Part shown: positions 1 through 64,000 of the stretch, piece by piece | Layout of the letters: each line of letters starts with the position of its first letter | How positions within the stretch are numbered: the first letter of the stretch is position 1 | Assembly (NCBI GenBank): GCA_051294905.1 | Contig: CM119372.1 | Coordinates: forward strand, 2,418,001 to 2,482,000 | DNA from: Botryllus schlosseri | Lineage: Eukaryota | DNA: 64,000 nt | Reading direction: 5' to 3' | Made by a program: the position numbers and the translations under genes | The notes under the pieces: generated by a model | Database searches by the model: none | The model's input: the letters and a program-made list of their open reading frames with translations, nothing else | What the model was told of the DNA's origin: nothing

Positions 1-61
1 AGGAGAGATCCAGACATGATAGCGAATCGCATATGATATAGACGTATGTGTTGTGCATATC

Positions 62-646
62 CAGAGTTGTAACCAAGCCATAAAGCTCCGAGTCACACGT
101 CAATCTCACTTTTATAGTTTTGACTCGAGTCAAGTCGAGTCATTTTCAATTCACTACCGAGTCAAGACTGAGTCCAAGTCATTGAGCAGAGGTTCGAGTC
201 CGAGTCATGATATTATGACTCGAGTCCGAGTCCAAGTCATTGTGTTGACTGCTCAGTTTCCACTTGAAAAGTCATGTTAAACCCACTTTTATAACTGTGT
301 TTGGTGATATCAAATGGTTCGCACTTATAAAATACTAATTTTCTTCATTTTTAATAGTTTCTAATCGCATTTTCCGGTACCAGTACCAATAGACGAAATC
401 CCAATAGGGTGGTTACTCTACTTTTCTTCGAAATTACAATGAAATGTCGGGCTTGGCCGTCTGAGTCTTGAGTCATATGACTTGGTTCGAGTCACGCGCA
501 ATGACTCGAGTCCAAGTCGAGTCAATACACAGATTGACTCGAGTCGAGTCGAGTCATTTCCGTATTTTGAGAAAATGACTCGAGTCAAGTCGAGACGTCA
601 AAAAATTGGACTCGAGTCTGACTTGAGTCGAGTCATTACAACCCTG
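62..646. mobile_element. Non-autonomous hAT-like MITE, GACTCGAGTC-rich family (copy 1 of 4)
   Basis: Termini CAGAGTTGTAA ... TTACAACCCTG. Perfect 8-bp TSD TGCATATC at 54-61 and 647-654. Both ends carry arrays of GACTC/GAGTC motifs. Confidence 0.9.
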
Positions 647-800
647 TGCATATCATGTGTATATGGTCAAGGATGAAGAATAAGATGTAACAGCAGCTAA
701 ATATTCCGAGATAGCAGGATTCCAATTTAACATGTTTATCTTTAGAATCGGACGCACTAAATTTGCATTTTGTAAAGGTATGGCAGCTTCAGTTGACTAC

Positions 801-3800
801 CTGGTTGCGTTGCAGCGGCTTCGGAAGTGGTTGTCTTTGAAGTCTGTAGTGTCCCTATTTAATCAAGATAACGCATATCAAACACTATTTTAGCAGATAC
901 AGCAAGGATATTCAAATTATTACCTGTTGTGACCATCTCATTGGTTGGTGTGATCATAGCTGACGCGGTGGACTGTATAATATCATCATTGCATAAATTT
1001 CCATCACAACAGCTTGATCGGCAATCGGTAAACGTTGCACCAGTTCCAACTATCGGCGCAACATCATCAAGCTGACGACATGGATCCATAGAGCATTGGA
1101 ATGCAGGAACACAATTGCCTTGCGTAACCTCAACTGTAAATACAAGAGAAATAAAATATGCATCATGATATGCAAACATGATAGTAGAATGTTAGCATTT
1201 ACCAGCAGTGGATCCTTCCGATTTGACAAATGTCAACTGACATTTTGAATTCGCTGGGCATTGAACGACAGATCTTGTGTTAGCAGTAAACATGTCATAT
1301 TCGGGCAAAAATGTCTTCATAATTGCGAAACATTGCAGGGGTTCTTCGACCAAGCCTTAAACAGATAATAGTCGTTTAGGAACTGAAATCAAATATGGTT
1401 ATTTGTACGGCTACAAAATTGTAATGTGCATCCTAAGCGTCGTCTACGGCACTGTTGTATATATAGTTGTTTTCGAATCAATTTTTTGATTCTCAAATGA
1501 ATGAAAATAGCTGTAATGTAAATGTAACAACTTGCGTGATTGCCGATCAGGTAATCGAAATCAAAAAAAGAGGATGTTCATACTCTTTTCTAACTGCAAA
1601 CATATCGCTTCACGTATCAAATGCTCTAACTAAGCCTCCAGGAAGAGAGTAAAGTCAATTCGGATCTAATGAATGAAGGTTAATCACAATTAGGGAAATA
1701 GCACATGAAATAGTTTAAAGTCAATGAATAAACAAGCTTTGTTATGCAAATATGCTACCCCACATGATAAGAGATTACTTGTCAATGTGATCATGGTAAA
1801 CTGGCGCACAATCCTATCTCCTGATCTGCATACAAATATAATGCTCGACTAACTCCGAATACGTCTTAGAATACTTACTTTTATTGACAGGAGTAAATGA
1901 TGTTGAGATTTGGAGGTCTCTGTTGTCATTACAAAGATTCGTCTCACAGTATTTGTAACCGCAAGATTCTACTGTCATATCAGCATTCGGGACAACGGTA
2001 AATGCAGAACTTATTGAATCGAATATTTCATTGCATCCGTAAGATCCCTTTGCAGCCTTCGGCAAACACGCACCATAGAGCGTGGTCACTGAAAAGGGAA
2101 AAAGGTCACTTTAACGCATCATTACAAATCTGCTTTGAGTAATTGAGAAGAAGCCAATTGGAGAATGAAGTGTTCAACTTCATTGTATGAATATTGCAAT
2201 ATCTTAATGGATGATTCCTGACAAATTATATTAATAGGAACTTTCTAAGACTATTATGTATGGCATTCCTGAGAATTGCAGAACATGTAATACAATCACT
2301 AGCTTGTCATTCTGGTTCATTTGAAATATAATGGAAAAACCTGGCAATATTTGATACACAAAGGTATCTATAGTGATCATAAGGCGGTAATCCGAGAGCA
2401 ATGATGCATACATACATATATACATGTAAGCATACAATACATACATATACAATATACATACTTGAATTTTTTCCGTCATTTCCCGTGATCTCTACAGTAC
2501 TGGTAATATTTGCAAAAAAGCAAACTGATTCATCGGGACAGGATTGCGTTCGATTGATATTCAGAACAATGCCAGGAACATCAGCAATTACGATCTGATA
2601 ACATTTCAGCGACTCTGAAATAGAATTACATGCATTTAAAGTCAGATTTCTTTTTCATTTCAGTAAACATTCAAGTAAAGTCTGTTTTTGAAATATATTT
2701 TACAAATTTAATCTACAATACATAATACTAGCCTATTACATCGAAAATTCAAGTTGGTGATTCCATGTCTTAGGGAGATTCATATCTTCAGTAACAAAAA
2801 TATTTCAATTGTATTCAGTATTGTAGACGTAAAAAGTAAATTGGGATAGTCTCCCCCCATTGGATGCTAACTGACTTTTATATGTGGTTTTCAGTACACG
2901 CATGTAACACTACTGTATTTGTTACAAATCTTGACTGTCTTGCAAAATTCAACCTGATATATACCCCAATGACAGACTCTTCTGCACTGCACAGACCAAG
3001 GCTATTGCATATTAACATTTTTTCTTAATCCAACATGAAAATATTTCCTCGCAAAATTTTCGGGCATTCAGTTGAATAAGGTAGCCAGTCTGATTAATAT
3101 TTGACAGATTGATGAAACGTTATTATGATTTCAATGACGTATCCCTTATAACATGGGTGGCTAACCTGCGGTCGTAGAAGGAAATTTTTTTGGCGGTCGA
3201 CACGTAATTCAACTAGTATGGCGGCAGTCAACACGCAAATTGAATTTACGAATTGACTACGGAATTTTTAAGAGACTTTACTTAATCTCAAAGTTTTCTT
3301 TGCGCTGGGCGCGATTCAATGCGACTTCATTTCTCGAGTTTAAAAAAGTAGCGATCATTGCTGATCAATTTATTAAATGACTGTAGCTCCTTTGCAACAT
3401 CAACAGAAAACAGCACGTTAGATTTTATGGTGTCATTGTAACGGATGTGGCTGATTTTTGCTCCCAGCTTGACTCTGTCTGGTTGCGTTTTTGACAGCGC
3501 AACCATAACATCATGAAATATATTTTTATATTCCAAAAATCCAAAATTTCAGAAAGTTCTGTATCGTGTGAATTTTTTGGAAGGTGTCCCGCGATCCTAA
3601 AAGACTGTCTGGCGGACCCCAAAAAGTACCCGACCCCAGTTTGAGAACCGCTTGATTTATAGTGTGCCCTAAATTTTTCAAAACACTCCCTCCATCAAAT
3701 CTACCGGAGAATCTGATCACGTGGGCTGTAAAAGGATAGATGTTTGATAGTAATATGTGAAACTACTAATATTAATGACGAAATTCAAACGTGAATCTGA

Positions 3801-6800
3801 AGAAAATCTTCACACTTATTGCAAACATACGGATTCCCAGTTGCTGTTCATAACATGACCACTCGCGATTTCGGTGCGTATAGTAAGCCGATATGAATAA
3901 ATAGATTAGTCTGGAATTCACCGGAAATGGACAGATTAACATGGTTATTTGGCGTCCAGTTAGTTCATTACGACTATGCCATGGAATGCGGCCATAGCCT
4001 ATACGAGTAATCGAAATGGGGCCTTGAATAGCACAAAGGTTGGCAACCCCTGCCTTACAAGAATTCTTGGCATTACGAAAATGATGAAAAACAGTCAAAT
4101 AGAAGTATAAATAAATATCTTGGTTGGGTCGTGGATATAGAAGGTTTCCTGCATTAAATGAATTGAAGTCCTACCTTTTGCTGGGGTGCGACTCAGAGCT
4201 TGTGTGAAAGCTAAAATATAAGTTCATTGTCAAATCCAAAATTCAATAAGACTATGAGTGGTGAGTATAGAAAGACTCAATTTGTTTCGAAAGATCATAT
4301 GATCCAGCAAGAGCAAAATGCTGATTAAATGATATTATGTATAAATGTCCATTATTGAAAAAAATAATATTTACCTGTTGTAATTTCAGTAACCATTGTC
4401 GAAGACTGAGTAGGTTGTGTGCGTTCTGTACATAAATATAATGCTGAACTTGATGACATGAATTGTGACTTATTTTAAACGAACTCTACACATTACCAGC
4501 AAGCTAATTCAAAATGGAATACGACATGATTGCCAATAAATATACAGGAATAGCCGGTTTCTGATTCGAGATGTTTATCTTGAGAATCTAATACAATGAC
4601 TTTGCATTTTGTAAATGTATGGCAGCTTTAGTAGACTACCTGGTTGCGTTGCAGCGGCTTCGGAAGTTGTTGTCTTTGAAGTCTGCTGTGTCTCTATTTA
4701 ATCAAGATAACGCATATTAAACACCATTTTTCAGCAGGTACAGCGAGGATATACAAATTATTACCTGTTGTCACTCTCTCATTGGTTAGTGTGATCATAG
4801 CCGATGTAGTGGACTGTATAATATCATCATTGCATAAATTCCCATCACAACAGCTTGATTGGCAATCGGTAAAAGTTGCATCTGTACCGACCATTGGTGC
4901 AACATCATCAAGCTGACTGCAGAGATCCATAGAGCATTGGAATTCGGGAACACAATTGCCTTGCGTAACCTCAACTGTAAATACAAAAGTAAAAAAAAAT
5001 ATGCATTATGAGCTACCAACATGACAGCATAATGTAAGCATTTACCTTTGACAGTTGTCCCAGCAGTGGACACTTGCGATTTAACAAACGTCAATTGACA
5101 TTTGGAATTTGCTGGGCACTGAATGACAGTTCTTGTGTCAGATGTAATCGTGCCATATTCAGGCAAAATTGTCTTTGTAATTGCGAAACATCGCAGTGGT
5201 TCTCCGACTGAGCCTTTAACAAATAATGCTAATTTAGGCACAGAAATCAAACATGGTTATTTGTACGGCTGCAAAAATTATGATGTGAATCCTAAGAATC
5301 GTCTTCAGCCGCGGCAAAGATATATTTCTCTTTTCAATTGAAGTTTTTGTTTCTCAAATGAATGAAATTGACTGTAATTTAAACGTAACAACTTGAACGG
5401 TTGCTGATCAGTTAATCGAAATCCAAAAAAGAGGATGTACAGTACACTCTGTTCTGACTGCAAACATATTGCTTCCAGTATTAAACACCTTAACCAAGAC
5501 TCCAAGAAGCAAGTAAAGTCAATTGCGATCCAATGAATGAAGGTTAATCACAATTAGGGGAATAGTACGGTAGATGAAATAGTTCAAAGTTCCAAGAATA
5601 TATAAGCTTTGCCGTGCAAATATGCCACCCTACATGATTGGAGATTACTTGTCAATGTGATGAGGTTAAACTGGAGCACAATCCTATCTCCTGATCTGCA
5701 TACCTATAGCATGCTCAACTAACTCCTAATATGCATAAAAAACACTTACTTTTATTGACAGGAGTATATGATGTTGAGATTTGGAGGTCCCTGTTGTCAT
5801 TGCAAAGATCTGTCTCACAGTATTTGTAACCGCAAGATTCTACTCTAATATCGGCATTCGGGACAACTGTAGTTGCAGAACTTATTGAATCAAATATTTC
5901 ATTGCATCCGTAGGCTCCCTTTGCAGCCTTTGGTAAACATGCACCATAGAGCGTGGTCACTGAAAAGGGAAAAAATCACTCCACCGCATCCTTACAAATT
6001 TGCTTTTGGTGATTGAGGACCAGCCAATTGCACAAAGAAGTATTCAACTTCATCATAATAATATTGCAATATCTTGATGATGACTTCCGAAAATTATATT
6101 AATGAGAACTTTTGAAGACTATGATGTATGGCATTCCTGAGAATTGGAGACCAAGTCACACAATCACTGGCTTGTCATTGTGCTTCATTTGAAATATAAT
6201 GGCGAGACCTGGCAATATTTGATACACAAAGGTATCTACAGTGTTCATAAGACGACGCAAAACCATGAGCAATGATGCATACATACCTATATACATATAA
6301 GCATACCATGCATACATATACAATATACATACATACATGTCAGTTAAACAAAATTATATTTACTTGTATTTTTCCCGTCATATCCCTCGATCTCTACAGA
6401 ACTGGTGATATTTGCAAAAAAGCAAACTGATTCATCGGGGCAGGATTGTGTCCGATTCATATTCAGAACAGTTCCATTGCCAGGAATACCGGCAATCATG
6501 ATTTGAAAACATTTCAGTGATTCTGAAATAGATTTTCATGCATTTAAAGTCAGATGTCCGTTTCATTTCAAATAAAGTCTGTTTTCGAAATATATTCCTG
6601 AAATTTAATCTATTGCCATAATATACTGGCTGTTACATCATAGATCTAAGCTAGTGATCCCAGGTCTTAGAGAGATTGATATGGTCAGTTCCAAAAATAA
6701 TTCAACTCCAATATATTTATTTAATATAGTATGGTTTAAAAAGTAAATTGGGATAGTCTCACACCCTAGGCTGCCGACTGACTTATATATGTAGTTTTCA

Positions 6801-9800
6801 GTACGTGCATGAAGCTCAACTGTATTTGTTACAAATATTGACTGTCATGCGAAATATAACCTGATATGTACTCCCAATGACAGACTCTTTCGTACTGCAT
6901 CTTGGGAACCACAGATCAAGGCTATTGCATAATAACATTTCCGCTCAATCCAACATAAAATTAATTCCTTGTAAGATTTTCAAGCATTCTGTTGACTAAG
7001 ATAGACGGTCTTATTAGGATTTGACAGATTGATAAACGATTATTATAATATCGATGAAGTATAAAGAAAGTATTCTTGGCATCAAGAAAATTAGCATAAT
7101 AGTCAAGTTGAATTAAAAATAAATATCTTGGTTTGGATCTTGGATATGGAAGGTTTCCTAAATTAAATGAATTGAAGTCCTACCTTTTGCTGAGGTGCGA
7201 TTCAGAGCTCGTGAGAAAGCTAAAACATAAGTTCAAGATGACTAAATTTGTTTTGCCGGATCATATGATCTGCCAGGAAGAAAATCCTGACTAAAATATT
7301 TACCTGTGGTAATTTCAGTAACCATTGTCGAAGATTGAGTAGGTTCTGTGCGCTCTGTATATGAATATAATGCTGAACTTTATGACATGAACTGCGACTT
7401 ACTTCAAGTGAACTCAAGACATTGCCAGCGAGCTAATTCAAAATGAAATATGAGAATATTGCCAATACCAAATCGGCTGCTGGCTTGCACAACACAGAAC
7501 ACGATTAACTTACTTCACACGCACTAATTTTAAAGGAAAGGGAAGCATCAATCACTGTACCTGATGATGTGGTCTGTATTTCTGTCGTAGATGCCGTTGT
7601 ACTGCGTGCGGTCACTATTCAAGGAAAGTAAATAGTTTATCAAATATAGATAAATAATGGTGGAACATCCGGCTTCTTGATCGGCACGCACTGGGTTTAA
7701 TCTCCGCCGGGTTCAAATCAAAGACAGGACTAGTAACACTGGTATCAATGGCTTCTCCACTTGGCGCTCAGCATTACCGGCATTGGGGGGTGGTGCAAGA
7801 CTTAGAAAGTCTTACAAGGCTATTTCTGCATCTTCCTTGTCCAGAGGCATATGCACTTCATGCACTCATGGTATGCATATGCACAGATCGTGTGTTTGTA
7901 TATCATGAGTCGGTGTATATGCCGCAAAAACATCAAGGACAAAAAATATGATGTACTATTCTTAGCAATCATTTACAGTAGACGCGAATATTTGCAAATG
8001 TCCAAACTGCAACGTTGCGATAGAGTAGGGGTTCTCAAACGGTGGGCCATGGTCCACTGGTGGGCCACAGGAGTAATTTGATGTGGTCACAGAGCTATTT
8101 GGAAAATTGTGGAATTAGTGAAAATTTAGTTATATTCTTTATGTTCATATATTCAAAAACGTATTCATGTTATCGAATTATGCGAATGCTACATAAAGGT
8201 TATCATCCGACTCTGATGAGACTTGGTGGCAAGTATGGAGTCACAATGTACAAGTCGAAATGGGAGGGGAAACTGCGGCCGGTAATTGTATAATGATTAG
8301 CGATCGTTATGTCATGATTGCTCAAAAGTGACATCGCAAAACAGAATGACATCGTATACTAAAACTCAACTATTCATGTACTGCGAATGCAGGATGCGTA
8401 CTATACATGGGTACAGGCTTTTCCCCAGAATTTCCATGCCATTTCAAGGGTGCGTATTATACATGGGAGCGTACTATACTTGTAAAATTACGGTAGATCC
8501 TGGTTATCATTGCTTGACAATGATAGTTTTCAATGAGCGAACCTCATTACTTCACAAGGATAGGAATAGAATGTTGTATATTTTTCTCTTTGATGTTTTT
8601 GCAGCATATACACCGAGTCATGATATACACACACACACGACTGTGCATATGCATATGCCATGAGTGCATGATGCGTATATGCTGTTGGAAGGAAGGTGAA
8701 GAAATAGTCTTGTTAGGCTTTCTAAATCCTTCAACACAGTTCCATGCTATCCCAGTTGTGCTGAACACCAAGCAGGGAGGCCATGAATACCAGTGTTATT
8801 AATCAGGCCTTCGGTCTGACCCGGCTGGGGATTGAACCCACGACCTACCGATCAAGAAGACGGACGTTCCGCCATTGCGCTATCTTGTTGGTTGGTCACA
8901 AATACGAGTCTTACCTTGTGTAGTGGTATCTGTACTGGGTGTCGAAGACGTTGCGGTAGTCCCACTTCTCCTGGCCCGTGCTGCAAACATATCATTTCTA
9001 AACCTTTCTGCCCATTAACACCATTTGTGTGCGATTACCATATCTGTATCGAGCTGAAAATCCACTCATTTCGCCACCGGCTTGCGCAATGAATCTTATC
9101 GTGAAGCCTCTTCGAGCAGATGAAATAAATTCCTTCCTGATGTCTGGCACGTCTCCGAATATAACAGAGGAATACTCATACACCAACACCGAGCCGTCGT
9201 AGATCTGAGAATTGATAAATGGGAATGATATGCGAGATTTTTCGGTTATATTACTTTACATTAGTGGTTCTTAGCCTGAGTTTCGTAAAGGCAAAGACAC
9301 ACACTTGACTCATACAGCAGGAATCAAACTGATTTACTGTAAATATTCGTTATCATAGTTTTGTGTGAAAATCATGTCCCAAGGGTTGTGTTCTTGTACC
9401 AATGCTGTGCACAACCTCCTTTTGTGCCATATTTAGGAGAGAGGAGGCCAAGATGAGACACTTTTCTGATAATCCAATGCCACTCGAAGAGTAATGCCTT
9501 CTGAGGATTAATTTTGGTACCAATGGAAAGCCTGTGATCTGTACTTTCTATGACGATGGCTTGAGTTATATTGAACAACATACTGATGGATTTCTTGGCC
9601 CTCAAAAATCCTTGCAAAAATGTCTCAACTTACCCCCAGGTGAGGGTAAGATGAGACACACTGTGTTCAAGATGAGACACCAAGCAATTCATGCTCATTA
9701 CACCACCAATTCATCCCAAATGATGAACCAACTAGCAACATCGTGAATAAAATATAATAATCATGAAATAATTCACTTTTAAAAAGAACTTGTACATCAT

Positions 9801-12800
9801 ATACAAATTTAAATGACATGGAAAACCAATTATCCATGGAATCCTGCAACAATGAGAGTTTCGTTATTATTTTGTCTTGTAATGTCACATCTGGTAAACT
9901 ACTAGATAAATAATACATTTTGTGTGCCTTCAACAGTAAATTTTGAATCTTGCGAGGCCCTCAATAAAAAAGCCCTCTGATACCCATGTCTCAACTTACC
10001 CCCATGGTTTTGTCTCATCTTACCCTCACACCTCAATTATTGTATAAACTTGAATAAAAAATTTCTGTCTATTACTTTTCAGAGGTAAGTGCATGATTAC
10101 ACTGCTAATATTGAACTCAACCAGCTCCAGTAATGTTGTTTTATAATATGAAGTACTATGATAGGTATGCCCTTACAAACATGAATTCACATGACTGACA
10201 TAGACAATGAAAATACAGTTTCGGGCATTTTTCTGCCCAACCTCCAATCTGTTTGCCTTGTTAATATGGTAGGACTATAGAATGACAGTATGGGAACAAC
10301 ATAGTTCAAGGAATCTGTCCATCAGAAAATTTTCCTATGAAAAAATTGCATGTCTCATCTTGCCCCGTGTCTCATCTTGGACTCCTCTCCCCTACCATCT
10401 AAAAATAGTACATTGAACGCTCTCTTATACGAAATTTCATGCTGGTGACGCCATATTTTGTGATACGATTGTTGATATACAACGTTCTTTCCCATTCTCT
10501 GCTAGTTGCTGACGATTATCCCTGACTAGTGTCAGCCGCAAATATTCGGGTTCATTTCAATATGAATATACTATTCAATTGCATATTGAAGTTCTGTACC
10601 TCCAAGAAGCTATTCTATAGTAATGTATTAGATGTACAATGGGACAAGTTTTATATTTTGTCACTTTGCTAAATTTTGGGTTCATCCAAAGTTTGCAGAT
10701 TTGCATAAGGGTTTGCCAGGTTGGCAAAGGTTAAGAAAACTAGTTCTACATTCATGGCCCGCTATTGGAGTTGAGTTGAGTTCAATTTATTTATAATTTC
10801 ATCACTTCAAAGCACCACAAGAACACAATAAAATTAAAAGATAGAAAGGAATCGAAACAACTTGGAGTAGTCTCTCAATCAGACTCTGACAGAAAATATA
10901 TCTCTTGATAGGCAATTAGAGCAAGCACACAGTAACTTGATGTCAGCGTAAGAAAATTTGTTTTTCAAAACTCGCAACTAAAACTAGAAGTACTCATTTT
11001 TGAAAAGTCTCAACTAAAACTAGAACTAGAACTACTCACTTTTCAAAACTAGCAACTAAAATTAAAACTACTTAATTTTCAAAAGTTCCAAGTACAACTA
11101 GAAATAAAACAGCCGGTATTACTTTTGAAAACTAGCCACTACGAGTAGAACCACTCAAAAAATCGGTAGTTTTTTGCCATCAATTAACTAGATTGGTAGT
11201 TTGAATCTGTATATATGGTACAGTCTTACAAATTCACTGTTGTGGTTCATCTTCATGACTATTCGTTGAATATCTGTTCCTTACCTGCACTTTGTCGTCA
11301 CTAGCGACTTGAATCTCTCCAACGATCAACTCTATTCTGCGAGCGCCTCTGGCCCGAATTGTCCAAGTGCAATCCATTTTCTCCGGATACCTTCTCGGAT
11401 ATCCCGGCGATTTAAGCTGTCTCCATTTGTTGCTAGCAAAGTCCGTGAATCCGCAACTGCCTAAAACGTATCTCAAATGATATCATGGATCAATTCCTTT
11501 TCTATGCATGCAATTGATCAAGTTTGAAACTTCACACAATGAATGCGACAGAGTTAACTTGTTTCTAATACACAAAAAATATGGTATGATATAGCTAATA
11601 GAAGTACAAAGTCGAATTTAATTGAAGGAATCTATATATATACATTGCATTGATTTGGCATTGTTTACAGAATTATTTAGCAAAGTAATCATGAAATGTA
11701 TAAGTGAAATCTATAAATAGAAAGGTGCAATCAATATTAGGTTGCCCTATGAGCATAGTTGGACAACTAGAAAATGCCACATGAGAACTGCTTGACGGGA
11801 GATGACCCAAAATTAGTGCACAGACATTTGCCATCCTCTTACTCATACGAGGAGGAGCTCTGATTTGATATGACATGACCTTGATAGTCGTATTTCTTTC
11901 TGATTAGAAATTTAGTTCAATTTCCAAGTTCTTCTGGATTAAGTAATTATAATTATAATGTAATTTTCGAAACAATTGTGTAGCTAAAATTCTAATTCTA
12001 ATATAATTTGGAAAAGCTGAAAATTTTCTAGACTTCCAACTTAGTCTATGAGATATTGACATTACGAAAATAAATAATGTATAACGGTAAAAAAAACATT
12101 GTCCAACCTTTAGGCAGATATGCTTCGTATTGTATAGAAACCAAAGAATCTTTTGTCCCGGATTCGTAAATTATTCCTCCGATATTGCGAGGATAATGGA
12201 ACACTCGTCCCACGGTTATGTTACTCTCATCCAGAAGAACTGGCAATGTATCCCATTGAAATCTGAATCCACGGATGTCGACAAGCTGCAAAATAAATCC
12301 AAGTTATCGCAGTGGCAGTGTCTATAATATTTAGCAGGGTTGTAACCAAGTCACACGGTTTCGGGTCAATCGTACTTTTATAGTTTGGACTCAAGTCAAG
12401 TAGAATCATTTACGCGAGTCAAGTTCGAGTCGTAGTGTTGAGACTCGAGTCCAAATCCAAGCCATACTTATAACTTGGGCGATTTTTTTTTACCTTAAAA
12501 AATGAAAATTTTGACCTAAAAAATCAAAATTTTGACTTTTTTTCACCTAAACAAACTGAATTTTGACCAAACGTATGCAAATTCGGTATTTTCCCTTATA
12601 ATGTTAAAATTTTATCAGTTATCTTCATTTCTGGTTGGAACTGACTGTTCTAACGAAGTAGTGTGGCCTGAGAAAAACGTTTTGGGCTTTGAAACAGGCA
12701 AATTTTTACACAAAAAACTAATATTTCAACGAAATCTGGCCCTATGAAGAATTTCAGTAGATACAATACGTATTATGGTAGAAATAATTAAAATTTGTTG

Positions 12801-15800
12801 TGGTACAACGAGAGATACTTTCCTACATTCTTGGGTAGAAAGTGCATGTCCTTCCTAAGAAGCTTACCAAAAATGGAGAAAGAACGTTCAACAGCAGCAG
12901 TTGTTGGCTGACAACACTCCAGTTGTGCGTACACTGCTGGTGACAAACCGTGTTGCTTCATTCTGACAATGTTGTCTAATCACAATATTTCATCATGCGC
13001 TTCTTAATATAAGAATGATGCAATGCCCAAGAAGTTATACTTTAGTTGGGATATTGCGGTACGTTGACCATAACACCATGTCTACCTATTTGTTTTATTT
13101 CACCGTTTATGATTCAGAATAAGCAGACAATTGGCCGTTTACAACGGTAGGCCTATAAAGTAGGCTACAAGCTGTAAAATGTCAAATGATAAGTTCACCG
13201 ACAGTGCAAAATCTACCATACAAACGAAATGCGGACGTCGAAAAAAAATTTGACTTTGTGAACAATTTTGACAATTTTTGACCCAACGCTACGATTTTGA
13301 CAAAATTTTGACAAATTTTGAAATGTAAAAAAAACAGCCCTATTATTACTACTGTTCAGTCCGGACTTCAAGTTATGTTTAGCTCATTTTTTCTACAACT
13401 ACGCTCAGGTGAAACGAATGTGTCGTAGTACCAACGAGGAATACAGTGCCCATCTCTACTATTAACATCGCAGATAAAGAAAGCTTGTGTCACGATTTGT
13501 CTCGAGTCTAGGTTGAGTCACACGCAATGACTCGACTACAACCGAGTCAGTACACAAATTGACTCAACTCGAGAGGAGTCACTTACCAAGATTAAGAAAA
13601 TGAGTCGGGTCAAGTTGTTTCACCGAAATATTGCGACCTTTTAGAGGATTTGCCCTACTTTTTCAAGAAATCGAAAATGTCTTCCGAGGACACCCAAATG
13701 TCCTCGTTATTGGCAATTCAGCCTCCTTTATAGCTTTGACGTAAAATATGTATTTTGACAACAGTGATGGCAAGGACGACTAAAAATGAGCTTGAAGTGG
13801 GTATTCCGGGGGTTGGTTCGGAAAAATGACCTTTTTTATTCATTTTTTTGCCTACACAACAGTATTTACAGTCACAATTTTCAAATTACTCGAATTCTAG
13901 TCCGATTTTAGATTAGTTTTGCGATTTGTAAAAAGTGTACTCTTTTTCGAACACAAGTCATTACAATATTTAGTAATATTTTACTTTCTCTATTATCGTC
14001 CAATGGAAAAACACACACCAGACACATGGATTTATTTCTTCAGAACAGGTGGGCATATATCTCAATGTGACGTCGTACAAAATAGATATTACCGAACCGT
14101 CCCTGCAACTTTATATAGACATACTTAAGAAATAAGCACTTCAAAGTGTACCTTTAAGCTTGCTTGCGCAGGATCCAATTCATATTCTAGGAAAGTTAGC
14201 TTTATAGAAACGCCTTTGTCAGTTTGAAGCCTCCAACGGCAATTCTTTTCACGTCTTGGCGATCTTAAAATCAACTTCTGTCCGAGATTGACTCGCCGAA
14301 GAACCTTCCCGCAAGTATTCGGACGTCCTAATAAAATGCAGATGATGAGAACTCTGCAACGGAATATCCTGCGCCAAGACCGTTCAAAACTGGGTGCTAG
14401 TCAGGTCGTATTGAAGGGTAAAGTGAGCCTTGGGGGAAGCAAAGGGAGAAAATTCATTATAATCGAGTCTATATATAACAATGGTCAACACATATTTTTA
14501 GGCAGACAAAGAAAGGGTGGTTTTGGGGGTTCTGAAGGGCACTTATTCCTAATATGACGTTCGATTTTTCAAATTGGGTCTATTTTTGGAGATAAATCAT
14601 GGGGCCATTTTGACTAAAATCTCACATTTTCGCTGTATGGGGTAGATAAAAAAAATCAGCTCAGTCATACTATAAAGCTCAGAAATTCAATCTACTTGGT
14701 ATGTTGATACGCTTAAGACTGTTTCAAATCAAAATACATCAACATGGATATATTTCAGGGTATTAGATTTATCATAATTAAAGACTTTCACGGACATCAA
14801 GTAAATAAATAAACTTCAATCATATATACAAGTATTTACCTAAATACTCAAATAATGTTGCATTAATTGAATCAGTTTTGTGTCAACCACCTATTTTAAT
14901 TTCAAAATAATCAGTTGGAATATAATATTAATAACTTATCTTAAAGCAAAATTGGTTCTTGTACTATTTTCGGTTGTAAGCAATTTAGTATAGTTTTTCG
15001 AAAGATTCCAGCAATAGTCTGCTATAATAAGTTCGTCGCATCTGCACTGATATCTTTCTTTTGCTGTTTTGATGTATTGGTGGAACCTTTCCCCTTTCTA
15101 TTCCGTCTAATCAACAATATTATCAGAAAATATATCAAGATGACTGAACAGGAAGTGAGATTTATTGCTCTAGTTTGCTCCAAGGATTCCATATACAGAT
15201 ACCAATTCTCGGACCAACTGTTTTTAGCGGAGTGCTTTGTGATCTTCCAAAAAGTTTTATTTACTACATCCTAGAAGGGATTCCATGCAGTGAGCACCTT
15301 TATTAATATGAATTTGTAATCCTTTGTCCGTATTCGAATCTGAGATCCATCAAAGATTCCAGATTTAAGGTTCTCGTTTGATATGGATACTAGGTATACT
15401 CACTTTGTTGGCTTTAAGGAAATTATCCATTTACCAGTGAAAAGAGATGAGACGCATATGAGTATTTTTGGTAAGCTTTCCCGGGACAAACTTGATAGCT
15501 TTAAACTCCCATTTCATCTTGGTAGATTGACCAATTGGTACCGGAGAAAATATATTTCCATCGTGCAAAAGTACAATTTTTAGGCTTGACTAACTGCTTT
15601 TTTAACAAACAAAGTTCTCGTATCAGGTCATGTTAATATTGCTGGAATAACTGAGAACGACATGAGTGTTCATTGTAGTCAATGATCTATTTATGCGCAG
15701 TAGAAAAGTAGAAAAATCTAAGATTTACTTCCTACCAAGTGAAATATTCAAGGGTAAATACAGTGATTTTAAGCTTTTTAGAGCCAATCTGGCAAAATTA

Positions 15801-18800
15801 ATGTGATAGCAACCTTGAAATCCCCAGAAACGGCTCTTAGATATTCCGCCCACAAATTATTATTTCGTCATTTTGTTGACCAGTGTAATCAATTCACTGC
15901 TGTAAGCAATCTAAAATGTCTCTAATGACTCCCGCTACTTTACTTGTTTGAAACGTCTTTCTGAGAGTGAATTATTTATTACAATGGCTATACAAAGCAG
16001 TTAAACAGTAGTATAATAAGCGATTGGCTATAGTGCTTCTAATTCTTCGGATAATACATGATTTAATTCCGCCTGGTCAACAGGTATAAACTTCTTTCTC
16101 AATACCGTTCTATATGCCGCTTTGATGTCGAATCATACCTGAGAAAATGCTTTCACAAATGGGTGAATTACCAAAAATGAATCAGGTATCACAACATTTC
16201 TAACAGAATCTTTTGTAAATCCTAATTTTTGCAACGTCATTGGAAGAATGTCATTTTTATGTCAAGAATGTAAGCGTGTTAATTAATGGACCTTTTGGGT
16301 GCATTTAAGAGAACGTAAGTGTCTCGACTTCAGGCAGTGGCTCTCAAATTATGATACGCATACCACTAGTGGTATCAGTGAAGCGCTTACTTGGCAATCT
16401 TTGTGTTATGGCAGGTGCAGTCGTTGCCACTTCATCTATACAGGTAAGTGAAAATGTTATTTCATTACACATTGCATAGGCAAACTAGACTATGTTTGTT
16501 ACCTGTGTAGTAGCTCGCTTGAAAACCTTTTAACCCATAATGCTCCACACTGGTAAAAACCACCTTTAATTGATCAGTATTGGAAACATATACTTGATTT
16601 TCAATCAGCTCACTCTCTGGCACAAGGGCCTCCCCGTCATAAACCTATTGGCAAGAAAAATACTTTACAAATAGGTTATTCGGGATAATTAGACATACCA
16701 TATTAATTATTGGGTTTAGATGTCTGGCAACAAAACATGAATATTTTCAGTAGCAAAGTCTGCATTCCTACCTACATTATAATCCCAGTATATTTTGCCC
16801 ACACTCATCTACTATAATTAAAAGTGATATATGTACCTTGAGAGAGTCTTTTCCCTGAGTTGTCTCCAGTGTCGTAAACACAAGATATATTTTTGCTCCT
16901 TTAACTTGGCTTCTGATACTCCAAGTGCAATTTAACTCTCCCTTGTATAACAATTTAGGATAACTAGGACTCTGGATGTTCTTGATGGTATTGCTAGCAG
17001 TGACTTCAGAACCACATGACGCTGTAAATTTATTAATAATATTAAAGTTATTAAACCTTGCATGAAAATTAGCGTGATTAACTGATTGGACACAAACTTC
17101 TTAATCTTCTGCTAAGATCAATTTTTTATATGCTCTATCTCCAGAAAACAGTGAAGTATGCTGTCTTTTCATCGAACATACTGAATATTTCTGTCAAGTT
17201 GGGAACAAAAATTTACCTATCTTAAATATGAAAGTTACTAGAGCAATCGCAGCAAATTGAACTTTTTTTATTTAGGATCATGGTAAGTGCAAATTGTCCG
17301 CAACAAAATCAGTATTATCGTTTGTTATGTTTTATGGTTATTCAAAACACATATCTCTGTAGTAAATTCTACTAGTATGGGTGAATGAAAGTCAACACAG
17401 CAATCCACAGGAAAATTAATTAGATTATAAAGGTAAGTTTATAAAATCTGTTCATGCTAAAATAAAAAAAAATAGGAGTGGAATCGACTATTACTGAAAA
17501 AGGGTTACCATATTTGGAGATGCGAAAAGGATGGCATTTTTATGAGTCACAAAAGATGAAATATCATTTTCATTATTACGGGATGATTGCAAATTTTACT
17601 GATATTAATGGGTTGACTAAAAAAAGGTCCCGTTTCCGACTCTACTACCGAAAAACCCATCTCCACATACAACGGGTTGGAGCTTGAAGGTTGTCTAAAA
17701 AAGGTCATTGAGTTTCACGTCGAAATTCAGATTTCTATCTGTACGATTGCCTTCATCTCAAAGGTATAAAGGAGAACGAATAACGAAAAAGGAAGACATT
17801 TGAACGTTGTCGGAGAACATTTAAGATTTCGTGAAAAAGAAGAACTAATCTTCAGGACATATGGTAACCCTAACTGAATGCACATTGCACAAGCTATGCA
17901 TTGCCGTCACATTGCACACACACAAACACACATTATGTGCAGGGCGTTCGCTTTTGTAATGAATTACCTGGGACCGCGTAGTACAGTATCATAAATGACG
18001 AATCATCATTATCTGATCTGTATCTAATTCCACCCAGATTGCTGTCAAACGTGTACTCAAACCCTGCACGGTCTTCGCTCAATTGTAAAAGAACTTTGGC
18101 AGTGTCCCAGTCGACTTTCGGCCTCTTTACCTCAAGAAGCTGTGATAGCGGAAGGTCACATAAATATTGTAAAAGGAGGCACCTGATCAATAGCAAAAAT
18201 TAATATTAAATAAGGCTCTTGATATACTTGACATGAAGAGGGCTGAATACAATGATCTGAGTACTGAAATTATAGGCCCCTTACCACTGACAGTTAACTT
18301 ATTTACCAGGATTATAGTTTAGATGCGTTTTCCCTATGCCGAGGAAGCTTTGAAACTTCGATTGGCCATATCACACCGTACAATACATGTATTACAAAGG
18401 CGCGCATATTAGAGCAAATGTCATTTCTGTGTAGTCACGATCAGCCTATCACATCATTGAGAAGTGAAATGAAATTATTATGGCCGAAAAAGTGGCAAAT
18501 TATATTTTAATGGGGTGTGGAACTAGCATTATTTTCTTACTCGGATACTCGACACAAAGACTAATGATATAAGTTTAGGTTTGAAATTACAAAACGAAAG
18601 AGATCCACTTTTCAAAGACAAATTTATAGCTATTTATGGGTCAAACTTACCTCGAAAGTTGCGGAATCCGGAACAACATTGAAATCAATAAAGACTAATT
18701 TGACCAAGAAGTTTTGTGGGGCAAACAGACGCCACCTGCATTCCCGGGAGTATCTATACGGTGATTGAAGGAAGTAGTATTGTCCAACTAGTACACGCTT

Positions 18801-21800
18801 TCCTGTGCCACCGCAACTTCGTCTTCTACCTGAATAGGGATGTAAAATGATCAGACTCTTGAAGGAACGTGACTTCAGTATACAATTGAATAATATATTC
18901 ATTGAAATAAACCGGTGTATGTTTGGCTGACACTCGTCAGTGCTAATTATCAGCAACGTGAGGACGCAGATATCGTCGAAATAAATCCATTCAAGACTGG
19001 AAACTAATGAAGTGACTGAATCGGTGCTAGTTCTTCTTACCCGGCGGCAAAGTATACAGTGGAGGCTCTGTTGTTGTGTCTGTAAAATTAAACTTGGTCT
19101 AAAAGCAGCTAAAGCACAAAGCACAAAGAATGCGTTATTTTAAAAGGTAGGACAGTTACCCAACATTTGAGCATGCGACACTATGGACAGTATGTGACTT
19201 TACAAACTCAAAACTATTTCTATCCCTGAAATTAATCTCAAGTATAACCATATAATCCAACCATAAACCTAACTTTAAGACAGAAACTTAGGTGTCACAT
19301 GCTAATATTGCATACTCAAGTGTCTACGGACCAGTAACGGGTGTCAATGCTTTGGAGCAGGTTAACAATTGCAGAGAACAATATTGCAATAACTCAGTTA
19401 CATCTTAGACTTGATGCGTACACATATGTAATACACATTATGTGGTAACTTATGCTCTTAGTATGTTCTGCTAATGCGGAAGTAAAGGTAGTACCTGTAG
19501 TTACGGGTGCAGTGGTTGGAGCAAATGGATTTTCTGAAAATATAAAATAAAAACATGTTCATTGAATGTTTGGTTAAAATCGCTCTATGTAATAGTTTTA
19601 TATATTCGGTCATCATCATCTACAAATGCTGTACTATCAATGTGGTCGGTTGCTGGATTCTGCACAAGATGAAAATTGCCAAACCTATTAGCTGGGTTAC
19701 AACCAATTCACAAGATCCCGAGCAACAAGTCAATTAGACTTTTATTGTTTTGACTCGAGTCAAGTCGCGTCATTTTCAATTCAGCACCGAGTCCGAGTCA
19801 TAGTGTTAAGACTTAAGTCCTAGTCCTAATCATTACGTTTACTGTTAATAATCAGGTTCAAGTCAGGTTCAACTCACTTCTGTGAAATTTTGGGGTGATA
19901 TCGAAAATCTCGGATTCATAATATACTCACTTTTCTCACTCTAAACATGTTTATTCTAGGCTTATTTTTCAATTATCAGTCCTGATATATCAGATTTGAA
20001 TCGGTCATATAGAATGTATCGAGTCATATGACTTGGCCGAGTCTTGAGCAATGACTCGAGTACAAGTCGAGTCAATACAGAAATTGGCTTGAGTCGAGTT
20101 AACGAAAAATTGCGACGACTCGAGTCATTACAACCCTGCCTATTTGCCAATACATTGCAAAGTTCCAGTATATTAAAATCTGAATCAAGTCACAATATCT
20201 CAAAGCAGTCGGAATTGATCTTACTTGCAATATAATTTGCCCTAAATCCTCGCATCGGCATTAACCCATATGAGTTGTAAGTGATTCGTAGCATGCCGCC
20301 AGTTCTTGATACAAAGGTGTCTCTGGTTGATGATCTCAAGGTAACCGTACGTTGACCATCATCGCTTTCAATACCTTCGATCTGCATATGGAAAGGAGAG
20401 ATTTAACATGTATTATCACAAATTAAATACTATCATGCATATTGATGTTATATTATTGACTTTGACATGCATCAACTTCCCCTGTATTGTGCCTTCTCAT
20501 TGCCTTCCTATTTTAAACTCGGTGAATGTGCAAATATGTATGCCACTTTTAGTCCCCCCCACCCCCCCCCCCCCCCTTAGAAAGTCTTACAATGCTATAT
20601 CTGCACCTTCTTTGTTCATGGGCATATGCACATCATGCACTCATGGTATATATATGCGGTATGTACAGATCGAGTGTATGTCTATAATGAGTCGGTGTAT
20701 ATCCTGCAAAAACATCAAGGACAAAAATATACGTCCTACTTTTAAGCTACATTAACAGGGCAGGATAGATGTGTGTTTGATTGATTGATTTCACCAAGTC
20801 ATTTTGACTCCTTCTGTCTAGTTCATTGTGTTGTATTTCAAACATTGGTTTGTCCAGCATGAAATACTAGTATATTGAATGATAATGATCGCACTACCTC
20901 ATTCAGAACCCGAGCACCGAAATGAGTACCATAAGTCCTAATGAGATCGATACCATTGCGGAATTTAGATTAACTCACCACAATACTATCACAGCAAGCA
21001 GTTATCTCGATGCTGAAAAACGACAGTTCAACTCGTAGTCCTTCAGGAGCGCTGATGTACCACGAGCATTGGATTGACAGCATGGTAGCTGATGGCCACT
21101 GCGGTGATAATAGCGTTTGCAGTGATGAGGTTGCTACCAAATTTGTGAGGCCGCATTCTGAAAAATGTACAGTTACAGTTTCGGTTGCATTTTAAGCAAA
21201 TGGTGTTTTGAAACACTTTATTTAAAACAAGTTTCAAACAGTGTTTTAAAAAATTGCCTTTAAGTAAAATGTTTTTTTTTTCAAACGCCGCTTAATTATG
21301 CCATAATTGTGGTAATACTTTCGAAAAAACATGTAGTGTATGAGTCTAATGACGATTTGCACCTGATAGGGTCAACGGATACGATATGGAGCCGTTGGAA
21401 CCCACGAAATCGTCGCCAATTCTACAATTCTAGCACGTAGATATAGATCAATGGTACAGAATGGGTGTTCTGATGATGACTGCCGACCTTAAAAATGCTG
21501 CATTACTATTTAGTCCCGCTTAGAGATCTTTTTGTTTCGTTTATGACAGTGTCCGGAAGCCTTTTTCGTCACAGGACCAATATTTACCCTATATTTTCAA
21601 TTGTTGATTTCAATCCAATGTCACGTCACAACTAAAAATTCGTGACGTCATGTCGAAAAAAAGCAGCACACACAAAAAAAACACTTGTTCCATTCTAGGA
21701 TTGAGGCGGGCGCGTGATTTTTCTATCCTGTTTTTGATAAATGCTGGTAACGTCTTTTTTGCGATACAAATCGCAAAAAAAAAACAGTAAAACACGTTTT

Positions 21801-22633
21801 AAACAAGGGCCATGTTTTAAACATGTTTGTTTTTAATGCAATCCTAGTTACAGGAAATGAAACTCTACTGAGTCAACCCAAAGAACCACTTCTCCGGCTC
21901 TCCTTATTATCTATTTCTACATTTCATTACTTTAACAACTGTACATTGCATAGGCTACAAACCCAAATTATGATTTCACATTATATTGTTACTAAATTTA
22001 AATCTTCAAACCTTTTGTGAATTGTTTTTAGATACTTGATGCATTTTGATTGAAGTTAAAACAAGCTGTAAGCAAGAGTTTATGGATTGTTTTAGTATGC
22101 CTATCTCATTATAATTTTACTGATGAGCTAATATTAGAACAGCATAACATAGTGGTGTACAAAATAAGTCACACAAAGCAAAATTTTGTAGTCAGAAATA
22201 AAGTTTTATCAGACATCTTGTGCACTGCATTGGGAAATATTATCGGACACTCAAACATTTGCATATTTCATAGCTCTGTCCTGCTTTACATATGTAACGG
22301 ATCAGAAAGATACCATATTTCATCATGTGTAACTAATCAACGAAGGTATTATTGCTACATGGCTATGGGCACATGGCTAATTTGGTCACACTTACCGTAT
22401 ACCGTAATTGACCTGCTAATGATAAGCTATACATTTGAAGAAAATATGTAATATTAGGGAAATTTACCGAATTACCAATCACAATAAGAATCACGATTGA
22501 TGTGGTACATCTTAGGAAATTTTCCATTACACATATTACTTATATATAGATATATGACTGAGCATAATACCTTGTGGTTGTGCTTCTATAGGCTCGGAAG
22601 TCGATATCACTGGAGTCCGCTGTGTGGTTGATA
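801..22633 (-). CDS. Gene A: multi-exon extracellular mosaic protein, 5x CUB + RARR site + S/T-rich linkers + 4x LU (Ly6/uPAR); 5' and 3' ends not resolved
   Basis: 29 GT-AG exons in continuous phase, listed 5' to 3': 22633-22571, 21157-20979, 20381-20225, 19533-19495, 18829-18651, 18139-17968, 17021-16837, 16644-16503, 16435-16391, 14327-14152, 12285-12108, 11460-11285, 9204-9039, 8980-8915, 7614-7561, 7372-7304, 7219-7184, 6522-6364, 5959-5750, 5213-5046, 4974-4765, 4693-4640, 4443-4375, 4210-4175, 2614-2462, 2088-1879, 1355-1203, 1133-924, 854-801. Total 3768 nt with no internal stop. Domain boundaries are phase-1 introns. Confidence 0.85.
924..1355 (-). CDS. Gene A LU domain 4 (exons 1355-1203 and 1133-924)
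   Basis: LVEEPLQCFAIMK...QCPANSKCQ... | VEVTQGNCVPAFQCSMDPC...DCRSSCCDGNLCN. Ten Cys and the terminal CCxxxxCN signature of LU domains. Confidence 0.9.
1879..2614 (-). CDS. Gene A LU domain 3 (exons 2614-2462 and 2088-1879)
   Basis: ESLKCYQIV...QSCPDESVCFF... | MTTLYGACLPK...GCNE...SCGYKYCETNLCN. Eight Cys and a terminal CxxxxCN. Confidence 0.85.
3152..4052. mobile_element. hAT-like non-autonomous element present only in the left duplicated unit
   Basis: Termini CATGGGTGGCTAACCT ... AGGTTGGCAACCCCTG. TSD CCTTATAA / CCTTACAA. Absent at the homologous intron position near 7060. A second internal end (GTTTGAGAACCGCTTG) lies near 3654. Confidence 0.75.
4175..4693 (-). CDS. Gene A S/T-rich linker exons between the two LU pairs (4693-4640, 4443-4375, 4210-4175)
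   Basis: ETQQTSKTTTSEAAATQP | ALYLCTERTQPTQSSTMVTEITT | AFTQALSRTPAK. All are phase 1-1 exons with canonical splice sites. Confidence 0.8.
4765..5213 (-). CDS. Gene A LU domain 2 (exons 5213-5046 and 4974-4765)
   Basis: SVGEPLRCFAITK...QCPANSKCQ... | VEVTQGNCVPEFQCSMDLC...DCQSSCCDGNLCN. Paralogous to LU4. Confidence 0.9.
5750..6522 (-). CDS. Gene A LU domain 1 (exons 6522-6364 and 5959-5750)
   Basis: ESLKCFQIM...QSCPDESVCFF... | MTTLYGACLPK...SCGYKYCETDLCN. Paralogous to LU3. Confidence 0.85.
7184..8980 (-). CDS. Gene A mucin-like linker exons (8980-8915, 7614-7561, 7372-7304, 7219-7184), including the RARR motif
   Basis: ARARRSGTTATSSTPSTDTTTQ | VTARSTTASTTEIQTTSS | ALYSYTERTEPTQSSTMVTEITT | AFSRALNRTSAK. 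All are phase 1-1 exons. Confidence 0.8.
7649..7950 (+). mobile_element. tRNA-derived SINE (degenerate copy)
   Basis: Aligns along its length with the reverse complement of 8576-8884: head, central CTGGTAT...CTTGGCGCTCAGCA block, and 3' part ending CATCAAGGACAAAAAATAT. Confidence 0.7.
8576..8884 (-). mobile_element. tRNA-derived SINE
   Basis: The reverse strand begins GATAGCGCAATGGCGG (pol III A-box-like) ... GGGTTCAATCCC (B-box-like), followed by a non-tRNA body shared with 7649-7950 and 20577-20740. Confidence 0.8.
9039..11460 (-). CDS. Gene A CUB domain 5 (exons 11460-11285 and 9204-9039)
   Basis: GSCGFTDF...LKSPGYPRRYPEKMDCTWTI...DDKVQ | IYDGSV...GFTIRF...SGFSARY. Canonical CUB motifs. 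Confidence 0.9.
9434..10394. mobile_element. MITE with TAGG(G)AGAG termini; superfamily uncertain (Tc1/mariner-pogo-like?)
   Basis: Inverted ends TAGGAGAGAGGAGGCCAAGATGAGACAC and GTGTCTCATCTTGGACTCCTCTCCCCTA. The AAGATGAGACA motif recurs internally in both orientations. Confidence 0.75.
10958..11200. repeat. Degenerate array of AAAACTAG/AACTAG motifs, probably one end of a MITE
   Basis: Many copies of AAAACTAGAA and TTTTCAAAACTAG within about 240 bp. Confidence 0.55.
12108..14327 (-). CDS. Gene A CUB domain 4, atypical (exons 14327-14152 and 12285-12108)
   Basis: GRPNTCGKVLRRV...LRSPRREKNCRWRL...IKLTFLEYELDP... | LVDIRGFRFQWDT...GGIIYESG...SIQYEAY. Alignable with CUB2. Confidence 0.75.
12335..13625. 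mobile_element. GACTCGAGTC-family MITE (degenerate copy 2), interrupted by a nested element
   Basis: Left end CAGGGTTGTAACC at 12335. The family sequence resumes after 13342. The right terminus is eroded, so the end coordinate is approximate. Confidence 0.7.
12476..13342. mobile_element. Nested MITE with TAGGGC-type termini and TTTTGAC subterminal repeats
   Basis: Ends TGGGCGATTTTT ... AAAACAGCCCTA. Flanks TTATAACT / TTATTACT (7 of 8 match). It splits the host MITE. Confidence 0.65.
14960..16110 (-). pseudogene. Fossil Chapaev3-like (CMC superfamily) transposase in an intron of gene A
   Basis: Minus-strand translation across stops and frameshifts gives DQAELNHVL, KSGIFDGSQIR, HFLFSHLDIF, KGERFHQYIK and IIADYCWNL. 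These match the order of motifs I recall for Chapaev3 transposases (ELNDL, GIFDGPQIR, HSHLD, GERFHQDI, ADYCW). Boundaries are approximate. Confidence 0.75.
16391..17021 (-). CDS. Gene A CUB domain 3 plus linker (exons 17021-16837, 16644-16503, 16435-16391)
   Basis: SCGSEVTAS...IQSPSYPK...LNCTWSI...DSLK | VYDGE...LKVVFTS...KGFQASY | EVATTAPAITQRLP. Confidence 0.9.
17501..17872. mobile_element. MITE of the TAGGGTTACCATA group
   Basis: Ends AGGGTTACCATA ... TATGGTAACCCTA. Flanks ACTGAAAA / ACTGAATG. Confidence 0.7.
17968..19533 (-). CDS. Gene A linker plus CUB domain 2, atypical (exons 19533-19495, 18829-18651, 18139-17968)
   Basis: NPFAPTTAPVTT | GRRRSCGGTG...LQSPYRYSRECRWRL...VKLVFIDFNV... 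| LLEVKRPKVDWDT...GGIRYRSD...FMILYYAVP. Confidence 0.8.
19692..20138. mobile_element. GACTCGAGTC-family MITE (copy 3)
   Basis: Ends CTGGGTTACAAC ... TTACAACCCTG. TSD CCTATTAG / CCTATTTG. Confidence 0.85.
20225..21157 (-). CDS. Gene A CUB domain 1 (exons 21157-20979 and 20381-20225)
   Basis: ECGLTNLVA...LLSPQWPS...QCSWYISAPEGLRVELSF...CCDSIV | IEG...LRITYNS...RGFRANY. Confidence 0.9.
20577..20740 (+). mobile_element. 3' fragment of the tRNA-derived SINE family
   Basis: TTAGAAAGTCTTACAATGCTAT...CATCAAGGACAAAAATATA matches 7801-7950. Confidence 0.75.
21180..21846. mobile_element. MITE of the TAGGGTTGCATTTAAAAC group
   Basis: Ends TTCGGTTGCATTTTAAG ... TTTAATGCAATCCTA. TSD GTTACAGT / GTTACAGG. 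Shares terminal blocks with 32247-32676 and 59306-59729. Confidence 0.75.
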
Positions 22634-23352
22634 CTGGAATATGAAAATTCACCAATGTAACGAATTCAGTTTCAGTTCTGATCACTAAAATCACTTAAAT
22701 TCTAACCTCATGTTAAGTCCATGCACATATGTGTCAGGTCAGACTAATAAATGGGACTTCATATCGTCTTTTCAAATATACTATTTTTAATGTTTACAAT
22801 GTTTAAGTTTGGTTAACTAGCACAAACAAATGCTCATGATTAATAATAATGATAAATGGTCAGAAAAGGATTATAATTCGATACCATACCAGTACTTGAT
22901 CACATGACACCATATTTATATTTCCAACTTACCATGGGTTATTTGGTTACAATTAAATATGTATACAGAAAATTGTTAAAGAAAAATTATTATGATCCGA
23001 AGTTGCCCATAATGCCCATAGTCGCGTACCCAGCACAATAAAATTGGGGACTGTGTTGATGATGCTGGTGAAGATATTGTATGTGAGATATCGGTCGGCT
23101 GCCACAAAATTAGTGAAAGCGTGGAACATATACAATGAAATGCTCTATTGATGTATTGTAGTACAATGATGATTGCTCCATACCAAAACTATGCATCAAT
23201 TATGTCCAGCTGTTCTGTTTCTCCAACATAGTCAAAATTCCAGATAAAAACATTAAATATTAGCAATCGTTTCTTTCTACACATCCCAGATTAGCCCCTC
23301 ATTAGAAACACAATACGATACCAAAGTCTACTTCAAGACACCAATAACTTAC

Positions 23353-23397
23353 CTTGATCAATGTCAATTTCGCTGTCGATAGGAGATAGTGGGCTTT
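23353..23397 (-). CDS. Candidate additional upstream exon of gene A
   Basis: TTCTTACAG acceptor and GTAAGT donor. A 45-nt phase 1-1 exon encoding ESPLSPIDSEIDIDQ, compatible with the 22633 exon. Confidence 0.45.
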
Positions 23398-24730
23398 CTG
23401 TAAGAAATAAAACTCGATAAAGTTTCTTTGCATCAACTTGAGCACGATTATCGACAGCTAGACTTATGCAAATCGGAATTCATATAATTATTATCAACTA
23501 TCTTCGATGACACAAACATTAATCCGTGATGATAATCTGCAGGATATTGAACGATAGCCATTTCACAACAGGAGGGGAATGCTGCAGCGCCCAAACTAAT
23601 GTGGTATCAAGGTCAATTGGGTTCAAGAAGGGATTGCTGACTGTTACATCATAACAATCCTAACACGCTTCCATCCATGTTATTGTTTAATTTGTACACT
23701 TGCACGATATACAATTATCATGTTGCCTGTACGCCACAACGGTACCTTGCAATAATGCATAAGCCAAACTGAATGACGATCTTGCCTACCATTCGTATAA
23801 TACTGCGTGACAGCTGTAAATATGATGCATATCACGAAACAAATCATATGCCACCATCATTATGATTTCGATGTTATTCTGTTCTTGACTTTTGATGTCG
23901 CCCCACCAGAGGTTATGAAGCGGTCAGTGGTCCATGGCTTGTGATGATATTTTACATCACGCCATGGCCTAGTACTAGTATAGTAGGGCATTACCGAAGC
24001 TATGTTTAAATCCACGCCTGAATAATTGCTTAATACGTGTGACTGCAAATTCACTTGGATCATAGCAGTTGCTTTGGCATAACTCACTTCGAATGAGATT
24101 GCGTGGGCACATGGGCCTGAGCAATAGTGACCATGCAACTTAAACGCAAAGTGAGATACCGGTAGGCCTACAATATTGCACAGTCAGTGACTTTCATCGT
24201 TGGTAAATGTTATGCACTACAATTACGAAGTGGCGGCAATATTTGAATTGACTGGAATCAATCGATCGAAAGCTACTCCGGTACCAGTTCCGAAACTAAA
24301 AATTTTATCCGGCTCACACGCGGTCCTGGAACCTGGAACCCACCAAAAACCAGCTCGGATTTCGCATGGTGACGGAGGTGGGCATTGCGATGTGACGCAA
24401 CAATGTCGCCTGGAATTACCATGCCGCACTCAGGAACTTAAGTGAGCATTGAGCAACACCGAGAGTGAGAGTGCTCAATAGGCGGCGCGGCATTGATATC
24501 TATTACAATTATGAGCTTGGAAAAACTAACACTGCAAAATCACAAGATTTAATAATGAAATTGGATAGCATTACGGATGTGGAGGAAAAATCTAGTGACA
24601 TTAGTAGTGAAATCGTTCGGAACCCAATTGTGGAACAGCATCTCGCCGGCCATCCGACAGTCGTCGAGGATGTCTGCATTCAAGTCAAAATACAAGCAAT
24701 TACTTCTCTAAATGAATACTAGTCAGCCTT

Positions 24731-24955
24731 CAGGATTACCGGACCACGGCCTAACATCGATCTCGCCTTCCGCCGCAAGCCACATCATTTTGTTGCTTGC
24801 CCTTTATATCCTCTGATTTACTTTAAATTCAGTGTACATGCCTCTTCTCTACTTCGCCTGGCCAAGGTGGGTGTTTGATCTCAAAGTCGCTTCGGGAACT
24901 TCCTATCTTTTCATTGTATCGCAGTTTTGTGGTGTTTTGAAATGATGAAAATATT
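24731..24955 (+). mobile_element. One arm of a long-TIR (foldback-like) repeat family
   Basis: CAGGATTACCGGACC...GGTGGGTGTTTGAT...CTTCCTATCTTTTCATTG...TGAAATGATG, also seen at 35560, 40826, 57410 and reversed at 10790. Confidence 0.7.
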
Positions 24956-25764
24956 ATTAGACTGATACTGATATCGTCAGCCGATTTCTTGCTTGTAATA
25001 TTGGTACCCCTCCTGAAAATTAAAAATGACATTATGCCCTGACATTTCATGACATATAAATGTTATCAATTTGATGAGTAGCATTATTAAGTGTTGTAAT
25101 CTGGTTTGCTTCTATCGGGCGACAGTGACGTGCAGTCAGAGGAGGCAAGTGAGGTAGTGCCTCACCTGTCGTCAGGATGAGGAAAGTAAAATTGTGACAC
25201 CTTCAATGATTATTGATATTTACCAGCGGTGTTGATGGATAACTCAATTATAAAATATTTTAATATTCATTTCCTCCAACAACACAAATTTTCATATTTA
25301 TCGTTCAAGAATACAGCTTGGAAGTAGAGGTGAGGCACGTCGTGCACGTCGTGCCTCACCTGCCACAATGCAATTCATCATAAACAGCTCAGAATTCGTA
25401 ATAAATGGTATCAATCAAATGCTATTTTCGCACCGATTCCGAAAATCCGAATATTAACAATCTTAGAGCATTCTTAGAGCACTAGAAACCCCTCAAAATC
25501 GCCAAAGAATGTGAAATTCGGCTTTATTACATACAATGGCAGCGCAGAGAAACAACAGCCAGGTAAGGCACAATCGAATCTGCCTCACTCACCATTCGCC
25601 AACGACCGGACAAACACAGCACAGTGAAATGCGCAATCGATTCCGGAAACCGACAGTGGTGCATGAATTGTATAGTGCCGACGGCCAATAGGTAATGCGG
25701 GCAAATACATTCCCTTACAGATGTAGATGTTGTGTATTTTCCATACATACAACTACCTTAAATT

Positions 25765-26910
25765 GTGATAGCTACTTACTTACTCTGCGTTGTCGTTAGT
25801 GTTTTCGACTGCAATAGTTATAGTGATTTACACCAAGTCGATATTCTATGTTATGATTCCGTAGCTGGCGACGTGTCGAACAGCCCATCTCCAGGCGTTT
25901 GTAAGACACCACTTACTTGGAACAGATGTCGAGGATTAGCCTATAGATATCTTGCGTGCGAAGATTGCTAGTGTGATAAGAAACAGACCGCCAACTCAAT
26001 CAGCTAACCTTTTAGGTTTTATGTATTTGCTAATCCTATTCTAATGGAATCTGCATCCCCAATCATGAATCTCAACCTGATTTTTCACAGTCTGGCAGAT
26101 GTCTTTCACCATTTAAGTTTGATGTTAGAGAGTGACATACAGTTGGTTTGGCTGATACAGTGTCCATTTCAATCTTGTGAAAGAAGAGATTGGCATTGGA
26201 CGAGCAAAAGACAATGCAGAATACAAAACGAAAATTAGGACCATAAATAAACATATTTTTCTTTTTTCCTTTCATCCATCGTTGAGTAATCTATATTAAA
26301 TACCTGAATAGTTCCCTAAAGGAAAAATTGAATTACTGTATGTATTGTAGAATTGCAACGGCCAACAGGGTGCAGAGAAAACGTTCTCGCCCACCCGCAT
26401 TCTCTTACTGCTATTGCTACTCACATCTTTGAGTATCTATATTAGGCTTACCATATTTTGGAAATCTAAAAAGAGGTCACTTTTTCAGAAATTTGAGGCT
26501 TGCAAAACCGGAGAAGAATTCTCAAAAACCTGTGAATTTTTCCCACTTTGTGATCGGATGACTAAAAAAAAAAAAAAAAAAAGTCATCTTTTCCGCCCAG
26601 AGCTGAAATCACCGTTTTTCACTCTGAAATAATCGCCGGAGCGTCACTTCTGTTGCTAATTTACGGCATATCACTCGCAATTTGCTCTAAATCTGACCTA
26701 AATTTTCAAAAAAGAGGACAAAATCTCAAAAAAGAGGACAAAAGGGCGTCCTCCGAGGACACTTTCAAAAAAGTCAAAAAAGAGGACAAATCCTCTTAAA
26801 AGAGGACGTATGGTAACCCTAATCTATATCAGGTAGGCCTACTTAACGTGTGTGTGACGGGGATGGGGTTAGTGCCTGCCCGGGCATGAATCTCACCGCG
26901 CGTCACTGTC
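25765..26910. repeat. Dispersed repeat, homologous to 37840-38300 (this copy contains an inserted MITE)
   Basis: Shared blocks in the same order: CTGCGTTGTCGTT, GTCGATATTC, AAGAAACAG..CGCCAAC, AACCTTTTAGGT, CATGAATCTCAC.GCG.GTCAC. Confidence 0.65.
26443..26821. mobile_element. Young hAT-like MITE (TAGGCTTACCATA family)
   Basis: Ends TAGGCTTACCATA ... TATGGTAACCCTA. Perfect 8-bp TSD ATCTATAT. Near-identical right half at 46924-47369. Confidence 0.92.
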
Positions 26911-26998
26911 GGACGACGAAAAAGCGGTCATATTCATTAAAGTGGCCCACGCAATGTTTTGTAAATTGCATGTGGCCCTTTGGCCGAAAGGTTGGTCA

Positions 26999-27983
26999 GA
27001 GGGATGGTGTGAACGTGAGGTCACGTTCGCGTTCTGTGTGTGAACCTCGGAAATTGAGAGGTTCACGTTCACAAACGAACCTCGGTAGGTTCTGCACTGT
27101 GAACCTTTTTCATATATTACAATTTGCACTTCATTATAACATCTTCGGCGGGAATTTATTGCATCTCGGGCCACTCTATACATGGCACTGGCAGCATATA
27201 AAATCAACACTAAACGAGCATGCACCTAGACAATCTTAAAAATTTTACCTGCTTTGATACAAAAGTTTGCTCGAAATATCCAGCTTTGTGTTTGCGAATA
27301 TTTAATGACTCTCTGCTGTGAGCTTGACCCGCAACCACGCAACATCATGAACGAAATACGCTACATGTAGGACGTAGGTAGTCAGCGAATGAGGCTTATT
27401 CAAGCAATTAATGAAATTGATATCATTGTCTGATCTTAAAAAATCTAGCAAGTGCACGGGGTCTATCTCGATTTCGTATGTTCATTTTATCATAAAAACC
27501 AGATCCGTGCTATTGAGCTGTTGGCTACTGCTGTATAACTAGTTAATGAGGTAAAACCCATAGCACACTCTGCTCAATATCAACGTAGCAACACTCAGAC
27601 GCCGAATACATTATCCGATCTGGCCTACCGGTAGGCGTAAGCTTACATTCCCTTGCTAGTCCTCATTGAAATTCTTGGCAAAGTGACGGAAGATATTGAT
27701 TTTATGGGATTAGTATATCATCTGATTGCTCCAATTGATACATTTGGCGACGTTTGAAAAGTCAATATGTACTTCAGCATTGTGGCATTATGTGGCCCAA
27801 GTCGTCGCTAGGTATCGTGTACAATGTAAATTGATATATATCACTTCACTGAAATATAGGGTCGGAATTAGCAATATGACGTCACTTGACGTCATGAGGT
27901 TCACGTTCCCGTTCACACAGAACCTTTCAAAAAGGTTCGCGTTCATACGAATCTGAACCTTTCAGAGGTTCTCACCATCCCTA
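26999..27983. mobile_element. hAT-like MITE with TAGGGATGGTG termini and GGTTCACG/GAACC subterminal arrays
   Basis: Ends GAGGGATGGTGTGAACG ... GGTTCTCACCATCCCTA. TSD GTTGGTCA / GTTGTTCA. Confidence 0.75.
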
Positions 27984-28869
27984 GTTGTTCACACCCCGTC
28001 CAGCAATTGATGCCGTATGCAACTCTCTCTGCTGTGTGGCCTACTCCTCTCCGTGATTTCGTCTCGTGAGAATATTGCTCGAACACAATATCCACATTCG
28101 AGTATTCCATGCCGTGCACTCGCGCGAGCCACGAACAGATGTTATTTATCGTCTGTACTAAATCATAGCAAAAAATATATGTTCTCAAAAAAGAGCATGT
28201 TTTGAACATGTTTGTTTTAAATGCAATCCTAGTTAGAACCCTTGGTTCGTCATCACTGTGATGTGCGAATACTGAATGTTCTAATCACGTCCTCACGACA
28301 TAGATATGCGCCTACGAGAGTATAAACGGTAACGTCCGGTTTCACGAGAAATAGTGAATGGTGTCTTATTTACATTGGTAATTGGAAGACTGCGTGGTTT
28401 AAGCAAATTGACGGTGCGAAGTTTGTGTCATGTCATTCGGTAAGCAATCTTTTATACGTTGGATACAGCTAATCCGTTTTATCATAGAAACCGCAGCGAG
28501 TTAGTACTTTCAGGCGGAAAACTTTTTCGACATCCCCGAACAATACGCGGTAGATTGCCGAAGGCCAGTTCAAAAATTGTGTCAGCAAATTATACATTCG
28601 CGTCGACCGTGTTAGAAGATTGATTTCTTACATTAGGGGTCTTCCAACTACGGACATACCTCTTACGTCTATACGATCAGTAGCAAGCAGTAACACGCGT
28701 ATAGCTATATGCAACAATCCTGCTAGGCGTTAATGTGTCCATCAAAGTCCTAACACTAGTCGCGTAAATTCGAAGCTATCCAATCGCGAATTTTCTTTTC
28801 ATGATATTTTCAAGCATTGTGAAGCTGAGTACCACTTGGAATTCGAAAACTGAATATTTTAGCGTTTCC

Positions 28870-29295
28870 AAATTAGATTAGAAATATATAGCTATACAGC
28901 ATTTTCCAAATAAGACAAGAATTAGAATTATATCTAAACATCATTTCCGAATTAGATTAGAATTAGAATTACTGAATTCGCCAAAAACTTGGAATTCTAT
29001 TAGGTTCACTTCATATCAAATCAGAGATCATTCTCATTAGCATGAGCATGGCATATGTATGCACATTGTACATAAAGCTTGACTCGTTGTGTTCTATGCA
29101 GTTATCCTGTAGCATTTTCGGGAAAACCAGTAATTGGATTATAAATAAAATTGGAGCATAGAAACATTTCACAAATTAGATTAGAATTAGAACCAGAGCT
29201 AAGAAACATTTCAAAAATTAGCTTGGAATTAGATTACCTGCATTTCCCTCTAACCATAGTTTAATTAGATAATTAGGGTTATCTAGTTGTCCAAG
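28870..29295. repeat. Degenerate ATTAGA/GAATTAG array, probably a MITE remnant (related motifs near 38900 and 54300)
   Basis: Repeated AATTAGATTAGAATTAG blocks. Confidence 0.55.
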
Positions 29296-30161
29296 TCGAG
29301 AGACCCGGCAGTCAGCCGACCCTTAGTGAAACATAATTTATAATGATGCGCGCCCGCGAACCAACATATTATTACAGATATATTCTGCAAATAAATTTAA
29401 TAATATTGTAGCAATCAAATAACGAAACTGGACGAAGATTACGCCTGTAGCATAATTTACCGTACGGAAGACTAGCAATATGGAACATGATGCCATCTTA
29501 GCCTTTCAAACGAGTAAGAGCGTCTTTGTAGCTGCAGTTCTAATTCCATTTTGCGAAGTATAATGCGGAATGGATTTCTACGTCTCGGATGTACGTCCAA
29601 GTGTGTGACTGCCCGCTATAAGCAGTAAGAATGATATATCACACCAGACACTGAGAAGGCTATCCTCCTTTATAGCGACGGATATAGATTTCGACTAGGA
29701 ATAACATCGTATTTTGATGTATCATACCGGGTCCTTACTTGAGTATCGTAGGCCCCGATCATACATTATTTGATATTTTTGCGTAAGGTAAGTGATTGCA
29801 CTCGCCTAGATATATCATTGCGCAGTGGAATAAGGTGAAGGTGTCTTCAGAAAGAAGTCTTTATTTTCCATATACACAATGCTCGTTTACTCAATGTGAA
29901 CTTATCGTTAACTACATGAAGTTCGCGAACAACGAGTTCGCCGACAAATGACTTCAAATCGATCCATTTTGCAATTGAGCGACCAAACCTCCGCCAACCG
30001 AATATGTCGATATTACACGTCGTTGACCTCAATGAATGTTGCGATAATATCTCTGTAAGTGCATTGCGTAATCATGTATATAAATATATCGCCCATAGGC
30101 TTCAGCAAGCGGTCTTGCCACATCATTCACGGAATCAATCAGTCAAAATATTAGATCAGGC

Positions 30162-31799
30162 CAGGGGTTCTCAGCGTTTATTTGGCCGTAGCCCATTTTC
30201 CGGTTTGAAAATGTTCAGTGGCCCACCTCTGGTTCTCAAGCGGTGTGCCATTTCCGTCGCGCAAGTGTGCCGCGAGTGGTTTCTTCGAAATTTTGAAATT
30301 ATGCGCAAAATAAATCTACGGTAATCCACAGCAAACGATAAATAATCTAAATCGAGCTTGATATCAAGTTTGTACATTTGACGAATTCGCTTTGCCCGGC
30401 ATATCGCGTGCCTTGAAGGCTGAATTCGGTTTTGCACACTACGTTGTCTGTTCGCAGGGAAGAGCACTGAGCAGACTTGGCGGTGCCTGTATGACAATGG
30501 AAGTTTTTCAATCCTCAATGTCGCACCAATCACCAGCGAGAGATGAACTGCGATGGGAGTGGCGTTCGCGTTTACAAATTCGAAGTACAAACGTTACAAT
30601 CCACATGGCGATTGTTAGGTAGCGTACTGGCACTTTCGTTGAAATGTAGGCTTGTCGCACAACGTTGTGTTCCCGACGACGAATTTGAGGATTGAGAAGT
30701 AAGGTGGAACAATATATATGTGTTAACAAACTTTCTCGCCGCTAAGGCGCCATTAGATGTTCAGCGTCTCAAATGTTTGCATACAAAAATAAACACTTAT
30801 TTTCCAACACTTGTCACAGAAAACTTTGCAAGATAAGAAAACCCACTTTTGCCGCAGTAAACCCATGTTACTTTAAATCTCAAAGAGGAGGAAGAGCTGA
30901 CTGACATCCGTATTGACGGAAACTTGAAGTTATGGTACAATGAGATGGCTCTCCATGAATTTTCGATTAAAATCCAGAAGGTGTATCCTTGCATTGGAGA
31001 AAGGCCATTTGTGATATAATTAAAGTTTCCACGTCGTTTCTGTGCGAGACCGGATTTCCGTCTGGTCAACATAAAAATCAAAAAAAGAGAGAGGTTACTT
31101 GCTGTTAAAAAGGAAATGAGAGTGGCATTATTAAATGTTCGTCCAGACTTTAAAAGGAAATGCGCTAGAAGAAAACCGCAAATTTCGCACTGACTTTGTT
31201 TGTGATGGAATTCAATAAATTGTTTTGTTTTCGCACGAACAGTTCAATATAATACATAATAATTTTGGTTTGACTGCAGAGGCGGTCACATTAGTCATCG
31301 TTTTGATAATAAATTGCAATTGTGGCTATTTAGATGTTACAACAAGTCAATAATACGACCTGTTCAAGTGCCGTAAATCTACCTCAAATGCACTTCAGTC
31401 CGTGTTTAATGCACACCTACTTTAAGGGCATACGGCATATGACACTGTCGGAATGTTTGGTCGCTTCAGCATTAATTTCCAGTTATTATATATTATATAA
31501 TCGACATTATTTTCGTTGCTATTGGCCGTAGGTTGTCGTAGCCGGGGGAAAAAAGCCGCCGTTTCCCTTCCCACGTTCGACTTGTACATTGCGACAACAT
31601 AGCCTTCGTGCCACTACGTCTCATCAGAGTCTGATGAAAAAAATGATTTAGCCTACGTTTATACCGATATTATGAGTAAATTTTGGAATATATGAACCAG
31701 GGATATCTTGAACATAACAAATATACCTCAACTTTGACTAATCCTACAATGTTCCAAATAGCTCTGTGGCCCACCTCAAATTCCTCCTGAGAACCCCTG
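30162..31799 (+). mobile_element. Internally deleted hAT (Buster/Charlie-like) transposon
   Basis: Perfect 13-bp TIR CAGGGGTTCTCAG. Flanks GATCAGGC / AATTAGGC. Contains a transposase C-terminal remnant. Confidence 0.85.
30874..31193 (+). pseudogene. hAT transposase C-terminal dimerization-region remnant
   Basis: With frameshifts: LNLKEEEELTDIRIDGNLK...EF...YP...STSFLCETGF..LVNIKIKKRERL...MRVAL...QISH-stop. Matches the LCExGFS...K.K.RxRL...SH terminus of Buster/Charlie-type transposases. Confidence 0.85.
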
Positions 31800-32246
31800 A
31801 ATTAGGCTAAACAAACTATGGTTTTGGATAAGGAGCATCCTTGCTGTGAAGCTATCGATCGCAAATTGATACCACCGATCAGCAGTAATGGTAGTATATG
31901 ATTCCAGGTGATTCATATTCTCTTCGACCGTCAAAATCAGCAATGCACATTGGACATTGTCGAGTGCAGGATAGCTGCAATTCTTACTTCACACCTAGCA
32001 TATTCGAGCCGGGAGGAATTGGGTAGCTATAATGACCGAGTAATACCTTAAACTGTATTTAGAATCCCGGTATGACATTGATAAGTGGTTTAGTAACGTC
32101 GTAATACGGTTTAAATTGCGTAAATACTTTGATTCCCAGCCAAAACGATAATTTCGATAAATCAGTTCTCAATGTCAATTGAGTTTTTTGTTTATCAATG
32201 GATTAAAAATCACATCATATGCAACAGTAATATGAGTCGTTACAGC

Positions 32247-32676
32247 TAGGGTTGCATTTAAAACAAAAATCAATTTAAAACAAACATGTTTAAAACAGGG
32301 GCCTAATTTAAAACATGTTTTTTATTTTGTTTTTTTGGTTTTTTTTATAAGCCAGGACGTCACGAATATCCAATTGTGACATCATAGTAAATTGACATCG
32401 ACAAATTGAGAATATAAGGTTATAATAGCTCCTTTGACGAAATATCTGTACTATTAATGTTGGACCGACTATTTATAAGTCGGCTATATCGGGTGGTATT
32501 TGTCCGTAGGCTCATACAACATGTTTTTTGGAAAGTGTTTACACAAGTATGGCATAATTTTACAACATAAAAAAAAACAAGTTGGTTTTTTTAAAAAGGC
32601 CTTTGTTTAAAACACTGTTTAAAACATGTTTTAAACAAATTGTTTTGAAACACCGTTTGTTTTAAATGCAACCCTA
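32247..32676. mobile_element. MITE of the TAGGGTTGCATTTAAAAC family
   Basis: TIR TAGGGTTGCATTTAAAACAAA. TSD GTTACAGC / GTTGCAGC. The interior is the reverse complement of 59306-59729. Confidence 0.9.
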
Positions 32677-35559
32677 GTTGCAGCTAGTGAATAAATGCTA
32701 TCAATTTTGCGAATGTAATCTTTTGAGACAATATCAAGTCATATATATCACTCATCTCGCCTAAATTAGAGGGAAAACTGAATTCACCCCAGGTTTTTCC
32801 ATACATTGTGATTTTGCCCCGAAGCAGTCAACCACCCTCTACGATTCAAGGTTGCACTGGTATAGGCGCAGGGAGATGCACACATTCTCCATCCTTGTCA
32901 CGCGCTATACACGGCCGTAGACGACCGAATGCACGTGATTTTTGTAGTCAAGAGAGCATCAACACTAGATCGGGCTTTCAAGCCAATTAAAACCCGAGTA
33001 TGTCATGGGAAGCTATAACCTCAATTCAGGAAAGACACCGGAAATCGATTTCCAGTAATTGCCTCCCCTGGTATCCCTTTGTGAACCCTGCTTCAGAGTA
33101 TGTTTGCATTGTGCCGGATGGTATCAATCAACGATTGCTTTCACATATTAAGGCCAGACATGGCCAATATAAGCTTGATTCGTCCAAGATTTCCGCATTA
33201 ATAAGGAAAACAGTTTTTTTTTTGTTTGGAGATGCGGCATAGGCGACGTAGTTTCATTTTCTGCACGCAACTGGCACGGAAATGGATTTTATTGCCGTAC
33301 TACGTTACATTGGTATTTGCAACTTCAACTTTCCTTGCTAATTATTATAAAACCACATGGCCAGATGTCTGTGTGTCACCGCCGGCTATCCAAACTCCCA
33401 CACCAGAGCTATCTTATTCGTTACAAATTCGTTTCCTACCAAACGCAAGCTACTTATGGGGTGTTACAAGCCGGTACGGTATCTGGAGAGTAGAATTGCA
33501 ATATCAAGTCCCGTACTTTTACCGAACCAACTGACTTGGTTCAATATTGTACAAAGTATGTCGCCTATAATTATCCGATGCAGGATTCACGTTGCTGGGA
33601 ATAAGCCTACACCATAGACCTGGGCATTGTGCAGCCCGCGACGCGATTCCGATCGGCACGCGAAAAGTTCCTTGGAATTTAGAATATAAAATATATTTGT
33701 TAATGTTAATGTGTTGACAAAAACTACTGTATAAACTGATCCGGAAATGCGTTTACTTCGAAGTCTAGTTTATTTATGTACCGTGATTACGTAACCTACG
33801 TACGGGCCTTAAACGGTTACGTCATACCTTTTAAAATCCTAATTCGTAAAATACTGCAATCAGTGCACGTGGTTAGCGGTCATCCTCACCCCTAAACGAT
33901 GTTATGTCAAGCAATGAAAGATTAGGCTGAAGGTCGACATTTCAACAAGATTTGAAGCACTACATATTTGTTTGCAGAAGACAGCCGTGAACCGGAATTT
34001 TAGTTTATGGTGAGCACCGAGCAGGTCTCTGTGTTTAGGAATTATAATTTCAGTCAGCAATATGAGAAAAATCTTGCCGTGATTACATACTCACGGCTGA
34101 TGCGGACCTGCTAGATGAGACAGCAAAACAGCTATTCTACCAAGCCACACAGTGCTAGGGACGCAGCCTAATATTTCCGTACCCACTTAGCAACGTGTGT
34201 TAACAATGTAATTCACTGCTTTCAATTTAGAAATAAAACTGCACGACGCAGAACATATTCTCTAAACTTTTAGCTCGGCCCGCCGACGTATTTTCTGGCC
34301 CACATTTTGCCCGCCGGAAAAAATGCACACCACTGGCCTACACAGCACACAAATCAACAATGTGGGTGGATAGTACATCACTTACCCATGAGAAGTTCAT
34401 CTCCCAGCGCCAGCCTTCCGTCACTCAATAGCAATAAACAAATTAGGCAAATCTCGATGCGAGCCGTTGGTAGTATCATGTCGCAACCTATACTGTCATA
34501 TAGGACTATAAAATTAAGCAATGTAAAGGTTTCACTGATAGATTTAAGTCGATTAGCTTGTAATCAAACTGACATAATATTACAAATGCTACACTCAATG
34601 GGATAATTTCATATTGTGCCAGGTTTATAGTACGAATGTTATCGAAAAAATTGGAGTCAGTGGCACATTGCAAATAAATCACGGCAGTGAGCCTTATTTG
34701 CAACATGCCTCTGACAATAAATAAACTCGCATGTACGACTTAACTTAAGAGATAAGTTTTCTGATCATACCTCTACACAAGATAAGAAGGTTAGTTGAAA
34801 TACCTGTTTTGCAATGAGTCGCCCGAGGAAGGAGTCACCAAAATCTAACTCACACCATGCGACAAAAATACCTGGACACGCGTTACAACCGTCTAAAGAC
34901 GAAACAGTGCTACGATATATTGCGTTCATTTTTCTACAAATGCTAAACGTCTATCATGTCATATATACCAGTTATCACTTCTTCACATAAGCATATGTAG
35001 CCTACGCTGCATAATAATTATGTAAATATATGGCTATATAGTGCAATTATGCAGCTTCTCATCGCTGCGAAACATGATCTCGCAAGTGATGTCCACATTA
35101 CACCATCGGAATAGAACATTAGTCGAGTCTACTGATATATATCAGGAGTATCGTTTTCTCAAGAAGTCGACGGGTCGCCTGAGGTATAATTCTGCATATT
35201 CGCGTCAATCACACAAAGTCAGCGTTCTAAATCAGCAAGGTTTCATGTTTGAAGTTCACGGCCTCAAACCAATTACAAATACTAAGTAGAGACGGGCTTT
35301 TCTTTTGTTTTCATATTGACACTTGCATGTGGATTCGTGCAACGGTAGGTATGCCGCAATCAACCTGCGGCAGTCATGAGGAGAACTGGGCGCGGGTCTT
35401 ATGAATTTGCAAGTCGTGTCGATAGTCTGCTATCGGCATTGCTTACTCCCACTGGAATACTTCAGCTTCTGTAGAGATATACTGGTCTGATTGCAACACG
35501 CATATACTTACTAATTTCACGGAGGTTGTGCGATGAACGAATGAATAATAGCGAGCCTG

Positions 35560-36030
35560 CAAGATTAACGGACCTCGACCTGTCTGCTGCCATATAAACT
35601 CGCCTATCGACACATGCGCCATTCATTTCATTGCTAGTCGTAGATGCTTATCAGTGTGCAACGAGCATGCCTCTTATTTACATCGCCTAGGCCCAGGTGG
35701 GTGTCTGATTTCAATGACTACTCAAAGTCGTTTTGACACCTTCCTATCTTTTCGTAGTATCGCAGTCTTGCGATGTCTTGAAATGATGAGATTGTTACTA
35801 AACTGAAGTTTATTCATAAAATTTCATCACTTCAAAACATCACAAGACTGCAATACAATGAATGATAGGAAGATGCCGAAACGACTAGGAGTAGTCTTAA
35901 GATCAGACACCCACCTGGGCCTAGGCGATGTAAAGCGGAGGCATGCACACTAAATGAAAGTAAAAGAATATCATATAAAGTGGCAATTGACGGAAGGCGA
36001 GATCGATATGTCAGGTCGGGGTCCGATATA
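35560..36030. mobile_element. Two-armed copy of the long-TIR foldback family
   Basis: About 35665-35785 (GCATGCCTC...CGCCTAGGCCCAGGTGGGTGTCTGAT...TGAAATGATG) is mirrored by 35820-35945. Weaker symmetry extends to both ends, and the boundaries are approximate. Confidence 0.75.
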
Positions 36031-36771
36031 ATGGTGAGGGCTGACTAGTATACTGATACAATATCTTGACAAACTTTACTCAGTTGGCTGATAATTTACA
36101 AGGCTGATTTTAAGTTCCTTCGTATTTTTGCAACCACTGCCTGTCCACACTATTTACAAATTCAAATTATCCAAAATTCCATCGGAATCTAACTCAAATC
36201 TTACAAAGTTAGATTTAAGTTTAAGTTGACATTATTGTTGCTCCGATTGATATTGATGGGCTTTGGCATACACTGCTGCCACCAAGCGTACAAAACTGAA
36301 GAGGCCCTATCACTGCCTGGTGCAGAGGTCTCAAACACGCGGCCCGTCAGAGCATTTTGTGCGGCCCGCGACGACATTTTAAATTTTTATTATTTTGACA
36401 ATATATAAGTGTCACATATATATTTTCAGGTTTTAAGGCGAAAATTCCCTTTTAAATTGCTCCGAAAACCTGAAAGTATTCATCAAACTTCACTATCAAA
36501 TCAAATGCAAACGCTACCATGCAGTGGAAGATTCAAAAATATTTACCATCAGGGGCGTATTCAGGGGGGTAATAGGTGTCCAATATCCCCCTTTCCCAAG
36601 CTCAACTCTCCCTCCTCTTGAATCCAAAATCTAGCTCTCTGTTATTGTCTTAGTAATAATTATTCGACGCTCATTGCTCATTCGAGATTAGATGCCCAAT
36701 AAATAATAAATGCGACGATACCCCTTTTTCTGCTATTCCTCTCTCGTCTGTGACAGCGGGAGTAATTAGTG

Positions 36772-37520
36772 CAGGGGTGGGCAAACTACGGCCCGCGACA
36801 CCGTTGTGCGGCCTGCGAGAGCCGTAAGAAACTTATTAAAAATATTGATTAAATGCGTACCAAATATCGAATTAATGCAGGGACTTGAATAAAGTTTTTC
36901 TTAGTATATTTCACCAAGATAATTCTAAGGCAGTGGTTCTCAAACAGGGGGCGCACACCTTGGGGGCGTGACGGCATCTGAAGGGGGGCGCGAAGCTAAG
37001 CTCAAGTGAAAAATTTTTTTGCGCTTCGCTCGATTTACACTCAGTTCCTACTTTTTGCTCTGTATTTAGTCTGAATTTCATATCTAGAAGTCTCTCATTC
37101 ACAATCGTAACCCTCCATGCCATCAAACTATCTGTTTGCTAGCATCCTGGTTACGTTTTGTGATGTGACGATAAGGGGGCGCGAAATCTTTCACCATCAT
37201 AAAGGAGCCGTGTCTTAAAAAGTTTGAGAACCACTGCTCTAAGGTAAATGCTTCCTATATTGTTTTTATGTTTAATTTCTGGCACGACCATCTCAAGACC
37301 CACGCAGTTTGAAAGGTTTCAACTGCTAAACATCACAGAAATCGTAAACGAGATGGACATAATTCGGATCACGAGTGTGATTTCAGATTGGCAACTCCAT
37401 TTTAGTGATGTGCTAAGAAAAAACGATTGGCGCGTGTCTTATGTAGATTCGCTCTCTGTATGGTATTCATATTTTATCTGCAAATAGTAGAAACGTGTTT
37501 GAAGCTAACATGGTTATGAT
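36772..37520 (+). mobile_element. Composite hAT MITE (CAGGGGTGGGCAAAC outer element, right end lost) containing an inner MITE at 36931-37236
   Basis: Inner TIR CAGTGGTTCTCAAAC with TSD TTCTAAGG / CTCTAAGG. The same outer-plus-inner arrangement occurs at 52829-54013. Confidence 0.8.
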
Positions 37521-40500
37521 TAGAGCCCGACTGATATTGGATTTCTGAGCCGATACCGATATGACCGATATCCAGTACCTCCACCGATAACCCCGATATA
37601 TTCAGCCGATATTTAAAAGATGTGGAATCTAGCTCAAGGCCCATATTTAACACCTCAGAGCATTTATTTCAACAACTTTACAGCCATTGATATGCTAGAA
37701 CATGAAATAAATGAGTTAGGGGCTATAAAAATATATCAAAAAAGCACCAATCCAGCCGTGGCAGATTACAGTTCACGAAGCACAATTTCTTGGCCCTTTC
37801 TCCAAGGAGTGAACTTCTGTGGTAGCCTATGTTATAGATACGTACGTAGCCTGCGTTGTCGTTGTTTGTGACTTTTACTGTGTTTTCGATTGTAATAGTC
37901 ATTTACACCGGGTCGATATTCCATGGTATGATTCCATATTCCATATCTGCCGACTTGTAGCACGGGCTCACTTCTACGCCGGGAACCAAGCACCGCTTAA
38001 ACGCGGATCAGATGGCGAGAAGGGGCCTAGACAGCCTGAGTGTGTAAGAAACAGGTCGCCAACCCAATTAGCCAACCTTTTAGGTCTTATATATTTGCAA
38101 ATCTTATTCCAAGGGTTTCTACATGGATGTAGAATTGTAACGGCTAACAAAGTGCAGAGGAAATGCTCTCGTCGACTTGCTTTCTCTTGCTGATGTTGTT
38201 ATTTACATCCTTCAGTTTCTCTATGAGGCACCGTACGCGTGTGTGTGTGTGCGGGGGGGGGGGAGTCAGTGCCATGAATCTCACTGTGCGTCACCGCATG
38301 ACACCGATGTGCACAAAACATACTAATCGACTGCTCTGAAATTCGTTTGCATAAGTCGCAGGTTTTCTAACACAAAGAAAGATATCCCTAACAGATTTGA
38401 CAACGTAGTTCAATCACTGTCCCATGTATTGCATAAACACAACCAGCAGTTCAATTTATTGATCATAACTTGTGGTAGCATCCTTCGCATGCGCACAACT
38501 TGGGATCACAAGTACAGGTACTGCAGCATGACCTCGCAGACGTCTTGACTGCCGTCAGTGATTTAGTTGTTGGCGAACTTGTGTTTTTCTTGGCGCACCC
38601 ACATTGTCTCGATTCTGTCGGAATACAGAGAGCAGATTATCATTTCACCTTCGTGTAGTTCTCAGCATTTCCAAATCAGAGTAGCATTACAATTTCTGAA
38701 TTCGCAAAAACTTGAAAATTCAATTAAGTTCTTAATTAGGATGGAATGCAACAAAAATCAAGTTCATCTCATATCATATCTGTGTTCATTCTCATAAGCA
38801 CGAGAATGACAAATGTATTGTATACACATCACGCTTAGATCATTTCGCACCATACAGTTCTTCTGTAACATTTCCAGGAAAACCATACCTTAGATCCGAA
38901 TTAGAATTAGAGCACAGGCCTGTACAGATCTCACATGTTATATTAGAACTAGATTACCGGCATTTCGCTTCAATCAATACAATTAGACAACTAAAATGAT
39001 CTGCCCAAGTCTGGATAAATGCATGTGGCAGCTTAACGTACTTCACTGATACACCAAATCGGTAGTATCAAGTATATCATCCTACCCTCACAATATATCA
39101 GTATGTTTCATGCCTAATAGCACGGTATAATTTCTCACCTGAACACTTGCATACTTGCAGTCGCCTTGCCGCTTGTGGCTGACCTACGCTTGAGTCTTTA
39201 GCATCCATATTTTGAGACCGCGCGACCTTGTCGTGGAGGAGATGTATGATGCACTCATGAAGGTATCACATGCTAAGCTGCGATAACAGAGCAATGCATA
39301 TTTACTATACGTAAACATTGGGTGAACGACTCAGCAAATCATGGCGACCTGAGGTATATGTCACCATTCTTCATTGAGACTCCGTATTTGTGTGCTGAGA
39401 GCTGATACATTTCGCTCTTCGGTCACGCTCGGTTGCCTATTGTTGAGATTATAAAAGTTGAATTATTGTATTGATCAGGTCATACTCTTTTTTGTATTAG
39501 TAAAGAAATAATAGGCTATCGGTATCGTTGTATAGGAGTTTCCTTTGCAATACATAGCACCGACCATTTCACGGTATACTGTTATCTGGTGATGCAACGC
39601 TGTCTCAATATCATACGGTAGACCAGTGGCCGGGAACCGATGGCTCGCGAGCCATATATTTCTCTTTTGGGTAAGATATGGCACTTTGCCAAATATTTAT
39701 TTTTGTGCTGAATTGATCAATATTGCAGCGACTTGTTGGTAAATTTTCCTCCGGTATTGCAAGTCTGCAAATTTTGAAAAAGTGTTCTCTTTTCAGATTT
39801 CCAAAATATGGTAACTCTAGGTAAAGACAATGCCGTCTTCAGGTTCAAAATCATCAAATTTAAGTTACTGTCACGCAGGCGGCCAATATCACTCGCGATT
39901 TCTATTCACCCGACTCGAAATCTTGAATTGTGCGATACGTTGATTAATCTAAGAGCATAGCAGACACTGCGACGCCCATTTCAAAACGCAGTTTTCAAAT
40001 ACACATTGTATTCCTGATCTACGGCGCGAAATGAACTGTTGTGGTTGTAACATTCACAATTACTAACTCGAATTACACACAACGCCCATAGCTATCCACG
40101 TTCTTGATTGGTAAGAATAGCTCTGTGTAGTACCGGCGATAAAATGTATGCGTGCAGCGTAAAGTTATGCTACTGCCGAATACTCTGAGAATTGAGAAGT
40201 CGATAAGTATTCAGATTTTCCGAATTAGTGTGACAGTCACATTCGATTAATATCAGTTATGATAAATTCTAAGCTACTTACGATGAATTGCGTTATATAT
40301 GGTGAGGCTTCGCCCGTCTGTGCCTTACCTCTCGTCTCGAGCTTTATTTTTGAACAATAAATACCAGTTTTTAAAGAGCAAATATGGCGCACACGAGGAA
40401 TCCCATGTAGTGAGTTCGAATTACTGCTACCATGACGTCACGAATTTTCAATTCAAATTTCAATTCACAATTTTCAATAGTGACGTAGCAGTGGATTGGC

Positions 40501-40825
40501 ATGTATGGCTTTTTCGGAGTTGAGATGGAAAAATAGGCATTATGGCTCTTCGGACAAAAAAGGTTCCCGACCACTCCGGTAGACAGTCTACCCGCTGCTT
40601 GATAGCGATGCAATTCAAATATCCACGACATCAGCATGAAAATAAAGACTCTCTCTCTCTTTCTCTCTCTCGCATCATAATCATATTGATGAACCAGCAA
40701 CGTTTTGGCCAACTACATTACATACTATATTTTAGCCATGCGAATCAAGTTACCCAACTTATATCCAGAATTGGTTCGTATGATACGTGAATTCAAGTGC
40801 TAATCTGGTAGTACTAGGCAGCCCT

Positions 40826-41045
40826 TAGGTTTACCGGACCACGGTATGTCAAATCGATCTCGCTTTTTGTCACATACCCCCGCATTTTGTCGCTTTTACT
40901 TTTCATTCAGTGTGCATGCCTCCTCTTTACATTTCCACAGGCCCATGTGGTGTCTGATTTCAACGACCACTCATCATGGTCGTTTCGACACCTCGCTATC
41001 TTTTCATTGCATGGCAGTTTTATGTTGTTTCAAAATGATGAAATT
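40826..41045 (+). mobile_element. Arm of the long-TIR foldback family
   Basis: TAGGTTTACCGGACCACGG...GTGTGCATGCCTC...GGTGTCTGATTTCAA...CTATCTTTTCATTG, colinear with 24731-24955. Confidence 0.7.
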
Positions 41046-43495
41046 CCTGGTAAACTCATACGCATACTCATAATTACTGAATTTTGTTAAAAAGTAGCGT
41101 GAAAAGTGAACATTATTAGAATATCATGTCCAAGATAAAATCCGAATCTTGTTTCAAAGTATTCGTAAAACAGTTTTCGAAACGGAAACACTTTTTAGCG
41201 GAGATTGGTCACATTTTTACATAATTTTCTTGGCTCCTATTCTTTTCTGGTGTGAAACCCCGTTCGGTTCGCGAAGGAGAGCTTCAAAATCAGTGACGTT
41301 TGCATACAATACACAGCAAAGGCCTTGTATCCTTAAGCATCATACATATTGTTGGTATATCGAGCACAGATTTTTTTCAAGGTATGAAGATCTCACTGGC
41401 ACCAACAAAAAGTTTCACCAAATCTGTTGCATATATGATTCAAATTCAAATTCAAATGTAAAGAACACAAAGGTACAATTGGAGTAATTATTTAATTCAC
41501 TTGTTGAAGAGTGGGTCATATGTGTGTTCTTGTTCGCAGACGGTTCACAGTCAAGTATATATATGCTACTTGTCTCACGGAGAATTGTCCCGACGCTCGG
41601 CAAGATGGCATGGACGTGTGAAGTGTTATGAAAGCATAATGAACACAATTTCTAGCACCTTTCAAGTGTATTGACTGTATTATAAATGGTTCTTGAAATA
41701 TTACTATTGATTGTTGATTTGTTTCGAAGTCTTTGTTACATCAAGGCTTGTCAATGAGTTTCTCCGAAATGACGCGACTGATGCTTAAACAAGATTCAGC
41801 ACTGAGATTATAGATGAGGCAGTGAACGGAAAGTTATGGCCATTACACATTACTGATGAATGTCAAATGCCAGTGAAACAAGCGCCAAGGCTTTGACTAT
41901 TCAATGTATACTCGTACAAACAATCAGCCGCTAGTTGGTGTACAGCTGAGTGTGAATGTGAATGGGATTAGGAAATGTAATCTACCTTAGCCTATACCAA
42001 CCATCATCTGCATTGACCGGGTGTAAATACTGTGTTAATAATTATAGAGAATGTAGTTAGTATATATAGGCTACATAGAATCAGATTGCTGTTACTTAGC
42101 TACCTCATCATGGATTCTAATGGGGATCGTTTCTGACGAATTCGCCTATTTTGTATTATATTATACTAGCATGCTGAATTGCTGATAGATGAGGTTATAA
42201 TAATGAAGATGCCAGTCGAGCAGGGATGTCGGAAATTATCATCATCAGTGTCTGGGGCACAAACTCAGTAGGCTACTTTGGAAGACACTTACCGCTACCA
42301 CTACTCATAAAGATTATTCGCGTTGTTGTAGGCTATTAAGGACAGGCTTGTATTGACGATCAGTCTAATAATTACACAGGCTGTAATCCAAAACGAGGTG
42401 TATTGTTACGCAGGCTTTCTCTGGCTGTGATGTCAATAAATTTATAGGTGAATATGATATTTTGGATAGACTATGATAGCGAAACTCTTCGGCCGCAGAA
42501 GTCCACTCTACATGCTTACTGGAAGCACGTAAACAGTTGATATATCTCATATTATTTAACTAACGGCTACAATATCAGGAATCCAAAACACGTGACCAAT
42601 GGCTATATGTCCGCTGCAAAATGTGTCATATGGGAGGATGACGTATGGGATAGCTACAGTTACTTGGTTCCGATAGTGTCTGAGATAAGGAAACATGCAT
42701 TTCTATTGTATGTTGAGTTGATATATGTTGGATTCACAACTCGAGTTGGAATCATGGGTAGGTGCTGTTCGGTATGCAAACCTCGATATTTCAGAGTATC
42801 GTGTTAGCAAACGAACCTTCGAAGGTTCTTTACTGCGAACAGTTATGTAAAATAGCAGATATTTCAGTTATCTAAACACCCTCGATCAAAATTGAACTAA
42901 TCCAAACTTAGCTTGGTCAATAATTCTATTGGCTCCCGAGCATTTTGCTTGAAATCACAAGTAAGTAATGTAATGTCGCCCCCGTCACCGGAAACGGCAA
43001 GAAAATAACTTATGTTCCTGAGCAGTGGCTGATTTAGTCGTTTATTCTTGATGAGAAAACAAATATTTGGGTTTCGTGTTGCCAAATTGTTCCGGGCCTA
43101 GACAGACAATGGCATCGAATAATGAGCCCATATGATGGCCAAATGCTATTAGTCAGATTATAACGAACAAGATCATAACAAGACATTTCGCTCCGGTCAT
43201 TACACTTTGTGACAATGCTGTGGGCTAATCACGACTCCACAAATATGACGTTTCCACTAAAGTACGTAGATTTGTACGAAATGTTTCGTATGCAGGGATA
43301 CGACTGATCCAGGTTTCATGGCTTTCACAGCGTGAATACTATTGAAACTATGATTTTGGTGGCTAAATCAACTGTTAACGGCAAGGGGGCATAATTTTAG
43401 TACGCGAAAGAATAATCTCTCACTATATTTAAACTATATTCGAATCAATAGAATTAATATTCGATTCAGATTTGAGTTCTCGAATCATTGTGCAG

Positions 43496-44111
43496 TAGGG
43501 CTGTTCAAAAATAACTTTTTTTTCCCGATTCAAGTCGGTCACCTCTTAAATCGTCAGGTTGCAGTAGAAAACCTTACTCACCAAATTTCACTCGATTCCA
43601 ACCAGTAAAGGCCTCCGCAGATCCAATTAAAATTTTTAATTTATTATGGAAAATTAAAAAAAAAAATTCCAAATTTTTCTGCCAACCCCATGAAATTGTT
43701 GAGCTGTCTTCAAAGACGTTGCAAAACAAATTTGAGTCAATTCCGACCAGTAGAAGCGGAGTTATGTGAGTTTTTCGTTGATAAATCGCGGATTATCCAC
43801 CAATCCAGGATAATCCGAGAAATATCATCGAAAAACTCACATAACTCCGCTTCTACTGGTCGGAATTGACTCAAATTTGTTTTGCAACGTCTTTGAAGAC
43901 AGCTCAACAATTTCATGGGGTTGGCAAAAAAATTTGAAAATTTTTTTTTTAAATTTTTCATAATAAATTAAAAATTTTAATTGGATCTGCGGAGGCCTTT
44001 ACTGGTTGGAATCGCGTGAAATTTGGTGAGCAAGGTTTTTTACTGCAACCTGACGATTTAAGAGGTGACCGGCTTGAATCGGGAAAAAAAAGTTATTTTT
44101 GAACAGCCCTA
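43496..44111. mobile_element. 616-bp foldback element (near-perfect palindrome)
   Basis: The left half is the reverse complement of the right half from TAGGGCTGTTCAAAAATAAC inward to GGATTATCC/GGATAATCC, around a spacer of about 9 nt near 43803. TSD TTGTGCAG / TTGTGCAC. Confidence 0.95.
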
Positions 44112-44578
44112 TTGTGCACAGGCTTAGTTCACGGCGAACCATTTACTAAATATAGGAACCTAAGCAAACTAAGGAATTGTTCGGTAACTCTAAAGGACGA
44201 GCAATATTATGTTGACATTCATGATCATTGATCACGTTCGTGTTGGAAAATATCATAACGCAAATTTGCAATACATATAATAGATTAGGATTCGATTTGA
44301 CGGTAAGAACACAGGGCGAATTCGATAGGTATGGATGAATTCGATGCAAGATATTTAAATCAGGCGAGTGGAAATGGAGTCACGTGTAGTTGCCAGAAAA
44401 TGTGGCTCGTCAATGGCATTTGAAAGACCAAAGTCGTGATTTTCAATTTTGTATGACCATGACCAGCCTGAACGCCGAATTGTCGTAAGCATTGCCAATA
44501 TCGTTCGATGTAGCCCACGTAACTGTCACATGTATGCTATTCAGAATGTATTTATCCATTTCTATTTGCGCTGTCGCC

Positions 44579-44961
44579 TAGGGTTACTATACGTCCCACA
44601 TTTAGGAGGATTTATGCTAATTTTTCGAGAAATTGAAAATGTCCTATTCGGCAATTCATTTTCCTTTATAGCTTTGAAAGCCAGACAGTACACGGGCGAT
44701 TGTACTGTACACGGCCAACAACAAGAATGCCATAAATCTGAATTTCGACAGCAGTGCCGGCAAGGTTGACTAAGAACAATATCAACGTCATCCGATTTTA
44801 CGTGGAAGTTGGTCTCACGGGAGTCGAGATGGAAAAGTGACCTTTTTTAGCCCAATAATATTTCCCGTAAATGACCCGTTTTCTCGTCAGCTGTTATGTC
44901 TTTTGTAACAACTTTAGTAAAAGGTGTCCCCTTTTTCGGATGACAAAATATGGTAACCCTA
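44579..44961. mobile_element. MITE of the TAGGGTTACCATA group
   Basis: Ends TAGGGTTACTATA ... TATGGTAACCCTA. Related fragments near 13630-13850, 46290-46533 and 47640-47862. No clear TSD. Confidence 0.7.
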
Positions 44962-46092
44962 GTACCCTACTATCGCCGGAATGAAAAGTCCGTAATTTCA
45001 AGCCGGGGAATTCTATCCCGAACATTTTAATCCACGTTGAATGAGTATTGAATCGAGGATAAATGAATTTGTGTATATAATGTCAAACTGTAGCGATTCG
45101 TATTCAGTTCATTATGGATTGGATTAATATGACAAACGCACTTACATATGCCAGCATGTAAGGACTTGCCATGACATGAAAGATGGACGCATGGCCAAAT
45201 CGCTTTCATGGAAGAAGTTGAGGCAATTCCGCTTTCAAACAAATCAGACTTTCGTGCGGCAGACGAAACGGTATGGTTTGTATACTTGCATTCATTGCCA
45301 TTAATCTTCAGCATACATAGAGAAAATATTGAATTATTATTTGACATGTTAAAAAAGTCAAAATTTTGTCAAAATAGTACCGTTAGGTTAAGAAATTTTC
45401 AAATTCATTTATTTCAAATTTTACTGGCTAAACCGATAGAAAGCAAATTCGGCCAAATAGTAGAAACTGGTAGCGAGGATATTGGAGTGAATATCTTGGA
45501 TTTGAAAAAAATAGTATTTACTGTGGATAATCCAAGAATTAATGATGAAAAACTCGAATAACATCCCTTTTACAGGCTAGAATTGATTAAACTTTTTTGG
45601 AATAGTCTTTGTAGACAACTTGATAATTTATGTGAATGTGAAATTGAAATATTTCTTAACATTTTTTTACAACAAATTCAAAATTTTCCAAGTGCAATAG
45701 CTTCACTTCCACTCATCGGAACTAATCCAAATTTGGCATGCAACGTTTTTGTTAGTCGACCTCTAAATTGTAGCAAATAGCTGCAAAAATTTGAAACAAA
45801 AGTTATTTTTGAACTGCTCTAATGTGCAACAACGCCTAATTTAAATATTTGAGGGCAAACTTTTTAATTAATTTTTTTAATGTCAGAAATGTCGAAATGT
45901 CGAAATCTTCTGTCTTTTCCGGTCAAAACTGCACTATTATAAATAAGACATTGGTTGATCTCAGTAGTATATAGAGAATCCAGACTTGCAGAACATGATT
46001 TCTAGATCGGCGAGGAGACAACTTGCATTGAATCACAAGAGCGGAGCAACATCCGGGAATTGCCCGAATATTGCATACGTAGCAGAGATGGG

Positions 46093-46234
46093 ATGAACAA
46101 GAAAGCACGGCGTGTTATTATAGTAATAATTGTAGTCTTCACTGTGATCTCAGCGACTTTTATCAGCGGACTGATAATTCGTATTTATATGGAAAATACC
46201 AACGCCGGATCCTCACCCGAGTCTCCAAATCCAG
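46093..46234 (+). CDS. Gene B exon 1: basic cytoplasmic tail and transmembrane signal-anchor
   Basis: MNKKARR followed by VIIVIIVVFTVISATFISGLII. Donor CAG|GTATGC. Confidence 0.75.
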
Positions 46235-49200
46235 GTATGCATATCATGTCATTTTTTCCGACTCGACTCCAAGAAAACCGTTTATTTTTTTAGTCAACCT
46301 ACCAGCGATTGGTGTTCATTGTGTAAATTTCCAGCTAAATATCCTCAAATTCCATCGAAATGCAGTTTTCACGTTTAATATGACGTTTTCTTTATATTCA
46401 GTCGCCAAACTCTAAAAGCTATAAAAGAGAAGGATTTAAAAAAACAGGACATTTGGGCGTCCTCGTATAGGTCATTTTACATTTATTGAAAAAGAGGACA
46501 AAACTTCTTGAATAACTACATATGGTATCCCTACATGATGTGTTCAATATTTATTGGAGTACTGACGGCTAGGTTTTTATGTGCGGCTATGTACATTGTA
46601 CAATAAGACACAAGATGTTGATACAGTCGACTATGCTCAATTCGGACAGTTTTGTTCCATTCGCTTTTGGCAGAATTAGGCGAAGAAACCGCTTTGTCTG
46701 AGTTAAGCGTAAATAAAGTGTTCGCTTCAATGTCGCCCGTAAAGACACACATTCCTCACGACGCATTCAAAATACGGTACTGTTGCGTAATAACAGAATA
46801 CTGTGTTGTACTGCAGTGAGTATGACATATCGTATCAAACGCACATTAGTTAAATCTTCCGGTAAGTTGCATTGTACAGTAAACCATTCAACAAATAATG
46901 TATACTGTATTAATGTCTAACACTAGGCTTACCATATTTTGGAAATGCAAAAAGAGGACACTTTTTCAGAAATATCAGACATGCAAAACTGGAGAAGAAT
47001 TCTCAAAAACCGGTAAATTTTTCCCACTTCGTGATCGGTTGACTAAAAAAAAAAAAAAGGTCATCACTTTCGCTCACAGCTCAAAATAACGTTTTTCTCT
47101 CCACATTGCCAGGTGGATGACTAAAAAAAAAGGTCTTCTTTTCGCTCAGAGCTCAAATCACCGCTTTTCCCTCCGAAATACCCGCCGGAGCGTCACTTCT
47201 CGGCTAATTTGCGGCATATCGCTCGCAATTTGATCTAAATCTGACCTAAATTTTCAAAAAAGAGGACAAAATCTCAAAAAAGAGGACAAAAGGGCGTCCT
47301 CCGAGGACACTTTCAAAAAAGTCAAAAAAGAGGACAAATCCTCTTGAAAGAGGACGTATGGTAAGCCTATCTAACACACACATATGGGGTTCATATCATA
47401 CTTTTCGATTTCCCCACCAACGCAACTAACTGGCGAACTGTCAATGAAGCACCTTTACTTTTTTTGTCTTCGTTTACTTTAGTGAGCAATCTCACTTTCT
47501 CAGCTAAACTTTTTTGTACCAATCTGTTCTACAAGATATACGCAATTTTACTCAAGCGCGACAATAAATCTGCGGTACGGTCTTGCATGAATTAATTGTC
47601 GAGGTCAAGGTCAACTTTACCACTCAACTCCAAAATTACAGTTTTTCATTAACACTTTATGTTGGTTGACTAAAAAAATGTCGTCACTTTCGTTCGAACT
47701 ACGAATTTCGTATTTAGCACCATTTATGCCCATTTTCACTCGAATCTGTCCACTGTCTTAGCTTTAAAAGCTGTAAAGGAGGACGAATTGCCAAATGAGG
47801 ACATTTAGGCGTCCTCGGAGGAAATTTTCAAAAACCTGAAGAAGGAGTACGTATGATAACCATACCGGTGGCTATCTTGTGTTAAAACGAATAGAGTGCT
47901 GTTTGTTGTGTCATAACCAATGTTCCCTTTAAGCTGCACACGTGCGCAAATGCGTGGTGCTGACACGGTCTCTGCGCACAGAAAATCGAAGTTGCGCACA
48001 AAAAATCCGGAGTATTGACTTTTTCTTTAGTCGTTACGCACTGTTGTCCGAGGGTCTACGCAATGAGTTGGTGAGTGTGCGCAGACTTGTCAAAAATTAG
48101 AGGTAACATTGGTCATAACCTAACGAAAGGAATTACGAGCCTATGTTCGAAGTAATCAGCGAATTGTCCGAATTAATCGAGTCTTATTCATGTGCCATTT
48201 TTACTTTGGTTCCGATCCTGAGCATGTTGGCCGAATTAGTGGATGCCCAGGTTATCCAGCGTCCTAATAAAGCGGAGTACTTTTATATATTAGGGCGTTA
48301 CTATATCTACAGCGATGATTTGGATAATCTTCGGCAATATCATCGGCAAGCATTGCTTGCATCGACCGGTGTATCGACAGTGTACAATGTCTGCGCACTT
48401 AATATCATGGAAATAAGATATGCAAATATCAACGATAATGCAATGTATTCGAGAAACTTGAGGCTGCTCGGGAGTTGTATCGCGTAATTAAAAACTGGTA
48501 CCAGCATTGGCCGTAGGGTAGGCCGTAGGGTGATTAATAATAGCCCCATCTCTGTGAGAATTGCAAGTCGATTCTCTCGAAACGATATCACAAACAATTA
48601 CCGATAATTATTGGTGTTTGATACACATACCACATAATCGAAGAATTCCTTCGGAAATTAGAAGCACAGTCCATTTATCAGAATCAGCATTGCACAACGT
48701 TGGGTGTAGATGTGCAGTGTCAGCAGTCCTTGCAGTTCATCGTGATAGGAACTTGGAAAAATCGTTGGTGTATTTTTAGAGCAGCTTCATATTTTGAAAT
48801 TTATCGCATATCGAATTAGGTGATGTTAAAGTGTTGGCTCTTGCTGTACCTGCTTCTGCTGGTAATGCGAGTGAAAGTCAGTTGTTACTTGATTAGCAAT
48901 GAAGCAAAACAAATGCATAAATATCCTATCATATCGAAAGGTATATTTGTTTAACCAATATTTATAACCGTAGTTGCCAATTGAATGGCGTTGCATAATT
49001 TTTGTCTTAGGTATCCGCGACGAGGCAAGAAAGAACCGACCGATTTCAGATGATCAGAAACGAAATCCATCTTCGAGCAATCATAGTAAAATACCTTCCA
49101 TTTTGGAGGATCCAACGAATCACCAGGTATAGACTTGTTTAAGGTGCATGGTGGATTATGCGGACACAACCACACATACGTGAATGTAAAGCGGTTGTGC

Positions 49201-52200
49201 GTATTGTTAAATTGCCGAATAAGGAATCGTCAAAACGTTAACGCATAGCAGCAGTTAATTGATGTTGCTGATAGTGATGCATTACGAATTGCGTTTCACA
49301 TGTATTGACATGCGTCCCTGAACACTCTCAGTGCAAAGAGTGAGAATTCACACCCAAAAGGTGGTGCTCAAAACAGAACCTACCTCAGCATTCAGAAACC
49401 CCTTTCTCGGGCTGTCGATCGAATATGTCACCGGTATTGTGAGACTGGAGGTATTTCCTTATTAGTGTGTTTCAAATTCAGAACGGTTTGACCCAACCAT
49501 CATTATGAAATGGCGTTCACTTTCTCTGTATGTATATTCAATCACCAGCCTAGCTCTTTTGGTTACTTTGCGCAAGAGACAATCTTGATTGATTCATGGC
49601 ATATTAAACATTGTTATAAATCCTACATGGCTGCGTGGATAGATACCTTCCTAGACGTCTCCACGCCTCTTTTAGTTCATTGATATAGGCATTTATGTAT
49701 TTGTGCTTGTTCTAATTTGTCAAGCAAGGTTTGGATTACGATGTATGTGTGTTGATTTATACCGCGATATAACTGTGACGTATAGGAGGAGCTGTTTCGT
49801 GTACCACCTTCTGGCTGTGAGTACAGCCTCTTTATGCTGAGAGTCTGTTTCTATACTGTTGACGTATACATTTCAAAGGAATAAGGTTGAAATATTTACA
49901 CATTTAGAAAAACGACCAATCTTTGTCTACGGAGGAAATCGTCACTGCTTCATCAACGCATTCAACAAAGCTCTCTGATATAGCGCCCACTAACTCTAGA
50001 AATCTGGAAACCCATATCAGTACCGTAAAGAGTGCAACAACGATTTCAAATCGCGACCCGGCGCGTGCCGTATCCAGTAACACAACGACATCGTACCAAG
50101 GTCAAACGACTGTCACCAGTACTACTATCGCTCTTGGTCGCGATACGGGTACGTTGACCACCAGCTCTGAGATATTGGACCGTGGGATGGCGAACACCGT
50201 GACAACTACTTCAACTATTTCAAGCAACGACAATCAAATGACTGTAACGAGCACCACAACTTTATTCAACCGAGACGACGGTAGAACCTCAACGAACAAT
50301 TCGACGATGTCTAATCAAGGAGTAGCGAGCACAATCACTAGTACAACGACTGTGTACAGTCGTGATATGGCGAAGACTGTTACCACAAATGAAGTAACTT
50401 TTACTGATATGAACACGGCTGATGAAAACAGCGTTTCATCTGTGGTACACGAGACCAGTAGATCTGAATATGCGATCAGTTCGTCCACAGAACAATCAGA
50501 TATCGTGGAAATAGTCTCTACTGATGCAATTAAACAGGGAGACAGACTTGAGAGCGAGGTGACGACAATGCGTGAAATTACAAGGTCAGTAGAGCGAGCT
50601 AAATCGGGAGTAGCACCGACCTTGATTCGACTTTCCATATCGAGTCAAGGGAGGCGATACCTAAACATTCTCTGAATTTCCCTCCTGCGTATAGTGACGA
50701 TTATTAAAGCGTTCGCATCTCTAATATTCCCAATTTGAGCAACCGTTTTGCATTAATGGTCTACCAGAACACCAAAAGCCAAAGTCGACTTATACAACAA
50801 AGCCACAATTTAGCAAGGGGCTACTCAACTATTTTTAGCAATGATCCATCTACAAAAGGATAAAGGTCGCTTAAGAGACTCATGCAACTACGCCACAATT
50901 TAGCAACTGGCTACTTAACTACTTTTAGCAGCGATACATCCACAAAAGGGTAAAGTTCGCTTTGGTCCGTTATTACTTTCATGAACTAATTTACAATCAT
51001 ACAAATGCGGTACGGTATAACTAACGAAATCCCGTGGTCTCAGAAAAAGCAGTTAGCGAAACGTATTTGTAGTTCTGTTAGTCACGGTTAGTGGGAGAAT
51101 TGTTATTATTGGGACTTTGTCTTTGCAAATCAATGATAATGGATTTGGTTTTGTTAAAAAATCTATACTGAGACTGGCAAGGCCCGGATTCACCATTGAC
51201 AAGACCCTTTACACCGCCAGTCGAGTAGTCCTGAACTAGTATATATATATATATGTATTATGTATGTTGTACACAAAACTTTGGAATATAATTTATATCT
51301 GCCTATACACTTCACGGAGGACAATCTACAGCAGTTGGTTCCCAAACGATGGGGAATTCCCCACTGGTGGGGAATTTTGGGATTTCTGGTGGGGAATAGA
51401 CCCATTAAAAAAAATCTCTACAGTAGTATCCTCCTTCATTAAATGTCGTTTTGAAATGCCTACTGAGTATTTCGTAGCTCATTTGCAATTCGGCGATTCA
51501 TATTATCAGTGCCTCCAATTAGCGAGAATCGCTAGGATAGCGACACGCAATCTCCAGCAATTTTTTTATTCATTGGTACACCATCATCGGTCACGAATCG
51601 TAGTGATAGAATAATTCTGATTCGTTGTAATAAGAGCTCATATTGCTGAACATGTATTCAAGGGAGATCGTGGACTCGCTAATTGACAGCACATCCGGAC
51701 TCGTTACAAATGAAATTAGCCTACATTTTTATGTTCTTTCAAGTTCCTTTATAGTATTGTGCGAAAGTGTAGTTGACGGCGGCTTATATATATATCGCAC
51801 GCATGAGTTCGTCAACATCAGGAAGTTTATCCGACCCATGTATTATTCGATATTCACGTATGTATATTGATGCTACCCCGCCTCATTTGGAAAATTTTCA
51901 AACCCCTCCTATTTTTCTGTTGGATGGGCGCCGGGGTAGATACATATATTTACGGAGGTACGTCTACGGTTACCAGTTCACCGCTGCGTTAATTTTATTG
52001 TGTGCTGATCAAATCCGGGGATCTTAACAATCACCAATAGCACGTACTATTTACTAAGCAAAGTCTTGCAAAATTTTATTGGAGGTAGCACTTTAAAGGG
52101 TGGATATGGATATAGAGATTTTAGGTGGGGAATGAAGGCTCGGAATAAATCGGAAGTGGGGAATTACGATAAAAAGGTTGGGAACCACTGATCTAAAGAA

Positions 52201-55200
52201 ATACAGACTTGAGCCTATCTCATACTCTCCAATGACATTGCTCTAGCAAAGTCGTCTCGCCCTCTAGTACCGCAATAACGAAGGATATTCCTGCAACAAA
52301 GCCCTCAGATTCAGCGACTTCAACCGATCCAGCGAAAAAGACAATGTCAGGTAAGAAACAAAGGAGCTAATACGTTGGAAAATATCGCGAATCTGCTCTA
52401 CAATTAACCGCTTTTTGCTTCAAATTTGTGTCTTGACGAGCTTCTCGTTTGATTCAGAACATCACGTATTTTTCGTCGACGGAGAGTTCACTTGTGACCA
52501 AGCGCATCGAGCGTGTGGTTCGAAGAAAGCGCTCGTGGCCACTAAGAGAGATCTGGACGAAGCATGGGAAGCTGGGTTCAGCAGGTGTGATCCTGTATAT
52601 AAGTTACATATATTTATATACTGTTATTATGAGACAGTCAAGTATAGTTTATGAAGCATACTCCTAACAGCATATCTCACGGCTCGATTCACCGCATCTG
52701 CCTGTGAGCTGTGATATTTAGTTGATGAATGATATTTGATAAATGATACTAATTTCATGACATTGACAAATATATTTACAATCAAGGCACAGCAGATGAT
52801 TGTAGTTATATAATTAGACTAACTAGAGCAGGGGTGGGCAAACTACGGCCCGCGGGCCGCATGCGGCCCGCAACACCGTTCTGTGCGGCCCGCGAGAGTC
52901 TAAAGAAACTTTTTAAAAATATTGATAAAATGCGTACTAAAAATCGAAATGTTGCAGGGACTTGATTAAACTTATTCTTAGTATATTTCACCGTGATAAT
53001 TCAGTGGTTCTCAAACTGGGGGCACCCCCTTGGGGGCGTGAAAGTATCTGAAGGGGGCGTGAAGCTAAGCTAAACTGAAAAATTTTTCGCGCTATGCGCG
53101 ATTTACATCCAATTCATAGTCATTGCTCTGTATTTAGTATGAATTTCACATTTTAAAATCCCTCATGCACAGTCGTAACCTTCCATGTCATCAAACTATC
53201 CAATCCATTAGGTTTGCTATAGCATCCTGGTTGCGTTTTGTGATATGACGATGAGGGGTGCGCTAAATCTTTCACCATCATAAGGGGGGGGGGGGGGGTG
53301 TCTTAAAAAGTTTGAGAACCACTGTTCTAAGGTTAATACTTCCTATATTATTTTTTATGTTTAATTTTGCTGCGCGACAGCCTGATCTCAAGGCCCACAC
53401 AGTTTAAAAGGTTTCAACTGCTAAACATCACAGAAATCCTAAACGAGATTGACATAATTCGGATCGTGAGTGAGATTTCAGATTGGCTACTCCTGTTTTA
53501 ATTATTTCAGGGATGTGCTTATGAAAACGATTCGCTCGAGTCTTAGAGGTGGATTCGTTCTGTGTATGCGTATAATTGGGGTATTATTATTTTATCTATA
53601 CCTGCGTGTTTGAAGCAAACATGGTTATGATGCTGTCAGCATTGTGTGTCCTGGAACTTAGGCAAAAGTGGAATCAGTAAATCTATGAACAGATCGCTGC
53701 TCACAGATTTAAATTTTAATCCTGTTCTAAGAATCGGGATAACCGACTTTCATCTCTATAGTTTTGACAAATTGGGTATTGAGGTCGGCCAACGTATGAA
53801 ATCTCGCGACTATGTTTCTGACGCGTGTACGATATCACCAAAGCAATGTTTGGTTTGTTTTAAATAAGCACATATACTATCTCCATGTCCTCACTATATA
53901 TTCAAATACCAATATTGCGATTTGGTTTATAATCCCAATTTTATATTGTGCGGCCCGCGAATGGATTTAAATGTTGAATGCGGCCCGCGAGCTCAAAAGT
54001 TTGCCCACCCCTGAACTAGAGCTAAATGCCGACAATGTAATTCTAAATATTTCTCTGCTTTAATCTAATAAATTGAAATCTGATTTCTTGTTTCCTGAAA
54101 ATGTAACTGTAGCTATAGCTATGCAATGCATACTTCATAGTTTATAGTGCGAAACGAGCTAAGCTAGGTTTACAGACATTTGCCACTATCACGCGTATGA
54201 GGTTAAACTATGATTTGATATGAACTGAACTCGATTTTTGTTGTATTTCCTCCGATTCAAAATTTAATTCACTTTCCAAGTACTTTTCTAATTCAGCGAC
54301 TCTAATTCTAATCTAATTTGTAAAAGCCGAGAATATTTTGGCAGAATAACTCTGGACATCGAAACTCCAGAGAACGTCAATTGATTTATGTTCCACTTCC
54401 AGATGCACGTACGGTTGGCTTCACGACAAGCACGTTGCTATGGTAACACAATCCCCAAACGAACGATGCCACAAGACAGACGTTGGTGTGCTTTATAGCG
54501 AATCACCTCAGAATTGCGAAGACAAATTCCAAGGGGTTTATTGTATCAACGGTAGGTGTAAACTTCGGCGATGAGTCGATTAGTTTTGTTTATTGATTCG
54601 CGACACGATACCAGGAACGGCAGACCTGCTTCATGCGCAAGTCGCTCATCAAAAATCTTAGTTTTGGAAGAGCGATAATAAATTGTAGGCTATCGAATGA
54701 AGTATATTTTTGTATGGTAATACCATAGTGTCCTGTATGGTGTGGACACAAGAAAATCTCACGGCTCTGTGAAACTGGTCTTCGTCACACTTTCCATTTG
54801 GTCAAAGGCAATTTGACGGTAATTTTTGACCGGCTCGCCGAGCGTTAAATGTGATGAAACGGGTATCAATCGAAAGCTACCGCGGTACTGATTGCGCAAA
54901 TATAAATTTCATTCTGCTCGTGGTCCTGGAACCCCCTAAAATCAGCTTCGAATCTTGCCGACGATTACCGCTGACGAGTGTCAGCCTAAAATCTTAGGGT
55001 CTATTTCAATTATTGAAGTGTATAGCGACTCGTTGATAAATCTCACTGCAGTAAGTACATTCGCTCAAGATAAGCAATGGATTTTTTTTTTCATGTAGGA
55101 GCTATCGACATACTATCGAAAGATGACAAGCTCTCTATCGGCACGGGCATGAAGAGTATCAACTGGTGGGTAACCGTCCACCAACAAGACGCATACGATC

Positions 55201-58200
55201 TCCAATATATACTGACAAGCGTCTCGACTGCTCATGCAAACGGAGGCCGGTCATACCCGTTACTGAAATATCTCCATTCTATCTACATATGTTGCAACGC
55301 TTTCAACATAACACATACCGCCGAGTTGAAACCAAGAACTTATGTCCAGGAACGACAGTAAGTGAACATTAGCCTCTGAATTCGAAGCAATCGTAGGCAT
55401 GAGACAGTTGCCCTTTAAAGTGGTCCCCGCTTTCTATGTAACGAATGTAGCAGGGGTTGACCATCGCGGCAGAGGTGATAAACAGGGTTGTGCAACCAAC
55501 AAGTCTACTCTCAAAGGATTCGGTGTCCTAAACATACAAGATTTGAGTCAACTAGAAATTGCCAATCTCATAGTGATTTGGAAATGATCAGATATTAACA
55601 GTCTATTCACAGCACTTACTCCAGAGGTTATATATTCAGACTACTTCCACTTCTACTTGCACAGGTTTCGGGCAAACCTTCTTGCTTTTTACAGTTTCAA
55701 TTTCGACAATCACCTGTCTACTTATTTAGGGTTACCGTCCGTCCTCTTTTAGGAGGATTTGTCCTCCCTGTTGAAGAAATGTCCACAATTCGTCCAAATG
55801 TTATCCTTTTTGGCAATTTGTCTTCCGTTTTAGCGTAAAATGCCCGAAAAGACCACGAAAGGCGTTCACTTTTGGCATAAAAGATAGACGACGGATTACG
55901 CGGGAGTCAAATCGGAAAAGGACTTTTTGTAATAAGCCAACGAAATTGAACCTACAGATCTGATTACTTGTCACACTGCACACTATTTACTTCCTCTTGA
56001 AGCAGTTTTGGACCGTCTTGGAAATTAGACTAATATGCCAATACCAACCCCTTATCTTCGCCTAGTCACAAAAACAAAAATCTGCCACAAAATTCACCTA
56101 ATACCTACATTACAATAGAATACTTGGTGCACAAGATGACCCGTGCCTCAACAACAGTGTTAAAAAGAATAAAAGCAATAAAACATGATTTTCATACAAT
56201 CAGTAAGATTATACCAACTATTGGCTCAACAAACCCCGTTTAAGAACCCCTACCAAAACCGTTTTAACGATTAATTCGTACCACCAGGCGTCTGTATACA
56301 ACAACTGCATGCTTTTAGTCCAAGGAAATTCTTCGAAGCATCCGTGAATCTATATCGTCAGATTTTCGGCTCCACCAAAGTCCTGACGCACGTCTATTGC
56401 AGTTACGAAGCTATGATGGTTTACGGAGCGGCAACAACTAACAGGTCTCATATTATTAGTAACATATTTAGCATTTAGGCGTATTTAATCAAAGCCACAT
56501 CACATTATTAAAGTGAAGACACTCTCGGAAGTACAAAAATCCAAACATTTTCGCCTGACTCTCGTCAAGGATACTCGTCAGCAAGTAATATAGAACTGAA
56601 AAGAACATTGCGTATCATATTTGTTGATGCGATCGCTGGGTGTCCGGTCCATACCGAGAAAACCATTACCGAGAATGTCATTACCACCGAGAATGAACAC
56701 AACCGAGAATGAAAATTAACGAGAATGCAATGTATGCAATGCAGACATGTTTCGTATGTGTACGGATCGTGTGTATGTGTTTCACCGGGTGGCCTCATTA
56801 TGTGTCGATGCTCAGGTATAAGTTTCTCGGCCACGCCCGTCTCAGTAATTAGATCTTCGGCATTGGCCATTATCGGTAACGTCCATTCTCGATAATGGTT
56901 TTCTCGGTATTGATATAGAACCCTATTGCTGATATAGGCTACCATGTTATTTTACAATCCCTACTATATTTGCTAACGAGTACCCCTGACAAATGCCAGT
57001 GGAAAAATTCGACTTAATTTTAATGTGAATATATCATTTAATTATTAAAGTGCTCATTAAATTGGATTATTAATACCACTGGCTAAATTGCGTGGTACAG
57101 AGTAGTGCCGACAACGGTATGTGTTCGCTCATCTCCGTCTGAGCATGATTGCCGCATGTAAACTATAACGCAGCCAGTCGTTATTCTATTCACTATTGAC
57201 ACCCCTATTCAATATCATTCACTCCCATTGTCCGTGAAAAGTATCAACCGAGAGATATGAATGGAATATATAACATAATATGTAATCCCGTTAAGAAAGG
57301 CTGGTTATTGTTATGGACTTGTAATTGCTAGATAAAGCCGACGCCGTCTAATCAATTATTCGTGGGATATTACCAATCGTCGAATCACTTAGGGTAATCC
57401 TGGTTAGTATACAACCGAGGTGGGTGTCTGATTGAAAGACTATACTCCAAGTCGTTTCGGCATCGCCTATCTTTTCATTATATTGCAATGTTGTGGTGCA
57501 TTGATTTGACAAGAAAATTAATAAAATAACCATGATGATGACTAACTGCATGGTCTAAGCAAGTCACCAATGTGTCATACTTAATCGTTGATTACAGGGG
57601 CACTACGGTCGCCTCAAGTTAAAGTTGAAGGTGTGAGGATATTTCAGGGCTGTAACCAAGTCACAAGGCTCCGAGTCACAAGTCAATCGCACTTTTAGTT
57701 TTTACTCGAGTCTAGTCGAGTCATTTTCAATTCACCATCGAGTCAAGTCCGAGTCCAAGTCATCAAGCAGAGGTTCGAGTCCGAGTCATAGTATTATGAC
57801 TCCAGTCCGTGTCCAAGTCATGGTGTTGACTGCTCAATTTCCAGTTAAAGTCTTGCTAAACCAACTTTTAGAACTTTGTTTGGTGATATCAAATGGTTAG
57901 CATCTTAAGATGCTAATTTTCCTCACTTTCAGCAGTTTCTGACCGCATTTTCATGTACTAGTACCAATAGACGAAGCACTAATAGGGTGGTTACGTTACT
58001 ATTCTTCGAAATTACAATGGAATGTCGGTCTCGACCGTCTAAGTCTCGAGGCATATGACTTGGTTCGAGTCATGCGCAGACTCGAGTCCGAGTCGAGTCG
58101 AGTCATTTCCGTATTTTGATAAAATGACTCGAGTCAAGTCGAGCCATCAAAAATTCGTGACTCGAGTCGGACTGGAGTCGCGTCATGACTCGAGTCATTA

Positions 58201-61200
58201 CAACCTGGGATATCTATAAATTACGAACAGTCTTGGCAGCCGCCATTTCCTTTAGAAATCCACATATTGTAATTGTCGCTAACATATGTCCACGAGTGGC
58301 TACATTCAGCTTGAGCTACATCTCGCTCTTAACACCTTACTTCCTAACTTCTTTACTAAACTCTCCGGCACGCATTTGACTCAATGTTGCACTTCCTGCG
58401 GCTTAGTCCTATTAGGTTAAGAATAAGTATAGGTATTCCGGTAGAAGCCCGCGACTTCTCTTAAGTTTTGTAGTTTCGGGGAAGCTGATTCGTTAATCGA
58501 CGGAAGTTGAATTAGTGATAATGCAGAAAACAGCCACCTATACACCAGGGATCGGCAACCTTTTTTGCTCTGGGGACAGGCTTGCGGATACAAAAATGTT
58601 AAACATTGAAAATTAATTGTAATTCATACAATAAGGTTACTATAATATGCCAGTAGTAATACACAATTACAAATGCTCCGGGAGTAACTTATCATCAATC
58701 ATAACCACTTAATTCTGAGCAGTCACTTTACGTGAAAAAAGTATAGGAATATTTCGCGTACCAGCATAATGGGATTAATACCTTCTATTCGGTAACAGCT
58801 TGTAAGTCTTCATTGTCATCTCTTGCAGATCGGCCATCATCCGACAGATTGTAACTTCAGCCGTCGAAATCGGCCTCGACGGGCTGATTATCAACTACGA
58901 ACCGAAATTGAATTATTCGCGCGACCATGCAAACACGTACATTCAATTTCTGAACGATTTTAGCGACGCGGCCGAGAAACATGGTATTTCAATTGGCACT
59001 GTGATATCTTCGTGGGGCATTCTCAAGGTAAGTGAGCTCGGCAGTGGACAGTTTGCGCTTCGTTCAAAACTGTCCCAGCTACTGGAAGTCACAATTCTGA
59101 CGACGTTGCTCTTCTACTGAGAACATGGGATTTAAATCGTATATCATCGCTGCGCAGACGGCGCGCTCTTTGGGTTGAAATTATATTATTTCCATAATCG
59201 ATTTCTATTATGTTTTGCCTAGTTTAGGGCACGGCAAAATCGAGTAATTGCAAGTTAAATATCACATTGATGACGATTTGTTTTTGTCGACCATACCGTT
59301 GCAATTAGGTTTGCATTTAAAACAAACGATGTTTTAAAACACTTTGTTTAAAACATGTTTTAAACAGTGTTTTAAAGAAAGGCCTTTAAAAAAACAAATT
59401 GGCGTTTTCTTTGATTGTAAAATCATGCCCTAATTGTGTATATACTTTCCAAAAAACATGTTGTATTAGCCTACGGACAAATACCACCCGATATAGCCGA
59501 CTTATAAATAGTCGGTTCAACATTAATAGTACACATATTTCGTCAAAGGAGCTATAATTACCTTATATTCTCAATTGTCGATGTCAATCCACTATGACGT
59601 CACAATTGAATATTCGTAACGTCATGGCTTAAAAAAACAAAGAAAAAACAGTAAAAAACATGTTTTAAATTAGGGCCTTGTTTTAAACATGTTTATTTTA
59701 AATTGATTTTTGTTTTAAATGCAACGCTAAATTCACTGTATTTTGTGATGAGCTGAGAATCGATCACTAATTCACAGATATGTCAGTTCCACTAATGTGC
59801 GTAGATTTTACTGCATGTTTCGTATGATGCGATACAACCAGTTGAAGTTTAATGGCTTTAACCGTGGAAAAATGTGTCGCAGCTATGATTTTCGTTGATG
59901 CATCAACTCGTAGTGACCGGGAGTGCATTATTTCAGTATTAGCATGACTCATGCTCACACTGCTCGGCCCGAATCATTAGAATTTCAACTCGATTCGGAT
60001 TCTAGTACACGGATCATTGTGTCCAACCCTGCCAGGTACTGCATCGATAACACTTCTATTTTAGCACTACGACTTGTTCGCCAAAAGCAAGCTGGAAGTT
60101 TTCGGGTCAATGGGAAGCACATACTATGGCCGTGACGTGGATCGAAATAAAGACAGAGTTAACGAAATGCTTGAGGAATTTGACACTGATCGGTAGGGAT
60201 CTCGTCTCATCTTGTCTTATGTTAACCCAAACTGAGACCCGTAGCGAAAAATTGTTTGTCCCGCAAAGAAGCGCAAAGTTTGAATGACGTGCGGCCTGGG
60301 CCATTGGTGTTTGATTTAGCTTATGGTCCGGTAACGTTTGAACCAAGCACAAGTCGGGTAATAAAAGGCATACACCAGAATCCCTAAAATATGTTCATGT
60401 TACCTGCTACCATTGCACATGGCTATTTTTCACAATATATGTAACTGGAATTCTTTTTCTCGCTCGGCGTGATTTACCTCCAGCTCGTAATTATTGCTCC
60501 ATATATAGTTCGAATTTCATGTTTGAGAAATCTCTCGGCAGTAATAAACTTCCATGTGGTACCGATGGATCAAAAATTGCAAAATGCTCTCTGGCCGCCA
60601 AATTTCCATCCCAGAACAGCAAATCTTTTTCTGGCTCAACACTTTGAGCCATGTTCTTTCTACCGCGGATATGCATGTGTATCCGGCTTTTCCAAAAATA
60701 TCTATGGACGTTCAAAAGTATCATCGGATCCCACCCGGTGGATCCAAAGGCATACGACTCAAGACATACGCTCAAGAACTTGAATCTTCGAACTTTTCTT
60801 GCTGTGTTCAATAATCTAAGGCTACAGCAAGCCAAAGAAGAATGTTGGGTCTTTCCCTTCAACAAATAGATTTAATAATAACGAAAATGTTGGCATAAAA
60901 TGCCGTTTCGATTTAGTCTCAGACTTACGCTTTTGAGGGTACATACATACATAAAACATATTGCCCGTAAATCGACATTTTGACTACCAACGCAGCTCGT
61001 TATATAGCGATAAAATACCACGGGCGAATATGACATGCAGCCTCTCTATGTATAGGCGTGTTTTATTGCTGCATGACTAGTTAGTCTAACTATTTTTCCC
61101 GATTTCGATATGGCATTATATCGGTTCACACTCTATAAATTTTGGAATTGAATTGGAAAAGGATGACGTTATTCACAAATAACGGAATAGACAAAAACAC

Positions 61201-62258
61201 CATGATCAGCCGATTTAATACTGCTATAAACCACTTTACCAGTAGCTCTGACGAAGATATAAGTTGTCATGTTTCTATGCTCCTCCCTTTGTTTTAGTCG
61301 TGATAAGGCGTTGGCCTTGCATATTCGTTGCGAGGAATACGAGAGATTTAACTGTAAACGCGGACGTTGGCATTTAATTCATTGTTTTGAAATCACGATT
61401 CGGATGTCTCTTGAGAACGGGGCTTGGGCCCGTCGGGTCAGAATATGGTATACAAAGTTGCGACTAAATATATTTGAATTGCATTCTTCGTGTAACTATT
61501 ATATTAGCCATGTACCTTACATACAACGGTTTTGCGTTGGCGTTTTCGCCTCCTGGTTAATGTCATCGACTTGTTTCTAATGGCGCCTAATGTGAAACCG
61601 CAACACCGCTGTCGGATGGTTATTATGTGGCCTAGGAACATGTTCGACATTTGCTGTCTTGGGGGATCATTTACTGGAAATATTTTTATTTAAAATCTCA
61701 ACTTTTGTAAGAAATGTGCTGGATGGATAATAAAGGGATTTTTCACATTTGCTGAAAATTGCTTCGCGGGCTAGATTTACCGTCTGGCGTGACGGATGCG
61801 GCCCGCGGGTCGTATGTTTGACACCCCTGGATTATCATACGGCAATTTTCAAGTATTTTGGGTCCCAGTGCCTCATCGGCCCCACATTTTTCCTGCCAAG
61901 TTGAGTATTCCGAACAAGTAGGAGTACTTCGTTAATGACCACCACGGTCTCCAGTCCGTGACGCTGCGAGCATGTACCGACGCATTGGCGAAGATCAAAG
62001 ATTGCTATCACGTGGTCATTGCCACGTTTACCAGTCTGTTTAAATTGAACTTTCAGGTTGCAAGTCGGACTTGGATTAACGATGGCGCCGGCTGCAGGCA
62101 AGCTGCGGCGGGAATATTATTGGGACGAGACAAAATTGAAAGATTTCGTCACGTGGTTACGCGACCGCGGCATAAAGCATCTCCACATCTACCCGGAAAG
62201 GTGGCGGCGTCACAGATACGCGGAGCAATATTTTGTAGACACTTTAGCAATGTTTTAG
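46093..62258 (+). CDS. Gene B: type II membrane protein, signal-anchor + mucin stalk + Link module + GH18-like TIM barrel (742 aa model)
   Basis: 11 GT-AG exons in continuous phase: 46093-46234, 49011-49126, 49908-50584, 52247-52350, 52458-52584, 54403-54551, 55099-55357, 56319-56444, 58829-59027, 60065-60192, 62057-62258. Total 2229 nt from ATG to TAG. The join of exons 1-2 to the mucin exon is the least certain part. Confidence 0.8.
46924..47369. mobile_element. Young hAT-like MITE (TAGGCTTACCATA family)
   Basis: Perfect TIR TAGGCTTACCATA and perfect TSD TCTAACAC. Confidence 0.92.
49908..52350 (+). CDS. Gene B mucin-like S/T-rich stalk (exons 49908-50584 and 52247-52350)
   Basis: A 225-codon open exon very rich in Thr/Ser with loose repeats of TVTSTTT..NRD. 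The phase-2 junction joins KVVSPSSTAITK... Confidence 0.85.
51332..52190. mobile_element. hAT-like MITE (CAGTGGTTCCCAA termini)
   Basis: Ends CAGTTGGTTCCCAAAC ... GGTTGGGAACCACTG. TSD ATCTACAG / ATCTAAAG. GGGGAATT subterminal motifs. Confidence 0.85.
52458..54551 (+). CDS. Gene B Link (Xlink) module (exons 52458-52584 and 54403-54551)
   Basis: HVFFVDGEFTCDQAHRACGSKKALVATKRDLDEAWEAGFSR|CTYGWLHDKHVAMVTQSPNERCHKTDVGV...FQGVYC. Fits the Link pattern A..AC....A.LAT..L..A...GF..C.YGW......C....GV....YC. Confidence 0.88.
52829..54013. mobile_element. Complete composite hAT MITE with inner MITE at 53002-53324
   Basis: Perfect TIR CAGGGGTGGGCAAAC and perfect TSD AACTAGAG. Inner TIR CAGTGGTTCTCAAAC, followed by TTCTAAGG. 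Confidence 0.92.
55099..62258 (+). CDS. Gene B glycoside-hydrolase-like (GH18-type) domain, five exons
   Basis: ...SINWWV...IYICCNAF... | ...KVLTHVY... | SAIIRQIVTSAVEIGLDGLIINYEP...YIQFLNDFSDAAEKHGISIGTVISSWGILK | ...FGSMGSTYYG... | LQVGLG...WDETKLKDFVTWLRDRGIKHLHIY. The alternating beta/alpha pattern and the helix-then-LDGL..N.E motif resemble the GH18 DGxDxDxE strand. Confidence 0.7.
56638..56923. mobile_element. MITE with ACCGAGAATG subterminal repeats
   Basis: Inverted ends GGG...ATACCGAGAAAACCATT and AATGGTTTTCTCGGTAT...CCC. Several internal ACCGAGAATG copies. Confidence 0.7.
57645..58207. mobile_element. GACTCGAGTC-family MITE (copy 4)
   Basis: Ends CAGGGCTGTAA ... TTACAACCTG. TSD GGATATTT / GGATATCT. 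Colinear with 62-646. Confidence 0.9.
59306..59729. mobile_element. MITE of the TAGGGTTGCATTTAAAAC family
   Basis: Ends TAGGTTTGCATTTAAAACAAA ... TTTGTTTTAAATGCAACGCTA. Reverse complement of 32247-32676. TSD not evident. Confidence 0.85.
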
Positions 62259-64000
62259 ATATCCTTAATTGTTCGCTTCGGTTCGCGTGAGAATGCGTCC
62301 GACAAATAGTGCGGACGCATTTACAACAATATGGACCAGATTTGGACAACTGGATAGTACCATTCGTGTAGTGGGACCAATTGAAGTGAATTTTGATTAT
62401 GTAATGTTTCTATGGTACCATATTAATTCTATTCTAATTTCTGGCATTCCGAAAATGCTACAGGAGAACTGTGCAGTTCAAAGCAGGCCAAGCTTAGGAT
62501 ACAGCGTTGTGCCAATCTCATGCTTATGAGATCCAATTTTGATTTGCTATGAAGTGAACTTGGTTTTTGTTCTATTTCCCTAAATCCGTAATTTTATTCA
62601 CTTTACAAGTTTTTGTAATTCAGTAATATCTATTCCTAATCCGATTTGATGGAGCAGAAATCTTTCTAGTTGTTTGACTCTGCAGTCAGCATGCAACATT
62701 ATCTCCAACTGCCCCCGCGGACTCGCACGCGTCAATTACCTCGATTTTCCGGACTTTTCAGTGTGTATAGTGTGATTTTGAGCAATCATTTTCCTTCGGT
62801 AAATATCACTGTGGTATTTAAAGATATTTAGAGATACTTTACCAAATCTATATTAGATCATATTGATATTGATATGGGCTTCGTTCGAGATCATGTTATG
62901 TTTACGTACTGTCGTATCTAACAAGCTGAAAACACTCTTCGTATGTGTACTTCTTTGGTATTCACTGTGTTTTGACCGCATGGTCATTTACACCAGACAG
63001 ATGTACTTTATTATTATTACTGATCTGGCGACTTGGTACCGCGAACCACTTTCGTTCTGGGCTTGTTGTAAGACACTGCTTACGCGGAATGAATGCCTTG
63101 GAAGAGCTGGATCGGGGTTACCATATTTTTGTGGCTGAAATTCCGGACACTCTTTATCGCCTACTAAGGGGTTACAGAATGAGGTATGAACTCATTGTCA
63201 GTCAATATGACTTCACACCAGCATAGATTCGCCTATCGACTGTATACAGGAGTGGAACAGAGGTCCTGAAATGGGCCATCTCTAATGTCAGCTACGGTGA
63301 TTGCTAGGGTCAGCAACAGATTTCTTCGCGGACCGGATGAAATCGTCGTGGCTTCGATAGCCCTACTATACTGTTTTGTATAGTTATGTGTTGTAACCAG
63401 GATCGAAACAACATTTTTTTTCAGCCCACTCCCGCCCCCCAAAAACACTGATCTGAGGCCCACCATCGCCCATCGGGGAATCGATGCAACTTTTTGGGGC
63501 CTACTATATGCATCTGATTTCTATATGCATTTAGTTGTTTAATTATATGAATAGATTCTTTCCATAATATTGGTTCTTCCATATATTACTATAAAATGCA
63601 CCAGCAGGTTGCACATTCGGTGATTTCCAATCTCTTATGTTCCGCGGTCCAGCTCAAAGGTTGATTAAGCTGATTACTAAAAAAGTCAGCTTGTCCTGAC
63701 TTGTTCACTGCCTATTTTGAAAACTGATTAAGTTCAACATCTTCGCGATCCCAAAAATAAAGGCAAACGATCACCAGTTTTAGAACCACTGTCTCTGACT
63801 AAAGCACCGAAACGGCCCTAACTGATTCTAGGAATACACATATAACTGCGATTGCAAATATACTTATTTCAGTAAATGATAATTATTTTTTACTTTTGGT
63901 TGCATATTGGCGAGGTCAGGTCAGTGGTCTCCGCCAATATGTTACGCTAAATCGCGCGCATCCCGAAGAAAATTTCAAGCAATATAAATCTACTTAAAAA

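What the first reader, a model, noticed from the sequence alone, without database searches (positions are those of the whole stretch)
801..22633. Large mosaic protein combining five CUB domains with four Ly6/uPAR domains
Seen: 29 in-phase exons link the CUB region to the LU region with no stop, so the short LU-like ORFs in the track are not separate genes. Established: CUB domains mediate extracellular protein recognition (complement C1r/s, spermadhesins, cubilin), and LU domains are usually found alone or as pure tandem arrays (CD59, uPAR, CD177). Inference: a CUB-plus-LU fusion is unusual and suggests a lineage-specific recognition protein, for example in innate immunity, gamete interaction or allorecognition.
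Basis: partly seen in the sequence, partly recalled or inferred. Interest (0 to 1): 0.7.

Follow-up and report, generated by a model that had tools for sequence, protein, structure and literature searches.

The report
Sea-squirt CUB plus Ly6/uPAR mosaic gene
This is a real, transcribed sea-squirt gene for a large surface protein that joins five CUB binding modules to an array of Ly6/uPAR "three-finger" modules, a combination that reviews of the Ly6/uPAR family do not list. Related sea-squirt genes sit in databases only as "uncharacterized protein".

Summary
The gene lies on the minus strand. Spliced RNA contigs from two or three independent studies join the last CUB exon (9204-9039) through four small Ser/Thr-rich exons to the first LU exon (6522), then run on through LU1, LU2 and three more linker exons into LU3. 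All junctions are GT..AG.

My model has 30 coding exons, 1359 aa and no internal stop. It reads: signal peptide, 5 CUB, mucin-like spacer, LU pair, spacer, LU pair, spacer, then a fifth LU that lies just left of the window and ends in a hydrophobic GPI-type tail. So there are five LU domains, not four.

The layout is not unique. Styela clava has three predicted CUB+LU genes, and this genome has a second CUB+LU locus on another chromosome. No paper describing them was found.

The LU fold was shown by proxy. A model of a Styela LU pair matches uPAR, CD177, C4.4A and TEX101, and our LU pairs fit the Styela profile at about E 1e-50.

Selection looks purifying: 19 synonymous against 6 non-synonymous differences, and dN/dS 0.24 between the internal duplicates. 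This gives no support for an allorecognition-type role. Function is unknown.

The gene sits at the head of a same-strand CUB, LU, kringle locus of about 113 kb, collinear with one giant Styela model.

The parts
23790..23847 (-). Candidate alternative first coding exon. It has an ATG and a signal-peptide-like start (MICFVICIIFTAVTQ...) and ends at a phase-1 donor.
   Evidence: Sequence scan only. No RNA evidence.
22571..22633 (-). Candidate 63-nt Ser/Thr/Pro-rich exon with phase 1 on both sides.
   Evidence: AG..GT flanks, open frame, and the same style as the confirmed linker exons. No RNA evidence.
22476..22527 (-). Candidate first coding exon. It has an ATG and a hydrophobic signal-peptide-like start (MENFLRCTTSIVILIVI) and ends at a phase-1 donor.
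   Evidence: Predicted only; it competes with the 23847 exon.
20979..21157 (-). CUB1, N-terminal half exon
   Evidence: Pfam CUB 30.7 bits, E 4e-7. Splice prediction. tblastn to Styela P0001 residues 349-414.
20225..20381 (-). CUB1, C-terminal half exon
   Evidence: The Styela CUB HMM covers model residues 18-131 end to end, i-E 9e-27.
19495..19533 (-). 39-nt Thr/Pro-rich linker exon between CUB1 and CUB2 (predicted)
   Evidence: In-phase AG..GT exon.
18651..18829 (-). CUB2, N-terminal half exon
   Evidence: Pfam CUB 18.3 bits, below the cut-off. tblastn to P0001 residues 513-572, E 1e-8.
17968..18139 (-). CUB2, C-terminal half exon
   Evidence: Styela CUB HMM hit on model residues 162-256, i-E 1e-9.
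16837..17021 (-). CUB3, N-terminal half exon
   Evidence: Pfam CUB 31.2 bits.
16503..16644 (-). CUB3, C-terminal half exon
   Evidence: Styela CUB HMM hit on model residues 261-369, i-E 1e-23.
14152..14327 (-). CUB4, N-terminal half exon
   Evidence: Pfam CUB 19.7 bits, below the cut-off. tblastn to P0001, E 5e-11.
12108..12285 (-). CUB4, C-terminal half exon (divergent)
   Evidence: In-phase splice prediction. The CUB HMM covers only residues 374-447, that is mostly the N half.
11285..11460 (-). CUB5, N-terminal half exon
   Evidence: Pfam CUB 37.7 bits. Its 3' end is joined to 9204 in an X7 contig: the loose end at 9207 matches 11288-11317.
9039..9204 (-). CUB5, C-terminal half exon
   Evidence: RNA contigs of X1, X2 and X7. 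Joint 9039>8980.
8915..8980 (-). Linker exon 1 (66 nt, Ser/Thr-rich)
   Evidence: Joints 9039>8980 and 8915>7614 in X1 and X7.
7561..7614 (-). Linker exon 2 (54 nt, Ser/Thr-rich)
   Evidence: Joints in X1 and X7.
7304..7354 (-). Linker exon 3 (51 nt, Ser/Thr-rich)
   Evidence: Joints in X1 and X7.
7184..7219 (-). Linker exon 4 (36 nt)
   Evidence: Joints 7304>7219 and 7184>6522 in X1 and X7.
6364..6522 (-). LU1 (8-Cys type A), N-terminal half exon
   Evidence: Joints. Styela LU-pair HMM hit on model residues 672-897, i-E 5e-50.
5750..5959 (-). LU1, C-terminal half exon (ends ...YCETDLCN)
   Evidence: Joints 6364>5959 (X2, X7) and 5750>5213 (X1, X7).
5046..5213 (-). LU2 (10-Cys type B), N-terminal half exon
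   Evidence: Joints.
4765..4974 (-). LU2, C-terminal half exon (CCDGNLCN). Reading through its donor gives a relic hydrophobic tail.
   Evidence: Joints. Pfam UPAR_LY6_2 17 bits, below the cut-off. Tail analysis.
4640..4693 (-). Linker exon 5 (54 nt)
   Evidence: Joints 4765>4693 and 4640>4425 in X7.
4375..4425 (-). Linker exon 6 (51 nt)
   Evidence: Joints in X7 and X2.
4175..4210 (-). Linker exon 7 (36 nt)
   Evidence: Joint 4375>4210. Its 3' end joins an LU N-half exon that was laid 'back' at 6469, which I read as LU3.
2462..2614 (-). LU3 (type A), N-terminal half exon; a duplicate of LU1
   Evidence: About 84% identical DNA copy of the LU1 N-half exon. Conserved splice sites.
1879..2088 (-). 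LU3, C-terminal half exon
   Evidence: 92% identical copy of 5750-5959.
1203..1355 (-). LU4 (type B), N-terminal half exon, with a 15-nt in-frame deletion relative to LU2
924..1133 (-). LU4, C-terminal half exon
   Evidence: 89% identical copy of 4765-4974. Pfam UPAR_LY6_2 17 bits. LU-pair HMM hit on model residues 968-1186, i-E 4e-49.
801..854 (-). Linker exon 8 (54 nt), the last exon inside the window. The next exons, LU5, lie outside at L007 9329-9165 and 9095-8857.
   Evidence: Copy of 4640-4693 with 4 differences in 54. An X7 contig joins this exon, or its twin, exactly to L007 9329.

Best explanation
This is one protein-coding gene of an ascidian (sea squirt) on the minus strand. Its product of about 1360 residues enters the secretory pathway.

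From the outside in, the protein has a head of five CUB domains and then a heavily Ser/Thr-rich, mucin-like spacer that is presumably O-glycosylated. Next come two pairs of LU (three-finger) domains, each pair made of an 8-Cys 'type A' and a 10-Cys 'type B' module, with further mucin-like spacers between and after the pairs. A fifth, type B LU domain follows, and its exon runs on into a hydrophobic C-terminal tail of the kind that is exchanged for a GPI anchor.

The most likely working model is a GPI-tethered, non-signalling, multivalent extracellular binding protein acting as an adhesion or co-receptor scaffold. The LU array sits near the membrane and the CUB array is held out on glycosylated stalks.

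What is shown: the exon chain CUB5 > linkers > LU1 > LU2 > linkers > LU3 and linker > LU5; the domain identities; conservation of the layout in another ascidian; and purifying selection. What is inferred: the exons upstream of CUB5, the signal peptide, the GPI anchor, glycosylation, and the binding or scaffold function.
For: RNA:
- GT..AG joints in contigs of X1, X7 and partly X2 link CUB5 to LU1 and run on to LU3.
- Introns have zero depth, and two contigs bridge the CUB-LU link.
- A loose end maps exactly to the LU5 exon start.

Coding:
- The model has 30 exons and 4080 nt with no internal stop.
- Every exon from 8980 onward is a multiple of 3 with phase-1 borders.
- Differences between individuals are 19 synonymous to 6 non-synonymous.
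- LU1-2 against LU3-4 gives dN/dS 0.24.

Domains:
- Pfam CUB hits and five CUB hits in the spliced model.
- LU pairs match the Styela LU-pair profile at 5e-50 and 4e-49, and LU5 at 8e-19.
- The AlphaFold model of that Styela pair (pLDDT 79) hits uPAR, CD177, C4.4A and TEX101 at probability 0.95-1.0.
- Language-model neighbours are TGF-beta-receptor ectodomain, uPAR/Ly6 and toxin-like clusters.

Conservation:
- Styela clava LOC120343914 has 5 CUB, a mucin region and 22 alternating A/B LU domains. It aligns to CUB1-3 at 32% identity, E 1e-60, and to the LU region at E 1e-60.
- LOC120344751 and LOC120344849 are also CUB+LU.
- A collinear second locus lies on C16 of this genome.

Tail: the LU5 exon ends ...LCN plus about 10 residues, then a 16-residue hydrophobic stretch (mean hydropathy 2.65) and a stop, with poly(A) signal motifs 98 and 410 nt downstream.
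Against: - No RNA evidence was obtained for exons upstream of CUB5. There are two competing first exons.
- The end of the gene is not pinned down. The LU5 C-half exon carries the family's usual phase-1 donor (LLTG|gtaatt). Two good in-phase Ser/Thr linker exons and further LU modules follow on the same strand. The Styela model runs on into kringles and a VWA domain.
- Pfam's own LU models do not reach threshold on the half-domain exons.
- A sequence profile of type B LU domains (mostly Styela) found no significant PDB match.
- The LU fold was modelled on the Styela homologue, not on this protein.
- No GPI or signal-peptide predictor was available.
- One bulk RNA-seq run (X17) shows no reads on the exons, so expression is restricted, and the tissue is unknown.
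Confidence: 0.62

Rival explanations
1. What is described here is only the 5' part, or one isoform, of a much larger transcription unit of about 113 kb: CUB x5, then about 17 LU modules, then about 9 kringles, as in the 4811-aa Styela clava model. LU C-half exons either splice onward from a conserved donor or read through into a hydrophobic tail. This would give GPI-anchored isoforms of different lengths.
For: - CUB, LU and kringle exons lie in that order on the minus strand from C2:2,439,173 down to 2,326,413, collinear with Styela LOC120343914.
- That Styela gene is annotated with at least 26 isoforms.
- Every type B LU C-half exon has a phase-1 donor at the same place.
- Read-through tails are strongly hydrophobic after LU5 and after another LU 8.5 kb further on. 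They are decayed after the internal LU2 and LU4.
- Two strong phase 1-1 Ser/Thr exons (L007 8109-8062 and 8004-7945) and a canonical phase-1 acceptor at the next LU follow LU5.
- An X7 contig may join linker 5 directly to LU5, skipping the second LU pair.
Against: - No RNA evidence beyond the LU5 N-half exon was obtained.
- The next LU exon also carries an in-frame ATG and a signal-peptide-like start (L007 about 6575), as expected of a separate gene.
- The Styela giant is an automatic model that could merge neighbouring genes.
- No VWA exon was detected in the locus.
Confidence: 0.28
2. The CUB-LU link is read-through or chimeric splicing between two separate genes: a CUB gene, and the first gene of a tandem LU cluster. 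It would not be a true fusion gene.
For: - The LU modules belong to a same-strand tandem LU cluster.
- Relic GPI-type tails after LU2 and LU4 suggest that these modules descend from free-standing GPI-anchored LU genes.
- Contigs across two genes do not prove one transcript (caveat printed).
Against: - There is no stop codon, signal peptide or start codon between CUB5 and LU1.
- Four dedicated in-phase linker exons connect them.
- The junction-spanning contig is the deepest one in X7 (191), and the junctions are seen in two studies.
- The same CUB-mucin-LU order is conserved in three Styela genes and in the C16 paralogue.
Confidence: 0.05
3. One reading: a fast-diversifying recognition protein for allorecognition, gamete recognition or innate immunity.
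For: - CUB and LU are both extracellular binding modules.
- LU proteins such as Bouncer mediate species-specific fertilization (10.1101/354688, listed).
- The family seems limited to ascidians and its module number has changed by tandem duplication.
Against: - Differences between individuals are mostly synonymous (19:6).
- dN/dS is 0.24 between the duplicated LU pairs.
- No expression site is known.
- Allele divergence of 3-5% in exons is not informative on its own. From my own knowledge, ascidians are generally highly heterozygous.
Confidence: 0.1

Closest known systems
Styela clava LOC120343914 (XP_039268896, 'uncharacterized protein', 4811 aa) and LOC120344751 / LOC120344849
   Same: - Signal peptide, five CUB domains, a mucin-like spacer, then alternating 8-Cys (..FCETNLCN) and 10-Cys (..CCDSNLCN) LU modules.
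- It aligns to our CUB1-3 at 32% identity, E 1e-60, and to the LU region at E 1e-60.
- The genomic order CUB > LU > kringle is shared.
   Different: - The Styela model has 22 LU modules and continues into 7 kringles and a VWA domain in one polypeptide. Our transcript evidence reaches five LU modules, and the fifth ends in a GPI-type tail.
- LOC120344751/849 and our C16 paralogue end right after the last ..LCN, so they are probably secreted.
Multi-LU GPI-anchored receptors of vertebrates: uPAR (3 LU), CD177 (4 LU), C4.4A/LYPD3 and TEX101 (2 LU)
   Same: - Tandem three-finger domains. These are the best structural matches of the family's LU pair.
- Two exons per LU domain with phase-1 borders (PMC6600238).
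- A Ser/Thr-rich stalk as in C4.4A (from my own knowledge), and a C-terminal hydrophobic GPI-type signal.
   Different: - Those proteins contain LU domains only. Here five CUB domains precede the LU array.
- Sequence similarity is too low for Pfam LU models or a PDB sequence profile to reach significance.
- Neither LU type has the Cys-x-x-Cys at the start that is typical of Ly6/uPAR domains. This comes from my reading of the cysteine spacing and is an inference.
CUB-array mosaic proteins (cubilin, CSMD, C1r/C1s/MASP, neuropilin, CDCP1)
   Same: Tandem CUB domains, each with the first conserved disulfide and each split into two exons, act as the presumed ligand-binding head.
   Different: As far as I know, none of these combines CUB with LU modules. 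No large Atlas cluster (clusters of 50 or more members) near the Styela CUB+LU protein P0009 carries an LU-family Pfam domain.
LU domains in non-LU contexts listed in reviews: GPIHBP1, SP-10, TGF-beta/activin/BMP receptor ectodomains; and Kunitz-, C1q-, fibrinogen-, Ig- and GPCR-linked LU proteins of invertebrates
   Same: An LU module is placed next to unrelated modules (PMC6600238, PMC13719153).
   Different: Neither source lists a CUB partner (or, in Styela, kringle and VWA partners), and tunicates were not surveyed.

Membership tests
Ly6/uPAR (LU) three-finger domain superfamily | Three-finger beta fold | tested here: met
   Tested by proxy. The AlphaFold model of a Styela A-B LU pair (pLDDT 79) has uPAR, CD177, C4.4A and TEX101 as its top PDB hits, probability 0.95-1.0, E 6e-5 to 1e-3. 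Our LU1-2, LU3-4 and LU5 fit that pair's profile at 5e-50, 4e-49 and 8e-19. Our own domains could not be folded because each is split by an intron.
Ly6/uPAR (LU) three-finger domain superfamily | 8-10 cysteines in a fixed framework ending in C(C)xxxxCN | tested here: met
   LU1 and LU3 have 8 Cys and end ..YCET[DN]LCN. LU2, LU4 and LU5 have 10 Cys and end ..CCDGNLCN.
Ly6/uPAR (LU) three-finger domain superfamily | Each domain encoded by two exons flanked by phase-1 introns (PMC6600238) | tested here: met
   Exon borders come from RNA joints. All LU exons are multiples of 3 with phase 1 on both sides.
Ly6/uPAR (LU) three-finger domain superfamily | Match to the curated Pfam LU models above threshold | tested here: not met
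   The LU2 and LU4 C-half exons score 17 bits on UPAR_LY6_2 against a cut-off of 31.5. Styela P0001 has no LU-family hit at E<=0.01, and P0006 scores 19 bits on Activin_recp against 20.9. A PDB sequence profile gave only BMPR2 ectodomain at E about 1. Whole spliced domains could not be submitted by reference.
Ly6/uPAR (LU) three-finger domain superfamily | GPI-anchor signal at the C-terminus (common but not obligatory) | tested here: inconclusive
   The LU5 exon ends with small residues, then a 16-residue hydrophobic stretch (hydropathy 2.65) and 4 more residues before the stop. No GPI predictor or experiment was available.
CUB domain (PF00431) | Match to Pfam CUB above the gathering score | tested here: met
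   The N-half exons of CUB1, CUB3 and CUB5 score 30.7, 31.2 and 37.7 bits against 21.4. CUB2 and CUB4 score 18.3 and 19.7, below the cut-off.
CUB domain (PF00431) | Complete domain of about 110 residues, with both halves present | tested here: met
   An HMM of the five Styela CUBs covers positions 1-112 of 114 in CUB1, 1-111 in CUB3 and 1-109 in CUB5. It covers 14-109 in CUB2 and only 2-79 in CUB4.
uPAR/CD177/C4.4A-type receptors (proteins made of LU domains only) | Ectodomain composed solely of LU domains | tested here: not met
   Five CUB domains precede the LU array in the same spliced transcript.
Ascidian CUB-mucin-LU family (Styela LOC120343914 type) | Collinear CUB array, mucin spacer and alternating type A / type B LU pairs | tested here: met
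   blastp at E 1e-60 on both the CUB and LU parts. The same A/B alternation is present. The locus is collinear, including downstream kringles.

The most novel reading that the evidence does not exclude
The whole same-strand stretch of about 113 kb (five CUB, about 17 LU modules, about 9 kringles) may be one modular transcription unit. All modules have phase-1 borders. LU C-half exons carry a choice between splicing onward and reading through into a GPI-anchor signal. Some LU exons double as first exons with their own signal peptide. One locus would then produce a graded set of anchored and secreted CUB/LU/kringle proteins, in line with the 26 or more isoforms annotated in Styela. It would also show how tandem GPI-anchored LU genes were welded into a mosaic gene by turning their GPI signals into introns.
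Probability: 0.28. Interest if true: 0.72.

Novelty: new variant of a known kind. Interest (0 to 1): 0.5.

Why it matters
Reviews of the Ly6/uPAR family treat the LU domain as a 'proto-module' that almost never mixes with other extracellular modules, even though its phase-1 exon borders should let it do so (PMC6600238). Here, in the closest invertebrate relatives of vertebrates, LU modules are spliced in-frame to classical shuffled modules: CUB in this gene, and kringle and VWA in the Styela model. The arrangement has been kept in at least two species and two paralogous loci.

The locus also preserves what look like intermediate steps of that fusion. These are relic GPI-signal sequences sitting in introns just after the splice donors of internal LU exons. 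That makes the evolutionary route testable.

If the GPI-anchored form is confirmed, the protein is a new kind of large surface scaffold in ascidians, and its ligands are worth finding. No function has been shown, and the selection pattern is ordinary.

Tried and rejected
- Pfam on single LU exons gave only sub-threshold hits.
- A sequence profile of 16 type B LU domains against PDB gave nothing significant; the best full-length match was BMPR2 ectodomain at E about 1.
- A word-index protein search with the LU5 C-half exon found no candidate, so the 3' end could not be checked through database transcripts.
- Raw bulk RNA-seq run X17 gave no reads on any exon. All its laid reads were partial matches to intronic repeats.
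- tRNA and Rfam scans of the very deeply covered intronic pieces (7832-7945, 8826-8866) found nothing. They belong to a dispersed repeat.
- A search for further CUB exons upstream of 21173, using tblastn with Styela proteins at E up to 10, found none in the window. The two extra N-terminal CUBs of the Styela protein have no counterpart here.
- Paper searches for the Styela locus names, and for CUB + Ly6 + ascidian, found nothing relevant.
- A protein-atlas search with the Styela CUB+LU protein returned only CUB-family or unannotated clusters, none with an LU-family domain.
- Whether the X7 contig that joins a 54-nt linker exon to LU5 comes from exon 4693-4640 (which would mean the second LU pair is skipped) or from exon 854-801 could not be decided. 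The two exons differ at only 4 of 54 bases.
- Earlier notes of this scan on other CUB genes of this genome do not concern this locus.
Full report
**What is in the sequence**

The region has about 36-40% G+C and contains no N. All coding signal lies on the minus strand.

Stop-to-stop ORFs show ten pieces that pair up as N- and C-halves of five CUB domains between 21191 and 9001. Eight further pieces pair up as halves of four cysteine-rich domains ending in C(C)xxxLCN between 6535 and 862.

The five CUB N-half exons hit Pfam CUB. Three score above the gathering score and two just below. The LU pieces give only sub-threshold hits to a Pfam LU model (UPAR_LY6_2, 17 bits).

The LU region is a tandem duplication of about 3.85 kb. 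Window 678-2662 matches 4517-6570 at 79-92% identity.

**The CUB-LU link is transcribed**

I laid three contig-type runs from three studies and one raw bulk RNA-seq run on window 3450-9449. In X1, X2 and X7 only the predicted exons have depth and the introns read zero.

Contigs carry these joints, all CT..AC on the plus strand, which is GT..AG on the minus strand:
- 9039>8980, 8915>7614, 7561>7354, 7304>7219 and 7184>6522, each seen in X1 and X7.
- 6364>5959, 5750>5213, 5046>4974, 4765>4693, 4640>4425 and 4375>4210.
- From 4175, a joint into an LU N-half exon that was laid 'back' on its paralogue at 6469. This is LU3, which lay outside the stretch.

X1 record 6 (1432 nt) and X7 record 18 (659 nt) each span from CUB5 to LU1. 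The 207 nt between their two laid pieces equal the four linker exons (66+54+51+36).

The loose end at 9207 matches 11288-11317, so the junction inside CUB5 is also seen.

**Gene model**

I combined the RNA joints with in-phase GT..AG predictions for the upstream part. This gives 30 coding exons, 4080 nt and 1359 aa with no internal stop.

The order is:
- a signal-peptide-like exon;
- CUB1;
- a 39-nt Thr/Pro exon;
- CUB2 to CUB5;
- four Ser/Thr-rich exons;
- LU1 and LU2;
- three linker exons;
- LU3 and LU4;
- one linker exon (854-801);
- LU5.

LU5 lies left of the window, at L007 9329-9165 and 9095-8857, which is C2:2,417,329-2,416,857. The link to it is direct. The 30 letters next to a 255-letter loose end of an X7 contig at 4640 match L007 9300-9329 exactly, ending at an AG acceptor.

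Every exon from 8980 on is a multiple of three with phase-1 borders.

The LU5 C-half exon runs past ..CCDGNLCN into about 10 residues and then a 16-residue hydrophobic stretch (mean hydropathy 2.65). Four more residues and a stop follow, with ATTAAA and AATAAA motifs 98 and 410 nt downstream. I read this as a GPI-attachment signal, which is an inference.

The 5' end is unsettled. Two signal-peptide-like first exons are possible, at 22527 and at 23847. All of these are compatible with the phase-1 acceptor of CUB1. No further CUB exon lies upstream in the window.

**Is it coding and under constraint?**

Of the 25 best-supported differences between the reference and the RNA contigs, 19 are synonymous and 6 are not. 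This confirms the frame and indicates purifying selection.

The internal duplicates (LU1-LU2-linker against LU3-LU4-linker) differ at dS 0.33 and dN 0.078, giving a ratio of 0.24. Their introns differ by 0.18. Both copies are therefore kept as coding sequence.

**Are the cysteine-rich domains LU domains?**

A full search of 1.84 billion representative proteins with the LU2 C-half exon gave only seven hits. The best is Styela clava LOC120343914 isoform X26, 4811 aa. LOC120344751 is also among them.

The Styela giant has a signal peptide, five CUB domains and a 240-residue mucin-like stretch. These are followed by 22 LU-like modules that alternate between an 8-Cys type (..FCETNLCN) and a 10-Cys type (..CCDSNLCN). 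Seven kringles and a VWA domain complete it. Our LU1 and LU3 are of the first type. LU2, LU4 and LU5 are of the second.

Evidence for the fold:
- An AlphaFold model of one Styela pair, built with nine paralogous pairs as the alignment, reached pLDDT 79.
- Its best PDB matches are all multi-LU receptors: uPAR, CD177, C4.4A and TEX101 (probability 0.95-1.0).
- Language-model neighbours are the TGF-beta receptor ectodomain, uPAR/Ly6 and toxin-like clusters.
- A profile of those Styela pairs hits our LU1-2 at 5e-50, LU3-4 at 4e-49 and LU5 at 8e-19.

A plain sequence profile against PDB was not significant. The LU assignment therefore rests on four things: the fold by proxy, the cysteine framework, the C-terminal motif, and the two-exon phase-1 gene structure that PMC6600238 gives as typical of LU genes.

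**Conservation of the layout**

Our model aligns to the Styela giant over CUB1-3 (32% identity, E 1e-60) and over the LU array (E 1e-60). It aligns collinearly to LOC120344751. A third Styela gene, LOC120344849, has the same layout.

This genome has a second collinear CUB+LU locus on C16:13,353,163-13,368,394. Its last LU ends right after ..LCN, as in the Styela proteins, so that branch is probably secreted.

The fusion is therefore older than the split of the two species and has been kept in two paralogous lines.

**Surroundings**

LU C-half exons like LU2's occur at least 11 times on C2 between 2,334,259 and 2,422,972, all on the minus strand. Kringle exons follow between 2,326,407 and 2,364,732 on the same strand.

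A tblastn map of the Styela giant on 126 kb shows the same order, CUB > LU > kringle.

All type B LU C-half exons share a phase-1 donor about 12-21 codons after ..LCN. Reading through it gives the following:
- strongly hydrophobic tails after LU5 and after another LU 8.5 kb further on;
- partly decayed hydrophobic tails after the internal LU2 and LU4.

I read the decayed tails as relics of GPI signals of once free-standing LU genes.

After LU5 come two good phase 1-1 Ser/Thr exons, and the next LU exon follows them. That exon has both a canonical phase-1 acceptor and an in-frame ATG with a signal-peptide-like start.

The gene may therefore continue in some isoforms, or the next gene may start there. 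I have no RNA evidence for either.

**Comparison with what is known, and function**

PMC6600238 states that LU domains occur alone, in pure LU arrays, or in a few foreign contexts (GPIHBP1, SP-10, TGF-beta receptors), and calls LU a 'proto-module'. PMC13719153 adds Kunitz, C1q, fibrinogen-like, Ig, GPCR and other partners in invertebrates. It has no CUB partner and no tunicate data. The Atlas search with the Styela protein P0009 returned no cluster carrying an LU-family domain. No paper mentions the Styela loci.

The most likely working model is a GPI-tethered, heavily glycosylated binding scaffold, with a distal CUB head and a membrane-proximal LU array. This follows from the general roles of these modules and is not tested here.

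The organism is an ascidian.

Noticed in passing
window 52-650: A repeat of about 590 bp is present in very many copies across all chromosomes at about 90% identity. The 40 scored candidates out of 4893 all matched. It looks like a MITE or SINE-type element, and it lies just downstream of exon 854-801.
   Followed up: partly
window 7748-8081, 8328-8802, 20408-20755: A dispersed repeat sits in three introns of the gene. Short parts of it (7832-7945, 8826-8866) reach depths of thousands in all RNA runs. The reads run on into unrelated sequence and poly(A), so they come from copies elsewhere. No tRNA or Rfam match was found.
   Followed up: partly
L007 and L006 (C2:2,398,001-2,418,000), L014-L015: A same-strand tandem cluster of at least a dozen further two-exon LU modules. 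At least one has its own ATG and signal-peptide-like start (L007 about 6575). One has a strongly hydrophobic GPI-type tail (L007 about 420-313).
   Followed up: partly
C2:2,326,407-2,364,732 (L008-L012): An array of about nine kringle domains lies on the same strand, with an LU exon among them at 2,334,259. This mirrors the kringle-LU-kringle tail of the Styela giant protein. No VWA exon was detected.
   Followed up: partly
C16:13,353,163-13,371,977 (L017-L019): A second CUB+LU locus with two CUB and about six LU modules on the minus strand. It is collinear with Styela LOC120344751/LOC120344849. Its last LU ends directly after ..LCN, with no hydrophobic tail. A further LU exon lies about 3.4 kb beyond its CUB exons, at 13,371,765-13,371,977.
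   Followed up: partly
window 4697-4764 and 862-923: Intron sequence just after the LU2 and LU4 donors reads in frame as a partly decayed hydrophobic tail ending in a stop. I take this as a likely relic of GPI signals from ancestral stand-alone LU genes.
   Followed up: partly
window 4765-5213: RNA contigs from other individuals differ from the reference by 4-5% in the LU2 exons, almost all at synonymous sites. Two junction variants with a few replaced letters (4692>4777 and 4972>5048) look like divergent alleles.
   Followed up: partly
window 3650-4049: Another intronic stretch has high depth in the RNA contig runs (up to 990 in X2) and loose ends on both sides. It is probably a transcribed repeat.
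   Followed up: no

Follow-up and report, generated by a model that had tools for sequence, protein, structure and literature searches.

What is a Link module doing directly ahead of a glycoside-hydrolase-like domain in a tunicate gene? Link modules have a central place in the hyaluronan and proteoglycan biology of vertebrates; what they did before the vertebrates is poorly understood. The window considered here is a stretch of 64,000 nucleotides of Botryllus schlosseri DNA, and the gene in question lies on its forward strand at positions 46093-62258. To see what it encodes, it is necessary to ask whether the two domains belong to one transcript, what the second domain is, and whether it still has the residues of an enzyme.

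The gene model was rebuilt independently. Eleven exons splice in phase into 2229 nt, or 742 codons and a stop, which is the same number of exons and the same length as in the initial annotation. Every intron has GT..AG ends, and the exon phases fit together throughout. The order of parts that had been claimed, a signal-anchor, a Ser/Thr stalk, a full Link module and a GH18-like domain, was also recovered in one gene, with a stalk of 260 aa and a C-terminal domain of 304 aa. The features, all on the forward strand, are as follows.

46093..46234 (+), exon 1: ATG, cytoplasmic tail of 7 aa and signal-anchor; ends 1 nt into a codon; donor CAG/GTATGC
46114-46185 (+), signal-anchor: hydrophobic residues 8-31, Kyte-Doolittle maximum 2.7 at residues 8-26
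49011..49126 (+), exon 2: 116 nt, polar spacer; brings exons 1 and 3 into frame
49908..50584 (+), exon 3: bulk of the Ser/Thr-rich stalk
52247..52350 (+), exon 4: end of the stalk, S/T/P-rich; phases fit; donor CAG/GTAAGA
52458..52584 (+), exon 5: N-terminal half of the Link module; PF00193 at 31.3 bits, profile 12-48; tblastn match to the Styela Link
54403..54551 (+), exon 6: second (C-terminal) half of the Link module; 37.4 bits to PF00193 over profile 41-92; RNA joint to 55099
55099..55357 (+), exon 7: linker, then barrel strands 1-2 (INWWV, CCN); RNA joints on both sides
56319..56444 (+), exon 8: region of barrel strand 3; RNA joint from 56444 to 58829, GT..AG
58829..59027 (+), exon 9: barrel strands 4 and 5; contains the active-site motif D-G-L-I-I-N-Y-E-P; 0 mismatches against the X1 contig
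58893..58901 (+), codons N589-Y590-E591: end of strand 4, counterpart of the family's invariant D-Y-E, with Asn standing in for Asp
60065..60192 (+), exon 10: barrel strand 6, carrying the invariant Met and Tyr (GSMGSTYY); RNA joint from 59027
62057..62258 (+), exon 11: barrel strands 7-8 (VGLGL, HIYPERW) and stop; colinear with the Styela protein to the C-terminus

Exon 2 is the sole exon without homology support. It has a pyrimidine-rich acceptor, TTTTTGTCTTAG, and the donor CAG/GTATAG, and was picked among several open candidates; 100% of its sampled words occur in RNA run X1 and 88% in X25. Upstream of 46093, which is the predicted start, the frame stays open to 46006. In the Styela protein, about 90 aa precede the membrane segment.

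Evidence that the Link module and the barrel share a transcript comes from RNA. A contig of 995 nt from run X1 spans five consecutive exons (the second Link exon and four barrel exons) with 0 mismatches and confirms four junctions, 54551/55099, 55357/56319, 56444/58829 and 59027/60065, at the predicted GT..AG sites. The joints 54551/55099, 56444/58829 and 59027/60065 are also present in a second run, X2, and the depth over unique intron sequence is about 0 in both. Exons 6-10 are transcribed as one RNA. The exon 5/6 and 10/11 junctions are backed by a single BLASTP match to Styela clava P0002 that runs colinearly across them. In the RNA reads, neither the start codon nor any junction among exons 1-4 was seen, and the 5' part of the model is predicted.

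If the Link and barrel exons were separate genes, the 742-aa ORF would be artefactual. Beyond the exon 1-4 junctions that the reads leave uncovered, no support was found for this view, and it is contradicted by the X1 contig, by the repetition of the Link-to-barrel joint in the second run, and by the presence of Xlink and barrel in one chain in at least five transcript-derived proteins besides those of Styela and Ciona. For exons 6-10 it is already refuted, and overall it is extremely improbable. The initial annotation had named separate transcripts for the Link exons and those from 55099 onwards as an outcome that would overturn it; this does not apply, since RNA joins the two.

Two bulk RNA-seq runs, of which about 6% was sampled, contain hardly any reads from the exons, which points to low or restricted expression. 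The X2 transcripts differ from the window at 6 synonymous and 5 non-synonymous positions, a weak sign of selection.

Residues 87-346, the stalk, are 39% Ser and Thr and contain 0 Cys. The protein would have type II topology, and its stalk is probably heavily O-glycosylated. Beyond the stalk, both Link exons pass the curated cut-off of Pfam PF00193 (Xlink), which is 27 bits, and they jointly cover profile positions 12-92 of 92; homologs reach 50-64 bits. A Link module is an alpha/beta domain of about 90 aa with four consensus Cys, which form two disulfides. Residues 347-438 contain 6 Cys, among them the four consensus positions (RAC, SRC, ERC, VYC) at the expected spacing, which would form the two disulfides. 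The Link region of the Styela homolog is likewise predicted to be alpha/beta, with pLDDT mostly 80-87 and dips of 50-68. The linker between Link and barrel is predicted to be disordered (pLDDT <50).

According to what PMC12383584 relays of Yoneda et al. (2010), a Ciona Xlink domain, whose gene may differ from LOC100184569, bound other glycosaminoglycans but not hyaluronan; the title of that study names heparin. Hyaluronan is therefore an unlikely ligand of the Botryllus module. Ascidians also lack hyaluronan synthase, per the literature cited.

No Pfam model matches the C-terminal domain, and its fold was approached through structure prediction. An AlphaFold2 model of the Styela homolog (P0002:335-639, from an alignment of 18 sequences) has pLDDT 92.5, pTM 0.90 and eight beta/alpha units. 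With this model, the best 50 Foldseek matches in the PDB are all GH18 (best E 9e-11). VIA-align, an independent search of 48,161 PDB representatives, gives a best 50 made up entirely of GH18 or GH18-like structures (Z 17-22 over 240-265 aligned residues). Searches of AlphaFold DB clusters, Swiss-Prot models and the ESM Atlas likewise give the GH18 fold. A sequence profile run against the PDB also finds GH18 chitinases at the top (E 0.0026-0.05), aligning DGlivDYE on DGcdiDWE as well as the strand-8 W..D motif. The domain is modelled as a (beta/alpha)8 barrel of GH18 type, a fold established on the Styela homolog, which is 42% identical to the Botryllus protein. A prediction other than a TIM barrel, the second outcome that had been named as fatal, was not obtained: the AlphaFold and Foldseek check on the Styela homolog gives a TIM barrel.

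Membership in GH18 itself is a separate matter. Against PF00704 (GH18), which has a cut-off of 29.6 bits, the Botryllus exon reaches 12.7 bits and the barrel of P0002 26.3 bits, both too low, and E falls under 0.01 in just 1 of 18 relatives. Because the Pfam threshold is missed, the barrel is best described as a sister-like family within the GH18 fold group rather than as a demonstrated GH18 member. It is a divergent barrel family without a Pfam model, of the clan GH-K type.

The likeness to GH18 extends from the barrel to a strand-4 acidic motif of equal spacing (D-G-x-x-x-[D/N]-Y-E versus D-G-x-D-x-D-W-E), a Met...Tyr after strand 6 and a W..D that follows strand 8 in the wider family. Like SleL, CHID1 and the endoglycosidases, the barrel is without the chitinase insertion domain. 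The differences are also considerable. Identity is just 8-18%, the family has a signature of its own (DYEPxxNY[ST]xxH), and a fusion to Link was not found described for GH18. The GH18 motif DxxDxDxE is not present in the Botryllus protein: the Glu is kept, Asn takes the place of the assisting Asp, and the middle Asp, which is absent family-wide, is Ile.

The residues D-Y-E, Y, H, W, M, Y and G do not vary across 18 relatives, and the Botryllus protein keeps all of them except the D. Its strand 4 reads D-G-L-I-I-N-Y-E where the family consensus is D-G-x-x-x-D-Y-E, so that the Asp adjoining the catalytic Glu in all 18 aligned relatives is Asn in this gene. The AAC codon for Asn589 is found in RNA. 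An Asn at this position also occurs in the closest fragment, P0001, and separately in P0005 and P0044. In GH18 enzymes, engineered changes at the equivalent Asp are reported to reduce hydrolysis strongly. With N-Y-E in place of D-Y-E, the hydrolytic activity of the Botryllus protein is therefore uncertain. After strand 6 the invariant M...Y (GSMGSTYY) is present, with a spacing that differs from MxYD. The strand-8 Trp of the stand-alone and secreted forms is Tyr (HIYPERW) in Botryllus, Styela and Ciona, and the D-I-D that follows this strand is lost in the same clade.

GH85, which is in the same clan as GH18, has an N-x-E catalytic pair that equals the Botryllus N-Y-E. It is also the best Pfam match (PF03644), below its cut-off of 22.2 bits, for the Botryllus exon (12.7 bits) and for the Asn-bearing P0005 and P0044 (19.6-19.8 bits). 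By contrast, no GH85 structure is found among the best 50 matches in either structure search.

The nearest relatives are uncharacterized proteins of the same layout, Styela clava LOC120336905 and Ciona intestinalis LOC100184569, in which an S/T-rich region is followed by Xlink and then by the barrel. Over Link and barrel together, identity is 42% to Styela and 32% to Ciona; the BLASTP alignment to Styela P0002 places model residues 341-742 on 232-634 at 42.5% identity (E 1.6e-118). Both relatives keep D-Y-E, in contrast to the N-Y-E of Botryllus. The initial annotation had not recognised this architecture as described. A literature search indeed found no paper on a Link + GH18 protein, so that the third outcome named as fatal, a family already characterised, does not apply either. 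The architecture is not unique, being present in Styela and Ciona under the name 'uncharacterized protein'.

In the tree, the Botryllus protein groups with those of Styela and Ciona (support 98/92) on a long branch of 0.95, and the six Link-fused barrels form one clade (support 100/99). Judged by these sequences, the Link-barrel fusion arose a single time. Other relatives are secreted proteins of about 300 aa; one belongs to the EukProt protist collection, and the others come from environmental assemblies that carry no taxon label. In one relative without Link, the barrel is fused to a GH113 domain (E 2.7e-41). A microbial eukaryote may have been the source of the tunicate barrel.

With about an even chance of being right, the protein is read here as a tunicate type II membrane protein whose stalked Link module and GH18-like barrel process a surface glycan. 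A short cytoplasmic tail and one membrane anchor would hold a stalk of about 260-300 aa, probably heavily O-glycosylated, and at its tip would follow the Link module, a flexible linker and the (beta/alpha)8 barrel. The Link module would dock the protein on a polyanionic matrix glycan, a sulfated glycosaminoglycan and not hyaluronan. The barrel, working by substrate-assisted catalysis at the cell surface, would bind and process a polymer or glycan of beta-linked N-acetylhexosamine, for which chitin, chondroitin/dermatan-type chains, N-glycan cores and bacterial peptidoglycan are candidates. Glu591 would be the acid/base, and Tyr653 and Asn589 would hold the acetamido group of the substrate, with Asn589 taking the role of the Asp in GH18 and of the Asn in GH85. 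The ligand, the substrate and what the Asn form would do (hydrolysis, transglycosylation or binding only) are putative. Of the earlier suggestion of a 'bind-and-cut or bind-and-hold' protein, the anatomy has proved right, and the cutting is still conjectural given N-Y-E and a sub-threshold GH18 score.

The holding alone may be the function. The barrel would then be a non-catalytic glycan-binding domain like the chitinase-like lectins, and the protein a stalked, two-headed adhesion molecule or receptor. GH18 has repeatedly given rise to lectins, and YKL-40, Ym1, IDGF and SI-CLP are among the structural matches; the Asn at the assisting position, the Tyr in place of the strand-8 Trp, the loss of D-I-D in the ascidian stalked clade and the long Botryllus branch are also in keeping with such a change. 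Known chi-lectins, however, have typically lost the catalytic Glu, which is invariant in all members seen, Botryllus included. The Tyr after strand 6 is kept too, Styela and Ciona retain D-Y-E, and N-x-E is the native catalytic pair of GH85, the family against which the Asn-bearing P0005 and P0044 score best, if under its cut-off. A purely binding role is possible, though on the doubtful side.

Alternatively, the protein may be a digestive or defensive enzyme of the gut or pharyngeal epithelium, whose substrates come from the diet or from microbes (chitin, bacterial peptidoglycan) rather than from the matrix of the animal itself, with the Link module holding it in a chitin/GAG mucus. Brush-border enzymes of the sucrase-isomaltase type carry their glycosidase at the far end of an O-glycosylated stalk on a type II anchor, a layout that this protein would share. 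The closest structures include the peptidoglycan- or cortex-lytic GH18 proteins SleL (Z 22), YvbX and YdhD, but structural rank among GH18 proteins at 10-15% identity is not predictive of substrate. That the stand-alone relatives are secreted, and come from a protist collection and from environmental assemblies, would also suit such an enzyme. This role is quite improbable. Also unlikely is that the protein remodels a polymer of the tunicate matrix, for example a chondroitin/dermatan-type GAG or the chitin of the tunic or gut lining, as an active endo-beta-N-acetylhexosaminidase or transglycosylase on the cell surface.

The protein that is read here as glycan-processing can be compared with known cell-surface proteins. 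Like CD44 and LYVE-1, it has a single Link module, a Ser/Thr-rich mucin-like stalk and one membrane span. Its topology is reversed, however, with an N-terminal anchor, a distal Link module and then a barrel of 300 aa; it is without a cytoplasmic signalling tail (7 aa in the model), and its ligand is probably not hyaluronan. With sucrase-isomaltase, the GH56 hyaluronidases and TMEM2 it would share the principle of a glycan-cleaving domain on the cell surface, by analogy only, since the folds and families are unrelated or distantly related. GH56 enzymes also use a D-x-E pair and substrate-assisted catalysis on beta-N-acetylhexosaminides.

In ascidians, a Link module sits directly ahead of a chitinase-type barrel in a conserved, expressed gene, and the barrel is unrecognised by domain databases. 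The barrels define a GH18-like family without a Pfam model, from tunicates, one protein of a protist collection and unlabelled environmental assemblies. Their natural D/N interchange at the assisting residue bears on how substrate-assisted glycosidases and transglycosylases work. If the protein were an active enzyme, it would represent a class of animal glycan depolymerases independent of the GH56 hyaluronidases, and the early-chordate Link module would have served to target an enzyme before vertebrates came to use it as their hyaluronan receptor module. The gene thus offers a testable idea for what Link modules did in early chordates, namely the targeting of a glycan-processing or glycan-binding domain to the matrix.

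The gene at 46093-62258 on the forward strand is real, expressed and conserved in tunicates. With a G+C content of about 40%, the region is AT-rich, and all of its open frames are short, as would be expected for an intron-rich animal gene; the initial annotation had called most of the ORF invisible in the six-frame track. Open segments, the context of the splice sites and phase were used to rebuild the exon chain. When spliced, the 11 exons give 2229 nt that encode 742 amino acids and end in one terminal stop, the same numbers as first proposed.

Exons of the Link-barrel gene
46093-46234, +, exon 1: predicted start codon and donor
49011-49126, +, exon 2: without homology support; sampled words all in RNA run X1
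49908-50584, +, exon 3: predicted from open segment, splice context and phase
52247-52350, +, exon 4: predicted from open segment, splice context and phase
52458-52584, +, exon 5: first Link exon; Pfam Xlink
54403-54551, +, exon 6: second Link exon; Pfam Xlink, RNA contig
55099-55357, +, exon 7: RNA contig
56319-56444, +, exon 8: RNA contig
58829-59027, +, exon 9: motif exon, 66 aa; RNA contig
60065-60192, +, exon 10: RNA contig
62057-62258, +, exon 11: homology; ends in stop

Four other candidate exons (55366-55584, 56512-56709, 60226-60384 and 61139-61294) were dropped, each being without a Pfam match, homology or RNA joints. The 64-kb window holds no second copy of the gene and no match to an Rfam RNA family.

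Evidence that the Link and barrel exons form one gene, as had been claimed, is provided by a 995-nt contig from RNA sequencing run X1, which joins the second Link exon to exons 7-10. Within window positions 54350-60300 it follows exons 6 to 10 one after another without a mismatch, and its joints, 54551/55099, 55357/56319, 56444/58829 and 59027/60065, are each GT..AG. The first, third and fourth are seen again in contigs from run X2. Both runs behave as RNA, given a depth of about 0 where the intron sequence is unique. Thus, four of the ten junctions first proposed are exact in RNA, while the start codon and the junctions among exons 1-4 are predicted from sequence. All of the sampled words of exon 2 (100%) are present in X1. 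Two runs of deep bulk RNA-seq, of which about 6% was sampled, yield almost no exon reads, so expression of the gene is low or restricted. The X2 transcripts differ from the window at 6 synonymous and 5 non-synonymous sites, a weak hint of constraint on the gene.

The frame of exon 1 is open for 29 codons 5' of the proposed ATG (window 46006-46092). The Styela clava homolog P0002, a protein search match, has a tail of about 90 aa ahead of its membrane segment, longer than the cytoplasmic tail of the window model. An upstream coding exon may be spliced into 46006-46092.

Two of the intronic stretches contain repeats. The stretch 57534-58329 is rich in GAGTC/GACTC and has internal inverted repeats. 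Its summed word depth is 1,300-27,000 in X1 and X2, compared with about 8 on the exons of the gene, and many variant contigs from both runs map to it. The element is thus a dispersed repeat of high copy number, whose transcription or co-transcription takes place at other sites in the genome. The AT-rich stretch 59300-59735 is about 436 bp long and looks like a MITE, its ends being imperfect inverted repeats of about 40 nt. Its depth in RNA contigs and reads is 1,200-6,800, and opposite-strand joints occur in run X12.

The N-terminal half of the protein agrees with the initial annotation, which had described a signal-anchor, a Ser/Thr stalk of about 260 aa and a full Link module. Residues 8-31 are the sole strongly hydrophobic stretch of the 742-aa protein and are directly preceded by MNKKARR, which suggests a type II signal-anchor. 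The stalk (residues 87-346) is 39% Ser+Thr and Cys-free. The two Link exons score 31.3 and 37.4 bits against Pfam Xlink (cut-off 27) and together cover profile positions 12-92; four of the six Cys of the module are at consensus spacing.

Nothing in Pfam matches the C-terminal 304 aa significantly, and the best Pfam matches of the motif exon are GH85 and GH18 at E of only about 0.1. An AlphaFold2 model was made of Styela P0002:335-639, not of the window protein, with A1, an alignment of 18 barrel sequences. It has a mean pLDDT of 92.5, a pTM of 0.90 and eight strand-helix units.

Searches with the barrel
Foldseek against PDB: best 50 all GH18; top match 4wiw, E 9e-11; TM 0.56-0.69, identity 9-14%
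VIA-align against 48,161 PDB representatives, independent of Foldseek: best 50 all GH18 or GH18-like
AlphaFold DB clusters, Swiss-Prot models and ESM Atlas: GH18 family again
A1 profile against PDB sequences: GH18 chitinases best, E 0.0026-0.05

The best 50 of VIA-align (Z 16.8-22.0, about 240-265 residues aligned) include SleL, chitinases, endo-H/F, SI-CLP, narbonin and hevamine, and the best Swiss-Prot models are YvbX, Drosophila chitinase 10, YdhD and CHID1. The profile alignment places D-G-l-i-v-D-Y-E of the family on D-G-c-d-i-D-W-E and, at strand 8, vDvWraDid on GIMIWSIDQDD. The Pfam GH18 score is 26.3 bits, below the cut-off of 29.6, and E is below 0.01 in only 1 of the 18 members; this marks a divergent family in the GH18 fold group, without a Pfam model. 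Thus, the GH18-like fold first proposed is upheld by the Styela model and two structure searches, but membership of GH18 is not demonstrated. In a model of the Styela Link-plus-barrel, an alpha/beta Link module is followed by a low-confidence linker, which suggests that Link and barrel are two independent modules.

Relatives were found by searching exon 9 (66 aa) against 1.84 billion representative proteins. There were 33 matches, from which P0004, P0012, P0013, P0017, P0029 and P0032 were left out as spurious, with many short matching stretches; the three inspected (P0004, P0012 and P0013) are repeat proteins of the form ..DGVxVxYTPxxNFNG.. The Styela protein P0002 (639 aa, 'uncharacterized protein LOC120336905') has an anchor, an S/T-rich region, Xlink (54 bits) and barrel, and Ciona intestinalis LOC100184569 (P0034) has the same layout. 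The window aligns to the Styela protein in one segment over Link and barrel (42.5% identity, E 1.6e-118) and to the Ciona protein at 32% identity, which makes the gene a tunicate one, closer to Styela. Short secreted forms with signal peptide, Xlink and barrel come from metatranscriptome contigs (P0005/P0044, P0015, P0031, P0064 and P0065).

Barrels also occur without Link. Stand-alone secreted barrels of about 270-320 aa, without a Pfam domain, are found once in the EukProt protist collection and otherwise in marine assemblies. P0010 has two barrels in tandem, and P0022, from a Logan contig of SRR30952584, fuses the barrel to a GH113 domain (E 2.7e-41), with a RING-finger gene adjoining. The tandem barrels and the GH113 fusion link this unnamed family to carbohydrate-active contexts.

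In a maximum-likelihood tree of 26 barrels, unrooted and with most rows lacking a taxon label, all six Link-fused barrels fall on one branch (support 100/99). This branch splits into a sub-clade of window, Styela and Ciona and another of the secreted forms, an arrangement consistent with a single fusion of Link and barrel. Among barrels without Link, the nearest to this gene are one protein from a protist collection and environmental sequences that carry no label; taxon clues for the stand-alone and secreted Link forms are the one EukProt entry and one 'Evosea' cluster lead, and transcript contig L001 has no recognisable spliced leader at its 5' end. No other named animal was seen among the relatives in this census, made with a 66-aa query over largely unlabelled sequences. 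Horizontal transfer or loss from other animals may account for this distribution. Most barrels joined to Link carry a basic charge, in contrast to the acidic stand-alone barrels; Ciona breaks the pattern, and the trend was set aside as too weak.

Nine residues are invariant in the 18 relatives of A1. Strand 4 ends in three of them, D-Y-E, with Y and H a short way beyond; the rest are the W of SWGIL, an M and a Y that follow strand 6, and a G in strand 7. The family signature is DYEPxxNY[ST]xxH. The window retains all of them except that Asp is replaced by Asn, giving N589-Y590-E591 (58893-58901); the AAC codon for N589 is seen in an RNA contig. Asn is also found at this assisting position in P0001, the closest fragment (64% identical), and arises independently in P0005/P0044, where GH85 gives the best score, below its cut-off. 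GH85 is a clan member that uses N-x-E naturally. Tyr replaces the strand-8 Trp in the window, Styela and Ciona proteins, which have also lost the D-I-D that follows it. Four residues past the catalytic Glu, an N-x-[ST] sequon (58911-58919, residues 595-597) is present in nearly all family members, as NYS in the window and NYT in most relatives. This conserved sequon may be N-glycosylated, or may serve as a structural motif beside the active site.

The initial annotation had proposed a protein that binds and cuts, or binds and holds, a glycan. The anchor and an O-glycosylated stalk would hold Link and barrel far off the membrane. Link would bind a polyanionic glycan; according to the part of PMC12383584 that cites Yoneda et al. 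2010, the Ciona Xlink domain binds other GAGs, not hyaluronan. A cleft over strand 4 of the barrel would hold a beta-linked N-acetylhexosamine glycan. The barrel might do so as a pure lectin, without catalysis, which seems somewhat less likely because Glu and Tyr are invariant and the assisting residue is either Asp or Asn, the very difference that separates GH18 from GH85. For the same reasons a working substrate-assisted enzyme, either hydrolase or transglycosylase, is modestly favoured, at what we judge to be even odds.

No paper with both 'Xlink' and 'GH18', or with the Ciona locus, was found in the literature searched, and a survey from 2026 of genes that tunicates gained by horizontal transfer (PMC13390645) mentions no gene for a GH18, Link or chitinase protein. 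In databases the orthologs are listed as uncharacterized. As the initial annotation had supposed, a Link module joined to a GH18-type barrel thus appears undescribed in the searched literature, though Yoneda 2010 or Kawashima 2009 may show the gene model. The GH18 fold is a known one; what is new here is the family and the architecture in which it occurs. On a less likely reading, the protein would be an active cell-surface enzyme that processes GAGs or chitin and is targeted by an ancestral Link module.

What the first reader, a model, noticed from the sequence alone, without database searches (positions are those of the whole stretch)
55099..62258. GH domain has an altered catalytic motif (DGLIINYE) and looks unlike animal chitinases: possible ancient horizontal acquisition
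Seen: the motif at about 58878-58901 keeps the first Asp and the catalytic Glu of the GH18 DxxDxDxE pattern, but has Ile and Asn at the two middle Asp positions. The domain is compact and I see no chitinase insertion domain or chitin-binding CBM14. Established: the third Asp assists substrate distortion in GH18, and its replacement changes or lowers activity, as in chitinase-like lectins. Inference: blocks such as YICC, NYEP, SWGIL and SMGSTYYG recall small uncharacterised GH18-like proteins of protists and bacteria (my recollection, not a search result). Four internal introns imply long residence if the domain was transferred.
Basis: partly seen in the sequence, partly recalled or inferred. 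Interest (0 to 1): 0.7.

Follow-up and report, generated by a model that had tools for sequence, protein, structure and literature searches.

The report
Divergent GH18-like barrel fused to Link
The stretch encodes a real, transcribed, five-exon sugar-cleaving (GH18-type) domain at the end of a tunicate cell-surface protein; its relatives are otherwise found only in single-celled eukaryotes, and its origin, by gene transfer or by inheritance with many losses, stays open.

Summary
DGLIINYE is encoded at 58878-58901, inside a 303-residue C-terminal domain of five exons. Transcript contigs from two studies show three of its four introns spliced out.

The ortholog from the tunicate Styela clava (46% identical) folds as a compact (beta/alpha)8 barrel. 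Every top structural match is GH18, with no chitinase insertion domain, so GH18-like is right and GH85 is not.

The domain belongs to an unnamed eukaryotic family that has no Pfam model:
- Its motifs are G-x-x-x-D-Y-E-P, WGIL and M-x-x-T-Y.
- The family consists of about 100 stand-alone secreted proteins of protists and marine metagenomes.
- In tunicates (Styela, Ciona, this genome) it is fused to a Link module.

Asp sits two residues before the catalytic Glu in 101 of 104 family members, including Styela and Ciona. The Asn here is therefore a lineage-specific change, not a family trait.

Horizontal acquisition is neither shown nor refuted:
- The only named animal homologs are tunicate, and pattern scans found no bacterial, archaeal or viral relative.
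- The Link-bearing proteins form one long-branched clade that is not nested in any protist group.
- Other animals could not be searched sensitively.

I put transfer at about 0.35. If it happened, the donor was a eukaryote and the event predates ascidian divergence, because intron positions are shared.

The parts
55099..55357 (+). GH-like domain exon 1. It starts 2 bases into a codon and ends with 2 bases of a split codon. It encodes the N-terminal strands, including ...INWWV... and ...SIYICCNAF...
   Evidence: AG acceptor, GTAAGT donor and continuous frame. Matches the family profile and the Styela ortholog.
56319..56444 (+). GH-like domain exon 2 (126 nt), missing from a simple ORF reading. 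It encodes ...VLTHVYCSYEAMMVYGAATTN.
   Evidence: Needed to keep the frame. A 995-nt transcript contig begins its match exactly at 56319 and is joined at 56444 to 58829.
58829..59027 (+). GH-like domain exon 3. It carries the catalytic-motif strand (DGLIINYE at 58878-58901), the following helix and the SSWGILK strand.
   Evidence: Spliced joints on both sides appear in three runs. Single copy in the genome.
60065..60192 (+). GH-like domain exon 4, encoding ...FGSMGSTYYG..., the family's M-x-x-T-Y block.
   Evidence: Joints 59027>60065 and 60192>62057 in transcript contigs. Family alignment.
62057..62258 (+). GH-like domain exon 5 with the stop codon (62256-62258). It encodes the last two strand-helix units.
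58893..58895 (+). Asn codon (AAC) at the position where 101 of 104 family members have Asp, two residues before the catalytic Glu.
   Evidence: No transcript contig differs here.
52458..52584 (+). Upstream exon of the same gene: first half of the Link (Xlink) module.
   Evidence: Pfam PF00193, E 4e-07 on the enclosing open frame. Splice sites read.
54403..54551 (+). Upstream exon of the same gene: second half of the Link module. Its last base completes the first codon of exon 55099.
   Evidence: Pfam PF00193, E 3e-09. The donor phase fits. The lengths fit the 513 nt of transcript contig lying upstream of 56319.
49908..50672 (+). Ser/Thr-rich open frame (255 codons): likely a mucin-like stalk exon of the same gene. 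Exact exon borders were not determined.
   Evidence: The Styela ortholog has the same order: membrane anchor, Ser/Thr-rich region, Link, barrel.
46093..46236 (+). Probable start codon followed by a basic stretch and a hydrophobic stretch of about 23 residues (type II signal anchor). The 3' border is approximate.
   Evidence: Read from the open frame. The Styela ortholog has an equivalent anchor. Not tested further.

Best explanation
The stretch encodes the C-terminal, extracellular catalytic-type domain of a single-copy tunicate cell-surface protein. The domain order is short cytoplasmic tail, membrane anchor, Ser/Thr-rich stalk, Link module, then this domain.

The domain is a compact (beta/alpha)8 barrel of the GH18 superfamily without an insertion domain. 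It belongs to an unnamed eukaryotic family with no Pfam model. Members of that family are otherwise stand-alone secreted proteins of about 300 residues in protists.

**Inferred mechanism.** The family works like GH18 enzymes. They are retaining endo- or exo-beta-N-acetylhexosaminidases that use substrate-assisted catalysis:
- The invariant Glu at the end of strand 4 is the acid/base.
- The residue two positions before it holds the substrate's acetamido group.
- The invariant Tyr of the M-x-x-T-Y block helps it.

In tunicates the Link module would bring the barrel to a glycosaminoglycan or other GlcNAc/GalNAc-bearing polymer at the cell surface or in the tunic.

**This genome's copy.** The helper Asp is Asn, while the Glu and all but three of the family's other strongly conserved residues are kept. 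I expect a protein that still binds the sugar but hydrolyses it more slowly, or favours transfer over hydrolysis. That is what happens in GH18 Asp-to-Asn mutants, and GH85 enzymes use Asn naturally.

**Shown versus inferred.** Shown: the gene model, transcription, the fold of the ortholog, family membership, and the rarity of the Asn. Inferred: the substrate, the activity, the topology, and the role of the Link module.
For: **Gene model and transcription**
- Five exons with canonical splice sites and an unbroken frame; three joints seen in transcript contigs.
- Single copy in the genome.

**Homology**
- The spliced domain matches Styela clava XP_039260619 over residues 11-303 at E 1e-90 and 46% identity. 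It matches Ciona intestinalis LOC100184569 at 33%.
- Both orthologs have Xlink upstream, as does this gene.
- It scores 236 bits against the family profile.

**Fold**
- The AlphaFold2 model of the Styela domain has pLDDT 91.7 and pTM 0.90, with eight strand-helix units.
- All 50 best Foldseek PDB matches are GH18.
- All 50 best VIA matches are GH18 or GH18-like, except Cwp19 at rank 48: Z 17-22, rmsd about 3 A over about 250 residues.
- AlphaFold DB and ESM Atlas matches are GH18 as well.

**Motif**
- The family profile aligns its vdGlivDYEP with LDGVDIDYED of a solved GH18 chitinase, 6k7z, at E 0.0025.
- Among 104 family domains, Y149, E150, H159, W188, M208 and Y212 are invariant. This protein keeps them all.
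- The position of N148 is Asp in 101 of 104.
- An allele in run X10 differs in exon 58829-59027 by 5 synonymous and 3 non-synonymous changes and leaves the motif untouched.
Against: - No activity or substrate is known for any member of the family.
- The Pfam GH18 model is not reached: none of the four exons scanned gave a GH18 hit, and Styela scores 24.4 bits against a cut-off of 29.6.
- The second Asp of the GH18 motif is hydrophobic in the whole family, and the first Asp is present in only 57 of 104 members.
- The ascidian orthologs shown have Tyr where 95 of 104 members have Trp near the end of the barrel. Together with Asn148, this could mean loss of catalysis.
- The structure was predicted for the Styela ortholog, not for this protein.
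- One bulk RNA-seq run gave no reads on the exons in the 6% sampled, so expression may be low or restricted.
Confidence: 0.6

Rival explanations
1. Ancient horizontal transfer. A stand-alone gene of this family moved from a microbial eukaryote (prey, symbiont or epibiont) into the tunicate stem lineage. There it gained introns and was fused by exon shuffling to a chordate Link module.
For: - The only named animal homologs are tunicates, Styela and Ciona.
- The stand-alone form is abundant and diverse in protists and marine eukaryote metagenomes. Examples are Cafeteria roenbergensis, Flectonema neradi, and MMETSP and EukProt transcripts.
- Vertical descent would need losses in most animal phyla and in fungi.
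- Tunicates have accepted precedents, CesA and GH6, and eight further candidate groups (PMC13390645).
- All Link-bearing sequences form one clade with 100/99 support, so a single origin is enough.
Against: - The Link-bearing clade is not nested in any protist clade. In the unrooted tree it is simply one side of a 1.35-1.54 substitutions-per-site branch, and its nearest neighbour is another long branch.
- No donor lineage is identifiable.
- The exhaustive library search used only a 66-residue exon and did not list even Ciona. The word-indexed searches are insensitive. Absence from other animals is therefore not shown.
- The 2026 Ciona survey of transferred genes does not list this gene.
Confidence: 0.35
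2. Vertical inheritance. The family is an old eukaryotic GH18 offshoot that tunicates, and perhaps other unsampled animals, kept and most animals lost. The fusion to Link is a tunicate or chordate invention.
For: - The family spans distant eukaryote groups: a stramenopile, a euglenozoan, high-GC picoeukaryotes and possibly Amoebozoa. That fits an old origin.
- The tunicate clade sits outside all sampled protist clades on its own long branch.
- Intron positions and phases are shared between this gene and an intron-bearing ortholog on metagenome contigs.
- The gene is fully domesticated, with no compositional oddity.
Against: It requires many independent losses. No non-tunicate animal or holozoan homolog was named in any search here.
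Confidence: 0.4
3. The domain in this species is a catalytically dead sugar-binding module, like a chitinase-like lectin. It acts with the Link module as a bivalent glycan receptor.
For: - Asn replaces the nearly invariant Asp.
- Tyr replaces the usually conserved Trp near the barrel's end in the ascidian clade.
- From established knowledge, GH18 Asp-to-Asn mutants lose most hydrolytic activity.
Against: - The catalytic Glu, which is the residue lost in classical chitinase-like lectins, is kept. So are Tyr149, His159, Trp188, Met208 and Tyr212.
- From established knowledge, GH85 enzymes are active with N-x-E.
- The same Asp-to-Asn change arose independently in one of two neighbouring paralogs on contig L002. 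That suggests a tolerated functional variant rather than decay.
Confidence: 0.35
4. The domain is a GH85-type endo-beta-N-acetylglucosaminidase, as the N-x-E motif and the weak Pfam hit suggest.
For: - Exon 58829-59027 gives Pfam GH85 at E 0.043. A metagenome homolog gives E 6e-04.
- N-x-E is the GH85 signature (established knowledge).
Against: - Both hits are below the GH85 cut-off of 22.2 bits.
- The family consensus is D-Y-E, not N-x-E.
- No GH85 structure is among the 50 best matches of either structural search.
- The genome has true GH85 genes elsewhere, at E 2e-50.
Confidence: 0.03

Closest known systems
Glycoside hydrolase family 18 (Pfam PF00704; chitinases, endo-beta-N-acetylglucosaminidases such as Endo H/F/S, spore cortex enzymes SleL/YdhD)
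   Same: - Same (beta/alpha)8 barrel: Z 17-22, rmsd about 3 A over about 250 residues.
- A Glu at the end of strand 4, preceded at -2 by Asp in the family.
- A Met...Tyr block on strand 6.
- The compact form without the insertion domain resembles the bacterial and ENGase-type GH18 enzymes.
   Different: - Only 10-18% identity, and below the Pfam cut-off.
- The middle Asp of DxxDxDxE is hydrophobic in the whole family, and the first Asp is variable.
- The family has its own signature: YEP...Y...H, WGIL, CCN.
- This copy has Asn for the -2 Asp.
- No member has been assayed.
Styela clava LOC120336905 (XP_039260619) and Ciona intestinalis LOC100184569, both annotated 'uncharacterized protein'
   Same: Orthologs, 46% and 33% identical over the domain. 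They have the same order of membrane anchor or N-terminal region, Ser/Thr-rich region, Link module and barrel.
   Different: Both keep D-Y-E where this protein has N-Y-E.
Ascidian Xlink protein studied by Yoneda et al. 2010 (J Mol Evol 71:51), as cited in PMC12383584
   Same: It is a tunicate protein with a Link module. That module is reported to bind heparin rather than hyaluronan, which would bear on which glycan this protein is brought to.
   Different: I could not read that paper, so I cannot say whether it is the Ciona ortholog of this gene or whether its C-terminal domain was noticed. This genome has a second Xlink locus without the barrel.
Chitinase-like lectins (YKL-40, IDGFs, SI-CLP/CHID1)
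   Same: GH18-type barrels with altered catalytic motifs in animals. SI-CLP is among the structural matches (Z 19.4).
   Different: Those have lost the catalytic Glu or carry the insertion domain. This one keeps the Glu, lacks the insertion domain, and is not closer to them than to bacterial GH18.
GH85 endo-beta-N-acetylglucosaminidases
   Same: N-x-E at the catalytic strand, and the same clan-level chemistry (substrate-assisted).
   Different: Not the nearest fold or profile. The Asn here is secondary. True GH85 genes lie elsewhere in the genome.

Membership tests
GH18 (PF00704 / CAZy GH18) | (beta/alpha)8 barrel superposable on solved GH18 catalytic domains | tested here: met
   Model of the Styela ortholog (46% identical, pLDDT 91.7). 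All top-50 Foldseek PDB hits are GH18, as are all top-50 VIA hits bar Cwp19 at rank 48 (Z 17-22). The test was on the ortholog, not on this protein itself.
GH18 (PF00704 / CAZy GH18) | Sequence passes the Pfam GH18 gathering score | tested here: not met
   None of the four exons scanned (the 126-nt exon was scanned only at a stricter limit) gives a GH18 hit at E up to 10. The Styela ortholog scores 24.4 bits against a cut-off of 29.6. The genome's own chitinase exons pass.
GH18 (PF00704 / CAZy GH18) | Catalytic Glu at the C-terminal end of strand 4 | tested here: met
   Glu150 (58899-58901) is invariant in 104 of 104 family domains. It lies two residues after strand 142-146 in the model. It aligns with the Glu of DIDYE in chitinase 6k7z.
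GH18 (PF00704 / CAZy GH18) | Full DxxDxDxE motif, in particular Asp at -2 from the Glu | tested here: not met
   This protein has D-G-L-I-I-N-Y-E. The family has Asp at -2 in 101 of 104 but a hydrophobic residue at -4 throughout.
GH18 (PF00704 / CAZy GH18) | Strand-6 Met-x-Tyr(-Asp) block whose Tyr contacts the acetamido group | tested here: inconclusive
   M208 and Y212 (GSMGSTYYG) are invariant in the family. Their equivalence to the GH18 residues was not checked on coordinates.
GH18 (PF00704 / CAZy GH18) | Hydrolysis of beta-1,4-linked GlcNAc glycans with retention | not testable with these tools
   No biochemical data exist for any family member.
   236 bits over profile positions 22-282. 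phmmer E values are 1e-90 to 1e-15 against members.
   All are present except D148 (Asn here). Three other columns that are at least 90% conserved also differ here: Ser at 58, Ala at 72 and Tyr at 280.
GH85 (PF03644) | Passes the Pfam GH85 gathering score and has a GH85-like fold | tested here: not met
   13.8 bits against a cut-off of 22.2. No GH85 chain is in the top 50. True GH85 genes are on another contig.
Chitinase-like lectins | Loss of the catalytic Glu | tested here: not met
   The Glu is present and invariant.
Horizontally acquired animal gene | Integrated in the host genome, not contamination | tested here: met
   Four spliceosomal introns, the same transcript as the Link exons, and host-type base composition.
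Horizontally acquired animal gene | Absent from other animal phyla and close outgroups | tested here: inconclusive
   Only tunicates are named among the hits. However, the exhaustive search used a 66-residue query and did not list even Ciona. No full-length profile search of animal genomes was possible.
Horizontally acquired animal gene | Nested within a donor clade in a rooted tree | tested here: not met
   The Link-bearing clade (100/99) is one side of a long branch in an unrooted tree, and no outgroup was available.

The most novel reading that the evidence does not exclude
The tunicate ancestor took up a gene of a so far unrecognised GH18-related enzyme family from a microbial eukaryote. 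It welded that gene to the chordate Link module. The result is a membrane-tethered enzyme that remodels a GlcNAc/GalNAc-bearing polymer of the tunic or cell coat. That would be a further tunicate-specific trait built on foreign DNA, alongside cellulose synthase. The family itself would merit its own CAZy (sub)family, with D/N-Y-E-P chemistry.
Probability: 0.3. Interest if true: 0.7.

Novelty: new variant of a known kind. Interest (0 to 1): 0.5.

Why it matters
- **An unmodelled family.** A whole family of GH18-type barrels has no Pfam model and no assayed member. It is common in marine protists and present in tunicates. It is a clean target for enzyme discovery.
- **The Link module.** In tunicates this barrel is joined to a Link module, the module whose origin is used to discuss how hyaluronan biology arose in chordates. 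If the Link protein of ascidians is really an enzyme, the ancestral role of Link may have been to deliver a glycosidase to a glycosaminoglycan rather than to act as a receptor.
- **The transfer question.** If settled in favour of transfer, it would add a eukaryote-to-animal case to the short tunicate list.
- **A natural experiment.** The Asp/Asn pair between this species and Styela, and between the two neighbouring paralogs on contig L002, tests the helper residue of substrate-assisted catalysis.

Tried and rejected
**Searches that gave nothing useful**
- The ESM Atlas with exon 55099-55357 alone gave no usable hit.
- phmmer of exon 58829-59027 against PDB sequences gave only chance matches to designed beta-trefoils.
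- Six library hits with many short repeated matches (P0004, P0012, P0013, P0017, P0029, P0032) are repeat proteins. They score poorly or not at all against the whole domain and were set aside.

**Pattern scans**
- With A2 and A3 it found no relative in bacterial and archaeal genomes or in IMG/VR viral contigs. These scans see only fairly close relatives, so this is weak evidence of absence.
- A giant-virus origin for the intron-less Link-barrel genes on contig L002 was considered. Tupanvirus Xlink proteins are mentioned in PMC12383584. The idea found no support in the viral scans.

**Other failures**
- The profile search of the 5.8-billion-protein collection with A1 was swamped by word-sharing candidates and scored only 4 true hits.
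- I tried to take a canonical chitinase open frame from this genome as an outgroup. The loci gave only short exon frames and no usable sequence, so the trees stay unrooted.
- Yoneda et al. 2010 and Kawashima et al. 2009 are not held in the library.
- A literature search for a described divergent protist GH18 family found nothing relevant.

The spliced 303-residue protein has no reference, so it was not sent to the remote fold, atlas or library tools. Single exons and the Styela ortholog stood in for it.

**Reading rejected**
GH85 membership was considered and rejected; see the rival explanations.

Full report
**1. What is in the sequence**

On the + strand, 55099-62258 holds five exons: 55099-55357, 56319-56444, 58829-59027, 60065-60192 and 62057-62258. 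All have AG acceptors and GT donors. The split codons fit, and the frame runs to a stop at 62256-62258, giving 303 residues.

A simple open-frame reading misses the 126-nt exon at 56319-56444. It is required for the frame.

Transcript contigs of three public runs from two studies were laid on 56300-62290.
- They show the joints 56444>58829, 59027>60065 and 60192>62057, each GT..AG.
- One 995-nt contig starts its match exactly at 56319 and has 513 more bases upstream.
- That length fits exon 55099-55357 plus the two Link exons.

The motif DGLIINYE is at 58878-58901, and its Asn codon is AAC at 58893-58895. No contig differs there. One allele (run X10) differs in that exon by five synonymous and three non-synonymous changes elsewhere.

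**2. The gene around it**

Upstream on the same strand lie:
- a start codon with a basic-then-hydrophobic signal anchor (from 46093);
- a 255-codon Ser/Thr-rich open frame (49908-50672);
- two exons that each match Pfam Xlink, at E 4e-07 and 3e-09, with borders 52458-52584 and 54403-54551.

The last base of 54551 completes the first codon of exon 55099. The domain under study is therefore the C-terminal end of a Link-module protein on a mucin-like stalk. With a type II anchor it would face outwards (inference).

The gene is single copy: exon 58829-59027 and the family profile hit only this locus in the 495-Mb assembly.

**3. Relatives**

An exhaustive phmmer search of 1.84 billion representative proteins with the 66-residue exon 58829-59027 gave 33 hits.

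*Tunicate orthologs*
- The best full-length hit is Styela clava XP_039260619 (639 aa, 'uncharacterized'). It has a membrane anchor, a Ser/Thr-rich region, Xlink, then this domain.
- My spliced domain matches it over residues 11-303 at E 1e-90 and 46% identity.
- Ciona intestinalis LOC100184569 (546 aa, Xlink) is 33% identical.
- The window is thus from a tunicate.

*Stand-alone proteins*
- The other real hits are proteins of about 270-320 residues with signal peptides and no other domain.
- A further search from one of them found 59 more.
- The few with names are from microbial eukaryotes: Cafeteria roenbergensis, Flectonema neradi (EukProt), and MMETSP and EukProt transcripts.
- Where neighbouring genes can be seen, they are eukaryotic: TB2/DP1/HVA22, CDC73 and RING fingers on compact, often very GC-rich contigs from Tara Oceans and similar samples.
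- None of these proteins has a Pfam domain on record.
- In a picoeukaryote the domain is fused to a GH113 domain.

*Prokaryotes and viruses*
- Pattern scans of 185,579 bacterial and archaeal genomes and of IMG/VR found no relative.
- These scans only see fairly close relatives.

**4. Which fold and family**

An AlphaFold2 model of the Styela domain, built on a 17-sequence family alignment, has mean pLDDT 91.7 and pTM 0.90. It shows eight strand-helix units with only a short loop where chitinases carry their insertion domain.

| Search | Result |
|---|---|
| Foldseek vs PDB | 50 best hits, all GH18 (chitinases, SleL, Endo H, chitinase-like proteins, narbonin) |
| VIA-align vs 48,161 chains (independent of Foldseek) | 50 best hits, all GH18 or GH18-like bar Cwp19; Z 17-22, rmsd about 3 A over about 250 residues, 8-18% identity |
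| AlphaFold DB clusters | GH18 matches |
| ESM Atlas | GH18 matches; compact bacterial GH18 (YdhD/SleL-like, EndoS/BT1044-like) are nearest |

At sequence level the link is faint but consistent.
- The family profile's best PDB hit is a GH18 chitinase (6k7z, E 0.0025). The family's vdGlivDYEP aligns on its LDGVDIDYED.
- Styela reaches 24.4 bits on Pfam GH18, under the 29.6 cut-off.
- The weak Pfam GH85 hits (E 0.043 for this exon) are also under their cut-off. No GH85 structure appears among the best structural matches.

The animal's ordinary GH18 chitinase genes form a tandem cluster on another contig, and its GH85 genes lie on a third. Both are recognised easily. The fold assignment 'GH18-like' therefore stands, 'unlike animal chitinases' stands, and GH85 is rejected.

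**5. The motif in context**

In an alignment of 104 family domains:
- The Glu is invariant, as are the preceding Tyr and His159, Trp188 (WGIL), Met208 and Tyr212 (M-x-x-T-Y). The following Pro is near-invariant (103 of 104).
- The residue two before the Glu is Asp in 101, Asn in 2 (this protein and the metagenome protein P0039) and Val in 1.
- The position of the second GH18 Asp is hydrophobic in all.
- The first Asp is kept in only 57.

Styela, Ciona, the intron-bearing metagenome ortholog and one of the two L002 paralogs all have D-Y-E. The family signature is therefore D-Y-E-P, a reduced GH18 motif. The Asn of this genome is a secondary, lineage-specific replacement. It also arose independently in a second lineage.

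This protein keeps 17 of the 21 columns that are at least 90% conserved. Besides the Asn it differs by Ser at 58, Ala at 72, and a Tyr in place of the usual Trp near the end of the barrel. That last change is also seen in Styela and Ciona.

**6. How it most likely works**

From the established chemistry of GH18, GH20, GH56, GH84 and GH85, the substrate's own acetamido group is the nucleophile. A Glu at the end of strand 4 is the acid/base, and a carboxylate or amide two residues before it polarises the acetamido group.

I infer that the family cleaves or transfers beta-linked N-acetylhexosamine glycans. In tunicates the Link module would tether the barrel to a glycosaminoglycan-like or chitin-like polymer. 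According to PMC12383584, which cites Yoneda et al. 2010, an ascidian Xlink domain binds heparin rather than hyaluronan. I could not read that paper.

With Asn for Asp, I expect reduced hydrolysis or a shift towards transfer, not a dead protein, because the Glu and the rest of the site are intact. A lectin-like role is the main rival. None of this has been tested.

**7. Horizontal transfer?**

*For transfer*
- The named animal homologs are all tunicates.
- The stand-alone form is widespread in protists.
- Tunicates have precedents (PMC13390645).

*Against, or missing*
- In maximum-likelihood trees (70 rows quick, 42 rows careful), all Link-bearing sequences form one clade with 100/99 support, on a stem of 1.35-1.54 substitutions per site.
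- Inside that clade, this protein pairs with Styela. Ciona and the metagenome ortholog join next, and three intron-less Link-barrel genes from marine samples are sister to them.
- The clade is not nested in any protist group. Its neighbour is a single long-branched stand-alone protein. I had no outgroup to root the tree.
- The one exhaustive search used a 66-residue query that did not list even Ciona. Absence from other animals is therefore not established.
- The 2026 survey of transferred genes in Ciona does not list this gene.

*What can be said*
- If there was a transfer, the donor was a eukaryote, not a bacterium.
- It was a single event.
- It predates the split of the ascidian lineages sampled.

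The timing rests on shared introns. The metagenome ortholog (L007-L009) has introns at the same positions, three of them in the same phases (after ...AAT-x-x-R, after WGILK, and before LQVGLG), plus one extra intron. Exon-length fragments from two further genomes also end right after WGILK.

I put transfer at about 0.35, vertical descent with losses at about 0.4, and leave the rest undecided.

**8. Novelty**

The fold and chemistry are of a known kind. What is new:
- the recognition of a sizeable GH18-related family without a Pfam model or an assayed member;
- its fusion to a Link module on a membrane-anchored mucin stalk in tunicates;
- the natural Asp/Asn variation at the helper position.

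Some protist members seem to carry the automatic name 'GH18 domain-containing protein' (by language-model similarity only, not verified by alignment). The GH18 kinship itself is therefore not wholly unnoticed. I rate the finding as a new variant of a known kind, of moderate interest.

Noticed in passing
window 57640-58195 (intron between exons 56444 and 58829): Repeat element rich in GAGTC/GACTC units, with inverted-repeat arms (for example 58065-58099 / 58159-58193). It is covered thousands-fold in RNA-type contigs of all runs. Shorter copies that skip 57697-58125 are common. It looks like a very abundant, transcribed MITE-like family.
   Followed up: partly
window 59300-59735 (intron between exons 59027 and 60065): A second element, bounded by about 40-nt imperfect inverted repeats rich in GTTTTAAA. 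It is also covered hundreds- to thousands-fold in the same runs. Probably another MITE.
   Followed up: partly
G000:C7:3568454-3579392: A second locus with Xlink-domain exons in this genome. The barrel profile does not hit there, so this Link gene seems to lack the GH18-like domain.
   Followed up: no
G000:C9:18731818-18775746 and G000:C11:17165361-17182635, 7116358-7118174: A tandem cluster of canonical GH18 chitinase exons (about four gene copies). On another contig there are several canonical GH85 endo-beta-N-acetylglucosaminidase genes, an apparent local expansion.
   Followed up: no
L002:92-1366 (+) and L002:1723-2955 (-): A 2.9-kb, 35% GC marine contig carries two convergent, intron-less genes. 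Each encodes a signal peptide, a Link module and this barrel. One has N-Y-E and the other D-Y-E. The source organism is unknown; the position as sister to ascidians would fit a pelagic tunicate with a compact genome such as an appendicularian, but this is a guess.
   Followed up: partly
L007, L008, L009 (for example L009:5998-10088): Three metagenome contigs from different samples carry the same intron-bearing ortholog (D-Y-E). It shares the window gene's intron positions, three of them in the same phases, and has one extra intron. This is probably host DNA of an ascidian in a host-associated metagenome.
   Followed up: partly
proteins P0022 and P0030 (metagenome, eukaryotic neighbours): In protists the same barrel occurs fused to a GH113 domain (P0022). 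It also occurs at the end of proteins of about 700 residues with an unexplained N-terminal half (P0030, with a weak YkuD-like hit).
   Followed up: no
window 58865-58993 and 56373-56411: Run X10 carries a divergent allele of the gene. In exon 58829-59027 it has 5 synonymous and 3 non-synonymous differences among 11 differing letters. Exon 56319-56444 has three more. This indicates high heterozygosity or strain divergence.
   Followed up: partly
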